Of a DNA stretch of 64,000 bases, positions 1 through 64,000 are shown piece by piece; positions within the stretch are counted from its first letter, which is position 1; the number at the start of each line of letters is the position of its first letter. Below the pieces are notes generated by a model, which worked only from the letters and a program-made list of their open reading frames with translations, searched no databases and was not told the origin of the DNA. The position numbers were made by a program, and so were the translations under genes. This DNA is from Pecten maximus (taxonomy: Eukaryota), in contig NC_047018.1 of NCBI RefSeq assembly GCF_902652985.1, positions 12,214,001-12,278,000 on the forward strand, read 5' to 3'.

Positions 1-834
1 TATTTCCTCTGTACTATCTAATGCACTAGAGCCAAGTTTCTTATTTTCAACAAAGTGTCTAATAATCAAATTTCTAATTTCAGCTTTTCTCGTTTGAGGT
101 TTTACAGTTACTAAATGTTTTCCTAATTCTTCTAACATTCATAAGAACATCTGTTCACCCATTATTCCTTAATTAAAACTGTTCCATTGGAAAGTCACTG
201 ACTCAATGATGTAAAGTCTAATGTTTAAGGGTATGATTACTGAGCAACACCACATAAATATATGTATTCTTACAGACATCAGACTCCCTTATACGTGACA
301 CTTAAAACATCTACCAGTATTAAATCAGTTTATTGATGTATGTTCTGGGTAAGTCAAATTTGGATAAGTCAACTAACATTTCCGATATTTGGTAGACAAT
401 ATAACTTTTGGAGATCATTTCGTTGATACAAGGGATGTATCGCTGTCGATGAAAACAGAATCTAATAAAAACAATAACCTTCCATTACAGTACCGTAGAC
501 ATTACATGTACCGGTACACACATATCAGTTGCTGTTAATCTTTACAAATACGATTCGATAATAAACATAAAACAAAAATAAAATGAAAAACATGTCAAAA
601 ACATCCAATAAGCCATCAGCAATTCGTTGTGTAGACATTATCAGGATTTTTTTGTGATTTTTAGGTGCTTGACGTCCTCGTGACAACCAGGATCATATAT
701 CAGGAAGTAAGCCTACCGTCTAAGTTACTAGTATCAATCAATACCAACACTGGGGTGGATAGGTCGGTAATCAATGTATGACAGCATACTGTATACCCCA
801 CCTTTATTCAGACTTCATTAATATTGAATAGCTC

Positions 835-1145
835 TGTAGTTATGAGTTTATCTCCTGCTCTGTAGATAGGGTGTAAGAATTGTACTTGCTGCTTCCATTA
901 CATGATCGTCAGAGGCGACTAAGTTTGGCATCTTATATTTTCTCCTCTTTCTAGCAATTTTGTTCTTCTTTAATTTCCCCTGACATTTCCTCACTGCTGA
1001 GTGGCTTCGGCAGTATGCTTCAGTGAGGTAGCACTATAAAGTCGGCATCGGCTCTGTATATCGCAGCCTCCCTAAACATACACATGCACTACACACATGC
1101 GTTTCGCACACAGGGAGACCGTCTGTAAATGATCCTAACCGTTAC
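835..1145 (+). mobile_element. Internally deleted SINE-like repeat of a type common in molluscs
   Basis: Contains blocks tgatcgtcagaggcgactaa, cttcggcagtatgcttcagtgaggtagcactataaa and gggagaccgtctgtaaatgatcc that resemble mollusc SINE bodies. Recognised from memory only; boundaries approximate. Confidence 0.4.
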
Positions 1146-1450
1146 ACGGTACAGATGGTACCTCAGGTCTGATACCCACACAACAACATGGTACCAGGAA
1201 GTTGGTCTATCTTGTAATTATGTACTTGATATACCTGACATAGCACACCTTACACACAATAACGTGGATACCCCTCTATTCCGAGAAGGTGGTCGTTTTT
1301 GTGCGGCCTCTGTATTCCAATCATTTTTACATTGCTTAATCTTAGTATTGAAATGTGTGGTCGGTACTCTGGTGCTTGTGGTGATATCTAGACTGTATTG
1401 TTAGCTTTTTAGTAATAACAGTATGAAGTGTACCCATTAATCAATCACAT

Positions 1451-1556
1451 CACGTGCGCTGAATTCCAAGTTAATCTTGTCTTTACCTTGACGTATTCTA
1501 TGGTCCCGTATCAACAGCATACTGTCACGTGATATCTACAACTTCTGTTATAAATA
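1451..1556 (+). promoter_or_regulatory. Putative proximal promoter of the dioxygenase gene: two CACGTG E-boxes and a TATA box
   Basis: CACGTG at 1451-1456, GTCACGTGAT at 1524-1533, TATAAATA at 1549-1556, about 100 bp upstream of ATG 1658. Confidence 0.45.
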
Positions 1557-1657
1557 CAGAATGTACTGCGCGAGAACCAGACTACTGGGGACAGACATTA
1601 AAAGCATACTTCCAAGTTAGACAATTAAACCCAAGAGAAGTTTTGTTATCAAGAAGA

Positions 1658-4600
1658 ATGGAAAATATAGCTGACTTTTATTCTAAGAAAGGCTACTTTT
1701 CTGGAATCACTGTTTTGTCAGCAGAAGAGGTGAAAAAGTTACAGACACACTTTGGCCAACTCGAGGAAAACGCAGGTAATATATTTTTTCTATACAAAAA
1801 TACGTATAGTGTTATCATTACGCAGAATAAATAATGACTTAAAAACCGAATAATACTATTGATGGTATGTAAAAATAATATATATTTTTAAACATTGAAT
1901 ATTTTTGTTTACTTTCATATATAGTCAGTGCTCGAAAAGCGTAACTAAACAATATATAACAGAACAACAATAGTTATAAAATATAATACATAGCAGTGTT
2001 ATTAATCACCGCTCACAGACTTGGGACTTAATTATCAATTGAACCAAAGCACAGTTGAAGTCAACTATCAATTGCGCTTTTATTGTTTCATAGCAAATCA
2101 ACCTAATGTAACACACAGTTCTTCAGGGCGTTACAATGTATCTCTACGAATGTTCTATTGTATCGTTGTTAACTGAGGAGAGCTGGTCTTGTTCCTTGTT
2201 TATTGATAGGCATTAGAACTGAGGAGAGCTGGTCTTGTTCCTTGTTTATTGATACTCAATAGAACTGAGGAGAGCTGGTCTTGTTCCTTGTTTATTTATA
2301 CTCGTTAGAACTGAGGAGAGCTGGTCTTGTTCCTTGTTTATTGATACTCATTATAACTGAGGAGAGCTGGTCTTGTTCCTTGTTTATTTATACTCATTGG
2401 AACTGAGGAGAGCTGGTCATGTTCCTTGTTTATTGATACTCATTAGAACTGAGGAGAGCTGGTCTTGTTCCTTGTTTATTGATAGTCATTAGAACTGAGG
2501 AGAGCTGGTCTTGTTCCTTGTTTATTTATACTCATTAGAACTGAGGAGAGCTGGTCTTGTTCCTTGTTTATTTATACTCATTGGAACTGAGGAGAGCTGG
2601 TCTTGTTCCTTGTTTATTTATACTCATTAGAACTGAGGAGAGCTGGTCATGTCCCTAGTTTATTTATAGTCATTAGAACTGAGGAGAGCTGGTCTTGTTC
2701 CTTGTTTATTGATAGTCATTAGAACTGAGGAGAGCTGGTCTTGTTCCTTGTTTATTTATACTCATTGGAACTGAGGAGGGCTGGTCTTGTTCCTTGTTTA
2801 TTTATAGTCATTAGAACTGAGGAGGGCTGGTCTTGTTCCTTGTTTATTTATAGTCATTAGAACTGAGGAGAGCTGGTCTTGTTCCTTGTTTATTGATAGG
2901 CATTAGAACTGAGGAGAGCTGGTCTTGTTCCTTGTTTATTGATACTCAATAGAACTGAGGAGAGCTGGTCTTGTTCCTTGTTTATTTATACTCGTTAGAA
3001 CTGAGGAGAGCTGGTCTTGTTCCTTGTTTATTGATACTCATTATAACTGAGGAGAGCTGGTCTTGTTCCTTGTTTATTTATACTCATTGGAACTGAGGAG
3101 AGCTGGTCATGTTCCTTGTTTATTGATACTCATTAGAACTGAGGAGAGCTGGTCTTGTCCCTTGTTTATTGATAGTCATTAGAACTGAGGAGGGCTGGTC
3201 TTGTTCCTTGTTTATTTATACTCATTGGAACTGAGGAGGGCTGGTCTTGTCCCTTGTTTATTGATACTCATTAGAACTGAGGAGAGCTGGTCTTGTTCCT
3301 TGTTTATTGATACTCATTGGAACTGAGGAGGGCTGGTCTTGTCCCTTGTTTATTGATAGTCATTGGAACTGAGGAGAGCTGGTCATGTTCCTTGTTTATT
3401 GATACTCATTAGAACTGAGGAGAGCTGGTCTTGTTCCTTGTTTATTTATACTCATTAGAACTGAGGAGGGCTGGTCTTGTTCCTTGTTTATTTATACTCA
3501 TTGGAACTGAGGAGGGCTGGTCATGTTCCTTGTTTATTGATAGTCATTAGAACTGAGGAGAGCTGGTCTTGTTCCTTGTTTATTGATACTCATTAGAACT
3601 GAGGAGAGCTGGTCTTGTTCCTTGTTTATTGATACTCATTAGAACTGAGGAGAGCTGGTCTTGTTCCTTGTTTATTTATACTCATTAGAACTGAGGAGAG
3701 CTGGTCTTGTTCCTTGTTTATTTATACTCATTGGAACTGAGGAGAGCTGGTCTTGTTCCTTGTTTATTTATACTCATTAGAACTGAGGAGAGCTGGTCTT
3801 GTTCCTTGTTTATTTATACTCATTGGAACTGAGGAGAGCTGGTCTTGTTCCTTGTTTATTTATAGTCATTAGAACTGAGGAGGAGCTGGTCTTGTTCCTT
3901 GTTTATTTATAGTCATTAGAACTGAGGAGAGCTGGTCTTGTTCCTTGTTTATTTATACTCATTAGAACTGAGGAGAGCTGGTCTTGTTCCTTGTTTATTT
4001 ATAGTCATTAGAACTGAGGAGAGCTGGTCATGTTCCTTGTTTATTGATACTCATTAGAACTGAGGAGAGCTGGTCTTGTCCCTTGTTTATTGATACTCAT
4101 TGGAACTGAGGAGGGCTGGTCTTGTTCCTTGTTTATTGATACTCATTAGAACTGAGGAGGGCTGGTCTTGTTCCTTGTTTATTTATACTCATTAGAACTG
4201 AGAAGGGCTGGTCTTGTTCCTTGTTTATTGATAGTCATTGGAACTGAGGAGAGCTGGTCATGTTCCTTGTTTATTTATACTCATTAGAACTGAGGAGGGC
4301 TGGTCTTGTTCCTTGTTTATTGATACTCATTAGAACTGAGGAGAGCTGGTCTTGTCCCTTGTTTATTGATAGTCATTAGAACTGAGGAGAGCTGGTCTTG
4401 TTCCTTGTTTATTTATACTCATTGGAACTGAGGAGAGCTGGTCTTGTTCCTTGTTTATTTATACTCATTAGAACTGAGGAGAGCTGGTCTTGTTACTTGT
4501 TTATTGATAGTCATTGGAACTGAGGAGAGCTGGTCTTGTTCCTTGTTTATTGATACTCATTAGAACTGAGGAGAGCTGGTCATGTTCCTTGTTTATTGAT

Positions 4601-5833
4601 AGTCATTAGAACTGAGGAGGGCTGGTCTTGTCCCTTGTTTATTTATACTCATTAGAACTGAGGAGAGCTGGTCTTGTCCCTTGGTTATTCATAGTCATTG
4701 GAACCGAGGAGAGCTGGTCTTTCATAGTCATTGAAACGGGGAGAGGCCAGTTTCAACTGCACAGTACAAGTTAAGACAAGATTGAGTACATATGTTTAAC
4801 AAAAATTTAGTGACCATTTGGAAGAATGTGTACTGTTATGTTAGGTTGGTCTCTATTTATTTACAGGTAAGGAAGGCGCTCAGTACTCTCTTCACAATGT
4901 TCATCTTAAACACTCATGGGTGATGGAAATCGCATCACATCAAAATATACTTCTCCATGTCCGCCAGATCCTCGGCCAGAACATCATACTTCTCGACTCA
5001 CGGTTCATCTGTAAATACCCGGAAACAGAATTAGCCCGGCCGGATGGGGCCAAGCCCTTTGTCGCATGGCACCAGGATATCAGGTATATGCTCTAAATAT
5101 CAAATAATTTCCGCAACTTTTTTTTTTTGGAACGATTTCGGGATTATTAGACAAAATGTCTATTGACGTGCTTTGTAAGGAAATTTTAATTAACAAATAA
5201 TATAAATATCAATGATAATGAATAACTACAAAATTTATGTTTCCAGATACTGGGGTGTGGACGGTGAGGTGGTCACTGCTTGGCTCGCGGTGGATGATGC
5301 TGACACGGAGAACGGATGCATGTGCGTTATACCTGGTATGGCCCGATATATTTTTGTAACATAAATCATTATGTACTCTAAATTTTTAAGTTTATACACA
5401 TTTGAAGAAAAACAAGTTTTCGTTAAATGAAAAACTAATTTGTTCCTATCTTCGGGTTTTGTAATTATCAGGAACACACACTATGGGGATACTTGAACAC
5501 AAGGTTGCCGAGGAAAAAGGAAATTTGTTGTCATCGAACCAGTCTATACCGATTCACCTATTGGACGTTACGAAGTCTACCCCGTGTCCGGTCAATGCCG
5601 GACAAATGTCGCTGCATTCCGGCCTCCTTGTACACGGAAGCGATCCCAACAAATCTAATCGGAGGCGATGTGGCTTCGTCATCAGATACGTATCTACGGA
5701 GGCGAAGCCAATTAAAGATCCTAACAGACCAAGATCTTTCCCAGCAACCGTCGTAGTAAGTGGTGCTGATGAACACAAACATTTTGAGGACCATAGCCCT
5801 GATTGGTTCTCCATTCAGCCTTTGACCGTCTAG
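1658..5833 (+). CDS. Phytanoyl-CoA dioxygenase (PhyH)-family Fe(II)/2-oxoglutarate-dependent dioxygenase, 4 exons, ~261 aa
   Basis: Exons 1658-1775, 4867-5083, 5247-5335, 5472-5833 have GT-AG boundaries and consistent phases (786 nt). Motifs: FYSKKGY, VAWHQD (HxD), VTAWLAVDDADTENGCMCVIPGTH, LLVHGSDPNKSNRRRCG (distal His and 2OG-binding Arg). AATAAA at 5913. Confidence 0.9.
2171..4720. repeat. 46-bp minisatellite (~55 copies) filling intron 1 of the dioxygenase gene
   Basis: Unit aactgaggagagctggtcttgttccttgtttattgatactcattag in head-to-tail copies with a few polymorphic positions. Confidence 0.97.
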
Positions 5834-6104
5834 AATGGTTACGACTTTAAACAGTTGTAAATCAACTGTACATTGTGATACATTATGCTGAACAATATTT
5901 ATAAAAACTAGAAATAAATCATTGCAGAAAAAATCGGATACTCTGTTGTCAATTTAAGAATTACACAATGTATCTACATTATATGTTAATCGCGATCAAC
6001 GTTAACAATGTCAAAGCAGCATAATTTACATTTCGTACTAATTATATGCTAAATCAAGGTTAATTTGTTGCCAATATGTTGATCATCCATTGTTGGTTTC
6101 GTTA

Positions 6105-6905
6105 TTATCTCCATTTGTGTGTATTCTATCTACAGATATCTCCATTAGTATGTATTCTGTCTACAGATATCTGCATTTGTGTGTATTCTGTTTACATATA
6201 TCTCCATGTGTTTGAATTCTGTCTACATATATCTCCATTTGTGTGTACTCTGTCTACAGATATCTTCATTTGTGTGTATACTGTCTACAGATATCTCTAT
6301 TTGTGTGTATTCTGGCCACAGATATCTTCATTTGTGGGTAGTCTGGCCATATATATCTCCATTTGTGTGTATTCTGTCTACATATATCTCCATTTGTGTC
6401 TATTCTGGTCACAGACATCTCCATTTGTGTGTATTCTGGTCACAGACATCTCCATTTGTGTGTATTCTGGCCACAGACATCTCCATTTGTGTGTATTCTG
6501 TCTACATATATCTCCATTTGTGTGTATTCTGGCCAGATATATCTCCATTTGTGTGTATTCTGTCTACAGACATCTCCATTTGTGTGTATTCTGGCCAGAT
6601 ATATCTCCATTTGTGTGTATTCTGTCTACATATATCTCCATTTGTATGTATTCTGTCTACAAATATATCCATTTGTGTGTATTCTGTCTACAGATATCTC
6701 CATGTGTTTGAATTCTGTCTACATATATCTCCATTTGTGTGTACTCTGTCTACAGATATCTTCATTTGTGTGTATACTGTCTACAGATATCTCCATTTGT
6801 GTGTACTCTGTCTACAGATATCTTCATTTGTGTGTATACTGTCTACAGATATCTCCATTTGTGTCTATTCTGGTCACATATATCTTTATTTGTGTGTATA
6901 CTGTC
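6105..6905. repeat. 31-bp minisatellite (~25 copies)
   Basis: Unit ccatttgtgtgtattctgtctacagatatct; it produces the stop-free overlapping ORFs at 6076-6970. Confidence 0.95.
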
Positions 6906-7592
6906 CAACTCAGAGTTTAATTCTATGTCCAATATCAACAGTTATAATACAATATTATAATAAGATATGATGTCAAACTGTGGCTGTATCCAAATAAAGA
7001 AGAATGATGGCAAACTTGTTATCAAACTTGTGAATTATTAAAGAAAACAGATTTAACACTGATGTGAACTTTTAAATGACTCTTCCTAAAATATGAGTCC
7101 TCCATCAGTTACATTATAAAAACTTCCGACGAAATCTGCCAAATTGCATCTATATCACCTTCTAACCATTATCAAAATAGTCAACCACACAGCGTTCCCA
7201 TCAGAAACATTCACAAAAATAAGATTAAAATCTATTCCGAGAAAGAAAACAGCTCTTCAATATGCGAACATCAGTACGAGTACATGTACATTTTGTTTGT
7301 TAAAACAAGTAAGAATAAAGCGAGAAGGAATAAAGAAAATGGATCAGAATTATGAAATGGCATGACTACATAATCAGGAGAAAGTGAAGATCGGAGATGT
7401 TTACGATAATTAAAAGTAAAAGAATAAAGACGTTCCAAGAGAGAGAAAGCGAAAATGATGGACTTGGGAATAGAATAGCAATACTTTTGTTTTCTTTTGA
7501 AAAATTGTATTTGTTTTTTCAATACAGTATACAATACACAAAATACAACATTACAATAAACCAACTTTCACTCACAGTTCCTCGCAGACTTA

Positions 7593-8851
7593 CGAGGGCT
7601 GATTGAGCCTCATATTGAAGAATTTGAATTTTGCCGGACATACTGTATTATTTTTTTCAACAAAGCCCCCTTCTGTATCTATACACTTTTGCCAGCGGTG
7701 TTTAAGGGCCTCAATGCCACTTTTATACAACTCCTTTTCTTTGCTGTTCAGAAAGTCATTCGTCGCATGTTAGGGTTAGGGTTAGGTTGCCTGAAATAGC
7801 TGTTTTCAATTTTGGAAATAGATGATGGATCGAGATCAGGTGAATAAGGCGGATGCTCAATCAATTTAAAGCCACACTCGTGAATGGCAGCCATGGCAAT
7901 GACAGACTTGTGAACAGGAGCATTGTATTGATGAAATAACACACCTTTAGTGAGCTTACTGCGGCGCTTAAGTTTAATATTTTCCCGTATCTGCCTCAGA
8001 AGTGAAGCATAGTATGTGTTATTGGTTGTTTGTCCATTTTTGAGAGAATCTATCAGCAGAATTCCATCTACATCTTAGCAAACCGAGGCAATAACCTTCC
8101 CAGCTGAGGGAACAGTCGTCTTTGTCATCTTCGGTGGGGGAGAGCCAGGGTAACCCCATTGTTTCGATTGTTGTTTGGCCTCTGGGGTAAAATGATGGAC
8201 CCATATTTCATCCATAGTGACAAATCTTTGAGGAAAGTTGGCAGGATCATCATAAACAAAAGTTAAGATTAGCACGCGATAATGTGCTTCTGATCATCTA
8301 TCAGAAGTCTTGGTATCCATCCGGCCGAAAGCTTTCCCATTGAAAGATCCTCGGTCAGAATGGAATGTACTCTTTACTGTGAAATGCCATCTCTACTGGC
8401 TATATATCTTTCTGTGACTCGTCTGTCAGTCATAACATTATCATGAATTGTATTGACCATTTCTGGGGTTGCAACATTGACATGCCTTCGAGGACGGGGG
8501 GTCATCCTCAAGGCTCTATCGGCCATGCTTAAATTCCGCCACCCACATTTTCACTATAACAAACGAAGGGACATCTTTCCCTAGTGTTGCTTCCATATCA
8601 TTATGGATATCCTTAGGTGGTAAACCTCTTTTATGCAAATATTGGATCACTGCTCTTTCACCAATTTTGTCCATTTTGCAAAAGCCGCTTGTCTTGCTTA
8701 CTTGGGAGTGTTACCTCGTCGATATAAACTAACAAAATGAGACCAGTCCTTGGGTACACGACAATTTACAGCCAGAAATTAGTAGGACGTAAAAAGGACA
8801 TCCTTGAGTACTCCTTCAATACGAGGCTCACAAGATATCAATCATCCCTAG
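7593..8851 (-). mobile_element. Full-length but decayed mariner (DD34D) DNA transposon
   Basis: TA-flanked imperfect TIRs (ta|cgagggctgattga...gagcctcatattgaag and cttcaatacgaggctc...tcaatcatccctag|ta). Minus-strand fragments MDKIGERAVIQYLHK, FVTMDEIWVHH, HQYNAPVH, HPPYSPDLDPS; frameshifts and stops present. Confidence 0.92.
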
Positions 8852-10519
8852 TACTTTATGAAAATGCAGGTATTTTGAACAATATTAGCATATTACAAAG
8901 TTAATAACGTATATTGATTTCCAATTCAGATATATGTCACTGAATTTGCTAGTAATCTCCATCTTTGAAAAGCTACTATTTTGTCATTACATATAAAAAT
9001 ATATTTTTCAGTATCATAGTAATTCTTAATATCTTTCTTAACACTTTCCATGCATAACATATCATGTTTCACACGCTGTTTGAAAATGTAATATTTTACA
9101 ATCAATATAATTAAGTTTTACACTTGACAATTTTTACCATGTTACCAAAAATAATCTCTTGTTTCGTAAAATTAGCACACCTGTTTGCAAAAACATCCAG
9201 TCCTCAAGAAGGTTCAAAGTGTTCACATTCACAAAAAATGTGAAATAATAGTCTCATTTGTCTGTCGTCAAAAAGTACAGAGGAAATTATATAAAATATT
9301 GATTTTTGTTAAAAAGCTATTGGTTGCCAATATCCCTATGTGTAATTCTATACTGGAACCACCTGAGGGTCACATTTTGGAATAGCAGTACATTATAGTT
9401 TACACCATACACTCGTCAGTGCATATTTACACACCTAACACAAACGTACGCTAACATCCATGTGCAAACTTTAGGAATAATATCGTGTTTGCCACACATT
9501 TATTTGAATACGTTTACACGCATATACGAAATTAATTGGACAAACGATGACAATTATCTCCCTTAGAACTGCACGAAAATTAAGTATGCGGGTTTTCCCG
9601 TATCTAAATATAAATACGTCTAATGATGCATATGACTATCAGCCGTTTCAAATTCCCAGAACAATAGCATTTCAACGTTTTATATGAATCTGTAGAAAAA
9701 AAATAATAATTTGATGGAAAGTTACATATAGGGTAAGCGAAATGCACATAAAAAGGGATATTAAACTAGTCATCAGACTAGTTAATATATTTAAAAAAAA
9801 AAAAGATTTAGCACTGATGTGAACTTTAAAATGACTTTTCTTAAAAATAAGATTTCCATAAGCTACAAAATATAAACTTCCGATGAAAGTTCTGTGCAAA
9901 TTGCAGCTATATAACCTTCTAACCATTATCAAAAATAGTCTACCGCACAGTGTTTCCATCGGAAACATTAACAAAACAAGCATTAAAATCTAAAATCTAG
10001 AAAGAAAACGGCTCTTGAATACACGAACATCAGTACGACTACATGTTCAGTTTTGTTTCTTAATAAACATTGAAGGTAAGGCTTAAGAAAACAGTAGACA
10101 GGTAGATAAAAGAGAAAGAAAGACAATATAAAAACAAGTCAAGATAAAGCGAGAAGGAATATGGAAAGAAAATGGAACAGAATTATGAAATGGCATGCCT
10201 ACAAAATCAGGAGAAAGTGAAGATCGGAGATGATTACGTGATTAAAAGTAAAAGAACAAAGATATTCCAAGAGAGAGAAAACGAGAATAATGTTACATGG
10301 TACATACAAATGATAGGGATAGTAAAAAAGAATATCAACAAGGAAAGGAGCAAGACTTGAAATAGGATAGCAATACATTATAAAGTTTACACTCGTCAGT
10401 ACATATCTACAAACCTAGCATAAACATACGCTAACATCAACATGCTTTCTATAGGAATAATATCGTATTTGCCACACACATATTCAAAGTTTGATTTGAA
10501 TACATTTACACCAATATAC

Positions 10520-10644
10520 CAAAGGCGTGTGCTTCTGGTTAGTATTAAGCGGGGAAAAAACCCTACTCATACTCTATAGACGTTGATATAGGAGTAGGGC
10601 TAATATATGTTTCTATTAATACTAAACAGAAGCAGACGCCTGTG
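10520..10644. mobile_element. ~125-bp MITE with CACAGG-like termini
   Basis: TIRs aggcgtgtgcttctggttagtattaa / ttaatactaaacagaagcagacgcct. Absent from the paralogous copy near 9520. Flanks aatatac / catatgc fit a decayed 7-bp TSD. Confidence 0.7.
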
Positions 10645-12633
10645 CATATGCGAAATGGATTGGACTAACAACAACGAGTATCCCCGTTAGAACTGCACGA
10701 CAGTTAAAGCGAAAGTACACGTAGTCGTCACGTGTCTTTAAGTACTGCGGGGTTTCCCGTTCTAAATATAAATACGACTAATGATGCATATGACTATGAG
10801 TCATTTCAAATTCCAAGAACAATGTCATATCAACGTTTTCTAAAAAAAATCTGTAGAAACAAATAATTAATTGATGGAAAGTTATATATAGGGTAAGAGA
10901 AATAAGTAACTATGGTTATGGAGTTATATATCGAGAAAAAGAAATTAGTAAAGATGGGTAAAGAATTATATAAAGTCAAAATGAAATAAGTAACAATAAC
11001 TATGGAGTTTTAAAATAAAAGTGAAGTAAGTATCGATAGTTATGGAGATATATAGAAAAAAGTGAGGTTAATAACAACAGTTGAGTTAAATATAGAGAAC
11101 GTGGGATTAGTATCGATTATTATAGAGCTATATATAAAGGGAAACCGAGTTAGTAACAATAGCTATAAGAGTTATATATAGAGAAAGTGAGTAAGTGATA
11201 TTATACATGACCGTCGAGAGGCAAGCTTGTTGGACCAAATACATGACTCTACAAGACAAGGTAGAGACTAGTTAGAATTGAAATTAGCCGTTCATCATAT
11301 ATAAAATACGGACTTAAAATAAGGATTTTCAGGTCTGACACACAATTTGATATACAAGAAAAACATCCTAGGTGGGGATAAAAACGCCATCATGTTGTTC
11401 TACAAACCAGAACAACAACTACTAGCACACATAGAAAATTGATACAGTAAAAGTACGATTATTTAGTGTAAACAAAAGAAAACAATGAAATTGATAAATA
11501 TTGTCTAGTGTTATAATGACATTAGGGAATAGGTTTATATGGCCGCCGGTATCTATGTATTGCAGCATCATACAATCTAAAACATGACGAAGGAAAACCA
11601 AATATATGATCATTACAACATACACAAAACTAACAAATAGACATCTAAGTAGCACCTCTAAAGGCAGCAGTCTGGTATGTATCCATATTCCTGCTATAGT
11701 TTGGCGGACTGCTCCACACCTGGGCGGCCCTGAAACGGTAAAACTCTTGGGATCTCCATCTGCCTTTACTAGAGGATTTCTGAATCAAAATATTGATTTT
11801 GTTAGGTTGGTAGGAATACATGTTATTAAATATGCGAAGTCTTTAAATGAGTCTTTTTGGCTACCAAATATATTTAAATCCTGACAAATCTGAAGGACGA
11901 AGCCATCAGTGCTTTTTGCCGATATCAGTTATTAATGGGCTTGGCTATGTAGGCAAAGCCTTGATGTTGATCAGGTGTAGTTTGATCCGTACGACAACTA
12001 TTCGTGTAATCAATGGACATACTGCACTCTTTTCGTGTTCACTAAGTTTCTTGCTTTGTAAATGTCCCTAAAAGATTAATTTATGTTTTAATGAAATCAT
12101 TCATGTTATGATAATGATACTAGGTAAGGGAGAGTGAGTATTTAATACATGCATGTGTATACGCTTCCTCACACACATGAATATAGATATGTATCAGAAT
12201 TATTGTTTTAATTTAGCATACAATGCATTGGTCCATTGATGAAGTGTCTCTTAACCTTATTCACCAGAAAAGAAAGTAAAGTGCCGTAAAAACCACTACT
12301 CATGCGCTGTCTAATAACACCTTAGAAGACGGGCTAGATCTTCCGGGTTTTCCAGTCCATCTGTCTATCAACATCTGAGCTCCGCCTACTTCTGAGAAAC
12401 CGGATTTCATCACATCATCATGCTGATTTATATATATTTTTAACTTAATAATGAAAGTTACTTGTTTTTGAATAAAATCAAACATATATCTGTTGACTGA
12501 AGACGAACAAATTTTCAATAAGACTTGCGTGTATTTATTTCACTCTAGCAAGTACATATTAGACGTTTGATTTTTATTAGTTGTGAAGATATTCCAGGTT
12601 TGTGGACAGATTGTGTCGGAGATGTAAATAACT

Positions 12634-12703
12634 GGGTTTCCCACTGATCACGTGACAGTTTCCATGAACACCTAAGGGCACAAGAATTACATATATATAT
12701 ATA
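12634..12703 (+). promoter_or_regulatory. Putative ACOD1 proximal promoter: kB-like site, E-box/CLEAR-like motif, TA-rich TATA-like tract
   Basis: GGGTTTCCC at 12634-12642, TCACGTGAC at 12648-12656, (TA)n at 12692-12703, ATG at 12755. Confidence 0.45.
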
Positions 12704-12754
12704 CTGGGAAAAGAGATTTTTCGCTATTGTTTACATCGATTTACACGCGTCAAG

Positions 12755-15607
12755 ATGATGTTTGCACGTTCTTTAGCTGGGCAGGTCTGTATATTTAGTT
12801 AAGGCTTTGACTTTAAATGTCACTGTATGTTAGTATGGTATATTTTAAATTCCATTGTGTGTTGGTATTGCATACTTTAAATACATGATGTTGAAACTTA
12901 TACATTTCGTGATATGACATATCAAAACTTTATTAATGTGATTATATACAGACTCTTTTATTATCATTGATTTTCAAAATAATTTCATAATGAAATTTGA
13001 TACAAAAAAAAAGAAATTATCGGTAAATAGATTTTACCTGACGGAGTCTTACTCAATATCACACTTTTATTGACTTATGATTTCCAAAACAGTACTGGTA
13101 TAGATGAAACTTATTATTTTTCAGCGGCAAATAGGTCATTCCTTCAACCGCTCGCTCACTGAAGCCAATAGTCGGTATTCTACGGTCTCCGCTCCGCCAT
13201 CTGTTACCGTCAGACGGTGCTACTCACATCACGTAATCCAGACACAAGGTACAAACAGTCATCATAGAAAATCTAAATTTTAAATAATATCTGCATATAT
13301 TTGGTCTTCTTGAACAAGTTGGAATAATGAGTAGTATGTGTGTCCAAAATGTGTTGGGTTACAGAGCCGTTTATTAGTTAGTGCTTTCTTACCATCGGTT
13401 GTTAAGTTAGTGTTGTGTTACCAGCCGTTGTTCGTTTAGTTAGTGTTGTGTAACCAGCTGTTGTTTAGTTAGTTTTGTGTAACCAGCTGTTGTTTAGTTA
13501 GTGTTGTGTAACCAGCTGTTGTTTAGTTAGTTTTGTGTAACCAGCTGTTGTTTAGTTAGTGTTGTGTAACCAGCTGTTGTTTAGTTAGTGTTGTGTTACC
13601 AGCTGTTGTTTAGTTAGTGTTGTATTACCATCTGTTGTTTAGTTAGTGTTGTGTAACCAGTTGTTGTTTAGTTAGTGTTTTGTTACCAGCTGTTGTTTAG
13701 TTAGTGTTGTGTAACCATTTGTTGTTCAGTTAGTGTTTTGTTACCAGCCATTGTTCAGTCAGTGCTGTGTTACCACCCATTGTTCAGTCAGTGCTGTGTA
13801 ACCAGCTGTTGTTTAGTTAGTGTTGTGTAACCACCTGTGGTTCACTCAGGGTTGTGTACTCAGCCGTTGTTAAGCCATTGTTATGTGACTAGCCGTTATG
13901 TTTGTTTAGTTTACGTATTATCATCAAACTTCGTTATTTCCATTGCCTAGAAGCGATCCTTCCTGCCATGAACCTGACAACCTGGATGTCCGACCACATC
14001 TCATGCTTCAGTAAGGCGCATATTTCCCCCTTGGCACAACACAGAAGTAAACGTATGATTCTAGATATCCTCGGCGTAGGAATGATCGGATCAAAGACGG
14101 AAATTGCCAAAAGTTACCGAAATTTTGCGGGAATAGTAGAAGGTTTCCACTCCAACCACAGAGCCTCTGTTTGGGGGGCTGATGGATTGAAGGCATCCAT
14201 GGGGATGTCGGCATATCTTAACGGCGCCAGTTGTCATGCTATGGACTTTGATGACACCTGGCATCCTGCAACCCATCCCAGTGGTCCTGTACTCCCCGCC
14301 TTACTAGCTCTGTCGGAAGCACTGCCATCATCGCAACAACCTTCTCTTGAGGATATCCTGGTGGCTTTTAACATTGGAATTCAGGTCCAGGGAGCATTGC
14401 TTAATTGTTCAAGTCAGGCGAGGAATATTCCCCACCGGTGAGTACTATAATACACTATGTACAAGCAGGTTAAATGGTGCGCTGTTTATTATGTATCTAG
14501 CAAATGTACGTACAGGAAGTAACCACTCTGACATCGTTATGATATCCTGAGTGATATTACCGTTGTGTTCAATAGTATTAAACCTCATGAACCCGTACAT
14601 ACAAATTTGGTAGAGCAATGTTTACTATAAAAATTGTTTCCCGTTATGAACTATTTATCATGGCAACCTAACATTTGTGTTGGTTGTGTTACAGGTTACA
14701 TCCACCAGCCATTGTTGGCGTAATTGGAAGTGCGGCTGCCTGCTCCAGACTGCTGGGTCACGGTCCCCAGAAATGTCGTCACGCTATGGCTATTGCCGCG
14801 TCATTCGCCGGGGCGCCGATGGCGAACGCCGGCACCACAACCAAACCGTTGCATGCTGGGAAGTCAGCTCGTTTTGGTCTGGAGGCTGCCATACTGGCTG
14901 ACAAGGGTATAGAGGGGAATGACAATATTTTAGATATTTCTTCTGGGTTAGGGGCGTTCTTTGAGGATTACAATCCGGAGAAACTTTTCAACACATTAAA
15001 AGGGACCGATGACGTCATTCTTCATCATCAAGACATTGCATTAAAGCGGTTCCCATGTCATCTCGGAATGCATTGGGCTATTGACGCGGCATTGGACACA
15101 AGAAAGCAACTGGTACATGATCGGGGTGACCTTATAGTCGATTTTATAAAACATATCCACATAATCGCCCCAGGTTCTAAATATATTAACAGACCTTTCC
15201 CGACGACCGAACACGAGGCTCGCCATTCCTTCCAGTTTACGACCTGCTCTGCGTTGTTGGACGGTGAAGTTACACCGGAAACCTTTCACGTAAACAACAT
15301 CGATCGACAACAGCTGCACAGTCTCCTCCTGAAAGTCAGAGTTATCACCCCTGAAAAGAATACACCGTCTTTCAACGACATGTACGTGACAGTTGGTGTT
15401 ACAACAAAAGACAACGCCACATTTGAGAGCACGTGTATCGAACCGTATGGACACTGGAGAAAACCATTATCTGATGCCGATGTCGTCAAGAAATTTCGAA
15501 AAAATACTGACTTCCTAAACATTGAATCTCAAAATAGACTGGTGAACTTAGTTTCAAGGATGGACAAGGCACACACTGCCAAAGACATTTTAGAACTACT
15601 TTCTTGA
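12755..15607 (+). CDS. ACOD1: cis-Aconitate decarboxylase (IRG1; MmgE/PrpD family), 4 exons, ~517 aa
   Basis: Exons 12755-12784, 13125-13248, 13951-14437, 14695-15607 (GT-AG, phases 0/1/2, 1554 nt). Motifs HAMDFDDTWHPATHPSG, RLHPPAIVG, ANAGTTTKPLHAG, KRFPCHLGMHW, HEARHSFQF and YGHWRKPLS closely match vertebrate ACOD1. The two 5' exons are less certain than the last two. AATAAA at 15880. Confidence 0.93.
13365..13900. repeat. 29-bp minisatellite in ACOD1 intron 2
   Basis: Unit gttagtgttgtgtaaccagctgttgttta, about 18 copies. Confidence 0.93.
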
Positions 15608-15899
15608 ACGGTATCTACTGATATCTAATTAGGATTTGACAAGTGCTTTCTACATACATGCAAAACCTATGGTAGTGAACCTACTCGAGGTGATGACACA
15701 TTTATTTGCGTAAGTGGCATGACTTCGTACCCGGAAGGTCACGCTATGTTTATGTTATATTGAGGAGGTTAATAACTTGTGTATATACGGTTCTCTCTAT
15801 TATAATCGTACCACGATAGCAACCACTACAATACATTTACGAGGAAGATGAATCTAGTAGAGGTAGACATTACAAAAGTAATAAATACGTCCTTTTTGT

Positions 15900-16139
15900 A
15901 TGTTTGTGTATCTACAAATATATATGGATATTGGAGTCTATAAACACATAAGTGTAAATTTGGGTGTAATGACAAATTTATATGGAAGGTTTGAGTCTAT
16001 AAACACGTGTATGTGTATATAACTACAAATATATAGATATATGGGAGGTTTGAGTCTATAAACTAGTGTTGATGTGTAAAACTACAAATATAATTATATG
16101 GAAGGTTTGAGTCTATAAACACGTGTTTGTGTGTATAAC

Positions 16140-16205
<66 letters not shown>

Positions 16206-17070
16206 GGCCCTCGGCGAATTAAGTATCGGCCGAGGGGGATAATTTTTACAACATTACGATATTTTTTGTTGTTTATACCTACTATATTTGTGTAACTGTT
16301 CCATGTTCTATGTCTATATGTGACTGTATGTAATTTACCTGTGTCTTGATAAAGGGACGGATTGCCTCGAAAATTCGACAATTTACTTGTCTGTACTGTC
16401 GTTATTACTACTTGAAATAGAATAAAGTTGAAATGTCCATGTGACGGTAAATAATAATAAAATAAAAAGCCAAACACAGATCTGCTGTCTCCCTAGTACT
16501 TTCGCGGCTACATTCTGCCGCTCTTCAGGGGATTATATATAAGTACTTGTTGATGTGTGTAAATATATATATATATATGGGAGGTGTGAGTCTAAAGTTT
16601 ATAAATACGTGTTGATGTGTGTAAATACAAATATATATGGGAAATGTGGGTCTATAAACTAGTGTTGGTGTGTTTAAATCCAAATATATATATATGGTAG
16701 GTATGAGTATATAAAAACTTGTTGATGTGTGTAAATACAAATATATATATGGAAGGTATGAGTCTATAATCTATAAAGACGTGCTGATGTGTGTAACTAC
16801 AAATAAATATGGAAGGTGTGAGTCTATAAACACGTGCTGATGTGTGTAAATACAAATATATATATATGGAAGGTGTGAGTCTATAGTCTATAAACACGTG
16901 CTGATGTGTGTAAATACAAATATATATATGGGAGATATGAGTCTATAGTCTATAAACACGTGCTGATGTGTGTAAATACAAATATATATATGGGAGATAT
17001 GAGTCTATAGTCTATAAAGACGTATTGATATATGTAAATACAAATATATATATGGGAGGTTTGAGTTAGA
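15900..17070. repeat. Degenerate ~50-60-bp tandem repeat with (CA)n/(TA)n microsatellite and a ~320-bp interruption
   Basis: Unit about gagtctataaacacgtgctgatgtgtgtaaatacaaatatatatatgggaggt. (CA)n at 16142-16189. The interruption (16207-16530) begins with hairpin ccctcggc...gccgaggg. Confidence 0.85.
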
Positions 17071-17559
17071 GACCTTCGTGTTGATTTGAGTGAAACTACG
17101 TGGAGTTGTACCGGAGATACACTTGGAAGCCATTTAATTTGTGTCATGTATACGATATGTATCGTTCCTTTTTACTTGTCATTTAACGATCTAGAGATGA
17201 CCAATGATTGTTAATGCCTTGATATTGTTATTTTAGAATCCCGATCAATGATTTATATTTTGTTTTATTGTTCTTGTTCTGATAACTTTTGTTTTATAAA
17301 TAAACATTTAATGTCGTTTAAAGTTCATTTTGTTTGCCTGGCGAGTCGTTACGGAAGCAAGATTATCAATCTGTCAGACAAATGCGTTTTCTGAGTGACA
17401 ATAATCAATCAGTCCCCAAAAATTAAAACAAAAATGGATGAAAACCTTTTTTTTTTTTATCTTTTTATTTAGTAACTTTAAACAAATGTTCAATCTATTA
17501 AACGAGCATTATCAGTTTTGTCGACTTTATTGAACATTTTGAACATAACTATTAGTCAT

Positions 17560-20500
17560 TCAAACAGTATTGGACTACACATTATTGTCATATTGAGTCA
17601 GTCACAGTACTGGACTACACATCAATGCCATATTGAGTCGATGTCAGTATTGGACTACACACCAATGTCATACTGAGTCAGTCACAGTAGTGGACTACAC
17701 ATTAATGTCATATTGAGTCGGTCACAGTATTGGACTACACACCAATGTCATACTGAGTCAGTCACAGTAGTGGACTACATATTGATGTCATATTGAGTCG
17801 GTCACAGTATTGGACTATAGATTGATGTAATTATGAGTTGGTCACAGTACTTGACTAAACATCAATGTCATGTTGAGTCGGTCACAGTACTGGACTACAT
17901 ATTGATGTCATAATGAGTCGGTCACAGTACTGGACTACATATTGATGTCATAATGAGTCGGTCACAGTACTGGACTACACATTGATGTCATATTGAGTCG
18001 GTCACAGTATTGGACTATAGATTGATGTAATTATGAGTTGGTCACAGTACTTGACTAAACATCAATGTCATGTTGAGTCGGTCACAGCACTGGACTACAC
18101 ATTAATGTCATTATGAGTCGGTCACAGTACTGGACTACACATTAATGTCATATTGAGTCGGTCATTGCTGTAGTTATGAGTCAGTCACAGTACTGGACTA
18201 CACATTGATGTCATATTGAGTCGGTGCCAGTATCGGACTACACATTTAAGTCATATTGAGTCGATCTCAGTACTGGACTACACATCAATGTCATATTGAG
18301 TCGGTCACAGTATCAGACTACATATTAATGTCATATTGAGTCGGTCATTGCTGTAGTTATGAGTCAGTCACAGTACTGGACTACATATTGATGCCATATT
18401 GAGTCGGTGACAGTATCGGACTACACATTTAAGTCATATTGAGTCGATCACAGTACTGGACTACACATCAATGTCATATTGAGTCGGTCACAGTATCGGA
18501 CTACACATTAATGTCATATTGAGTCGGTCATTGCTGTAATTATGAGTCAGTCACAGTACTGGACTACACATTAATGTCATATTGAGTCGATGACAGTATC
18601 TGACTACACATTAATGTCATATTGAGTCGATCATTGCTGTAATTATGAGTTGGTCACAGTACTGGACAACACATTAATGTCATAATGAGTCGGTCACAGT
18701 ACTGGACTACACATTAATGTCATATTGAGTCAGTCACAGTACTGGACAACACATTAATGTCATAATGAGTCGGTCACAGTACTGGACTACACATCAATGT
18801 CATACTGAGTCGGTCACAGTACTGGACTACACATTAATGTAATTATGAGTCAGTCACAGTACTGGACTACACATTAATGTCATATTGAGTCGGTCTCAGT
18901 ATTGGACTACACATCAATGTCATACTGAGTCGGTCACAGTACTGGACTACACATTAATGTAATTATGAGTCAGTCACAGTACTGGACTACACATCAATGC
19001 CATATTGAGTCGGTCTCAGTATTGGACTACACACCAATGTCATAATGAGTCGGTCACAGTACTGGACTACACATTAATGTCATATTGAGTCGGTCACAGT
19101 AGTGGACTACACATTAATGTCATACTGAGTTGGTCACAGTACTGGACTACACATCAATGCCATATTGAGTCGGTCTCAGTATTGGACTACACACCAATGT
19201 CATAATGAGTCGGTCACAGTAGTGGACTACACATTAATGTCATATTGAGTTGGTCACAGTACTTGACTAAACATTGATGTCATATTGAGTCGGTCACAGT
19301 ATTGGACTATAGATTGATGTAATTATGAGTTGGTCACAGTACTGGACTAAACATTGATGTCATATTGAGTCGGTCACAGTACTGGAGTACACATCAATGT
19401 AATAATGAGTCAGTCACAGTACTGGACTACACATCAATGTCATGTTGAGTCAGTCACAGTACTGGACTACACATTAATGTCATATTGAGTCGGTCACAGT
19501 ACTGGACTACACATCAATGTCATATTGAGTCGGTCACAGTACTGGAGTACACATCAATGCCATATTGAGTCGGTCACAGTACTGGACTACACATCAATGT
19601 CATGTTGAGTCAGTCACAGTACTGGACTACACATCAATGTCATAATGAGTCAGTCACAGTACTGGACTACACATCAATGTCATATTGAGTCGGTCACAGT
19701 ACTGGACTACACATCAATGTCATATTGAGTCGGTCACAGTACTGGACTACACATCAATGTCATATTGAGTCGGTCACAGTACTGGACTACATATTGATGT
19801 CATAATGAGTCGGTCACAGTACTGGAGTACACATCAATGTCATGTTGAGTCGGTCACAGTACTGGAGTACACATCAATGTCATATTGAGTCGGTCACAGT
19901 ACTGGAGTACACATCAATGTAATAATGAGTCAGTCACAGTACTGGACTACACATCAATGTCATATTGAGTCGGTCACAGTACTGGACTACACATCAATGT
20001 CATATTGAGTCGGTCACAGTACTGGAGTACACATCAATGTAATAATGAGTCAGTCACAGTATTGGACTACACATCAATGTCATGTTGAGTCGGTCACAGT
20101 ACTGGACTACATATTGATGTCATAATGAGTCGGTCACAGTATTGGACTACATATTGATGTCATAATGAGTCGGTCACAGTACTGGACTACACATTAATGT
20201 CATATTTAGTCGGTCACACTACTGGACTACACATTGATGTCATATTGAGTCGGTCACAGTATTGGACTATCGATTGATGTAATTATGAGTTGGTCACAGT
20301 ACTGGACTAAACATTGATGTCATATTGAGTCGGTCACAGTATTGGACTATAGATTGATGTAATTATGAGTTGGTCACAGTACTGGACTACACATTGATGT
20401 CATATTGAGTCGGTCACAGTACTGGAGTACACATCGATGTCACACTGAGCCGGTCACAGTACTGAGCTACACATCAATGTCATGTTGAGTCGGTCACAGT

Positions 20501-20877
20501 ACTGGACTACATATTGATGTCATAATGAGTCGGTCGCAGTACTGGACTACACATTAATGTCATACTGAGTCAGTCACAGTACTGGACTACACATTGATGT
20601 CATACTGAGTCGGTCACATTATTGGACTACACATTGATGTCATATTGAGTCGGTCACAATACTGGACTATACAGTAATGTCATATTGAGTCAGTCACAGT
20701 ATCGGACTACACATTAATGTCATAATGAGTCAGTCACAGTACTGGATTACACATTAATGTCATTATGAGTCGGTCACAGTATCGGACTACACATTTAAGT
20801 CATATTGAGTCGTTCACAGTATCGGACTATACATAGATGTCATAATGAGTCAGTCACAGTACTGGACTACACATTAA
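17560..20877. repeat. 40-bp satellite (~80 copies)
   Basis: Unit cacagtactggactacacattaatgtcatattgagtcggt; one orphan copy at ~23320-23360. Confidence 0.97.
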
Positions 20878-20879
20878 CT

Positions 20880-23305
20880 ACAAAAGGAGATATCAAAGTT
20901 AAATGTTTTATAACTTCTAAGATATAGATACCTATATACCAACATTTTGCAAAAAGTACACGCCTAATACCATGGACCTAATCGTGGTACAGAAACCAAG
21001 TTAAATAGGAACTAAGGAAAGCAAGGAAAGGCATTGAAAAGGACAAAGCGAACAGCCTTAAACATCAGCCTAAACGGGTTTGGAAATATATCAATGAAAA
21101 AAAGGAAAGTTATATCAGGAATATCGTATTTAAAGGATCTAAATGTTGACATAACACAAATTGCTTCAAGTGATGCGGAGAGGGCAGATGTACTAGTTAA
21201 TTTCTTTACTAGCGCCTTCACCAAGGAACCACCAGGTGAAATACCAAACTTCGAGCAGAGGATAGTAAGCCAACCCTTCCAGGATACCCATCTTGCACCG
21301 AAGAAAATAGTATGACGCTTCGCTTTTGTTGAAATTGAACAGTAACAAATCATGCGGGCAAGACGAATTGCACCCAAAAGCATTAAAGGAACTCAGAGAT
21401 GGTTTGAAAAAGCCACTTTCACTTATATTTAGTAAATACCTGGAGACAGGAAACCTGTAACAATCGCAGATGGACGCAAGCATCACAGCCATATAGTCCG
21501 ACCCATGAAATTACTGCCCAGTGAGGCTCACATGTATAACAAAATCAATGGAAAAACTAATTCGAGACAGTATTGTACAACATATGAAAAGACATAACTT
21601 ATTCAGTAACGATCAATTTGGGTTTCTGCCGAGGAGATCAACAACACTCCAAATGTTCTGGACGATTTGACACAGATGTTGGAAACATCAGAAGAAATAT
21701 ATGCTATTTACATGGACTTTATGAAGGTTTTTCTTTCGACAAGGTACCCCATCGTCGCCTCATACACAAATTGTACAAATATGAAATCAGTCATAAAACT
21801 GTAAAATGGTTAGAATATTTCCTGAGCAATAGACACCAAAGAGTTGTTTTAATGGAGCCACATCGACATCCAGAGTAGAATTCCCAAAGGAAGTGTGTAA
21901 GGGTCCATTCTATTTGTTCTGTATATTAACGATATACCTGAAAACACAATATCGCCATGTCCTTTAATCGCAGATGACACAAACTTATACTGCTAAAACA
22001 ATATACGCACTCTGTAATCGGATTTAGTTAATCTTCAGAACTGGTCGAATGATTGGTTATTGGAAAATAACAAAACGGAGAACAAATCACATTAGAACAT
22101 ACTTTATTGAATTATTAGGGAATATCAGTAGATGATGAATTGGACTTCCGTAAGCACATGCAAAACGCTAGTAATACAACAAATTCGGTACTGGGTATCA
22201 TCAGAAGAACTTTGATGAATGCATGTTTGAACATCTGTTGAAGGCATTAGTCACACCACATTTGGAATACGCGGCATGTGCATGGAACCCTAAGAAACAG
22301 AACGATATCAACATCTTACAAAATGTGCAACGAAGAGATACAAAACTCGTCCCAGGGCTGAAGAAACTATCAAACCCAACAGAGAGCATTTACTGAAGTC
22401 ACGAGGACTGATTGATAAGTTGTGAGCCTCGTATTAAAGGATTTGAATTTTGTCGGACGTATTGTATTATTTTTCAACATAATCCCCTTCAGTATCTATA
22501 CACTTTTGTCAGCGGGCGTTTAAGGGCCTTAATGCCACTTTTATAGAACTCCTTTTCTTGGCTGTTCAGAACGTTATCCACTGCATGTTAGGGTAAGGGT
22601 TAGGATTAGGGTGCCTGAAATAGCTGTTTTCAGTTTTGGAAATAGATGACAGTCTGATGGAGCGAGATCTGGTGAATAAGGCGGATGCTCAATCAATTTA
22701 AAGCCACAATCGTAAATGGCATCTATGGCAATGACAGACTATTTCACCCTTACCCCAACCCTAACCGATTTTGTCCATTTTGGAAAAGCTGCTTGTCTTG
22801 TTTACTAAGAGTGCTATCTCGTCGATATAAACTAACCAATTGAGACCAGTCTTTGGGTACACGGCCCTATAAAATCAGAGAATAGTAGGACTTAAAAAGA
22901 ACATCCTTGAGTACATCCTTCAATACGAGGCTCACAACATATCAATCAACTCTCGTAAATCTTCCTACACTTTTTTTTTTTTTTTGACATCAATCATCGA
23001 ACCAGGGACCACAATTTTAAGATATATACAAAAACCGCTGTAATACAGAGCTGAGAAGGAACTTTTCCGCATAAAGTGTGGTTGTTACATGGAACAGTCT
23101 ACAGACACATGCTGTTAACGCTCAATCAATTATTCAAAATGAGAATAGTGGATGATCACTTCAGGGATGTAATATAATGAATATTGATATTCTGTTGTAT
23201 CATAGGATTTTACATAATGTTTTTTTTTCTGAAATAATTACTGATATGGACATAAAGGCTTTTAGCGTGCGTCCTTTAAATTTCTTTAAAATCCATTAAA
23301 ATTCA
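20880..23305 (+). mobile_element. Decayed 5'-truncated CR1-like LINE (RT region), interrupted by a mariner derivative
   Basis: Fragments KSCGQDELHPKALKEL, FDKVPHRRLIHKL, ILFVLYINDIP, IADDT, LVTPHLEYAACAWNP, WNSL with many stops and frameshifts. Confidence 0.85.
22402..22955 (-). mobile_element. Internally deleted mariner of the same family as 7593-8851
   Basis: TIRs cgaggactgattgataagttgtgagcctcgtatt / aatacgaggctcacaacatatcaatcaactctcg|ta. Keeps HPPYSPDLAPSD and the C-terminal KCIDTEGDYVEK on the minus strand; central transposase region deleted. Confidence 0.9.
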
Positions 23306-23358
23306 AATTGGTGTCAAATTGAATCAGTCACAGTATCGGACTACACAATGCTGTCATA

Positions 23359-23460
23359 TTAGAACTACTTTCTTTAACCGTATCTACTGATATCTAATTT
23401 GGGATTGACAAGTGATTTTATATTACATTTATATCACCTGTTATAATGTCTATGGTAGTA
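23359..23460 (+). pseudogene. Relic duplicate of the ACOD1 stop-codon region and start of the 3' UTR
   Basis: ttagaactactttctttaaccgtatctactgatatctaatttgggattgacaagtg matches 15590-15645 (ttagaactactttcttgaacggtatctactgatatctaattaggatttgacaagtg). Confidence 0.75.
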
Positions 23461-23928
23461 TCACAAGCGTTATCAAGAACATGATCAATTTTATTCCAAT
23501 ATTATACCCTAACTACATTTTTTTATGATTACTTCAACCCAGATCATTTCTATATCATCAATGATTACTCCTCCTCCCGGTCCTGTTTTTCAAGCAAGTC
23601 TGTGGATGTTATCAGAACAGGAGTTAATATGAGTTCTGAGTCTGTGATAATAGGGTTAAGATGAGTTTCTGTTAGACGTAATATATAACTATCTTAAAAT
23701 TCTGCCTTTGTGATAGCTATTTTATTTCTGGCAGACATTGAGATGAGCTGTTTCCCAGGTGCGAATTACGATTATTAATCTTTTTAAAGTTTCCTAAAAA
23801 ACTAGCAAAATGAAAATATAAGAAATAATATGTAGCCATTCAGAAGTTATCGTTTAATAACTTGTAGATGTAGGCAGTCAGACGTTATCGTTTTATAACT
23901 TGTACATTTAGGCAGTCAGACGTTATCG

Positions 23929-26321
23929 TTTAAGTAAAGGAGAATGTCCGAGAGCTGTCTATTCTTTGAAATAATGGACTGGACGAGGCCGAAGGCCGAG
24001 TCCAGTGCATTATTTCAAAGAAAAGACAGCTTGAGGACCTTCTCCTACTTAAAACATATCCCCCTGTTGCACTTAGTGTACGTACCATTGATATAATTTG
24101 AAAGCTAACAATACTTCTATTTAAGAATGGAAATGTTCTTTGCTTGCCTGATAAACAACAGTTCATGTATGCAGGCATGGGGAAGTATGTTCATTCAGCC
24201 TTGAATAATATTGGACTACTACAGGTAATACTATGAGCAATGTGTGTTTAATCAACCATGAATATTTTTGGACAGGTAAAGGTAAGACATGTAACAAGCT
24301 ATATATAGTAATTGCATGAGCATTTCATGCAATGTCGTTTTATACATCAGAATTCAGACTGTTATTCTCATATAGCCATTTCTGAGGTGAACACTGAAGA
24401 GACAACATGTCTGATTCTGATACAATTTTCATAACTCAGTCGACTGTCGTGGAGCGATTAAGTAAAGGTTCTGATACCGATACTATCCTTAATGATGTAT
24501 TAGACATGCAGGAAAATAACCGCCCAAATTTTGAACTCAAAAGCAGTCTGTTTTCTGACATTTCGTCTGCAGATGATGAAAACCTTCTTCAGTGCTCAAT
24601 GGATATGGAGAGAATGGATACTAGATTCCGAATTCCCTTGAAAGCTCAAGATCTACAGCAAATGGTGGAAAATGGCAAGTCTACTAAAACTGAGAGCAAG
24701 ACACGGTGGGCAATAAACCTGTTTCATAACTGGCAGAAACAGCGCGAACAATTGACAAAGAACAGAAAGTATTCCAATCCAATTCTGAAAATGTCCAATT
24801 CCCTTCTGAATGAAGCCTTAAGTTTTTTCATTGGTGAGGTTAGAAGTGAAGCTGGGTCAGAGTATAGACCAAATACTATTTATGAACTGGTAGTGTCAAT
24901 CCAACATCATTTCAGGACCAATGGACGGTTTATCAGCTTTCTGGATGACCAAAGTTTTGCAGGAATGAAAGCAGTGTTGGATTCCAAAATGAAGGAATTA
25001 TCCAAGAAAGGCATGGGACTACAACGACGACAGGCAGATGTAATCAGCCAAGTACAAGAGGAGGACATGTGGAGAACAAATATCTTGGGATCTGATGCTC
25101 CTCAAAAACTATTGGACACTATGGTGTTCATGATCGGGTTGAATTTTGCTCTGCTAGCAGGTCAGGAACATCGTAATTTACGATTTGGTGGACATTCACA
25201 AATTTGCATCAGAGTGGACAACGAGAATCGTAGATACCTGGAATACACTGAAGATGTGTCAAAAACAAACCGTGGCGTATCCTTCATCGAAAGCTGGACC
25301 CAAAAATTACAAGGGCTTATGAAAATCTAAAACAACCAGAGAGGTGCATTGTGAAGCTCTACACAAAATATACCCAAGCCAGGTGAGTGTAAATCCATCC
25401 CGATCTGCCTTCCTCCACCCCATTCAACTTAAATACAATCTAGAAACAAACAAGCATTTACCTGTAAATATTATCTTAATCAAGACTAAAATTAAATTGT
25501 ACCACCCCCTCCTGTACCAAAATCTGCTGTTGTTTAATATGATATTAAAATCAAAGTGAAACTACTGTGTATACATGTGTACAGTGCAATAGAAATTTAA
25601 AATGCATTTACCTATTGTTTGTAGACCTGACTACTGTAAAACTGATGCGTTTAACCTAAGAGCGAGGAAATACATAAATGGAAATGTATGGTACCAAGAT
25701 GCAGCAGTTGGAGTTCACATACTCCAACAAACAGTAAAACGCCTCTGTGAGCAAGCTGGATTTCAGGGTTTATTTACCAACCACTCTCTCCGCGCAACCG
25801 CAGCAACACGTCTCTATAGTGCCGGAATAGACGAACAGTTGATTTCCGAGAAAACTGACCATCGTTCAAATGCTGTACGTGCTTACAAACGCACCAGTGA
25901 CCAACAGCAATCTGACATGAGTGACATTCTTAGAGGAAACAACGCTAACAGTGTTAAAATTCCCAGAAAGGAAAGTGAAAATAGAGGGAGTACGGAAATT
26001 AATATCGAATCTGGAGGTATCAAAATCAATGTGAAATATTGAAAATGGCTCATGTGATACTATTTCGAAATTCTGTCTGAATATATATACAGCTTGTACA
26101 TGTGATACTATAACGAAATTCTGTTGGATTACAGTATCAATGGATTAATAAAGATGAAGTGTACATTTTTGTTGTTTGAATTATTTTTCCACCCGTCCAA
26201 AAAAACGGTCCATTATTTATGGAAATAATGGACAGTTTGTCCTAATAATGGACTGATAACAGTCCATTATTAGATATAATGGTCTATACAAACAATGGAT
26301 GATGTCAAAGATATGTTTTAA
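23929..26321 (+). mobile_element. Crypton-type tyrosine-recombinase DNA transposon (DUF3504-like), complete ends, inactivated
   Basis: TTTAA direct repeat at both ends (23929-33, 26317-21). It splits a flanking tandem unit gacgttatcgttta|ataacttgta. About 60-bp-arm hairpin at 23929-24053. Single recombinase gene inside. Confidence 0.8.
24407..26042 (+). pseudogene. Tyrosine recombinase (Crypton/DUF3504-like) with one intron and a 1-nt frameshift
   Basis: Exon 24407-25382 has a frameshift near 25277 (restored frame ILHRKLDPKITRAYENLKQPERCIVKLY). Intron 25383-25624 is GT-AG. Exon 25625-26042 carries TNHSLRATAATRL and TDHRSNAVRAYKR. FALLAGQEH has Leu where the catalytic Arg is expected. Confidence 0.82.
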
Positions 26322-27479
26322 TAACTTGTACATGTAGCCTGTCAGACGTTATCGTTTAATAACCTTCGTGGAAAGTACATAGATCTGGTTTATTACCAAG
26401 CAAACTACGAATATTTTCATGATTAATTCTAATATGAAGTAATTAAATCCAAATTACGATTCAAATGGTGTTCTCTGCATTTTTTTCTATATGCATAGTA
26501 TTACATAGTGCTATGTAGATTCCGACACAGGATAGGAAGTTATATAGGATCTGTACTATCGTATTTACATATTCTAAATAAGAGTGGTCTATGCATCTGT
26601 TACATAATTGCAAACAAACGAGCAGAATATTACTGGTCTCTATCATAATATATATCAGAACTTGAATGTAAACAAAGTAACAGCTCGTATAGTCTAATGA
26701 ATATGCAGTTAAATAACAGATAACGGAAAATGGATGCATGCAGAGATAATATCAAAGTCGGTTACTTTATAAACGAAATTAACAGGTCATCCAACGAAAA
26801 GATATTGCAGGGTTAAAGGTCATGTAGCTTCGCTCGGTAATAACAGCTGAAATGATTAATCTTATCCGTAATAATTGGTATTGACTAACTTTGATTTTCT
26901 TGACAATGTAAGAATGTTTTCATCGCTTTAGTTTTCCTTTGGTGGTTATGATAGCCATTTAACCATTAAATCGGTTTCCAGTTGACAATATATTGCGATA
27001 TTTCCTTCAGTGGTTGTGCGGTATACTAAAACAATCGACAGAAAATGCAAGAGGTAAGGAGTTTACCGCCTTACATCCTGATCGGTTGAGCAGGATCGTT
27101 TGTGTAATTCATTATGATTAGAATAAATCGCTTCAATAGCGTAGACGTACTAAGGAAATGTATCTTATTCAGATTGTTGTGTAATTAAGCCATCTATATC
27201 TATTAAACGATAGCTGCCTTCTTTGGAAAGTTATTTTTCTATAATTTTCAAAGGATCATAAGGATTCTAACATTAGCTTGTTGATGTAACGATGAGTTGT
27301 GTTATCTAAGCTCGGCTGAAAAGCGTAGGTTAGTTGTTTGATGGAATGCACATTACCAATAATAGGAACTAACCATTTCATTAGAGTCTAACGAAGATAT
27401 TGTCCGCTGGCGAAGTTTAGCAGTATTTTAGAGACTGCGGTGCTTATACCTTCTCGTTCTTGTTGAACATTGTAACAGT

Positions 27480-28800
27480 TACACCCTTTTATCAATGGAC
27501 ATGTCGTGGGACAAAATGCCAAACTTGTTAAACTAACAGATACGGGAATCAAGCAGTGATGGGGAGACGAGCTCCGACGATGATCAGTTTCACGGGGAAA
27601 ATAATGAGGAGATTGCTCGACTGCACACAGGGATAAAACTGGAAGAACTGGGACAGAACCGAAGGCTACAAAACTGAAACATCAAACCGAAATAGTCTGA
27701 AATAGGACAGAGCTTAAGACACAGGAGATAGATACAACAGGAACACGATAATGATTGCAGCAAAATAAGACCAGTTATTTTATCCCCAGTAGGCGTTGCC
27801 AGTCGTTGATCTGGCAGTAACGCGTCTTTCATTCTCAGAGAAAAGGGGGTTATTACTGCCCATCGAGTACTGGATGAGTCTTGAGTTCCCAACATGCAGC
27901 GGTTAGATTCAACTATAAACAGCCTTTTGTTTAAGTTTTTGTTCAGTGAATTTCCTGACCCTTTGGTTTGTGAAGGTCTCGAGTACGGCTTTTCTCTAGA
28001 GTTTGAGATAATCAGGATAGTACATGTAGGATCTCTAGTGACAATCGCAGTGGGCCAGGGAATATAGGCAAGATGTTAGGGTGTATTTGCAGAGGGAACA
28101 GGGAAAAGGTGGGGCTAGAGATCCATTCAGCGAATTACCTTTGAAATGGTCCCTAACGCCATCTCGCCCTTTAGCTGAGTGCCTAAAGCTGGCTCTGATG
28201 AGAGAAGAATCATTTTGGATCTTAGTTTCCCTCCTGGTCTGCAGTAAATGACAATATAATGATCTGAAGTTACTAACAGTACTAGCGGCTGCCAAAACTT
28301 ATCTTTCTTTTTCGAAGAAGAAGAGGGTGCTCATTGTCAGTGACAATGTAGTCTCTTTATCGGTGATCAAATCTGGGTCTACAAGGGACCAGTTCATGCA
28401 AAATTGTCTCAGAGAAATCTAATTTAGTGCAGCCTTAGGGAACTTTGAGGTCAGGGCCGTGCACTCTTCTGGAGTTGAAAATCGCATTCCAGACATGTTG
28501 TCTCGCTGGTGTTGAGGGTCTTCAGTGAAGACTTTTTTTTTATGTCAATATACCCAAGGACAGATTCGATTTTTCGCACTGTTGGTGAGGTCTCTACACC
28601 AAATTGTTTGCTTTATGAGAGTGAATTGTCTATTTTAAGACAGGCTTTCCGAATGGCAGCTAGGGCAGATTTTGCAGGGGATCTGACTATAATTTACACA
28701 CCCAGTGGAAGACCTACATGTTGTTTTGTTGTTATTTTGACGTAGAGGCTGCTCCAGCTTCTCAAAATATCCCCTTCTTTATTTGCATGTACGTATGTTT
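27480..28800 (+). mobile_element. Heavily deleted DIRS/Ngaro-like tyrosine-recombinase retrotransposon remnant
   Basis: EFPDPLVCEGLEYGFSL (pre-RT); RNase H-like LKLLTVLAAAK...RVLIVSDNV...SGSTRDQFMQNCLREI*FSAALGNFEVRAVHSSGVENRIPDMLSRW; recombinase N-terminus NLHTQWKTYMLFCCYF. Confidence 0.75.
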
Positions 28801-28923
28801 GTAGTACCAAATATTGTCAGAGCTCCAGCGGCGTCATTGCATGAGGGATTTTAATCAAACTGCACACAATGATAAAGGACTATAATATTTTAGACACGTT
28901 TGCTTTTCGGGGTTGTTGGGTCA

Positions 28924-31900
28924 ACACTGGGTTTCTCTGGTAAAGTTACATTTGGGAGTGGATACCCATTCCCAAATGTAACTTTACCAGAGAAACCCAG
29001 TAAAGTAACAGTGGGAATAGGTTACACGGGGTTTCTTCAGTAATGTTACAATGGGTAGTGGTTATGTTGTAGGTTCACTTACCTTAGATCCGGGCCTGTC
29101 TTGTCTCGGCTGGGAAGGACCGGTGAAGCCGTCTGTTGAACTCCTTGCAGGGGAATACGTCCGTTCAGTTCGGTATTAAGCATACAACTTACCCGACCAA
29201 AATTCGTCGGTGTCGCTTTATCCGGGAAACCGGTCGCCGGGTTCCAACTCCAGATACAACCACAACACTCTCCCCTTTTTAAGGAACGAGGAGTCTCACA
29301 GGTGCAAAAAAGGAATCATAAAAGTTCAGATACGTCCAATTTTTACATATATGTAAACAGTGGCATTGAAGTCACTTTACTCAGCGACATATTCGGATAA
29401 CCAAACTGGTGATCTCCTACTCCTCACCCTGGGTGGAGGTACGGCCGTCTCCACCTCCCCCTCTTGACCATACTTGAACAGAACAGTGACGTCAAACACT
29501 TCCGTCAGATCGTTTTCAGAGGCCCTTGGGACTTCATCCTCATTGTCCTCCGCCAGAACGCCTTGGCCGTCACTCTCAGTCAAAATATCCTCCTCCTCCT
29601 CCTCCTCCTCCTCCTCCACCATCATCATCATCATCATCATCATTCTGAGGTACCGGAATGTCTTGGCCATCACTCTCAGCCAGCATCACCTCCTCCTCCT
29701 CTCCATTCTGATGCACCGGAGTATAGCCAAGGTTGCTCCTCATTCTCAACAGCCAGACAGGCAATTTCCGTTCACAGCATATCGTCAAACGATGATGATG
29801 CATTACTTGCACAGACTTCCTGTTGCAAATGCGATAGAGAGCTGGAAATAAACATTGTACCACCAGGTAGGGTCCAACCCAGGGTGATTTGAGCTTTGGG
29901 CTCTGCCCAACCTTCCACGAGGTATCTAATTCCAGCCCGTGTTTGACAAGGGAGTCCCAAACATGGCTGGGTACGTTGTTGATTTGTTTAAGGTCTTCTT
30001 ATGTCAGTCTTCAAGTTCCTTTCTTTTCTTGACAATGACCGCAGCAGAAGCTTCGTGGATCTAGGTTATACTTGTTGTTTATCTCTGAGGGGATCTTTCT
30101 TATATCCCCAAGAAGACACTTCATCTATGCCAGACAAAGGTATGGACCTGGGTGTACACCATGTGCACCATCTGACAACAACGACTGCTTATGAGAATAT
30201 ACCTTGATCTTGCCCAGGCACGATATTTCCTATTCCTAATCAGAAAACGGCTGAATTTTAGTGTTTCATGTCCGACCTGCGAATTTAAATTTCGCACTTC
30301 ACTTTCACCAAATCAACTTGGGCAGTTTTTCACTGATCATCGTCATGAGACACATCCGGCTCCTTGTAATCTTTAGATTTTTTCTAGTTAGCAGTGGAGA
30401 TAGTTGGTAGCTCAATGAATTTAATCATTTCCGTACCAGTGTATTTTTCCAGAATGTCTAAAGCTCTTTTGAATTCCAAAACAATATTTACCACCATGGT
30501 ATTCTCAGTTGAATCCCTAATCTTTATGAATTTTCCCTTTTTTTTAGTGAAAACCCTTTACCATCTGACACTAACATCGATATACTAGACGGAGATAAAC
30601 CACTCTGCTCACGTCGAATAGAATTCCGTAGTTACAATAGCAGCAAATATATCATAACAGTTCTTTCATAGCACAATAGTTGATGATATAACCCCACCTA
30701 ACTATGTACGACACAACAAATGTCAATTTCAAATATGGCGCCGACCGCGAGTAGATCTCTATAGCCAGCCTTCCGGGATTAAGAATAAAACTTACTTGAC
30801 CATCGTCGGGTAGCGCCTAATCCAGGAAACTGGTTGCCTGGTTACAACTCCAGATACAACCACAATAGTTACACTGGGTTTCTTCAGTAAAGTTACAGTG
30901 GGGAGTCGTTACATGAGGTTTCTTCAGTAAAATAACAATGGTGAGTGGTTACATTTGGTTTCTTCAGTAATGTTACAGGGGAGAGTGGTTACATCAGGTT
31001 CCTTCACTTATGTTTCAGTAGGGAGAAGTTGCAATGCTTTTTTCAGTAAATATACAGTGGTGTGTTGTTACACAGGGTTTCTTCAGTAATGTTACAGTGG
31101 GGAGTTGTTACACTGGGTTTCTTCAATGATGTGACAGTGGGGAGTTGCTATACTAGGTTTCTTCAGTAATGTTACTGAAGGGAGTGGTTACACTGGGTTT
31201 CTTCAGTAATGTTACAGTGGGGAGTGGATACACTGGGTTTCTTCAGTAATGTTACAATGGGGAGTGGTGACACTGGGTTTCTTCAGTAATGTTACAGTGG
31301 GGAGTGGTTACACTAGGTTTCTTCAGTAATGTTACAATGGGGAGTGGTGACACTGGGTTTCTTCAGTAATGTTACAGTGGGGAGTGGTTACACTGGGTTT
31401 CTTCAGTAATGTTACAGTGGGGAGTGGTTACACTGGGTTTCTTCAATGATGTGACAGTGGGGAGTTGTTATACTGGGTTTATTCAGTAATGTAACAGTGG
31501 GGAGTGGTTACACTGGGTTTCTTCAATGATGTGACAGTGGGGAGTTGTTATACTAGGTTTCTTCAGTAATGTTACAGTGGGGAGTGGTTACACTGGGTTT
31601 CTTCAGTAATGTTACAGTGAGGAGTGGTTACACTGGGTTTCTTCAATGATGTGACAGTGGGGAGTGGTTATACTGGGTTTCTTCAGTAATGTTACAATGG
31701 GGAGTGTTGACACTGGGTTTCTTCAGTAATGTTACAGTGGGGAGTGTTTACACTGGGTTTCTTCAGTAATGTTACAGTGGGGAGTGGTTACACTGGGTTT
31801 CTTCAATGATGTGACAGTGGGGAGTGGTTACACTGGGTTTCTTCAGTAATGTTACAGCGGGGAGTGTTTACACTGGGTTTCTTCAGTAATGTTACAGTAG

Positions 31901-31958
31901 GGAGTCGTTATACTGGGTTTCTTCATTAATGTTACAGTGGGGAGTGGTTACACTGGGT
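28924..31958. repeat. 40-bp satellite interrupted by an LTR element
   Basis: Unit acactgggtttcttcagtaatgttacagtggggagtggtt. A few copies at 28924-29064 (one inverted), main array at 30868-31958. Confidence 0.95.
29065..30867 (-). mobile_element. Internally deleted Gypsy-like LTR retrotransposon
   Basis: 3' LTR 29065-29267 (TG...CA), polypurine tract 29268-29280, partial 5' LTR ~30800-30867, 4-bp TSD GTTA (29061-64, 30868-71). Acidic integrase tail ending PPPRVRSRRSPVWLSEY. Confidence 0.8.
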
Positions 31959-33153
31959 GGAACAATGCAACATGTCTGATTTTCCGATCTCCAAAGACAT
32001 CTTACCGAATTTGTTAGTGATATGTAAACTATTAAATTGCTTTGATGTCGCGCTCTCAAGTTGAAAAAGTTTAAACATTAACATGGAAATCCTCTTTTTT
32101 TCCCCTACAAAGTCTGCCCACTATATCCTTCTTTCTGACTATCAATGTCATATCACGACAGTCCTATGGTTATTTATATATTTTTTACACATTTTGTTTT
32201 CTGTGTGAATTCTTAGTTGATTAAATTAGTTTTTAAATTGAAAACCATTAGAACTTTCCTTTGTCAAATATGTTATTTCATGAAAGTCTCATCGAGCTTT
32301 TGTAAAAATCTCTTCTTGACGGTATGTACATAAATTGAAGTGCTGTGTAAATACAGATCTATAATTATATGATTTATAGATGTTGAGTGTGTGACGTGAT
32401 AACCATTGATATTTGAAATGCAATCATTCATGTACAGCTATATCTTGACCCCACACAAACATTCATGTACAGCTGTATCTCGACCCCACACAAAAATGTC
32501 CTAACAGGATAACCTTTAAATCATATATAAGCAATATATACCTGTATACACACGAACTTTGTGGTGGCAAGTCTAAATAGTAAGTAACATGCTAAATCGA
32601 TATCTAATTTTGTATTCTTTTTTTTTTTTCTTATTACATTACTTGGTTGTTTTTCTTATGAATATACAACTTCTGTATTTTGCGTGATAACATAAAGAGG
32701 ACACATAAAGGAACCGTAATTTTAAGTCAGTATCGATAAAAAAATAAAATTCGAAATCTGAGTGTGGGGGGATAAATATAGCGACAATAAAAGGACAAAA
32801 ATCAACTCACAGGCACAAACTTCTATGAACATTCTGCTACAATGTCATCACAAAAGGTAAACAATCGATCAAAATAAACACCAGCAACAGCGTCATAACA
32901 AATAAACAAAATCGCCAAATAAATAACAACAATATCAACACACTAGCACATTTCTTTACATTGTCATCCGAAATAATTAACAACAGTATGAATATAAAAG
33001 GACTAATTACAAGTGGTGTACAAGTGACACCATACAAGAACGAAATCCACCACTTGCCAACACGTGACTGACAAATCCACTAACTATCACAATACAACGG
33101 CAAATCCACCAAATATCACCGTCAAACGGCAAACTTTACCAATAGTCAACATA

Positions 33154-33515
33154 CGAGGGGTGTTCCAAAAATAATATCATTTGTGAATTATTTCTTGAAA
33201 TTCGTGCGCAATGTACTCAAAACCACCCCGAGCCGAAAGAATAATCATTGAAGCATAACACAGGTAAAACTCGAGTTCATTCGTTCACTGACATTGATAC
33301 AGTGCACATTGCTTTATATCATATTAATTACACTATACATGAATTGTCTGGTAGAAGAGCTTCAGATGTGCTTGAAATTAGGGCCTATATATATAAAAGG
33401 TCGATCGTTACTCGGCATAAAGCCTATAGATATTCACCAGGAGGTGTGTAATATTTATGCTGAGGGTCAAATGTCTCGCAGATCTATTTGTAGGTGGGTT
33501 GTTAGATTTAAAAAA
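33154..33515 (+). mobile_element. 5' fragment of a second mariner family (TIR plus HTH region)
   Basis: ta|cgaggggtgttccaaaaat terminus; YIKGRSLLGIKPIDIHQEVCNIYAEGQMSRRSICRWVVRFK is a mariner N-terminal HTH. Confidence 0.8.
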
Positions 33516-33521
33516 ACTAAA

Positions 33522-34023
33522 TGTCCCTAAATGACGTCACACTGACAAATACTCCGTACCGTGTTCCTAAACGACGTCACACTGACAAATACTCCCAAAC
33601 GTGTCCCTAAATGAGATCACACTGACATATACTCGTTACGTGTCCCTAACTGACGTCACACAGACAACAAAGTATTGTCCCTATATAACATCAGACTGAC
33701 AAATATTCGGTATCGTAGCCCTAAAAGACGTCATGCTGACAAAAACACGGTATCGTGACCCTAAATGATGACGTCACACCAACAGATGCACAGTATCTTA
33801 CCCTAAATGACATCACACTTACAAATACTCGGTATCGTGTTCCTAAATGACGTCAAATTGAACAAAAACTCGGTTCGGTGTTCCTAAATGACGTCACGAT
33901 GACAAAATCTCGGTATCGTGTCCATAGACGACGTCACATTGCCAAATGATCAGTATCGAGTCCCTTAATGACGTCACACTGACAAATAATTGGTATCGTG
34001 TTTCAAAATGACGTCACACTGAC
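33522..34023. repeat. ~39-40-bp degenerate minisatellite, many units containing TGACGTCA
   Basis: Unit about tgtccctaaatgacgtcacactgacaaatactcggtatcg, about 13 copies. Confidence 0.9.
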
Positions 34024-34896
34024 CACAGGGACATGTCTTGTCTTATATTAAAAATTGACAGAAATGCTTTTATATAATGACAGGGAAGTATCCGATCGCC
34101 ATTGACATTCTGACCTATTTTTTTTTTATTTTTTTTCCGTACAAAATCTCTACATTCCTACATAATCCTGCTACCGATCTCTTCAAAAGACTTCAATCAG
34201 TGGGTGCACATACGTTTTATATATGTCACATTCATCGTAGTTGTTGAAATCCAACTTAAATCAGGACATGTGACAAGATTTCGACCTTCCCAAAATTGCC
34301 TTACGGGCGCTTGACCTTCACCTCTTTCGTCATAGGATCGTAGTGAATCGATATGTCGTTGCTGTGTTATTTACAACTATTATACTATAGAAATAAATTA
34401 AATTGGAACAATGAAATATGAAGGTATATGCATGAAAATCATTCATCATTTATCATGTGACAGAACAATTATCTTCAATTTGCTGATATTTGAAAATAAA
34501 ACATTATCAACTCCGGAACTGCACGTTGTTATTCGATACTTCCCGCGAACTTCTCTTGGCGGCAATAGTATCAGTCGAGGGGCTCCGAAAGAGGTGAAGG
34601 TCAAGCGCCCGTAAGGCAAATTTGGGAAAGCTTGTCGCATGCCATGATTAAAAGTTAGATTTCAACAACAACGATAAATGTTACATATGTATATACAACG
34701 TGTATGAACCGATAGATTGAAGTCTTCTGAAGAGATCGGTAGTAGGATTATGTTTGTAGGTGGAGGTTTTGTAAGGAAACAAATGAGTTCGAAAAAATAG
34801 GTCATAATTTCAATAGCGATCGGATGCTTCCATTGTCTTTATAAATAGGTATTTCTGGTTATTTTTTTTTTATATAAGACTGGACATGCCCCTGTG
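34024..34896. mobile_element. Foldback non-autonomous DNA transposon with ~300-bp TIRs and 7-bp TSD (P/Galileo-like)
   Basis: Termini CACAGGG...CCCTGTG, TSD CACTGAC at 34017-23 and 34897-903, inverted arms ~34024-34330 and ~34585-34896. Confidence 0.82.
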
Positions 34897-35650
34897 CACT
34901 GACAGATACGTACATGCAAAATGTTGTGTTTAACGTATGTGATGCACAGCTTGCTTTCAATATTGCTTTGACTTAAAACATAAGATTACAACTATAACAT
35001 ACAAATCAGTTTATTGTGAAGCCATTGTTCTTCCTTATTACCTACTTCATATGATATATCGTATATTATTAATAGCTCTTAAGTCAGACGTTATGTTCAG
35101 GTAACATCATCTTCCTGGTAACTGACATATCGAAGTAGGTAATCTGTAACAATATCGATATATTCTAACGGGTAAACATTTATGAACGTACAGTGTGTAA
35201 AATCCGTATCGAGAAGGGGAATTCCCGAGTATTGACCCTCGGCTGATACAAGGGGGAATCCCCGAGTATTGTCCCTCGGCTGATACAAGTGCCGTTAAGT
35301 GCTGCTCACCAGACTGTTCCGTGCAGGGCGTTTGTATTAAGGGACTGTCGTTTTTAATAAGTTCTGGGAATCTGCCAGTAGTGTCACAGATCTGGCTTCT
35401 GTGCTGCGCCAGCCATCGTTCCTAGGGTGAAAACGAAGTTAAACACAAGAAAACAATGTTTAATAAATGTAAGCTTAACTACTTAAGGGATTTATTCATA
35501 TTAGCTATCAGAGTAACATAGTAAGTTTTGTATTGTTATACAGTAACTAAATATCGATAAAGCTATGTAAACGGATTGTCCAAAAACACACAAAGTATTA
35601 ACACCATGAAATAAATTGAGAGTAGAGCCAAAATGAGTTAACCATTGGTA

Positions 35651-35808
35651 AAGACGTTTGCGAGTGAGTGTTGATGAATGGTGTTATCATGTACTGAAGT
35701 TATAAGACGTTTGCGAGTGAGTGTTGATGGTGTTATCATGTACTGAAGTTATAAGACGTTTGCGAGTGAGTGTTGATGAATGGTGTTATCATGTACTGAA
35801 GTTATAAG
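35651..35808. repeat. Three tandem copies of a ~53-bp unit
   Basis: aagacgtttgcgagtgagtgttgatgaatggtgttatcatgtactgaagttat repeated three times. Confidence 0.9.
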
Positions 35809-38800
35809 TTGCTGTTTAGAAATGGTGATAGGTTTACATAAGTGTCTATGACACTTGTTCCTATTTTCTAGTGTAATCTTGAATGAAGCAAAAGAAAGTT
35901 TATGAGTTAGACTGCACCATAATAACATTTGTCTCTTTAGATTCCCTTCTCTTTTTTTTTGTAAAAATCGAGGTAAAGAAACGGATATAAAAGAATTTCT
36001 TTTCGACATTGTCAAGATTTTTTTGTTATTAAAAGACAATACATCTGCAACATAACATAACTAGTTTTAAATCGAGAGTCTTTGCGAGCTTTTGTTAGAT
36101 ATTGTAATGAGTTGCTAAACATTGGAAGAACAAGTCTGATTACAGATGTTTAAAGTTTGTTCCTATGGGTACGCCGATATCTGGTGGAAGGTCTTGTCGA
36201 CAAACTAAGTTAAGATTCAGTAAGGCGGAAATTCGGCATACTTCATCTTGGCCTAAGTTGTGTTTTACGTTGCGTGTACATTTAATGAATGATGATTATA
36301 CCAAATTATTCTTGACATCACGGAAAGACCCAGCTAACAAATTATAGTGCTGAGATGTTAAATTCATTCATCTTTTACACACAACTATCAAACTTATAGT
36401 GCCGAGATGTTAGATTTATTCATATTTATTTTACTTTTTGTTTTAAATATTTATCCGTTAAAACAAAATACATGTTAACTCATCATCTATTAAAACATCT
36501 TGAAAATCTTTGACTAAATAACACCAATAGTCGCTAAAATGGTAATAGTAACAGCTTCTATTCGGGTATTTTCCATTTGAAAATTAAAATAAATTGAATG
36601 ATTAAGTGTAGACAAAAATTGTCATGAAAACGAAAACGCATTCTTACATAATCACATACAGATCAGGTAAGAGTATCTGTACTCGTTCAAACAGCGACGA
36701 ATTGTCCAGTATGCAAATCGCTTTGTTTTACACATCGTCCCCTGTATTGGGTATTGTTTTCAGTCTAACTCATTATATTTATGTATATGGACATTGTTTT
36801 CCCAAATTTAATAAAGATTTTATACTATGCCCTACAACAAGCCTAGACCACTATACACTTTAAGATTGACGCCTACCACATGGATACAACATAATATTTT
36901 CGTGTGTCACTCAAACGTTTTGAAAGATTGTGATGTGCTCTAACATGTAAAAGATAAGAAGTTTTGCACTCAATGATTAAAATTTCTTCCTAGATATTCA
37001 GGGTTTTTTTCTTTAATAATAAATCTCTTTATCAGAGCTTCCTCATTCCTCGGTAATGTGTATCCCACCACCACTGTACAACTTACCGTTAGAACTAGTC
37101 GTCTGAACATTGTAACAGTTTCGTCATGAAAACCAATAATACTTGTATCCAAGGCAGTTTGTTGTGCAGCAATTCATTTAAATCCTTTCATGTGTCATTC
37201 AAAATTTAAAAGTGTGTGCCGTTTGTTATGTTGTGTTCTAATGTGTAAGGGAAAAAAAGGTTTGCCAACAAGGATTAAATTATCTTTCAAGATATTTAGG
37301 GTTTTTTTAATTTTTTTTAAAGAATATCTTTATATCAATTTAGAATTGTATCTGCAGTATTGCTTCTATGAGAACTACTTTCCATGACAGGTGCAGCCCC
37401 GAGGGCTCTATTGTCATATATTGTATGTTATCAGTGTTTGTTCCTAAAAGAAATGTCAAAGTACCAAAGTACCCCTTTCTAAACCCTAACACCCTTTCTC
37501 TTTCTTTCCCCTGCACATGTTATATGACTAATTGTATATATGTGATACAAACGAAAGTATCATAACTATTCTATAGCCATTGTATAAACACAAGGAGACG
37601 GATTTACTTAAGAACTAAGTACGTGTTTCTGAATGTTTTCATGTTTTGTATAAGGTACCATTGCATTTCACAATAATGAAATATAGTTTAAACTAATATC
37701 TTTATCAGAGCCACGCGATTCCTCTGTAGTGTACAATGTATATACATGTATCTTGTACCTCCCCCCATCAGTCATTATATTATTGACAAATGGTAATGTG
37801 TGTTATATGTACCTGTATATATATCAACTATACCCTAACAGCCCCACTAGTTATAAGACCCTGCCCTTTGGTGTTAATTTTAGAAAAGACAAGATATACA
37901 ATAAGCCTGACAGAGGAATAATATAAAATGAAAATAGGATTTTCTAAAAAAAAAAAAAATAGCAATGGTGACCTTGTTATTACAACCCTTAAACTCTTTA
38001 CGACATAACTTAATTAACGACATAACTTAATTAACAACATAACTTAATTAACGACATAACTTACATTTTTATGTCAACTTGGGTTTTTCCAACATATGTG
38101 TTGTTTGTTGTTTTTTGTTGTGTGTGCTTTTTTTCAATGCCTTGTCTTTTTATAATGATCTATGCAGAAAAAAGGTTTGTCTAGTTAGGTAAAATTAAAA
38201 TTCAAGAAGAAACCCGGCACTATCGGAACTTCCTCGTGCCGTGAATATATACGTAACTAGATAGCCATCTCCTACATTTCGATAATACTGCTATATAATT
38301 TGCTTGTCACCCTTTCTACAAGCCTGTTTATCCCTTTTGATAATTGGTAAACCAATACAACTTCAACACATGAACAATTCGACATGAGTAAAGTGAGCCT
38401 CCCCTCCACTGTTACACAAGGAAAGTGTTCCTAAAGATCAAACGTATACGTTTCTCATGTTTTCTTGCCACATTCTATTGCCGATATTTTTACCAGTTTT
38501 GTTTTATTTTATTTAAGAAACATTTGTTGTGGGACTATCATGTTTTGTCTGTGTCTCACATTTCTCCACAATACTTGATTGTTTTGACTGAATTTAAAAT
38601 ACGTCATTCCTTATGAAGTTTTGAGAAAAGTGTAGTTCCACGCGTTAGGAACAGTTACTATTGGTAAGAACAAGTGGTTTTACAGTAAATCAAATTTAGA
38701 TCATTTATGAATACATATGGCTTCGACCACACAACATATGCTTATCTATACCAACACATTTTAATTCAATTCGCAATAAAACAGTGTTACATATGGCACC

Positions 38801-38815
38801 GTATTCAGTTGTAAA

Positions 38816-39385
38816 GGTAATCTACAAAAACTTTGATAACTCAGGTTTTAATGGTAATCTACAAAAACTTTGATAACTTAGGTTTTAATGGTAATCTACA
38901 AAAACCTTGATAACTTAGGTTTTAATGGTAATCTACAAAAACCTTTATAACTTAGGTTTTAATGGTAATCTACAAAAACCTTTATAACTTAGGTTTTAAT
39001 GGTAATCTACAAAAACCTTTACAACTTAGGTTTAAATGGTAATCTACAAAAACTTTGATAACTCAGGTTGAAATGGTAATCTACAAAAACTTTTATAACT
39101 TAGGTTTTAATGGTAATCTACAAAATCTTTGATAACTTAGGTTTTAATGGTAATCTACAAAAACCTTTATAACTTAGGTTTTAATGGTAATCTACAAAAA
39201 CTTTTATAACTCAGGTTTTAATGGTAATCTACAAAAACTTTTATAACTCCGGTTTTAATGGTATTCTACAAAAACTTTGATAACTTAGGTTTTAATGGTA
39301 ATCTACAAAATCTCCCATTAATTAGGGTTTAAAGGTTATCTACAAAAACCGTTATTATTTTTCGGGGTTTAATGGTGATCTACAT
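38816..39385. repeat. 37-bp minisatellite (~15 copies)
   Basis: Unit ggtaatctacaaaaactttgataacttaggttttaat. Confidence 0.95.
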
Positions 39386-40004
39386 ACGCTAATAAGAATG
39401 TATTCTGCTTTGAAAAGAACGTTTTCAGTTCTTGGTGAACTCTTTGTGAAGTGATACAAAACCGATCAAACTGTAGATTTCGTGACTGGTAAACTATTTC
39501 CGTTTACCCCGTCACCAGGTCTATTCATTCGAGTATCACGCCATACGGCAGAACATTTGTTCAGTCATGATCTGGTTTTTAATACAATTTTGCGATCAGT
39601 TGATTCCAGGAACTGGTCAATGACTGGTCAGTTTTAGTATGACACGAGGTTGGTACGGTAGCCGGATATACGTGGGCGTCAGACACCGTACCGCTATTGT
39701 ACTGAACAGCTACAATTCCATTGTTTGCGACTGTTTAGCTTTGTTACCTTTTCAATTGATGAAGCAGATGGTAAACAAATATATACGTCTTGTAATATAT
39801 ATTACCTAAAATCAAGAATAATTAAACTAAACAGACATTTTTACTACGTAGTTTAGTAGTTGGGTGTTTGAGAGTTTATGATTAGGTTTCGTTTTATGAT
39901 GTAAGATTATTGTCAAACTGTTATGACTGATGACACACAAATGTTGTCAGAACCAAGCCGTGTCCTTTTATGGTATCAGATGTAAGATATCAACTTTTAT
40001 TACA

Positions 40005-40397
40005 TTTTTACCAGTGAAATATCAAAAATTATTCATTCTATAAAAGTGCTGATTTGACCAATCAAATTAATGATTAGAAAATACCAAAATAATTGACCAA
40101 TCAGAAAGCCCGACATATATGTCAGCACCTGGACAGGGGAAACTACTTTTTTTGTTTACAAATTATCGCTGTAGGCCTGGTTAGCATACGGGGTAGGGTT
40201 TTCGTTGATAAAAAATGTAATAAACAGAATATCTAACAGTGTCTTCAGTAATACCAAATATATTTCACTCGTGTGGCTAATATTTTGATATTTTTCACTC
40301 GTGCTGCGCACTCGTGAAAAATATCAAAATATTAGCCCCACTCGTGAAATATATTTGGTATTACTGAAGACACTGTTAGATATCCTCTATTTATTAC
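40005..40397. mobile_element. Non-autonomous element with an ~85-bp-arm terminal hairpin (probably Crypton-type)
   Basis: Near-perfect palindrome 40218-40397 centred on gctgcgc; accagtgaaatatcaaaa near 40010 resembles the hairpin arm. The class is inferred by analogy with 23929-26321. Confidence 0.6.
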
Positions 40398-41599
40398 TAT
40401 ATAAAAAAGTATCTTATCACAAACGAGTGGCAGCGAAAGTCACATTTGCGTCATTTTGCCCGTTTATTAAACCCATCCGTTGAACAATAATATAAAATAT
40501 ATATAACCTGAAGTAAACGTCGTACAATTACTACTGAGTAGTAATTCTGGTGTTTTCGTAAAGGTGATGATTCCGGTGTGAAGTTGGATCATTGGTTTGA
40601 CATTCAAATTCTGAATGTTGAACGTCCTATGTTGAATGTTGAGTCAACTTCACACAGCTCCGGTTAATTCCGGCCGCTTGGGTTAAAAGTACAGAGCCTA
40701 CACTGTACTTGTGGTATTTACGATCGAGTGGCGCACACAACTGCATGTAACAGGGGTGTAAAGTTACGAGTATTGATTCATGTAATAATAACGTTCGATG
40801 CAGAAAATGTCCTGGATTAACAGGAATGTGTTCACCAACAAACATTGTCCACTTGTTTTCCTACGCCATGCAGTTGTTCATTGTTTTGGGAATCGGTTGA
40901 GTTGCCAGTTTTTGAGCCCTGTAAGTGACAAATAAAGCAAAACAATCAAACAGTCCCTAAAAGTAATAGCTATAACATCATTTTGTATTTGCTTACTGGT
41001 TCCATAATATCATTTTACATTTTGTGGTTCGTACATCTGTATAATATTACAGGCGGAAGGCCTAGCAGTGGATGTAAACAGATATATAAGTATACGGAGA
41101 CGTAATGATTTAGAGATTAACGGTTTGGAACGTATTTGACTATAGTTAATATAAACCATATCATCATCCTCATAGGAACTTTCTTTAGACCTCCAAACTC
41201 GAGTAATGTTGTATGGTATCTTAACGAATACGATATAGAGCTATCAATTCATACAAATATTATTCATACTTATAAAGACCGTTACTATCTTTAGAAGGAA
41301 AATAGTTATATATAACCAAGGTGATTATCAATTGTTCAATACCAAATCGAACGAATTGACTGGCCAGCCTATACAGAAAGGTCGTCTCTACGATATGCAG
41401 TGACTTCCTGAACCGAATCTATGCTATAACATGTGCTTTAGTTTACATCCCTATCAAATTAATAACTGTCCGTTTTTAAGTTCCCCCGTTTGATGTACAA
41501 TGATATAATAACTTTAATAAAACCAAGAAAACGAATGTATAGGAATTTAAGGCACAATTAAAATCAAGTTTATTGGAATAAGTTCGAAAAGAAAAAAAC

Positions 41600-42520
41600 T
41601 TTGCTGTGTTGATGCTATAAGAGGAACTAACGTAGATTACCATATTAAACTAATAATATCCTCTTCACGGGACTGGTGGAAAATATCTAGCAAATTTACT
41701 AGGCATTCAAATAAACTTCCCCCCCCCCCCCCTTTAGTATATTATGACCTGACAATCAATAATAAGTGTAAAGTTTAAACATTACGAATTCTCTTTACCA
41801 TCAGTTCACCTTAAATGAACACTTCCTTCAGACAATGTTTCCTCTTCCACATCTAGATACATTAAACATTACACCATATTATGTCAAAGATGCTGTACGT
41901 ATTGTAGACGCGTTGAAGAAAACTGGTCCTGACTTAACACTAAAAAGGAAAGGACAACTTATGTCAACTATTTAGCTATATTTTCAAAAAGTCTATAAAT
42001 GATGGTATCTGCCTAGACAGTTGCAAATACGAAGCCTTTTTTTAAGGGTGAAAAATATAAGAAATATCGACCTACATCAATATGCACAAAGACGATTATA
42101 TAATGAATCCTTTTCTACCTCATTCGCCTCTTGAATGAATTACCATTTAATATTGGAGACAATTCGTCTGTTAATGAACTAAAACACATCTTGATAAGGA
42201 CAATATCAGATATCGTCGTAACTAATTTAATGCAGGTAAAGGTCAAATTCTCCACACTAACCTCAGCTCACTATATCAACACTTATTCCACAAAAACCTT
42301 ACAGAATAAGCTTACTCGTGGATTTTTTTGATAGGAGATATATTGTTCATTACCGTAATATATACTCGCAATAGACAGAAACACTTATCGGATATGATTT
42401 CAAAATACAATATGCATAATATCGTAGATGTCCTCCCATGGGGCGATCAAAGTCTGAATGGTTTGGAAAATGCTGAAATATTTATTTTTGTTCAGGACTT
42501 AATCGTAACAGCAGTATCTT
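41600..42520 (+). mobile_element. Highly decayed LINE (CR1/L2-group) remnant
   Basis: Fragments SSRDWWKISSKF, DALKKTGPD, KYRPTS and a typical C-terminus LPWGDQSLNGLENAEIFIFVQDLI. Confidence 0.6.
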
Positions 42521-45500
42521 AATGATGAGTGTATGTCTGAGATAGTTTTTTTTCTATATACCACTGAGGTAACATTCTATATATTTTATTTGTTTCTATC
42601 TTTTCAAAAGATTATTCGTACAGCTATTGAGTCAAACCTTATGGTCAGTGTGATATCCTTAATGTTTAACAATACATCTTATCCCTACGCCCTATCATTA
42701 ACCCTTCTAATTAATTTCACCATCAATCTTTCTAATCATACCAATCCCCTTCAACGTCCATGTTATGATCTATTCTACTCGGACAAACTAAAATTTTGAA
42801 AACCTTCGATGTGTAATCGGCACGTAACTGGTATACCACTCCAGGCCGCACCCTTCAAATCACTGACGTCACACCAGTAAAGGAAATCACGATAGGTCAG
42901 GAAGGGTAAACTGACCGTTGAGTTATGTGATACTCGGACACAGTCTGGTGATGTCACTTGTAACCCCTTTGTTCGTCGTAAACCTAAATTAGCCTAAACA
43001 CTCCAACATTCCCCGTATTCTGTAATTGATCAACCTGCTAAGCAAAAATAGTTGTGAATAGTCCATCAAACACAAGCTATTAGGAGTAACCTGTCTTAGT
43101 TTTACTCTTGGGTGAAATAACCCGGAAAGAAGGTGTATACGAAGTATCTTTTAATAACCACGCAATGGAGAAACATCTCTTGACCTTATGAAATGCTCAC
43201 ATTAACAGGGCTGTGTGAAGTTAGCTCAACATACGACACACGACATTCAACATTCAAATAATTCATATGGTGTGTTTTCACTAGCCAACGAGGGACCCTT
43301 TATTGAGACCTTCGTTTTCTCTCTACCTACCTTACTCACCTGGCACTCAATACTATGTCACGTCACCTATTTTTTCTATATTTTCTCGCCCCCTGAAAAG
43401 CAGAACAGCCACAATAGCGGGCGCTAAAATCGTGAGACCGTGTGTGTCTCCATAAGACGGCTTGTTGTCGTAGCTGTTAAACATGATACTAATGGTGTCT
43501 AACATACGCTCCCTACAGTTGAACTGTCCGATTTTTTTTCGATTGGTATGACGTCCTTTAACAAAAGCCGTTCAGCCTTCTGGAAACTGTTCCTTAATCT
43601 GTATCCGGGCTCTCCGTTAGCATACTTTTATTTGAATCCAAACATGCCTTTTACACTTGAATATCATCTTGTGTTTTTCAACACTAAAACGACAGAAGTA
43701 TTTTAAGTGGAGACGCCCGCGTTTTCGGACACCCCCTGAAGTGTTGTTTGTCATCAAGTGTTTTGTGTAAAATGCAAAATAAACTAACCGAATACTCGGC
43801 GATTTAAAAGACGCTAGTGAAGGGTCGATTTGGCGTGGTGAATCTCGATTTAATTGACTGTATTGATCAACTAACCGAACGGACAAAAGATGAAGTGGGT
43901 GGTGATGACTCTTACATATAAAAAGGTATTGCACTTTATATGTTGGAATGCAATAATTGTACGAAGGATAATACACATATTACCGGAACCGTACAGTTAT
44001 ATATTAAGTAATTGATATCAAACTGCGTGTTATGATAAAAATATATATCGTCCTCGTTCTGATGCTAAATCCAGTACGGAAGTCAGCCAAATATTGTTCA
44101 TTAACCTCATACTTATATCATCTTTCCCATTTTTTATATAGGATATTAAATTTAAAAAAAAAACAATTTGGATAATTGCTGTTACGAAGGAACTTCGGAC
44201 TAGACCTGGTGTGTCCCGAGATCGGCATACCGTTCACGTTCCTTTGATTGGTGTAAGCTTATTTCAGCAGAATCATAAAATTTGCAGAAAAAAAAGAATA
44301 CTGACATATTAACACAATCATAATAACCTCAAAATCAATGAAATGACAGCAAAATATAGGTCTACAGGGAGATAATTGTAAAAAGCAATAGGAATATCAG
44401 GCGGGTATTCATGAAGATTAAGTTTTTATGCTTCTCTCGACGACACCAGCCATGTAAATCTCTGCCAAATCTAGGTTTGTCACGTCCCCAAATGAGAACC
44501 AAGATACATATGTAGATGGCGAAAACAGAATCACGTGACATATCAACTAGGATCGAAAACGACTTACTTCATATCAGACCTATAATATATCATTTCCTAC
44601 TGATATCATGATATTGACTATAAAACTGTCCTATGGTCTCCATCGACCTGCACCTCCCCTCTGTCAACACCTGTCACGGAAATCGTTATAATGGGAACAC
44701 GTCCTCGAATATCGAATCAACTGAGACATGTTAACACCGTAGGTAGGGGAAGCATGGATGTGACTATCTAGAAATGGAAAATTCAAAATGAGAAATTGAA
44801 ATCAAGACACTTGTGATACAGCCTAGTTTTAAGTTGTCTCTACTGGTTACGTTGTAAGTATAGATCGGACTTGACAGCAGAAAAATCAGTGTCTTATTTA
44901 TTTTAAATTACAAACTACAGTTCCTTCTTATATATAAAAAAAAGTATTCATTATTCACTTTCCCCGAAGGATATCATCAACAATAGATAAAAAAAAAAAT
45001 AATACCCTCTGGTTTCTGACGACCAACCTAATGGATTTTGCTGTACATACACTTTGTGAGATGAGCCAATCATATGAAGTTTCCCGATCTTTTCATAACA
45101 ATGTTTATAGCCCCCACCGCAGTAAATCTTTCTTTCCGTGCGATTTGAACCATTACTTATACTTGTTAATTTCTTAATACGAAACACAAATACATCGAAT
45201 AAAAGCATATACGGAATTTAACGATACAATGTAGAACCGGATAAAGAATTTTTCAAAACATCTACACGGATTAACTGTGTATAACACACGGAAGGTAGCA
45301 TTGGTCCTTGGGGCGAATTCGGCAGATCCAATCGAATCATAAGATGTTGTCCGATAACGTCACTGGACCTAAACAATTGACCGTGGCTGATCTAGCCTGA
45401 CTACGTGGTCAAGGCGAAACTCGATACATTAACAAATACTTGATATCAATGCGTGCTAACAGTAAATTGAATGTAAACTTGCTTTAGGTGCTTTTAATGG

Positions 45501-45689
45501 CCGACTTCAGATACAAACATGACGTTAGCTCACGTGACTAGACAATTTATTGATCAGTATCTATACAAGTCCTGTATACAAGGAAGTCACGAATTATAAA
45601 AACATTCTTATCAATAAGGACTTAAATGCAACTTAATTGAAAGTTTACATAAGCACAATCTTATAAAAAAGACGTGAAAAATAATCATA

Positions 45690-46445
45690 TAAGATGTTTA
45701 CCAAGAAAGAGAGGATACAACCAACAACGTCGTTGAACTACGCCTGCTTTCTGACGGTGGAATGGATACATTGGACTGTTTTCCGGGTATACATTGTGTA
45801 ATTTACAAATTATGTCTGTCCGATTGCATTACTAATTCATAAGGATAGATAGATATTCATTATTTCGCCATATTCGCGGGATTGCAATGGGATAAATTTG
45901 GTGCAATTCAGAATATTACATAAGTGATATACGATGGTGGATATTGACATTTAAAGTTGAAAAGTAAAGTGGATTTTACAGTTCAATGCTGATAGAGTTA
46001 ATGCTTTTGTTCTTCTTAATTGAATTCATTTTCATGTATATTTTTTATATCAATTTTTTTTGCATTTCATTAACCACCCATTGATTTACGATATCTGTTT
46101 TGATGTTGATGATGTTGATGTTGCTGGTTTAAAGTCTCGATTTAGGTTACAACCTCTACTCGCGACTCTAGGTTAGAACATTAGTCCGGGGTGACTGTTA
46201 GGTGTTGTCAGTTGATGATCCCCTCCTCCTTTCTCAACGCGGGCTTGGGACCGGCTACGGCGGAGTTTATTCGATACATTAATGATGTAAGATGTTTTAA
46301 GAAAGAGGGGATAGGACGAACCTAGTCGTTGAACTACACTTTCTGACGGTAGAATGGTTAGATTGAAATGTATTCCGGGTACACATTTTGTGGTTTACAA
46401 ATGCACCTTGCCTGTTCGATTACATTACTAATTCATAAGATATCT
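45690..46445. repeat. Diverged ~160-bp direct duplication (45690-45847 ~ 46288-46443)
   Basis: Shared taagatgttt...gtcgttgaactac...tttctgacggt...ttccgggta...cattactaattcataag. Confidence 0.75.
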
Positions 46446-49400
46446 GTTAAGATAATTACGTGTTGCATAAAGAAATGAAATAGTGAGCTTGGTGATAACA
46501 TATATGTTAACAAAACGATTTTTTTTTAGATAAGGATAATGGTAATTTACATGGCTTTTCCTAGATCAGACATAGGTGGTAGTTCGAGGAAACAAACACT
46601 TCCTTGTCAACGCGGTGCACATGCAGACAGGATGCGTCTAAAAAACCGGGGAAAGCGAATCAATTATCTGAATTCTTGTTGAATTAATCACCAAAGCAAA
46701 ACATATATAAAGGTAAATAAAAAGGAAATAAGGATATCAATAAACAGGAGCTGTACCAACGAGTTGATTTTATTTATTGCTCTTTATTTCCTCCATAATT
46801 GAAGATTTCATGGTTTAGTTTTTAACCATTTTTTTAAATAAATTACACTTACAATAGGTAGTTTGTCTAATACACTATTGTATAAGGCTTAATTCAATCA
46901 CACTTGATGTATCTAAACAAGAGGTCAGAGGCCATGAGCCATTATTCCCTAAGTATGTATATTACTATTTTGATTTGCTATGCAAACTCGAAATTGTGAA
47001 GGACATGTTATCCATAATTTGCTTCGATTTCCCTTCCTATGAAGTAAGTTACAACTGAGCATATGATAGTTAGAAGGATAATAGACGATAAGAATATCCT
47101 AATTAAACGGTACATGTACACAATAACGATTCGAGCTATACCGGGGGAATGTGTCTCCCTTCTCACTAGATCAGCTTCAAGTGCATGTTGTTGTGCTTGT
47201 CGACAGGTTATCCATGCTAGTCTGTTTCGGCTTTAATTCTATGTATCGATGCTAAACTAAGAAAGGTCTGGCGTGCTTTTAAATTTCTTAATTCAGCGGT
47301 CATATATATAAATGACACACATATACAATGCATATAAATCCGGTGCATAATAATACTTAAATACGAGCCGTAATAGGAATGGGAAATGGGACATGCTACC
47401 CGCACCTCACTAGGTCAGCAACATATGTCTGTTGTTGTACTTGACAGTTGATTATTTGTTACACAATTATAATGATAATACTATATGTTATAATGGAACA
47501 GGTCTATTGTATTTTAAAAAAACACATATACATGTATACGTAGCTACGAAACACGCTTTACAAAGTAATATTTAAATGATATGAGCTTTAAATCTCAAAC
47601 AGCTCATCATTTCACGATAGGTTATTACCAGTGACTCCGTCACCTCAATCGCTCATTTGAAGTTCAAACCATGTGAAAATTATATCAAATAAAAGTTGAA
47701 GTATACTCTACCTGAAAATGATGTTATTGGATAGGTCTGATTTAATTGGTCCTAAACTTACAAGTAAATATGTGGATGATGACAAAACCTTCCATGCGAC
47801 ACCTTAAGAGTTGTAGGACACTGGGAACAAGATATTCCTCCAGAGTCGATAGCTGATACTATAATGTGATGTAAAATGATGGAGACTTTCTAAAGAAGCA
47901 AAGCAATATGTTGTCTACAAAGAAAACACTGCCAGCACCTCTGCATATCGTGGTCGAAGTCTTGACGAGTTGGAGAACGTGACCCAAAGCAGAAAAGGCG
48001 TTAAAATGGGGAGGGAAGGTGGGGATTTGCCTGTCTCGTTAGCTTTTCCAAATATGACTAAAAGGGGCATAACTCCAAAATTAAGGGAGGTAACTTGGTT
48101 CACTGCACACAACAATAAATAGAGAGATACCGGATGTAGTCGTATGATTTATGTACATTCTAGAAAAAAAGGTGTTTGATAAATAGGTATCAAACTAGAC
48201 CCCAAAATCAATCTTCCGGTCTTCATACGATAAATTAAGTTATATATAAGAAACGATTGTTTTTAAAGTGAACTGGGGAACCCCGTTGGAGGGTTCCCGC
48301 GTTTTTACACCTGAAATACTACTTTATTATATTTTTAGTAGGATTGTATGTTTGTAATTTTCTGAATCTCAAAGCCCTACGTTTTATTCTCGTATAAAGA
48401 AAGTACCTAGAGCTTTGGAGGAAGTGAATGGGTCTGTTCTTCTCAATCTGCATAATAGACCTCAACTTACAGGAAGATTGAGAAGTTAAAGAAGATTTTA
48501 AACAAAAACACAGGTAAAAATTCTTGATTCCCACCCAAGCGTGATGCTTGATTTTGTGTATATTCAAAACTAGCTCATAAGGCTTTTAACATGCCTATTT
48601 ATAATTAATATATATATACATTTTCAGCACTTAAACGGTCCGATTCTGTAAATTGTGGGCAGTGCACTGGGAATCAAGCAGTCGTGTCAAGTCCCTGTTT
48701 GTCAGGCGGTTGAAATAACGCCTCCATTTGAATCAATGTATATAAGGATGTTCAATCGATCAAAAAGAAATATAGGAAACATACAGTAAATGAAGCCCAA
48801 TTTTTAATCAGTTGTAGAGCTCGTATCAAGTAATTTCGTAAAGATGGCTGTCCAGTTCAAATCGGAGCGGGAGACAACCGGAGAACATAGCCTAGCCGTC
48901 ATTCTTCCGCGGAGTAATAATAATTATAAGTTCAACGGCAGCATGGATATTTCAATTAAATCATGTTATTCTTAATATTGTTTTAAGGTAAATGTGTTGC
49001 ATAATCGTACTATTGCTTAGCAATACTGTTTGATCATCATATAGTGACGGACTATTTCTTTTATCACAAACCATTAAACTTGCACACGTTCTAGTAACTG
49101 AAGATTTGTAGCTCTTCAATTTATTAGGAAAAATGCGTGTTAACTGATATATAAGAATTGAATGATACTTCGATCGATTTCATGAGGTGATGAATTGAGT
49201 TGTTCCTAACTTGTTGGTCCGAATGAAAGCGTGATCGGACAGGTAACACATCGAACGCAGTAACCTAAGTAAAGGTGAGTACGATATCCAAACGCAACAC
49301 GAAACCCGTATATAATATTTAACTTTATTTTTCCCCACTGTCTACATCTTCGAGACCGCAATTTTGAACTCAAAGTGCTCTATAGGGACTAACCGTAGTT

Positions 49401-49689
49401 CTTTATCTACCATGAAATTATTTCCACAGTTTTATGACATTTCTAGAGCAGAAAAGTGGAAAGTAGCCCGCTTCTTATTATACCATTCATATAAACAAGT
49501 ACACGTGGATAACACAACATATAAGATAAATTTGATTAACTTTAGATTTAACAGTTTTATTATTCTAAGTTCTCTATCAATAGTAAGTTACTAATACCTG
49601 TCGATTAATGATATATATATTGTTTCAACACACTACCTGTCAGGTGAAAATACCATCAGGGAAGAGTATGGCTTTTACTCATTATATAA

Positions 49690-50250
49690 AAAGTATTCCT
49701 CAGATAAGGGTTGATTCTATTATTTATATTTCTCAGGTAATTGTTGATTCTATTATTGTATTCCTCAGGTAAGGATTTATGAAATTATTTGTATTTCTCA
49801 GATAAGGGGTGATTCTATAATTTGTATTCTTCGGGTAAGGGTTCATGCTATTATTTATATTCCTCGAGTAAGGGAGATTCTGTTATCAGTATTCTTCAGG
49901 TAAGTTTGATTCTATTAGTTGCATTTCTACGGTACGGCCGATTCTATTATGTGTATTCCTTTGGTAAGGTGTGTTTCTATAAATTGTATTCTCAGGTAAG
50001 GTCTGTTTCTTTTATTTGTAATTCTCAGGTAAAGTCTGTTTCTATTATTTGTAATTCTCAGATAAGGTCTGTTTCTATTATTTGTAATCCTCAGATAAGG
50101 TCTGTTTCTATTATTTGTAATCCTCAGGTAAAGTCTGTTTCTATTATTTGTAATCCTTAGGTAAAGTCTGTTTCTATTATTTGTAATCCTCAGGTATGTG
50201 TTGATTCTATTTTTGTATTCCTCAGATAAGGGTTGATTTTATTATTTGTT
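49690..50250. repeat. 33-bp degenerate minisatellite
   Basis: Unit about tctcaggtaaggtctgtttctattatttgtaat. Confidence 0.88.
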
Positions 50251-50750
50251 TAATATGTACAACCAACACTAAATATAATATGATAATGATATGGTTTTTT
50301 ATTATTATTTTGAATCTTAAAGCAAGTGTGTTCATTATATCATAAGTAAATACATATGGTCTGCATTTATCGATCGTGCAATATTTGTTATGGAGCTATG
50401 ACACCGTATTTTTTTAATTTTGTTTTGTCCACACACATATATATATATGTTTGTCCATTGTACCATCCTTCTAGCTTTAGTCCCGAGTTTATGCTGCCGA
50501 ATGACATGCTTTCGTTCATTACACTATACCCTGTATCATGGTTATATTGTTTCCGTCACAAATATAAAAACCAGTTGATAGATGATTATTTCAACTTTGT
50601 ACGTACTATTGTCGAGTAAGACAAAATCTCAATAACTCCGACGAAATGTGATTATTTTCAAAATGTTAAAAACAGTCCAATACCAGTACCAGGATATTTA
50701 GGAAACTGTAATACCTAGAAGGTCACTACATACGTGCTATAAACTCATGT

Positions 50751-53700
50751 TCAGTTTGTATCGATAAACGCTGGATTTGTTTTTTGTCCGCTGACGGTGG
50801 CCTTGCCGCCAATTGTTTTTGCTGTTTGTACAAGTGCCGTGCTCTGTTCAAAATGTGGCTGTATCTTAATCGCTGTTACCCCAGATTCATCCAAACTCGG
50901 GTTGTTGTCAAAGCCAATCGAAGATGTACCGCTGTCACTGGCGCTGTCCTGAGTGCTACTTCTGACTTTCTCGAACATCTCCTCGACTTTAAACTTTGGT
51001 GTCACACCTATCCGGAAGAAGCCTATTTTTCCATCCTTGATTTTTCGGCAGTCAACTACAGTGGAAGCAAGATTTTCAGGTGATGGACCGTCCGCAAGAA
51101 TTCCGTCACACTGAAAAGAATAAACATCTTCAATTATAACCAACGGATTAGTGTCTTTAGTCATGGTTATGCGACAAATCATTGACGTCGTTTGTACAAT
51201 TCATTAGGTGTACTATTTAGTGAATACATTTACAATATTATCAGGTGTTAATATACTGTCATATATATTAGTGACATACAGTGTTGTGTCGTTTTCTTAC
51301 ATTGTTTACTCCCAGTTTGGCTAGAACCTGAAGGTGGTGGGTGGTGTCTACCTCTCCGGTAGGATTTGCTGCCGTCACTGCTATAGGACCGGTCTGATCA
51401 ATCAGATGACATGTGATAGTTCTGTCCGGAATTCTCAATGCTATACTGTCTGGTTTACCTATAAGTCTCTCGGCCCCTCCTAATCCTAGTGACTTGACCC
51501 ATTCACCTGTTGTAAAAATCATATGCACATAACCAGCAGGAAACAGTTAAACTGTGATACGTGGTATTTTCAGCTTCCAATTATTAATTTATATTAGTAA
51601 CATCACTGCTACCCCTGTTTACGTGTTTACTTGTCCTAGTTGATGGAGACCATATAAAGGCGTTATCGTCGACGTCAGGATCTCAGTATGCGGTATGACG
51701 TCAGGCGTGCGGTATGACGTCAGGCGTACGTTATACTTCTTGATATGCCATTAGCTTAGTTCTCATTTTCAGATTGTGACTTTACCTGGATTTGATTTAG
51801 ATTGGTATGGCGGGTTCCGTCGATGAAGCAGAAAAAGAATATTTTGTTTAATTTTTGACATCCCCTGGAATCGTTTCCTGGTAATATCTTATGTTTGGTT
51901 TTCAGTGCCTGCTATACAGGAAGGACGTAAGAAAAACTGTCTACTGGGTAATTACAATTACTGTCTACTTGGTAATTACAACTGTCTACTGTATAATAAC
52001 ATTTTTATCTACTTGGTAATTACAACTGTCTACTGGGTAAAAACAATTATCTAATTTGTAATTACATTTACTGTCTACTGGATTATAACAATTACTATCT
52101 ACGTGGTAATAACAATTACTATCTACTGGGTAATAACAATTACTATCTACTGGGTAATAATAATTACTATCTACTGAGTAATATCAATTACTGTCTACTG
52201 GGTAATAATAATTACTATCTACTGGGTAATATCAATTACTGTCTACATGTTTAAAACAATTACTAGTTACTATGTAATAACAATTACGCACCTTTGTTGA
52301 GGACTAAGCTGATATTTGAGGGCCACACTTCCTGCATGAATCTCCAACATACATCACCCAAATCGGCGCGAGCATTCTCTATCTGTTTGAGGTTGGAAAT
52401 CCAAACTGACATTGGCCGATCCTCCGCCAGTTTCTTGATATTATAAGCCCTCTGAAACAAAACACACATCTTCGTTACTATAATGTAAGTCACTTTGTGA
52501 AACTTATCTTACCCAGTGAGACCCTAGACCCATAAGTAGTACGTTGAACTCTCTCTGTAACATCGCTTTACTCTCTTATAACTTATATATCTGCATAATC
52601 TTATATGAACGATCGCTAAACTATATTCTAGAACAACGTGTAATAAATATTGCTATGGTTATATCAACTGAAATTCATATATATTTCTTAACCCCACCAT
52701 GACAAACACGGAATGTCCTGTCACGAATATGAACATATCATTTTATACGATCTTGGTTCCTATAGATGTGTTTGTACTCCTTACATATATAGAAACTATA
52801 CCATAGATAAGACATCGTAGATTTACAATAGACTTACATCAGCAATGTTTGTAATGTTTACATTTCAAATAACCCTCTCACGTTTAAACCAGGATGAGCA
52901 ATATAATCGGAAATTCCCAACAAGTTCCATTAAGAACCAAGTGATTTATATTCATTACCTAGAACTTACTTAAGTGTTGTCAACGATATTTCAAGTTCAG
53001 AATACAATTTATCGATAATATTGAAGTTTAGCATCTGTCATCAGCTATGCGACAAATAGATAGATTGTCAAAACACTTTTAGTGACAAACATTCTAATAA
53101 GGTTGAGATGAAATGCTAACTATAAAAGAATGATGACCTCCAGTTCAGGCCTGACTATTGGACTAATATTTCACTATGCTGACGTCAAATTCAGACCTGA
53201 CCAGTGGACTAATATTTCACTATGCTGACGTCAAGTTCAGGCCTGACCAGTGGACTAATATTTCGCTATGCTGACCTCCAGTTCAGGCCTGACTAGTGGA
53301 CTAATATTTCACTATGCTGATGTCCAGTTCAGGCCTGACCAGTGGACTAATATTTCACTATGCTGACGTCCAGTTCAGGCCTGACCAGTGGACTAATATT
53401 TCACTTTGCTGACCTCCAGTTCAGGCCTGACCAGTGGATTAATATTTAACTATGCTGACATTAGTTCAGACCTAACTAGTGGACTAATATTGCACTATGG
53501 TGACCTCCAGTTCAGGCCTGACTAGTGGACTAATATTTAACTATGCTGACGTCAAGTTCAGACCTAACTAGTGGACTAATATTGCACTATGGTGATCTCC
53601 AGTTCAGGCCTGACCAGTGGACTAATATTTCACTTTGCTGACCTCCAGTTCAGGCCTGACCAGTGGATTAATATTTAACTATGCTGACATTAGTTCAGAC

Positions 53701-56700
53701 CTTACTAGTGGACTAATATTGCACTATGGTGACCTCCAGTTCAGGCCTGACTAGTGGACTAATATTTAACTATGCTGACGTCAAGTTCAGACCTAACTAG
53801 TGGACTAATATTGCACTATGGTGATCTCCAGTTCAGGCCTGACCAGTGGACTAATATTTCACTTTGCTGACCTCCAGTTCAGGCCTGACCAGTAGATTAA
53901 TATTTCACTATGCTGATGTCCAGTTTGGGCCTGACAGGTGGGCCGATATTTGCAATTGATTTCGTACACTATTAATTAAAATAGGTTATGCTATTTTCGG
54001 TAATATCATGTTAATACCACGACCGATTTAATTGAATCGTATCTATTTTGAATTTACCTTCTTCACTTGTGGGCTAGTAAATTAAATTTATATCTACTTT
54101 CGATGTCTGCGACCTTACCTCCACTGCCTTTGGGTGGTTGCACGCAGCCACCAATACATACACGGTGTCTGTGGGAATGCCGCAAATACCGCCGTCTTTC
54201 AGAATTTCTGTGAAATATAAATAAAACGAACTTGTACACCATTGTCTTAAAAAACAAATCTGAATGAACATAAAATTTAAATTACTCGAGTTGATTCGCG
54301 CTAATTTAAAAACCTTTTTCTATACTAATATGATGTTTGTGTTTCCTCGTACCTGCTGTTTGTTTCACTCCGGTTGCCCGCCTAGGATCCATGAACAGCG
54401 CCCTGTAGCGATCCGAGTGAAGTTTGCTTACTTGGAGGATAGGTTTTCCCAGTGGAAGAATATCCCTCCCCCAGACATTCCTCAGCATTATTGACAAAAC
54501 TCCGTATAGAAAGATCAGAACATACGCTATAGCAACTGTTTTCTCAAACCCACCATAATTACTAGCTTTTAACCCACGCAGCATGAACGCGACAACGAGA
54601 AGGCAAAACACTGAGGAATTCATCACCCAAATTTTATTAACGGTGGTAGACATTCCGAGAAAAAGCAGACCAGTCACTAGGAAACCAACCAAGCCAACCA
54701 CCAGAGGAACTCCCTCTGATCCTTCAATAACATTTAGTGCTCTTAATGACCCCCAAATTGACCAAAAACTCCCATAAAGAAGGAACGAACAACTTTCAAA
54801 TGTCAGCCCTCTAGAGAAACTTACAAAACCTACGACAAATTGAATAAGACCCCCGAAACCTACGGTCCAAGGAAGGATCAATGGATCTGAACCCGAGGGT
54901 ATCCATACTAGAGAAAATGCAGCTACAGCATTGGCCGCGAATCCTACACTTTGGGAGTCAACATACTTGGAATAACCAAGCATTATATCTTCTGAAAGTT
55001 TATTAGAATATGATGAAACGTCTACAGTTTTTCTCGAATTGCCTATGTTTTGGAATATTGTCAGAATTTCTTTGACTTTCGCCCTTTCTGTGATGTTGCT
55101 ACCCAATGGAAACCCTATTTCCAGTCCTACAAGACTGGTGGTGGTGGCTATTAACCCGTAGATTGACAGGAGAACTCCTAACAAACCAATCACCCCTACA
55201 AATGTGCCCTGTAGTCCATCCACACCTAAAGAAAGAGCAAACAGCGACATCATCAGAAAATATATAGACCTAAACAATTCCAGTTTCACTTCTACTATTG
55301 AAATCAAAAAGAAGAACAAAACCAAGACAGCCGATGTGGGAATAATGAAATCCATTTCTCTCCACAAATAGTTTTCCGCCATTAAACTTGACCCCACACC
55401 TAGCCAGAACAACCCAAATATAATGGCGTTGCCTGCATTGTGAGGATCAGACTGTCTAAGTGACGCAATACCGATGACGATTTGGAAAATACCGGAAGTC
55501 AGCAACCATGGAAAGGAAAAGCGTGTGTCAGAAATGATATTGATAACATAACTAGCAAAAGTTGTAAAACAAACAGCATTAAGAGCATACATCATAATTA
55601 GATGATGCTTAAACAATGATTTATGTGACGTTTTCACATTAGTTTCCAAATTGCCCGGGCCAATAGAATTGAAGTGTTTATAATAAGCGGCTACATTTGA
55701 AAGAGAAAAATAAAGAAAAAACAAAGACAGTAGAATCTGAAGAACTGCGGTTCCTTGTAAACTAACAAACATATTAATGATTTCGAACGTTACCAGAACC
55801 ACAGAGATTACTGAGACAACACTACATGACCGGAAGTCCCTGTTAGTTAGTGAAGTGCCCAGGAAAACGAGAAATACCAGCAGTAAGCCGCCATAACCAG
55901 TAAACAAGGCTTCGTGAGGAGATATGTAGTTCTCAGACGATACATTCTGGGAGTAATTGACCTCTGTCCATATGTGATTGACCCCAACGCTTGACCAGAG
56001 CACTGCCAGACAAAGGACGACTGACTGAAGCAACTGTCTGTGATGGGAGGGTGACGTCACACCTGTAACACCCAGTAAGTAAAGTGAAGAGCATAAATAT
56101 ATTTTAGTACGTTGGTGATAATGTAATACTTATCGAACAGATAGTTACGTTATATACAAAGTTTACCGAAGAGAATTGAATACCGTTATATACAAAGTTT
56201 ACCGAAGAGAATTGAATACTTCTCGAGCAGGTAATATGCGATGAATGTAATAATTGATATATCACAAGTGAAAGTGATTTATCTTAATAAACAGGATACA
56301 TACGTACATTGTTTTGTATACGAAGAAAATCATAACGAAGACAAAATAATTTTGATTTTATTTGACATCGAATAAACACTACAGTTTGTTTGCTGCTTAA
56401 GTAAGAAGCGAATAGATAAATGCCACAGTTTGCTGGCTGATCAAGTAAAAAAAAATTAAACGCCACAGTTTCCTGGCTGATCAAGTAAAATAATTTTTTA
56501 AAAAGCGCCAGTTTTCTGGATGATCAAGTAAAATAAATTAACGCAACAGTTTTCTGGCTAATCAAGTAAAAATATAAATAAATAAATAAATAAATAAACT
56601 CCGCAGATAGTTCGAATATCAAAATGAATAACAACAGCGAACCACTTGTCGCAATAAATTCAACGAAAATAGTGCAAAAATAGCATTGAATGAAATTATT

Positions 56701-56911
56701 TATTTATTTATCACATTATGTACAGTAATACAAACTTACCAGTAAGTAGGAATGTCAGGGAGAGGACTACCAGTGAGGCACCGTACGGTATATTGTCTAT
56801 TACTGCCACAGATCGAGATGTCGTAATAGAATTGACAGTGGTGAGAGCTGAGAGAATGCTGGCCACCAAGAACCCAGCCGCCGCGGTCGAGTCCGCGTTG
56901 ATGCCGCTCAT
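50751..56911 (-). CDS. Polytopic membrane protein: ~3 tandem SatP/Ady2 (GPR1/FUN34/YaaH)-like repeats fused to a C-terminal YrdC/Sua5-like domain, 6 exons, ~898 aa
   Basis: Exons 56911-56740, 56062-54353, 54207-54119, 52451-52292, 51506-51301, 51110-50751, all GT-AG with consistent phases (2697 nt). SatP-like GFGGLIQFVVGFVSFSRGLTFESCSFLLYGSFW and GRDILPLG. YrdC-like LKDGGICGIPTDTVY, VWPSNIS, IALRIP, AVTAANPTG, ASTVVD, FRIG. Confidence 0.88.
51937..52285. repeat. 24-bp minisatellite in intron 4 of the fusion gene
   Basis: Unit actatctactgggtaataacaatt. Confidence 0.9.
53134..53950. repeat. 46-bp minisatellite with a 5-monomer higher-order repeat, in intron 3 of the fusion gene
   Basis: Unit tgacctccagttcaggcctgaccagtggactaatatttcactatgc; the variant pattern recurs every ~229 bp (53403, 53632, 53861). 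Confidence 0.93.
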
Positions 56912-57464
56912 TTTCTTAGGCTTTTGGTTGAAAGTTTAGTGTTGATGATACCCTTCACTTTGTGTACCACTTATATATCAAACAGTGTAGAGTACAGGTT
57001 CAGGTAATACCTAGTCAGCCACTATTACTGTGTGTATTTGTTAGAAGACATGTGGTATCGAAAAACAAACTACTGACGATTTTTTTTCTTCTTCCTGGTT
57101 TGCGAAAGTCGGCCTATGATTGGACTTAAAGTCGCTGTCATAAAAGTACACACACATATATAAACATATGTATTAAGATTAGGGTGGAGTATGTCAGGTA
57201 CATTTAGGTATATTTATTTATCACCGATTTCCTGGTATATACCTCGTGGTGGCGAGACACCCAGGGGGCGGTACAGCTGTAGGTCGTAGTTGGCAACAGG
57301 GAACGCCCCCTTCAGGTCATCAATATTCATTGATAGAATGGTAGATATAACAAACAGTGATGAAAGCAAATCCGTGTAATGTGGGGTATATAAACGGGAA
57401 ACAGATATCAGGCTACTTATATTGACCATTTCTATCCTGAAAAGAATCACTTTTGTGTGTAAAG
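56912..57464. promoter_or_regulatory. Putative bidirectional promoter with two outward-facing TATA boxes
   Basis: Minus-strand TATATAAG at 56977-56970, plus-strand TATATAAA at 57387-57394; 553 bp between the two ATGs; GC-rich and kB-like motifs at 57264-57310. Confidence 0.6.
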
Positions 57465-57627
57465 ATGGAGGAGTCTCGAACGAGCGGTCGCGGGCTTCCC
57501 TTCGCGTCCCTACTCTACAGTGAGCCCGGGGCCCTGGGACTCATGGCCAACATCATGTCCGCTCTGATTGTAGCCATCAGTAACATGGTGATAGGAGACG
57601 AAACAAAACTCACTCTCGTTATAGCAG
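57465..57627 (+). CDS. First coding exon of a second SatP/GPR1/FUN34/YaaH-like membrane protein; the gene continues beyond the window
   Basis: MEESRTSGRGLPFASLLYSEPGALGLMANIMSALIVAISNMV...LVIAG followed by CAG|GTAAGT. YSEPGALGLM resembles the family TM1 signature ANPAPLGL. The phase-1 intron is at a similar position to exon 1 of the divergent gene. Confidence 0.65.
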
Positions 57628-57929
57628 GTAAGTGTGAGAACTGTTCTAAATGCGATGTAGAGTATGAATGGTAGTCGATAACAAAAATACTTTGATATAT
57701 ATCATGAAACTGAGTGTAAAAACAAGACATAGTAATGAATGGTTAGTTATCACAAATAATGTCTATTTTCCTTCTTACGAAGATATACATGATAAAAATG
57801 CATACATTGATGAAAAGCTTGATTTAATTTGTACTTTCTTTTCATTTCTATTTATTTTTCGCGCTACCGGTGTACATAATATTGTAAAGTCGAGAATATA
57901 CATGCGGTAGATATACTGTCTTTGTGTAA

Positions 57930-58470
57930 AACTGTATGTTATGCATTTATGATTCTGGTTGCTGGGAGGGCGAGGGAACTATGACTCTACCTTCGAGATA
58001 ATGAACTTTCATATTGTCCTGCAACCAGGGCAATAATGTATTCATTTTACCAAAAAATAGTATTATTTGATGATATCAAAAACCAGAGTCAAGATGATAT
58101 ATAGATATTATTGTATTACAAACTCCTGAGATCTAAGTCGCCAGGTTTTATTTCACGCACCAGATTACTAAGAAACTCTCGGAAACAATTGTCTGGTACA
58201 TTTGTTGACATTTTCGTGTTTTGAACCTTATTGTTTAACATTATTTCATCTATGTCTGCTTCTTCGACCCTCGAAAACGTTTGTGTTTCTGTTCCTCTAT
58301 CATTTGTTTTCAACCGGAAGGGAGACATCTCCGCGCAGAATATGAGGGTCACCATCGGGGCACGCGCTCCAGTGAGATATGAAATTGTATTTCATTCGCG
58401 ACATGAATATACGATGTTTTATTTCCCTGTCACGTGTTGCATTTCAACTAATCACGGATACTGTTACAAA
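57930..58470 (-). mobile_element. Internally deleted Crypton-like element
   Basis: Minus-strand FSRVEEADIDEIMLNNKVQNTKMSTNVPDNCFREFL resembles a Crypton recombinase N-terminus; imperfect hairpin at 57940-58045 (ctggttgc...gcaaccag). Confidence 0.5.
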
Positions 58471-58494
58471 CATGAGGTATACAAATATAATTTT

Positions 58495-59255
58495 CATATC
58501 ATAATACTGCACATTGTCGTTAAGATAATATAATACGGGATATTGTAATATTATAATACTGTACTTTGTAGTATTACTGTACTTTGTAGTATTACAATAC
58601 TATACATTGTAGTTTACATATTATAATACTGCACATTGTCGTTAAGATAATATAATACAGAATATTGTAATATTTTATTACTGTACTGTGTAGTATTACA
58701 ATACTATACATTGTAGTTTATATATTATAATACTGCACATTGTCGTTAAGATAACATAATACAGAATATTGTAATATTATAATACTGTACTTTGTAGTAT
58801 TACAATACTATACATTGTTGTTTACATATCATAATACTGCACATTATTATTATTGTATTATATTACCTCTATAATACTGTATATTGTGATATTATAATGC
58901 TGTGCCTTGTAGTGTTATAATACTGTACATTGTAGTATTATAATACTGCACATTGTAGCATTATAATACTGTACATGGTATTATTAAAATATTGTACATT
59001 GTAATAGTATGATACTGTACAATGTAGTATTATGATAATGTATTTTGAAGTGTTGTAATACTGTATCGTGTAGTATTATAATACTGTACATTGTTGAATT
59101 AAATTTCTTTAGGTTGTAGTATTGTAATTATGTACCTTGTAGTATCATACTATTGTATATTGTAGTATTATAATGCTTTACATTGAGGTATTGTAATACT
59201 CTATATTGTAGTATTACAATACTATTTCTTATAGTATTAGAATACTGACTTGTCA
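58495..59255. repeat. AT-rich degenerate 23-bp minisatellite
   Basis: Unit about attataatactgtacattgtagt. Confidence 0.88.
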
Positions 59256-59279
59256 ATATTGTCAGAAACTGACGAGGGA

Positions 59280-60060
59280 ATCCAGTTCTCTTTAAAAAGT
59301 TCCATCCGTACAGTACAGAATGGAACTTGACTGTTAACCCTGATAAGACTAAATTCCGGATCGTCCAGCCCTTTGCTCGTATCAATAATGTATATAACTT
59401 TACAACAGCGACATTAATGACAGCAGTGATCTTAGGCCCATTCCTACCACATGTTAAAGATTTGTCGAACTAAGGGCTTAATGCACTTTTCGCGATGAAA
59501 ATTATCAAAAGATAGAAGCATTCCCAGTCGAAGTCCAATCTTAATGATTCAATTCGTTAATTAAAACGATACAGCTTACAACTGCGAAATAATTTACATG
59601 GATATGTATCAAAAGTTTTTCTGGGAGCAAGGTAAGGGTTGATGAAAAAGATTTTTGACTAGATCTACCTATCCTACATTGATAATCTCCTCTAGTAAGT
59701 ACAAATGGTAAAGCTTTTTGACTACCTGTCCTACATTGACAAACCCCCTTCTAACAAGTACAAATAGGTAATGCTTTTGACTACTTGACAGATCTCCCCT
59801 CTAACAAGTACAAATGGTAAAGTAAAATACCTATCCTACATTGACAATCCCCTCAAACAAGAACAGCTAATTTCCATGAGGATTTATAGAAGAAAAGTTA
59901 ATTTTGCATCCCGTGGTGAACTTGGTCAACTCCCAATTGATAGTTATATAACTAAAGCCTGCAATTACCTGCTATACATTACGAATAATAATACATATAT
60001 AACTAATCTTGTTTACGAAGCAGTTGTACACAATGCATCAGAAATATCAATGTACAGGAT
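59280..60060 (+). mobile_element. Decayed LINE 3' fragment (same broad clade as the adjacent intact LINE)
   Basis: YSTEWNLTVNPDKTK, GLNALFAMK, NFASRGELGQLPI; broken frames. Confidence 0.6.
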
Positions 60061-60291
60061 TTATAATTCAATTCAATTCAATTCATTTTATTACTTTTGG
60101 CTTGACAGCCAATCAGTGGTGTACAAAACATATTACATAATATTACATATTGTACAGAATACAATTAAAGGATAACATATGAAGATGAACATTAACATTA
60201 TAATATACATATTACATAAGGTACATTATAATATTTACGATTAATCTATATATACATTTATCAATACATTTGCAACATAATTAAACACATA

Positions 60292-63200
60292 TTACATCAT
60301 TCTCTGTTTATTTGCGTGTATAATGAATTTACCTAATCTGTGTAGTTCCTTTATTTTATTTGAGTTCAGTAAATTTAAAACTTTAAAGACAGAAGGTTTG
60401 TACCAGTAATATTTTTTGATAAATTTCTTCCTTATCTCTGAATATTTAGGACATATAAGTAAAAAGTGAAATTCATCCTCAACCTCGTTTTGAGTACAGT
60501 TTATACAAAGTCTATTTTTCCTGTCAATATTTCTACTTCTACCAACTTCTATAGCAAGATTGTGTGCAGACAAGCGTAACTTAGTTATTGCAATTCTATG
60601 TTGTTTATGTAATGACTTGGTTAAATAATATTTTATAGTGACATTGTCTACAAGATACTTATATAAGTCACACTTACTAGAAATACTTAAAGAATTAAAT
60701 ATCGTCTGCTTAGCCTGATCCTCAAGACGCTGTTTAATCAAAGGTAATAATCTGATGTCGGAAGGAGTATGCCTCACCCATATAAAACCCAACCCAAGTT
60801 CAAAAAGTTTCTGTTTTACAAATACTAACCAATTAGATTTTGGATAAACTTTTCCAGTTTCTAGTAACAAAAAACTGTAAACTTCATTCAAGATACAATT
60901 TTCATGACTTAAAAACTTAAACCAATATTTTATCATCCTAAATATGTGCTCATTTGCCAGTGGCAATCGACCTAATTCAACATAAACCATAGCATTACAG
61001 GTAGATTTCTTAACACCAAGTATATTTTTACAAAATTCCAAATGAATTTTTTCTATTACTGTAGAATTATACCTCCCCCATATTTCACAAGAGTAATTTA
61101 AAACACTTCCAACAAATGTATCAAAAAGATTTAACAATGTCTTAATATTTAATTGAAAACGGTTGCATTTGGACCGTAAAGCAAAAAGTGCTTTACGACC
61201 CTGATCAGCCACGTGCTTAACCATATGGGTAAACTTATTATTAAATCTGAACAGGGCACCGAGATAACAAAAATTGTCTACTATATCAATGTTACAGCCA
61301 TTATATTTCCAAAATTCATTGTCTTTTATACGACCACCATTTCTGAAAACAACTATCTTGGTTTTATCCGTATTCACTTCTAGTTTCCATTTTTCGGAGT
61401 ATTCATATAAGTTATTTAAGAGATTTTGAAGACCATCGATTGTTTCAGAGATTAATACTAAATCATCTGCATACAGTAGTAGGAATAAACTCAGTTCTCC
61501 AAAGTCGTAATTGGTGGCACCGTTTTCAATAAAACTATTTTCAAAATCATTAACAAATAAAGAAAAAAGTAACGGGGACAATATTTCGCCTTGCATCAAT
61601 CCGACATTGTTTGTGAAATAATTTGAGCATCTGCCATTAATTAATACACACGACTTTACCAAAGAATAAAGGGACTTAACTGTCTTTAGGAATTTACCTC
61701 TGATGCCCAACTTTGATAATTTATACCACAGACTTACCCTATCAACGTAATCAAATGCCTTACGAAAATCAACAAAACAACAATATAATCTCTTTTTTTC
61801 TGACAAAGTTTTTGAAATAATTGATTGCAAAGCAAAGATAGCGTCCACAGTACTAACTCCAGGACGAAATCCAAATTGAGCGTCAGTTAAAATATTTTGT
61901 TTTGTACATACGTCCAAGAGACGTTTATTAAGTATAGAGGTAAAAAGTTTACATAGACAACTTATCAAACTTATGCCTCTAAAGTTATTTGGGTCCGTAC
62001 AGACACCTTTTTTATGTACAGGTACAATAATTGCAGAGGACCATTCACTTGGGATACATCCTGAATCTAATATATTATTAAATAGTAAATTTAAAACCGG
62101 AAGTAAAAACAATTTTCCCTCAATGAAACATTCATTTAACAATCCGTCTGGACCGTGGGATTTTCCCTTTTTAAGATTAATGATTGATGTTGTTATTTCA
62201 TGGAGTGAAATTGGGTGATCTAGTTCGTCGAATATGACGTCATCACTGATGACGTCATCTATCGCTTCCTCAACATTACTACTACCAGAATTTGCTACTT
62301 GCTTAAAGTGATCAAAAATTTCCGCCATGGACATTTTTGGTTTATTGGGCTTGTTTTTGGCAAAGTTTTTATAAAAACATTTTGGATTGTATTTCCGTAA
62401 AAACTCCAGCCTGTCACCCTCGTAATTTAAATATTGTCTTTTCAATCTAGATTCCAATAATTTATATTGTCTTTTTCTAAGGGTTAGTTCTGTATGGGTT
62501 CTTTCATTTTTGGTATTATTAAAATCATTTAATGCTTTCAAGTATAGTTTACGAAATTTTCGAACTTCATCGTTAAACCATGGTTTATCATCCATGGTCT
62601 TATCTTTTAAAAAATTTACATCAATTGGAGTTTTTTTGGATATATCATCTACAACAACCTTTCGGAAAAATGGATCCATCAAATTCTGTAATTCTTTGGT
62701 AAAATTTTTTGTACAGGTATCAATTGATTCTTGATTAACTTCCCCTGCGATTTTGACATTATCCTTTAATTTATCAGAGTTGATATTCAGAGATTCAATA
62801 AATTGATATTTCAAATCATCATTCCATACATACTTAATATTAATTTTCCCATTAAATTTATCTTCGTAATAAATTGCCTCATTGCGTAAATGTTTAACAA
62901 AAAGTTCTACATGTAACGGGGCGTGGTCAGAAAAACTTGTAAAACTACCAACATTAAACTTTTTGACCAAATCAAATAGAGTGAAAGGCATTAACATATA
63001 ATCAATTACACTCATTCCATTTGTACCACAAAAAGTAAAGTCACTAGAAGCAGATCCAATAGTATCTCTGCCATTTCTGATACGAATACCAGTAGATTTA
63101 CACAAATTTATCAACCTATTACCAAAAACGTTTATACCAGGATCTGGGTTGACCCTTACAGACAGATTTTCATCAGCATCATCACCATTGTATTGAAAAA

Positions 63201-63729
63201 TAGACTCAATATGATTTCTCACATTTTCCTGAATGGTGTCGTATAAGATAAAATCATCAATCGTACGTGTACGGCTATTAAAATCACCAATCAAAATAAC
63301 ACTTTTGGTATCTGAAAGTTCTAGTACTAATGATTCTAACTCCTGGAAAATATCACAGTTATACTGTACATAATATTGTGACGAGCATGGAGGGATATAT
63401 GTAAAAATAACAGTAATGTCTTTATCTTGAGCTATTAATCGGCTATCGATAGTGACCGGTATTAGCGTGTCAAACAAAGGATTTCCAACCGATACATATT
63501 TAGATATCCGATCACTTATCAATAGTACATTACCTCCACCTTGGGTACAACGAGTTAATTTTCTAGGTATGAAAACAGAACTAAAACCGTCAATGGTTAC
63601 AGAATAATCATTGGAGATCCAACATTCGGATAAAAATACAATATCATACGACAAAATGTAACTTTTAAAATTTGGTTCATTTAGCTTCTTGTCAAAACCA
63701 CCATTTATATTCCATGATAATATTTTCAA
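60292..63729 (-). CDS. LINE ORF2: APE endonuclease + reverse transcriptase + C-terminal CCHC finger
   Basis: ILSWNING, FLSECW, IGDFNSR, IDY, SDH (APE); FRGISL, QFGFR, FVDFRKAFD, QGEILSPLLF, LLYADD (RT); CINC...EDEFHFLLIC. The listed start codon is TTG, not ATG. Confidence 0.95.
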   Translation of the reverse strand: MKILSWNINGGFDKKLNEPNFKSYILSYDIVFLSECWISNDYSVTIDGFSSVFIPRKLTRCTQGGGNVLLISDRISKYVSVGNPLFDTLIPVTIDSRLIAQDKDITVIFTYIPPCSSQYYVQYNCDIFQELESLVLELSDTKSVILIGDFNSRTRTIDDFILYDTIQENVRNHIESIFQYNGDDADENLSVRVNPDPGINVFGNRLINLCKSTGIRIRNGRDTIGSASSDFTFCGTNGMSVIDYMLMPFTLFDLVKKFNVGSFTSFSDHAPLHVELFVKHLRNEAIYYEDKFNGKINIKYVWNDDLKYQFIESLNINSDKLKDNVKIAGEVNQESIDTCTKNFTKELQNLMDPFFRKVVVDDISKKTPIDVNFLKDKTMDDKPWFNDEVRKFRKLYLKALNDFNNTKNERTHTELTLRKRQYKLLESRLKRQYLNYEGDRLEFLRKYNPKCFYKNFAKNKPNKPKMSMAEIFDHFKQVANSGSSNVEEAIDDVISDDVIFDELDHPISLHEITTSIINLKKGKSHGPDGLLNECFIEGKLFLLPVLNLLFNNILDSGCIPSEWSSAIIVPVHKKGVCTDPNNFRGISLISCLCKLFTSILNKRLLDVCTKQNILTDAQFGFRPGVSTVDAIFALQSIISKTLSEKKRLYCCFVDFRKAFDYVDRVSLWYKLSKLGIRGKFLKTVKSLYSLVKSCVLINGRCSNYFTNNVGLMQGEILSPLLFSLFVNDFENSFIENGATNYDFGELSLFLLLYADDLVLISETIDGLQNLLNNLYEYSEKWKLEVNTDKTKIVVFRNGGRIKDNEFWKYNGCNIDIVDNFCYLGALFRFNNKFTHMVKHVADQGRKALFALRSKCNRFQLNIKTLLNLFDTFVGSVLNYSCEIWGRYNSTVIEKIHLEFCKNILGVKKSTCNAMVYVELGRLPLANEHIFRMIKYWFKFLSHENCILNEVYSFLLLETGKVYPKSNWLVFVKQKLFELGLGFIWVRHTPSDIRLLPLIKQRLEDQAKQTIFNSLSISSKCDLYKYLVDNVTIKYYLTKSLHKQHRIAITKLRLSAHNLAIEVGRSRNIDRKNRLCINCTQNEVEDEFHFLLICPKYSEIRKKFIKKYYWYKPSVFKVLNLLNSNKIKELHRLGKFIIHANKQRMM

Positions 63730-63774
63730 GTCACTATCGGGAACAGACTGTCTATGTGACTCCTCCCGACACCC

Positions 63775-63999
63775 CTATCTGGGAGTGGAAGATTTACGCC
63801 TCCTCTTATTGTCGGGGCGACTAGTTGTCGGAGTGGCCTCCAGCGCGTCGCGGTATGAACGTCCATGATCAGGCGCGGTTCCAGCATTCCTACCATTTCG
63901 TTCGCGATTACCTTTTGCCGCAGTATCACCAGTTTGTCCAGTTGTGTAAAGTTTACCGTCAATATAAAGTTTGTCGCGGACTAAACGAGTATTATGTCC
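63775..63999 (-). CDS. C-terminal part of LINE ORF1 (L1-ORF1/Transposase_22-like)
   Basis: GHNTRLVRDKLYIDGKLYTTG...NKRRRKSSTPR* with TAG at 63777-63775, open to the window edge. Confidence 0.75.
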   Translation of the reverse strand, partial: GHNTRLVRDKLYIDGKLYTTGQTGDTAAKGNRERNGRNAGTAPDHGRSYRDALEATPTTSRPDNKRRRKSSTPR

Positions 64000-64000
64000 A

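What the first reader, a model, noticed from the sequence alone, without database searches (positions are those of the whole stretch)
1658..57627. Candidate animal itaconate gene cluster: ACOD1 + 2OG dioxygenase + SatP-like carboxylate channels + YrdC-like domain
Seen: the only host genes I can reconstruct in 64 kb are a PhyH-family dioxygenase, ACOD1, a SatP-repeat/YrdC fusion and a second SatP-like gene, separated by repeats and TEs. Established: ACOD1 makes itaconate (methylenesuccinate) plus CO2. SatP/Ady2 proteins conduct succinate, acetate and related carboxylates. PhyH enzymes turn 2-oxoglutarate into succinate plus CO2 while hydroxylating a substrate. YrdC folds join CO2/bicarbonate, an amino acid and ATP. 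Fungal itaconate clusters (Aspergillus terreus, Ustilago maydis) also combine synthase, transporters and an oxygenase. Inference: this is a co-regulated synthesis/tailoring/export module for itaconate or a derived antimicrobial metabolite, i.e. a biosynthetic gene cluster in an animal.
Basis: partly seen in the sequence, partly recalled or inferred. Interest (0 to 1): 0.92.

Follow-up and report, generated by a model that had tools for sequence, protein, structure and literature searches.

The report
Ancient animal gene cluster around itaconate synthase
In the king scallop, the enzyme that makes the immune metabolite itaconate sits beside a dioxygenase, two carboxylate-channel/YrdC fusion genes and three small glyoxalase-type genes, and the same neighbourhood is kept in limpet, oyster, amphioxus and fish, so this looks like a rare, very old animal metabolic gene cluster whose chemistry is still untested.

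Summary
The window is Pecten maximus DNA. It carries a 261-aa PhyH-type dioxygenase gene and an ACOD1/IRG1 gene with all eight catalytic residues. It also carries a six-exon gene, F1, that fuses three 6-helix SatP/Ato-like units to a YrdC domain. RNA contigs from two studies confirm the F1 splicing. The "second SatP-like gene" is exon 1 of a divergent paralog, F2, that continues past the window. Three GLOD5/STM3117-type VOC genes flank the block.

Every copy of these gene types that I found in the 918-Mb genome lies within about 82 kb. The linkage is not species-specific:
- Lottia has PhyH, ACOD1, F1 and F2.
- The oyster has PhyH, ACOD1 and F1.
- Amphioxus has two fusions next to ACOD1.
- The pipefish has DJ-1-like, F1, F2 and IRG1L.
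- The pike has PhyH, DJ-1-like and F1.

Four zebrafish transcriptome papers place irg1l with these neighbours in one induced module. STM3117-type VOC proteins also accompany itaconate genes in Salmonella and Ustilago.

Two preprints already describe parts of this (the IRG1L synteny and the Ato–Sua5 fusion family), but neither makes the functional link. Export and tailoring of itaconate are plausible but unproven.

The parts
1658..5833 (+). PhyH-type Fe(II)/2-oxoglutarate dioxygenase gene, 261 aa. Exons 1658-1775, 4867-5083, 5247-5335 and 5472-5833. Intron 1 holds a 46-bp satellite.
   Evidence: Open segments and GT/AG borders. Pfam PhyH on exons 3 and 4 at 31.3 and 23.5 bits against a cut-off of 22. 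WHQD and VHGS motifs are present in the sequence. Orthologs are adjacent to ACOD1 in Lottia and Saccostrea, with 64-66% identity on the last exon. A pike ortholog (56%) lies next to DJ-1-like and F1. Single copy in the genome.
12755..15607 (+). ACOD1/IRG1-type cis-aconitate decarboxylase gene, 517 aa (P0022). Exons about 12755-12784, 13122-13247, 13950-14438 and 14690-15607.
   Evidence: Pfam MmgE_PrpD N and C domains. E 2e-134 against human CAD structure 6r6u. All eight mutagenesis-validated active-site residues are conserved. Arg/Ser-rich N-terminal extension of about 55 aa. Single copy in the genome.
50751..56911 (-). F1: a fusion of three 6-helix units with a YrdC domain, 898 aa (P0001). 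Only the last unit is securely SatP/Ato-like. Exons 56911-56738, 56060-54353, 54207-54119, 52451-52289, 51503-51301 and 51110-50751.
   Evidence: tblastn of P0001. RNA contig joints with GT..AG ends in runs from two studies. Pfam Sua5_yciO_yrdC E 4e-31. The SatP match on the third unit is below cut-off here but above it in fish ortholog P0007. PDB SatP entries 5zug/5ys3 match with E 2e-4 to 4e-4, and Sua5 with E 6e-20. 18 hydrophobic helices.
56912..57464 (.). 553-bp spacer between the divergently transcribed F1 and F2. Presumed shared bidirectional promoter.
   Evidence: The start codons of both genes face away from it. The alignment with the Ylistrum spacer shows conserved blocks, for example TTTCTTCCTGGTT..GAAAGTCG..CTATGATTGG and GGGAACGCCCCCT. 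Promoter function is inferred, not tested.
57465..57627 (+). Exon 1 of F2, the second (type 2) SatP x3/YrdC fusion gene. The remaining exons lie beyond the window at window-equivalent 65.4-69.7 kb. A LINE sits in intron 1.
   Evidence: 78% identity to exon 1 of the 855-aa Ylistrum gene. Further exons were found in the fetched flank. Pfam Gpr1_Fun34_YaaH at 37.4 bits and Sua5_yciO_yrdC on the flank exons. Canonical KGRP and TSANPSGEP motifs are present.

Best explanation
This is the scallop copy of an ancient bilaterian gene block built around the itaconate synthase (pIRG1; IRG1L in vertebrates).

Proposed working:
1. An infection- or injury-responsive programme switches the block on as a unit.
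2. The ACOD1 enzyme, probably in the mitochondrial matrix, decarboxylates cis-aconitate to itaconate.
3. The two paralogous membrane proteins F1 and F2 each carry three SatP/Ato-like 6-helix units. They probably pair into a six-unit ring like the SatP hexamer. They conduct itaconate or a derivative across a membrane, most likely out of the cell or into a vesicle.
4. Their C-terminal YrdC domain faces the cytosolic side and acts as a nucleotide-binding regulatory or adenylating module.
5. The PhyH-type dioxygenase and the GLOD5/STM3117-type VOC proteins modify or detoxify itaconate or a close derivative. This parallels Cyp3 and Rdo1 of Ustilago.

Shown here:
- gene identities;
- the spliced fusion transcript;
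- clustering of all genomic copies;
- conservation of the neighbourhood in molluscs, amphioxus and teleosts;
- intact ACOD1 and PhyH catalytic residues;
- the subfamily assignment of the VOC genes.

Taken from papers: co-induction in zebrafish, and loss of both IRG1L and the fusion family in mammals.

Inferred: the substrate of the channels, the reactions of PhyH, VOC and YrdC, the membrane involved, and F1/F2 pairing.
For: Conserved linkage:
- Ylistrum: ACOD1, then F1 25 kb away, then F2 and a VOC gene.
- Lottia: PhyH, ACOD1, F1 and F2 within 23 kb.
- Saccostrea: PhyH and ACOD1, plus a type-1 YrdC match 10 kb downstream.
- Branchiostoma: two fusions next to ACOD1.
- Pipefish: DJ-1-like, F1, type-2 YrdC exons and IRG1L.
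- Pike: PhyH, DJ-1-like and F1.
- Both fusion types occur in protostomes and deuterostomes, so the pair predates their split.

Genome-wide, all copies sit in this one ~82-kb region. A separate canonical YRDC locus exists on another contig.

Co-expression in zebrafish:
- Shigella infection (PMC6980646).
- WGCNA hub genes irg1l.3 and .5 (PMC11140123).
- r = 0.86-0.90 with irg1l over 18 conditions (PMC8877790).
- Top-5 induced genes (PMC9228135).

Co-loss: IRG1L is absent in therian mammals (10.1101/2022.06.17.496652). The fusion family is absent in mammals (10.1101/2025.05.26.656167).

Cross-kingdom association of the VOC subfamily with itaconate:
- The best PDB matches of the scallop VOC exons are GLOD5 and STM3117.
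- STM3117 lies in the Salmonella itaconate response operon.
- The closest characterised homolog of Ustilago Rdo1 is STM3117.
- A GLOD5-like gene is strongly induced in itaconate-producing A. niger.

SatP proteins carry succinate and acetate, and itaconate is methylenesuccinate (established knowledge).
Against: - No transport or enzyme assay exists for any neighbour.
- I have no co-induction data for molluscs.
- The zebrafish module also contains unlinked genes (sult5a1 and si:ch211-207n23.2 have r about 0.9), so co-expression is not exclusive to the block.
- The authors of the IRG1 preprint inspected the synteny and reported no obvious functionally related clustering.
- In the scallop, 35 kb of repeats separates ACOD1 from F1.
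- In Mizuhopecten, the two orthologs are listed on scaffolds of different length (770,065 against 790,838 bp). I could not resolve this.
- No neighbour was seen within 10 kb of the Octopus gene, or downstream of F1 in a parrot.
- The F1 YrdC domain lacks the Arg of KxR, and in the scallop also the Ser of SxN.
- Mammals make and export itaconate without F1, F2 or IRG1L.
Confidence: 0.6

Rival explanations
1. The genes form a co-regulated innate-defence or stress block without a shared pathway. They are held together by shared enhancers or one chromatin domain and switch on together at epithelia or in immune cells, but they act on unrelated substrates. Itaconate is only the product of one member.
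For: Co-expression and conserved linkage are all that is shown directly, and neither needs a common metabolite. The zebrafish module includes unlinked genes. The IRG1 preprint saw no obvious functional relation.
Against: Order and orientation inside the block are shuffled between lineages. PhyH is inverted in scallops relative to limpet and oyster, and F1/F2 are divergent in molluscs but convergent in the pipefish. This is less typical of enhancer-locked blocks. The recurrence of the STM3117/GLOD5 VOC subfamily with itaconate genes in a bacterium and in fungi is hard to explain without a chemical link. A succinate/acetate-type channel next to a methylenesuccinate synthase is a specific fit.
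Confidence: 0.2
2. The block is a self-protection or clearance module rather than a tailoring and export module. The VOC, the dioxygenase and (in vertebrates) the DJ-1-like protein would detoxify or degrade itaconate or its adducts in the producing cell. The channels would take up or redistribute carboxylates such as succinate and acetate, whose metabolism itaconate disturbs.
For: STM3117 sits in a degradation operon, not a synthesis operon. The A. niger GLOD5-like gene rises when itaconate accumulates and is degraded. The closest bacterial relatives of the scallop VOC lie among organic-acid catabolic genes: an FMN-dependent dehydrogenase, a galactarate/altronate-type dehydratase, and LysR and GntR regulators. 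DJ-1/PfpI proteins are known deglycases/glyoxalases (established knowledge).
Against: No CoA-transferase, hydratase or lyase of the known itaconate degradation route was seen in any animal locus. SatP-type channels work in both directions, so the direction of flux cannot be inferred.
Confidence: 0.15
3. The linkage is chance or generic synteny with no functional or regulatory meaning.
For: The scallop genes are spread over about 82 kb with long repeat-filled gaps. Mizuhopecten lists the orthologs on scaffolds of different length.
Against: Adjacency recurs in seven further genomes across molluscs, cephalochordates and vertebrates, with differing outer neighbours. All genomic copies are confined to this one region. 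The genes are co-expressed in zebrafish.
Confidence: 0.03

Closest known systems
Fungal itaconate gene clusters (Ustilago maydis tad1-adi1-mtt1-itp1-cyp3-rdo1-ria1; Aspergillus terreus cadA-mttA-mfsA)
   Same: A decarboxylase that makes itaconate is linked to membrane transporters, an oxygenase and, in Ustilago, a small VOC-type protein (Rdo1). The closest characterised relative of Rdo1 is STM3117, the same subfamily as the scallop VOC genes.
   Different: The parts are not homologous apart from the VOC. The fungi use MFS and mitochondrial-carrier transporters and a P450. The animal block has SatP/Ato-type channels fused to YrdC and a PhyH-type 2OG dioxygenase. No pathway-specific regulator gene is seen in the animal block. 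Ustilago uses a trans-aconitate decarboxylase of another fold.
pIRG1/IRG1L synteny described in bioRxiv 10.1101/2022.06.17.496652
   Same: That preprint already notes that genes with VOC, YrdC, 2OG-Fe(II) oxygenase and GAT domains are syntenic with mollusc/amphioxus pIRG1 and vertebrate IRG1L but not with IRG1. My loci reproduce this independently.
   Different: The authors state that they saw no obvious functionally related clustering. They do not mention that the YrdC genes are carboxylate-channel fusions, that there are two ancient paralogs, that the VOC is of the STM3117 type, or that the genes are co-expressed.
Ato/AceTr x3-Sua5 fusion family described in bioRxiv 10.1101/2025.05.26.656167 (PMC13316224)
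   Same: Same protein family as F1 and F2: about 900 aa, three 6-helix Ato-like units, a C-terminal Sua5/YciO/YrdC domain, two clades, absent in mammals, and a proposed dimer that mimics the SatP hexamer.
   Different: That work calls the function elusive, makes no link to IRG1L or itaconate, and reads the protostome members as possible horizontal transfer. The conserved neighbourhood in scallop, limpet, oyster and amphioxus argues instead for vertical descent from the bilaterian ancestor.
Salmonella itaconate response operon STM3120-STM3117 (SPI-13)
   Same: It contains a VOC protein of the same subfamily as the three scallop VOC genes. My count from the printed alignment is about 60% identity over exon 2.
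   Different: It is a bacterial catabolic operon with CoA-transferase, hydratase and lyase genes. None of these is in the animal block. The function of STM3117 itself is unknown.
Mammalian ACOD1 (IRG1) locus
   Same: Orthologous enzyme family. The catalytic residues are identical.
   Different: According to the IRG1 preprint, the mammalian gene has different neighbours and lacks the targeting sequence. Mammals have no F1/F2.

Membership tests
ACOD1/IRG1 cis-aconitate decarboxylase (MmgE/PrpD fold) | MmgE_PrpD N- and C-terminal domains | tested here: met
   Pfam E 4.6e-29 and 3.4e-19 (N domain) and 1.4e-35 (C domain) on the two large exons.
ACOD1/IRG1 cis-aconitate decarboxylase (MmgE/PrpD fold) | Eight active-site residues shown by mutagenesis in human CAD (Asp93, Thr97, His103, His159, Lys207, Lys272, His277, Tyr318) | tested here: met
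   All eight are identical in the phmmer alignment to chain 6r6u/12ux, after allowing for the +1 offset of the chain numbering. The residue list is from PMC6789909.
ACOD1/IRG1 cis-aconitate decarboxylase (MmgE/PrpD fold) | Makes itaconate from cis-aconitate | not testable with these tools
   Needs an enzyme assay. Oyster and amphioxus relatives are discussed in 10.1101/2022.06.17.496652.
AceTr / SatP / Ato (Gpr1_Fun34_YaaH) carboxylate channels | Pfam PF01184 match above the gathering score | tested here: met
   F2 exon 2 scores 37.4 bits in two stretches and is the only genome-wide hit. Scallop F1 scores only 18.5-20.2 bits against a cut-off of 25. Its fish ortholog P0007 scores 32.9 bits, and the family profile matches SatP structures 5zug/5ys3 at E 2e-4 to 4e-4.
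AceTr / SatP / Ato (Gpr1_Fun34_YaaH) carboxylate channels | Three consecutive homologous 6-helix units | tested here: inconclusive
   Hydropathy and the model's secondary structure give 18 helices in a 6+6+6 pattern. Units 2 and 3 align over 144 columns at hhalign E 0.006. Unit 1 shows no detectable similarity. My full-length model was too poor to use (pLDDT 39). The triplication is shown structurally for a vertebrate member in 10.1101/2025.05.26.656167.
AceTr / SatP / Ato (Gpr1_Fun34_YaaH) carboxylate channels | Conducts short carboxylates | not testable with these tools
   Needs flux assays.
TsaC/Sua5/YrdC threonylcarbamoyl-AMP synthase | Sua5_yciO_yrdC domain | tested here: met
   F1 has Pfam E 4e-31 and E 6e-20 to Sua5 structures. 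F2 exons have E 1.5e-14 and 1.1e-9.
TsaC/Sua5/YrdC threonylcarbamoyl-AMP synthase | KxR and SxN motifs of the active site (their importance is recalled from the TsaC/Sua5 literature, not re-read here) | tested here: not met
   F1 (type 1) has K-K-L-A-E-D-R-P where Sua5 has K-N-R-P-V-D-N-P, so the Arg is replaced. The scallop has TAAN in place of TSAN. The altered motif is invariant from molluscs to birds. F2 (type 2) keeps KGRP and TSANPSGEP. F1 should therefore not be filed as a TC-AMP synthase, while F2 might retain such chemistry. A separate canonical YRDC locus exists on contig C5.
PhyH-type Fe(II)/2-oxoglutarate dioxygenase | PhyH domain with the HxD...H iron triad and the 2OG-binding Arg | tested here: met
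   Pfam PhyH scores 31.3 and 23.5 bits on exons 3 and 4 against a cut-off of 22. WHQD, VHGS and RRR are read directly in exons 2 and 4. HxD rather than HxA/G argues for a hydroxylase, not a halogenase, despite the weak NCBIfam 'chlorinating enzyme' matches.
GLOD5/STM3117 subfamily of VOC (glyoxalase-fold) proteins | Closest solved relatives are GLOD5 and STM3117 across the exons | tested here: met
   Exon 2: 3zw5 at E 1.5e-16 and 3hnq at E 6.5e-16. Exon 3: 3zw5 at E 2.9e-15 and 3huh at E 5e-11. Exon 1: Pfam Glyoxalase at E 3.5e-8.
Metabolic (biosynthetic) gene cluster | Non-homologous genes physically linked, with the linkage conserved | tested here: met
Metabolic (biosynthetic) gene cluster | Co-regulation of the members | tested here: inconclusive
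   Supported for zebrafish orthologs by four papers. Not tested for the scallop: the laid runs are contigs and cannot rank expression.
Metabolic (biosynthetic) gene cluster | Members act in one pathway | not testable with these tools
   Needs genetics and metabolite analysis.

The most novel reading that the evidence does not exclude
The bilaterian ancestor already had a true metabolic gene cluster for itaconate-based chemical defence. It comprised the synthase (pIRG1/IRG1L), a PhyH dioxygenase, a GLOD5/STM3117-type VOC enzyme and two SatP x3-YrdC proteins.

In this reading:
- The dioxygenase and the VOC enzyme convert itaconate into an oxidised or isomerised derivative, as Cyp3 and Rdo1 do in Ustilago.
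- The two fusion proteins pair into a six-unit channel that secretes the product at epithelia or into phagosomes.
- Mammals lost the block together with IRG1L and kept only IRG1 and GLOD5. The uncharacterised human GLOD5 would then be an enzyme of itaconate metabolism.
Probability: 0.3. Interest if true: 0.95.

Novelty: new variant of a known kind. Interest (0 to 1): 0.8.

Why it matters
Metabolic gene clusters are common in fungi, plants and bacteria but very rare in animals. A four-to-six-gene block kept since the bilaterian ancestor around an immunometabolite synthase would be a striking exception.

It offers testable candidates for several open questions:
- how non-mammalian animals move itaconate across membranes;
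- what the newly described Ato x3-Sua5 family does;
- what STM3117, Rdo1 and GLOD5-type proteins do with itaconate;
- whether animals make itaconate derivatives.

It also explains why the fusion family and IRG1L are both missing in mammals. It revises the suggestion that the protostome members arrived by horizontal transfer.

Tried and rejected
**Transfer of the whole block from a bacterium.**
- A pattern scan of 185,579 prokaryotic genomes with an ACOD1 alignment gave no confirmed relative.
- The genomic context of a close bacterial PhyH relative, in two copies, holds no MmgE/PrpD, SatP, YrdC or VOC partner.
- Nine bacterial loci that encode close VOC relatives (47-66% identity in the best segment) have no ACOD1, SatP, YrdC or PhyH match. 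They lie among assorted organic-acid genes.
- Conclusion: no support, but only a thin sample.

**Structure.**
- The full-length AlphaFold model of F1 from 14 sequences had mean pLDDT 39.
- I used only its helix count and ran no fold search.

**Repeat homology.**
- Unit 1 of F1 shows no similarity to units 2 or 3 by blastp or hhalign.

**Wider family sampling.**
- The alignment-based homolog search returned only six proteins.
- The Atlas search confirmed only that the family is eukaryotic and mostly chordate.

**NF-kB-like sites.**
- There are 13 matches against 2.2 expected.
- Most are palindromes counted twice, or a 37-bp tandem duplicate at 35.2 kb.
- That stretch has no match in the Ylistrum DNA held. 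I did not use these sites as evidence.

**Gaps I could not close.**
- The Octopus flanks show nothing within 10 kb.
- Look-ups of the Pecten proteins themselves are withheld by the tool.

- Multi-exon genes without a database protein (PhyH, VOC, F2) were searched exon by exon by reference.

Full report
**What the window is.** The ORFs match NCBI proteins of Pecten maximus at 99-100% identity. The window is G000:C4:12214001-12278000 on a 52.7-Mb chromosome. It is AT-rich. It is full of minisatellites: a 46-bp array at 2171-4721, a 40-bp array at 17564-20877, and others.

**The genes.**

- **PhyH-type dioxygenase (+).**
  - I reconstructed four exons with GT/AG borders: 1658-1775, 4867-5083, 5247-5335 and 5472-5833, giving 261 aa.
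  - Pfam PhyH matches exons 3 and 4.
  - The WHQD and VHGS iron ligands and an Arg cluster are intact in the sequence.

- **ACOD1 (+, 12755-15607, four exons).**
  - It equals P0022, 'cis-aconitate decarboxylase-like'.
  - It aligns to human CAD (6r6u) at E 2e-134.
  - It keeps all eight residues whose mutation abolishes or strongly reduces activity (PMC6789909).
  - It has an Arg/Ser-rich N-terminal extension of about 55 aa. This fits the mitochondrial targeting reported for mollusc pIRG1 (10.1101/2022.06.17.496652).

- **F1 (-, 50751-56911).**
  - It equals P0001, 898 aa.
  - It has 18 hydrophobic helices in a 6+6+6 pattern, followed by a YrdC domain.
  - RNA contigs from two studies carry all five joints with GT..AG ends. 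One contig links the YrdC exons to the membrane exon, so the fusion is a real mRNA.
  - The third 6-helix unit is a SatP/AceTr homolog. The evidence is NCBIfam AceTr_1, PDB 5zug/5ys3 at E 2e-4 to 4e-4, and a fish ortholog above the Pfam cut-off.
  - Unit 2 resembles unit 3 weakly over its full length. Unit 1 shows no detectable similarity.

- **F2 (+).**
  - Its other exons lie at window-equivalent 65.4-69.7 kb, after a LINE in intron 1.
  - Those exons carry a Pfam-significant Gpr1_Fun34_YaaH match and a YrdC domain.

- **VOC genes, outside the window.**
  - Fetching 40 kb on each side revealed three nearly identical three-exon VOC genes: two upstream of PhyH and one downstream of F2.
  - Their best solved relatives are human GLOD5 and Salmonella STM3117.

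- **Block boundary and other ORFs.**
  - The next recognisable gene to the right is neurensin-like, at +85 kb.
  - Other long ORFs in the window have no Pfam match or belong to a Crypton-like element and a LINE.

**More than chance.**
- In the 918-Mb assembly, ACOD1, this PhyH type and the F1 membrane exon occur once each.
- All three VOC copies are here.
- The only Pfam-level SatP match in the genome is F2.
- A separate canonical YRDC locus lies on another contig. The YrdC domains of F1 and F2 are therefore extra copies, not the housekeeping gene.

**Conservation of the neighbourhood.**

| Species | Genes found, in order (strand) |
|---|---|
| Ylistrum balloti (scallop) | ACOD1, F1 25 kb away, F2, VOC, all on one contig |
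| Lottia gigantea (limpet) | PhyH(-), ACOD1(+), YrdC gene(-), YrdC gene(+), within 23 kb |
| Saccostrea echinata (oyster) | PhyH(-), ACOD1(+), type-1 YrdC exon 10 kb downstream |
| Branchiostoma floridae (amphioxus) | two fusion genes (897 and 924 aa) directly upstream of ACOD1 |
| Syngnathoides (pipefish) | DJ-1-like(-), F1(+), unannotated type-2 YrdC exons(-), MmgE/PrpD gene(+) |
| Esox lucius (pike) | PhyH(+), DJ-1-like(-), F1(+) |
| Guaruba (parrot) | DJ-1-like(-), F1(+) |

- The PhyH genes of scallop, limpet and oyster are 64-66% identical on the last exon.
- The pike PhyH is the best named vertebrate match of the scallop exon (56%).
- Motif comparison separates two paralog types.
  - Type 1 has K-K-x-A-x-D-R-P-M-S-x-W and occurs in molluscs, fish and a bird.
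  - Type 2 has the canonical KGRP..EKP and TSANPSGEP and occurs in scallops, amphioxus and fish.
  - The duplication therefore predates the protostome-deuterostome split.
- Order and orientation differ between lineages and the outer neighbours differ. Membership is what is kept, not a rigid arrangement.

**What the literature already holds.**
- The IRG1 evolution preprint reports that VOC, YrdC, 2OG-Fe(II) oxygenase and GAT-domain genes are syntenic with pIRG1 and IRG1L but not with IRG1. It adds that no obvious functional clustering was seen.
- The Ato-family preprint describes the Ato x3-Sua5 family: two clades, absent in mammals, possible dimer, function elusive. It suggests horizontal transfer for the protostome members.
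- Neither connects the two observations.
- Four zebrafish transcriptome papers list irg1l together with si:ch211-153b23.3/.4/.5, and once with a PHYHD1-like gene.
  - They appear among the top induced genes after Shigella infection.
  - They are hub genes of one WGCNA module.
  - They are top-5 induced genes after PFOS.
  - From the printed log-fold changes over 18 conditions, I computed r = 0.86-0.90 with irg1l. Most other genes in the same table range from -0.47 to 0.50, but two unlinked genes are also near 0.9.
- From the pike and pipefish order, the three zebrafish clone genes are probably DJ-1-like, F1 and F2. This is an inference.

**A cross-kingdom pointer.**
- STM3117 is the fourth gene of the Salmonella itaconate response operon, and its function is unknown.
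- The closest characterised homolog of Rdo1, from the Ustilago itaconate cluster, is STM3117.
- A GLOD5-like gene is among the most induced genes in itaconate-producing Aspergillus niger.
- The scallop VOC genes belong to the same subfamily.
- Proteins of this subfamily thus accompany itaconate genes in Salmonella, Ustilago and animals. In A. niger the link is co-induction, and the subfamily assignment there rests on annotation only. I consider this the strongest hint that the block is chemically, not only transcriptionally, coupled.

**Mechanism.**
- I favour a co-regulated itaconate module, with confidence 0.6:
  1. synthesis by ACOD1;
  2. conduction of itaconate or a derivative by F1/F2;
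  3. modification or detoxification by PhyH and VOC.
- The type-1 YrdC domain has lost the Arg of KxR, yet the altered motif is invariant from molluscs to birds. This suggests a changed but selected function, such as ligand sensing or gating.
- Type 2 may still form an acyl- or carbamoyl-adenylate.
- All of these roles are inferred.

**Rivals.**
- A co-regulated defence block without shared chemistry (0.2).
- A self-protection or clearance module (0.15).
- Chance (0.03).

**Evidence against and gaps.**
- No mollusc co-induction data.
- No biochemical data.
- 35 kb of repeats between ACOD1 and F1.
- Mizuhopecten orthologs on scaffolds of different length.
- Nothing within 10 kb in Octopus.
- No sign that the block came as a unit from bacteria.

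- The earlier-findings look-up returned nothing.

**Verdict.**
Conserved linkage and co-regulation stand, while the proposed chemistry is open.
- The parts are published separately, but the synthesis into an ancient animal itaconate cluster appears new. The library searches found no paper that makes it.

Noticed in passing
window 2171-4721: A 46-bp satellite with 55 copies at 94% identity fills most of intron 1 of the PhyH-like gene. Related-looking 46-bp arrays lie at 53130-53935 (an F1 intron) and 58575-59251 (F2 intron 1).
   Followed up: no
window 24407-26042 (+): Two adjacent ORFs carry QRICH1/DUF3504 and phage-integrase/DUF3435 matches. This is a Crypton-like tyrosine-recombinase element, or a gene derived from one, split into two frames.
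   Followed up: no
window 60292-63729 (-): An intact 1145-aa ORF with endonuclease and reverse-transcriptase domains: a LINE inserted in intron 1 of F2.
   Followed up: no
window 35216-35263: Two palindromic NF-kB-like sites (GGGGAATTCCC and GGGGAATCCCC) lie 37 bp apart inside a tandemly duplicated 37-bp unit, in the gap between ACOD1 and F1. That stretch has no match in the Ylistrum DNA held.
   Followed up: partly
window 12308-12434 and 57089-57123: Short non-coding stretches are conserved with Ylistrum: 73% over 133 bp upstream of ACOD1 exon 1, and 89% over 35 bp in the F1/F2 spacer. They are candidate regulatory elements.
   Followed up: partly
flank of the window, window-equivalent -7.6 to -3.5 kb and +72.9 to +74.8 kb (L008, L009/L010): The three VOC genes are 94-99% identical in exon 2. 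Each has a similar minisatellite in intron 1, so the copies are recent duplicates placed on both sides of the block.
   Followed up: partly
L003 24275-25260 (-), pipefish: Type-2 YrdC exons lie between the annotated fusion gene and the MmgE/PrpD gene, where no gene is called. This is probably an unannotated F2 ortholog.
   Followed up: partly
P0045 and P0143 (ENA contig of 60,616 bp): An ACOD1 homolog (58% identity) and a PhyH homolog (66%) are each recorded on a contig of exactly the same length in an ENA assembly. This is probably another mollusc with the two genes linked.
   Followed up: no

What the first reader, a model, noticed from the sequence alone, without database searches (positions are those of the whole stretch)
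50751..56911. Triple SatP/Ady2-like channel concatemer fused to a YrdC-like domain in an animal
Seen: the membrane part contains one clear family repeat (~54980-54440: SQSVGF...GGLIQFVVG...GLTFE...YGSFW...GRDILPLG), a second recognisable one (~55600-55100: SGIFQIVIG...FGLFW...GFPLG) and a more degenerate N-terminal one (STAAAGF...LAVLW). These are spliced in frame to a YrdC domain. Established: SatP/Ady2 proteins are single ~6-TM units that form hexameric carboxylate channels, known mainly from bacteria, archaea and fungi; YrdC/Sua5 is normally a soluble t6A enzyme. Inference: a channel-enzyme or ligand-gated exporter, with itaconate (a succinate analogue) as a plausible cargo. The family may have entered animals by ancient horizontal transfer.
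Basis: partly seen in the sequence, partly recalled or inferred. Interest (0 to 1): 0.86.

Follow-up and report, generated by a model that had tools for sequence, protein, structure and literature searches.

The report
Scallop triple SatP channel–YrdC fusion gene
This is a real, expressed scallop gene for a membrane protein made of three fused SatP-type carboxylate-channel units plus a YrdC-like domain; the architecture was already described in vertebrates in 2025, but its conserved position next to the itaconate-making enzyme ACOD1 makes an itaconate-channel role worth testing.

Summary
Observation confirmed. Window 50751-56911 (minus strand) is Pecten maximus LOC117325260, with 6 GT-AG exons encoding 898 aa. 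Transcript contigs from 4 runs in 2 studies span the 54353|54207 junction that joins the membrane part to the YrdC part.

Each third of the membrane part matches a single-unit SatP profile (hhalign 83.6, 97.1 and 99.6 %). AlphaFold gives 3x6 helices. Unit 3 superposes on SatP (Z 21.4) and the C-terminal domain on Sua5/TsaC (Z 23).

The architecture is not new. Ghasemi et al. 2025 (bioRxiv 10.1101/2025.05.26.656167) described ~900-aa vertebrate proteins with three SatP/Ato units plus YrdC. The scallop gene is the mollusc orthologue of zebrafish si:ch211-153b23.4 (clade A).

- A paralogue B (LOC117325261) lies head to head with A; the start codons are 553 bp apart.
- The A/B split predates the mollusc-chordate split, so transfer between protostomes and vertebrates is not needed.
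- Clade A has lost the essential Arg of the TsaC KxR motif, while clade B keeps it.
- A or B lies next to an ACOD1/IRG1-like gene in scallop, an unnamed invertebrate, lamprey and two teleosts.
- The zebrafish orthologues rise and fall with irg1l in three published transcriptome data sets.

Itaconate as cargo is therefore plausible but untested.

The parts
50751..56911 (-). Whole coding span of P. maximus LOC117325260 (clade A triple SatP-YrdC protein, 898 aa)
   Evidence: Database protein P0001 maps exon by exon; splice sites read; RNA contigs.
56740..56911 (-). Exon 1 (aa 1-57 plus 1 nt): first two helices of unit 1
   Evidence: The E1/E2 junction is spanned by a contig of run X2.
54353..56062 (-). 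Exon 2, 1710 nt: rest of unit 1, unit 2, linker, unit 3 and the start of the YrdC domain
   Evidence: A giant exon ending at the membrane/YrdC boundary is also seen in oyster, argonaut, pipefish, Astyanax and parrot orthologues.
55665..56062 (-). Unit 1, exon-2 part (aa 59-190; unit 1 is aa 6-190 with exon 1): degenerate SatP-like 6-helix unit
   Evidence: hhalign against the SatP profile 83.6 %, E 8e-6. AF2 helices 6-33, 40-60, 67-94, 106-128, 132-154, 161-190. UreI 6nsj Z 14.5 on aa 9-186.
55128..55625 (-). Unit 2 (aa 204-369): recognisable SatP-like unit; keeps G..Q..G and FGLFW (Tyr replaced by Phe)
   Evidence: hhalign 97.1 %, E 7e-11; six AF2 helices 204-369.
54444..54968 (-). Unit 3 (aa 423-597): canonical SatP-like unit with the GG..Q..G, YGSFW and LPLGKP motifs
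   Evidence: hhalign 99.6 %, E 2e-24. SatP 5ys3/5zug are the top PDB sequence hits. VIA Z 21.4, rmsd 2.5 A, 173 of 182 residues. Foldseek TM 0.83 to 5zug.
54119..54207 (-). Exon 3 (aa 628-657): start of the Pfam YrdC match, PTDTVY motif
   Evidence: PF01300 24 bits on this exon alone. The junction 54207|54353 is spanned in 4 runs.
52292..52451 (-). Exon 4 (aa 658-710): carries the altered KxR site (K663-K-L665 ... D-R-P)
51301..51506 (-). Exon 5 (aa 711-779): SxN site. The reference allele reads A756 and V763; RNA contigs of all 4 runs read S756 and A763.
50751..51110 (-). Exon 6 (aa 780-898 plus stop): end of the YrdC domain (to about aa 837, window 50937) and a low-confidence C-terminal tail
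   Evidence: AF2 pLDDT below 50 for aa 837-898.
56912..57464 (.). 553-bp region between the start codons of A (minus) and paralogue B (plus): candidate bidirectional promoter
   Evidence: Sequence read. The same head-to-head layout occurs in oyster with 356 bp.
57465..57627 (+). Exon 1 of paralogue B (LOC117325261, P0101, 862 aa); the rest of B lies beyond the window end
   Evidence: ORF equals the N-terminus of P0101. Donor site read. The remaining B exons are in L008.

Best explanation
The gene encodes the scallop orthologue of the animal 'Ato/SatP x3 + YrdC' protein family, clade A (zebrafish si:ch211-153b23.4 type).

Shown here:
- It is one spliced, expressed mRNA.
- The protein has 18 transmembrane helices arranged as three tandem SatP-fold units. 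Unit 3 is canonical, unit 2 intermediate and unit 1 degenerate.
- A YrdC/Sua5-fold domain follows. It is the most conserved part of the protein.

Inferred:
- Three fused units make half of the six-unit ring that bacterial SatP builds from six monomers, so two protomers (A+A or A+B) would complete a ring.
- At least unit 3 keeps its own narrow pore for small carboxylate anions.
- The YrdC-like domain should sit on the cytosolic face, like the SatP termini. In clade A it has lost the Arg of the essential KxR motif, so it most likely binds a nucleotide or adenylate as a regulatory or partner module rather than making threonylcarbamoyl-AMP. Paralogue B, transcribed divergently from a start codon 553 bp away, keeps KxR and SxN and may be the catalytic partner.
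- The most likely cargo is itaconate, or a close derivative, made by the ACOD1/pIRG1 gene that lies in the same conserved neighbourhood.

My odds: real fused gene with this architecture 0.97; conducts small carboxylates 0.6; itaconate is the physiological cargo 0.35-0.4.
For: Gene and fusion:
- Exon map and GT-AG sites.
- RNA contigs from 4 runs in 2 studies span every junction.

Three units:
- hhalign of each third against a single-unit SatP profile gives 83.6, 97.1 and 99.6 %.
- The AF2 model (pLDDT 76, pTM 0.70) has 3x6 helices.
- SatP 5ys3 gives Z 21.4, and 5zug gives TM 0.83.
- UreI gives Z 14.5 on unit 1.
- The pore-constriction Tyr of YGSFW is kept in unit 3.

YrdC domain:
- PF01300 scores 108 bits.
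- Sua5/TsaC2 give Z 22-23.
- Identity scallop to vertebrate is 59-70 % here, against 17-44 % in the membrane units.
- KxR is lost in all clade A sequences and kept in all clade B sequences. K50 and R52 are essential (PMC2685093).
- A canonical YRDC gene lies elsewhere in the genome.

Family:
- Orthologues with the same architecture occur in molluscs, amphioxus, fish, reptiles and birds.
- The tree places the scallop gene in clade A.
- The architecture is published.

Itaconate link:
- An ACOD1 orthologue lies at window 13902-15607 (E 3e-90 to human ACOD1).
- MmgE/PrpD genes lie next to A or B in pipefish, clownfish, lamprey and an unnamed invertebrate contig.
- Zebrafish irg1l, b23.3, b23.4 and b23.5 co-vary (r 0.65-0.90, with irg1l against each of the three at 0.86-0.90) and are co-listed in infection and PFOS data sets.
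- Metazoan pIRG1/IRG1L has the same odd distribution: molluscs, amphioxus, lamprey and non-mammalian jawed vertebrates. 'YrdC' genes were noted as syntenic with it (10.1101/2022.06.17.496652).
Against: - No transport, binding or localisation data exist for any member of the family.
- The scallop protein itself scores below the Pfam gathering threshold for PF01184 (18.5-20.2 bits against 25).
- The NPAPLGL signature of AceTr transporters is absent from all three units of A.
- Units 1 and 2 have lost most pore motifs and may be structural only.
- In scallop, ACOD1 is about 35 kb away with transposons in between. In Astyanax and parrot no ACOD1-like gene lies within 10 kb of A.
- The co-expression could reflect a shared inflammatory programme; sult5a1 correlates equally well.
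- Mammals make and export itaconate without this family.
- The IRG1 preprint reports zebrafish IRG1L in the mitochondrial matrix, whereas A shows no obvious presequence.
- The ring-of-two idea is a hypothesis taken from the literature and was not tested here.
Confidence: 0.45

Rival explanations
1. It is a general short-chain carboxylate or anion channel (acetate, lactate, succinate or another small anion), as for SatP and Ato1. The link to ACOD1 would be only inherited gene order plus a shared inflammatory promoter programme, with no itaconate specificity.
For: The characterised family members carry acetate, succinate or lactate (literature summarised). Unit 3 keeps the SatP motifs. sult5a1 correlates with irg1l as well as the b23 genes do. 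The IRG1 preprint saw 'no obvious functionally related clustering'.
Against: Neighbourhood with ACOD1-like genes is kept across roughly 550 My in five genomes. The taxon distribution matches pIRG1/IRG1L, including the loss in mammals. That is more than chance linkage would predict.
Confidence: 0.25
2. The conserved core is the YrdC-like domain acting as a membrane-tethered adenylate-forming or carbamoylating enzyme, or as a sensor. The SatP-derived units would be mainly an anchor or substrate funnel with little or no conductance of their own. The protein would then belong to a pathway that modifies itaconate or another metabolite together with the neighbouring 2OG-oxygenase, VOC and GAT genes.
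For: The YrdC domain is far more conserved than the membrane units (59-70 % against 17-44 %). Units 1 and 2 are degenerate. YrdC-like domains in HypF and TobZ make carbamoyl-adenylate (structural hits). The syntenic VOC, 2Fe(II)-oxy and GAT genes are reported, and a PhyH-like exon lies in the window.
Against: Clade A lacks the essential Arg of KxR. Unit 3 retains the SatP pore motifs under purifying selection from scallop to birds. No product is known.
Confidence: 0.2
3. The fusion is an annotation or read-through artefact of two neighbouring genes, or the sequence is microbial contamination or a recent horizontal transfer.
For: SatP and YrdC are separate genes in microbes, and the scallop membrane part is weak against Pfam.
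Against: Spliced RNA contigs join both parts in 4 runs. The gene has five GT-AG introns, and a LINE sits inside the neighbouring paralogue's intron. Orthologues with the same exon layout occur in oyster, argonaut, fish and bird. The tree follows species phylogeny.
Confidence: 0.01

Closest known systems
Vertebrate 'ATO' proteins with three Gpr1/Fun34/YaaH units and a C-terminal Sua5/YciO/YrdC domain (Ghasemi et al. 2025, bioRxiv 10.1101/2025.05.26.656167; zebrafish si:ch211-153b23.4 and .3)
   Same: Both are about 900 aa with three 6-helix SatP-fold units followed by a YrdC domain. The scallop protein groups with the b23.4 clade in the tree. The giant membrane exon and the first YrdC exon are shared.
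   Different: - It is a mollusc member. [quoted passage not shown] Here both paralogue clades hold many molluscs as sister groups to the vertebrates, plus amphioxus.
- The paper does not mention ACOD1/IRG1, synteny, or the KxR difference between the two clades.
Bacterial SatP/YaaH (PDB 5ys3, 5zug) and fungal Ato1/Ady2 (AceTr family, PF01184)
   Same: Unit 3 has the same fold (Z 21.4, rmsd 2.5 A over 173 residues). It keeps the GG..Q..G, YG.FW and LP.G.P motifs.
   Different: - Three units are fused in one chain instead of six separate monomers.
- The NPAPLGL signature is missing.
- Units 1 and 2 are degenerate.
- A cytosolic domain has been added.
- Pfam scores below threshold for the scallop sequence.
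TsaC/YrdC and Sua5 threonylcarbamoyl-AMP synthases (PDB 1hru, 2eqa, 6f89, 9dsv)
   Same: The fold matches (Z 17-23). PF01300 scores 108 bits. The PTDTVY, R-x-P-D, SxN (in transcripts) and STV(V)D motifs are kept.
   Different: - The Arg of KxR is replaced by L, Q, D or H throughout clade A.
- The domain is tethered to a membrane protein.
- A separate canonical YRDC gene exists in the scallop genome.
Helicobacter pylori UreI urea channel (PDB 6nsj)
   Same: It has the same 6-helix unit fold as unit 1 (Z 14.5, rmsd 2.6 A, 158 residues) and is also a hexameric ring of single-pore units.
   Different: There is no detectable sequence relationship (10 % identity), and Z 14.5 lies near the range seen for unrelated helical bundles.

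Membership tests
AceTr / Gpr1_Fun34_YaaH (PF01184) | Score at or above the Pfam gathering threshold (25 bits) | tested here: not met
   The scallop protein scores 18.5-20.2 bits on unit 3 only. The pipefish orthologue reaches 32.9 bits and scallop paralogue B 29.9 bits.
AceTr / Gpr1_Fun34_YaaH (PF01184) | Six-helix SatP fold | tested here: met
   Unit 3 against 5ys3_B gives Z 21.4, rmsd 2.5 A, 173 of 182 residues, and TM 0.83 to 5zug. Units 1 and 2 have six helices each and hhalign 83.6 % and 97.1 % to a single-unit profile.
AceTr / Gpr1_Fun34_YaaH (PF01184) | N-terminal NPAPLGL(M/S) signature | tested here: not met
   The aligned stretch in unit 3 reads D-S-Q-S-V-G-F, and units 1 and 2 are also divergent. 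Paralogue B keeps EPGALGL and EPMGLGY.
AceTr / Gpr1_Fun34_YaaH (PF01184) | YG.FW motif carrying the pore-constriction Tyr (Y72 of SatP) | tested here: met
   Unit 3 reads YGSFW, with Y487 invariant in 12 orthologues. Unit 2 reads FGLFW and unit 1 has lost the motif.
AceTr / Gpr1_Fun34_YaaH (PF01184) | Hexameric ring and carboxylate conduction | not testable with these tools
   Needs structural or flux experiments. A 2 x 3 ring is a literature hypothesis.
Sua5/YciO/YrdC (PF01300) | Pfam score above threshold and the YrdC alpha/beta fold | tested here: met
   108.3 bits over aa 628-808. Sua5/TsaC2 give Z 22-23, and E. coli YrdC 1hru gives Z 17.2.
TsaC/YrdC subfamily (t6A TC-AMP synthase) | Strictly conserved K50 and R52 (KxR), essential for function | tested here: not met
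   The Lys is kept (K663), but the Arg position is L in scallop and Q, D, H or L in all 17 clade A sequences with an aligned residue here (one partial sequence lacks the column). All 16 clade B sequences keep K-x-R. The criterion comes from PMC2685093.
TsaC/YrdC subfamily (t6A TC-AMP synthase) | SxN motif | tested here: inconclusive
   The reference allele reads A-A-N (A756). RNA contigs of all 4 runs read S-A-N, and almost all other clade A and B sequences keep SxN.
Animal triple-Ato + YrdC family (Ghasemi et al. 2025) | About 900 aa, three consecutive 6-helix units and a C-terminal YrdC domain, with orthology to the vertebrate clade | tested here: met
   898 aa with 3x6 helices plus YrdC. 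It groups with si:ch211-153b23.4-type proteins at 100 % SH-aLRT.

The most novel reading that the evidence does not exclude
A and B have been encoded side by side since before the mollusc-chordate split. They lie head to head in bivalves and in an unnamed invertebrate, in tandem in amphioxus, and on one BAC clone in zebrafish. On this reading they assemble as a heterodimer whose 3+3 units form one SatP-like six-unit ring. That ring would be the dedicated transport module, and through B's intact YrdC site possibly the adenylating module, of an ancient animal itaconate gene cluster: pIRG1/IRG1L plus 2OG-oxygenase, VOC and GAT genes. Therian mammals would have lost the module together with IRG1L.
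Probability: 0.2. Interest if true: 0.85.

Novelty: new member of a known kind. Interest (0 to 1): 0.5.

Why it matters
Itaconate is a central immunometabolite, and how it crosses membranes is still being worked out in mammals.

Non-mammalian animals carry a conserved neighbourhood in which the itaconate synthase sits beside two SatP-derived channel genes. One preprint has described those genes only as 'YrdC' neighbours of IRG1. Another has described them as Ato-YrdC fusions of unknown function. Joining the two observations gives a concrete candidate, testable in zebrafish, oyster or scallop, for an itaconate channel and perhaps an activating enzyme.

It would also be a rare case of a metabolic gene cluster kept across bilaterians.

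The gene itself is an ordinary orthologue of a family that is already described.

Tried and rejected
- **Read-through or mis-annotation:** rejected by spliced RNA contigs.
- **Contamination or recent transfer:** rejected by introns, transposons, shared exon layout and the tree.
- **Transfer between vertebrates and protostomes (suggested in the 2025 preprint):** not supported. Molluscs and vertebrates are reciprocal sister groups in both clades, and amphioxus has both types.
- **Microbial donor:** the nearest single-unit relatives are a mix of bacteria, archaea, a protist transcript and metagenome proteins, which is not informative.
- **Loss of the SxN serine in scallop:** this turned out to be the reference allele only, since transcripts carry Ser.
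- **DJ-1/PfpI neighbour:** it lies head to head with A in fish and bird, but none lies near the gene in scallop.
- **Earlier notes by place:** nothing found.
- **Not run:**
  - Complex prediction.
  - A second structure job for units 1 and 2 alone. Their SatP fold therefore rests on hhalign, helix count and the UreI match.
  - Joining the window's exons into a CDS. Whole-protein work used the database protein P0001; window exons were searched by reference and codons were only looked up singly.

Full report
**What is there.** The window is Pecten maximus DNA. The 584-codon ORF at 54306-56060 (minus strand) is 99 % identical to LOC117325260, an 898-aa 'uncharacterized protein' (P0001).

Mapping P0001 back to the window and reading the boundaries gives six exons, all with GT-AG introns:
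- E1 56911-56740
- E2 56062-54353
- E3 54207-54119
- E4 52451-52292
- E5 51506-51301
- E6 51110-50751

Whole-protein analyses used the database protein P0001, and window exons were searched by reference.

**Is the fusion real?** Yes. Transcript contigs from four public runs in two studies were laid on window 50950-56911.
- They skip exactly 51110|51301, 51503|52289 (cut +3), 52451|54119 and 54207|54353, each with CT..AC ends, which is GT..AG on the minus strand.
- One run also spans 56060|56738.
- One 1842-nt contig runs from the last exon into 829 nt of the membrane exon.

**Three SatP-like units.**
- Pfam sees Gpr1_Fun34_YaaH only weakly in the scallop protein: 18.5-20.2 bits against a gathering score of 25, over aa 452-556.
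- The pipefish orthologue passes at 32.9 bits over nearly the whole model.
- A phmmer scan of 1.8 billion representatives found single-unit SatP-type proteins of 190-270 aa. They align to query residues about 365-550, which is unit 3. Those tested match PF01184 at 64-143 bits.
- I cut alignments of clade A and clade B into thirds and compared each with a profile of 13 single-unit relatives. The hhalign probabilities were:
  - A1 83.6 % (E 8e-6), A2 97.1 %, A3 99.6 %
  - B1 99.0 %, B2 98.5 %, B3 98.3 %
- The best cross matches are A1-B1, A2-B2 and A3-B3, so the triplication is older than the A/B duplication.
- AlphaFold2 on a 40-sequence alignment (pLDDT 76, pTM 0.70) gives 18 long helices in three groups of six (aa 6-190, 204-369, 428-588), followed by an alpha/beta domain at 613-837.
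- Foldseek finds SatP 5zug (TM 0.83, rmsd 2.8 A) as the only significant membrane-protein family.
- VIA-align places 5ys3_B on aa 423-597 (Z 21.4, rmsd 2.5 A, 173 of 182 residues). It places the UreI urea channel on aa 9-186 (Z 14.5).
  - Unit 3 keeps GG..Q..G, YGSFW and LPLGKP.
  - Unit 2 keeps G..Q..G and FGLFW.
  - Unit 1 keeps little beyond a Trp and the closing P-G.
- The NPAPLGL signature is absent from all three units of A.

**The YrdC-like domain.**
- PF01300 scores 108 bits, and Sua5/TsaC2 structures give Z 22-23.
- It is the most conserved part of the protein. Identity from scallop to oyster, chiton, amphioxus, fish, bird and gecko is 59-70 %, against 28-44 % for unit 3 and 17-33 % for units 1 and 2.
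- The TsaC/YrdC subfamily is defined by strictly conserved and essential K50 and R52 (El Yacoubi et al. 2009, PMC2685093).
- In every clade A sequence with an aligned residue there, the Lys column is K (apart from a degenerate frog copy), while the Arg position is L, Q, D, H or E. All clade B sequences read K-x-R-P.
- The SxN serine is Ala in the reference scallop allele, but all four RNA runs read Ser at codon 756 and Ala at codon 763. That is an allele, not a family trait.
- A canonical YRDC gene lies on another chromosome, so t6A synthesis does not depend on this gene.

**A second gene, head to head.**
- Whole-genome scans found a second SatP+YrdC gene just to the right. It is LOC117325261 (P0101, 862 aa).
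- Its first exon is inside the window at 57465-57627 on the plus strand.
- The two start codons are 553 bp apart.
- A LINE at 60292-63729 sits in B's first intron.
- In B, units 1 and 2 are the canonical ones and unit 3 is degenerate.

**Family and history.**
- Clade A (zebrafish si:ch211-153b23.4 type) and clade B (b23.3 type) each contain chitons, cephalopods, gastropods and bivalves, and vertebrates from fish to birds. Clade B also includes lamprey.
- A 40-sequence maximum-likelihood tree separates A from B at 100 % SH-aLRT. Within each clade, molluscs and vertebrates are reciprocally monophyletic at 98-100 %.
- Amphioxus has a B-type and an A-type gene in tandem.
- Oyster has B and A head to head, 356 bp apart.
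- An unnamed invertebrate contig shows the same head-to-head layout.
- The layout 'small first exon, giant membrane exon ending at the YrdC boundary, then a 30-34-aa exon' is shared by scallop, oyster, pipefish, Astyanax and parrot; argonaut shares the first two of these, its 30-34-aa exon not being recovered.
- This fits vertical descent from a bilaterian ancestor that already had both genes. It does not fit transfer between protostomes and vertebrates.
- How the family first reached animals is open, because the nearest single-unit relatives are taxonomically mixed.

**What is already known.**
- Ghasemi et al. 2025 (bioRxiv 10.1101/2025.05.26.656167, also PMC13316224) describe vertebrate 'ATO' proteins of about 900 aa. 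These have three 6-helix Gpr1/Fun34/YaaH units and a C-terminal Sua5/YciO/YrdC domain, fall into two clades, and are absent from mammals. A few protostome homologues are mentioned, and a dimer is proposed to form a six-unit ring.
- They do not mention IRG1, itaconate, synteny or molluscs.
- The architecture is therefore not new, and the scallop gene is a new member.

**The itaconate lead.**
- The window carries an ACOD1/IRG1 orthologue at 13902-15607 (PF03972 and PF19305; E 3e-90 to human ACOD1).
- It also carries a weak PhyH-type 2OG-oxygenase exon at 5263-5337.
- MmgE/PrpD genes flank the family elsewhere:
  - 9 kb downstream of A in pipefish
  - head to head with B at about 1.3 kb in clownfish
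  - head to head with B at about 1.1 kb in lamprey, with CLN5 on the other side
  - 6.5 kb from A in the unnamed invertebrate contig
- None lies within 10 kb of A in Astyanax or parrot.
- In zebrafish, irg1l, b23.4 and b23.5 are neighbours in the heat map of Shigella-induced genes (PMC6980646).
- irg1l, b23.4 and b23.5 are among the top five genes up-regulated by PFOS (PMC9228135).
- Log-fold changes over 18 conditions correlate at r 0.65-0.90 among irg1l, b23.3, b23.4 and b23.5, with irg1l against each of the three at 0.86-0.90 (PMC8877790). sult5a1 correlates about as well, so this may be a wider inflammatory module.
- An IRG1-evolution preprint (10.1101/2022.06.17.496652) reports several relevant points:
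  - Metazoan IRG1 occurs only in molluscs, amphioxus, lamprey and jawed vertebrates.
  - IRG1L is lost in therian mammals.
  - The authors saw no obvious functional clustering and did not recognise the channel part.
- The taxon distribution of the A/B family matches pIRG1/IRG1L. In the library I could search, no paper connects the two observations.

**Verdict.**
The architecture is right but already published. Itaconate cargo is a reasonable, testable inference. Horizontal transfer is unsupported. An enzymatic role is doubtful for this paralogue.
- The mechanism I favour is a SatP-type half-ring that pairs with a second protomer, possibly B. It would conduct small carboxylates, most likely itaconate, with a non-TsaC nucleotide-binding YrdC domain on the cytosolic side.
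- Everything beyond fold, expression, synteny and co-expression is inference.

Noticed in passing
window 13902-15607 (+): Two-exon stretch of an ACOD1/IRG1 orthologue (MmgE_PrpD N and C domains; E 3e-90 to human cis-aconitate decarboxylase). It is the only such gene found in the genome scan.
   Followed up: partly
window 5263-5337 (+), with ORFs at 5483-6970: Weak PhyH-type 2OG-Fe(II) oxygenase exon (27 bits). It may correspond to the '2Fe(II) oxy' gene reported as syntenic with pIRG1/IRG1L. A phytanoyl-CoA-dioxygenase-like gene is also induced in the zebrafish infection data.
   Followed up: no
window 51301-51506 (exon 5): The reference allele differs from the RNA contigs of all four runs at 4 listed sites in 206 nt (R739S, A756S, V763A and one silent; a fifth difference counted in the contig pieces is not listed). 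That is several times the density seen in exon 2. A different scallop species (P0004) shares the reference-type A756 and V763, which hints at an old or converted haplotype.
   Followed up: partly
window 60292-63729 (-) and L008 1775-2794 (-): A full-length LINE ORF2 (endonuclease plus reverse transcriptase, 1145 aa) and a 339-aa coiled-coil ORF sit inside intron 1 of paralogue B.
   Followed up: no
window 24407-26042 (+): Crypton-like element: ORFs with QRICH1 and DUF3504 domains and a tyrosine-recombinase (phage integrase) domain, lying between ACOD1 and gene A.
   Followed up: no
L009 4183-7862, L010 2876-7054, L011 3618-6720: In pipefish, Astyanax and parrot a 224-aa gene lies head to head with gene A; its product hits DJ-1/PfpI in Astyanax and weakly in pipefish, with no Pfam hit on record for the parrot one. 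It is probably zebrafish si:ch211-153b23.5 and the 'GAT' gene of the IRG1 synteny paper. No counterpart lies near the scallop gene.
   Followed up: partly
P0163 (newt) and P0077 (frog), clade A: Amphibian clade A copies have badly degraded YrdC motifs and long branches, which suggests relaxed constraint or pseudogenisation in amphibians.
   Followed up: no
L017 (lamprey), gene at 28117-32725: CLN5 lies just downstream of lamprey gene B, and an ACOD1-like gene lies upstream. From memory, ACOD1 and CLN5 are neighbours in human. If so, B once sat between them and was lost in mammals.
   Followed up: no
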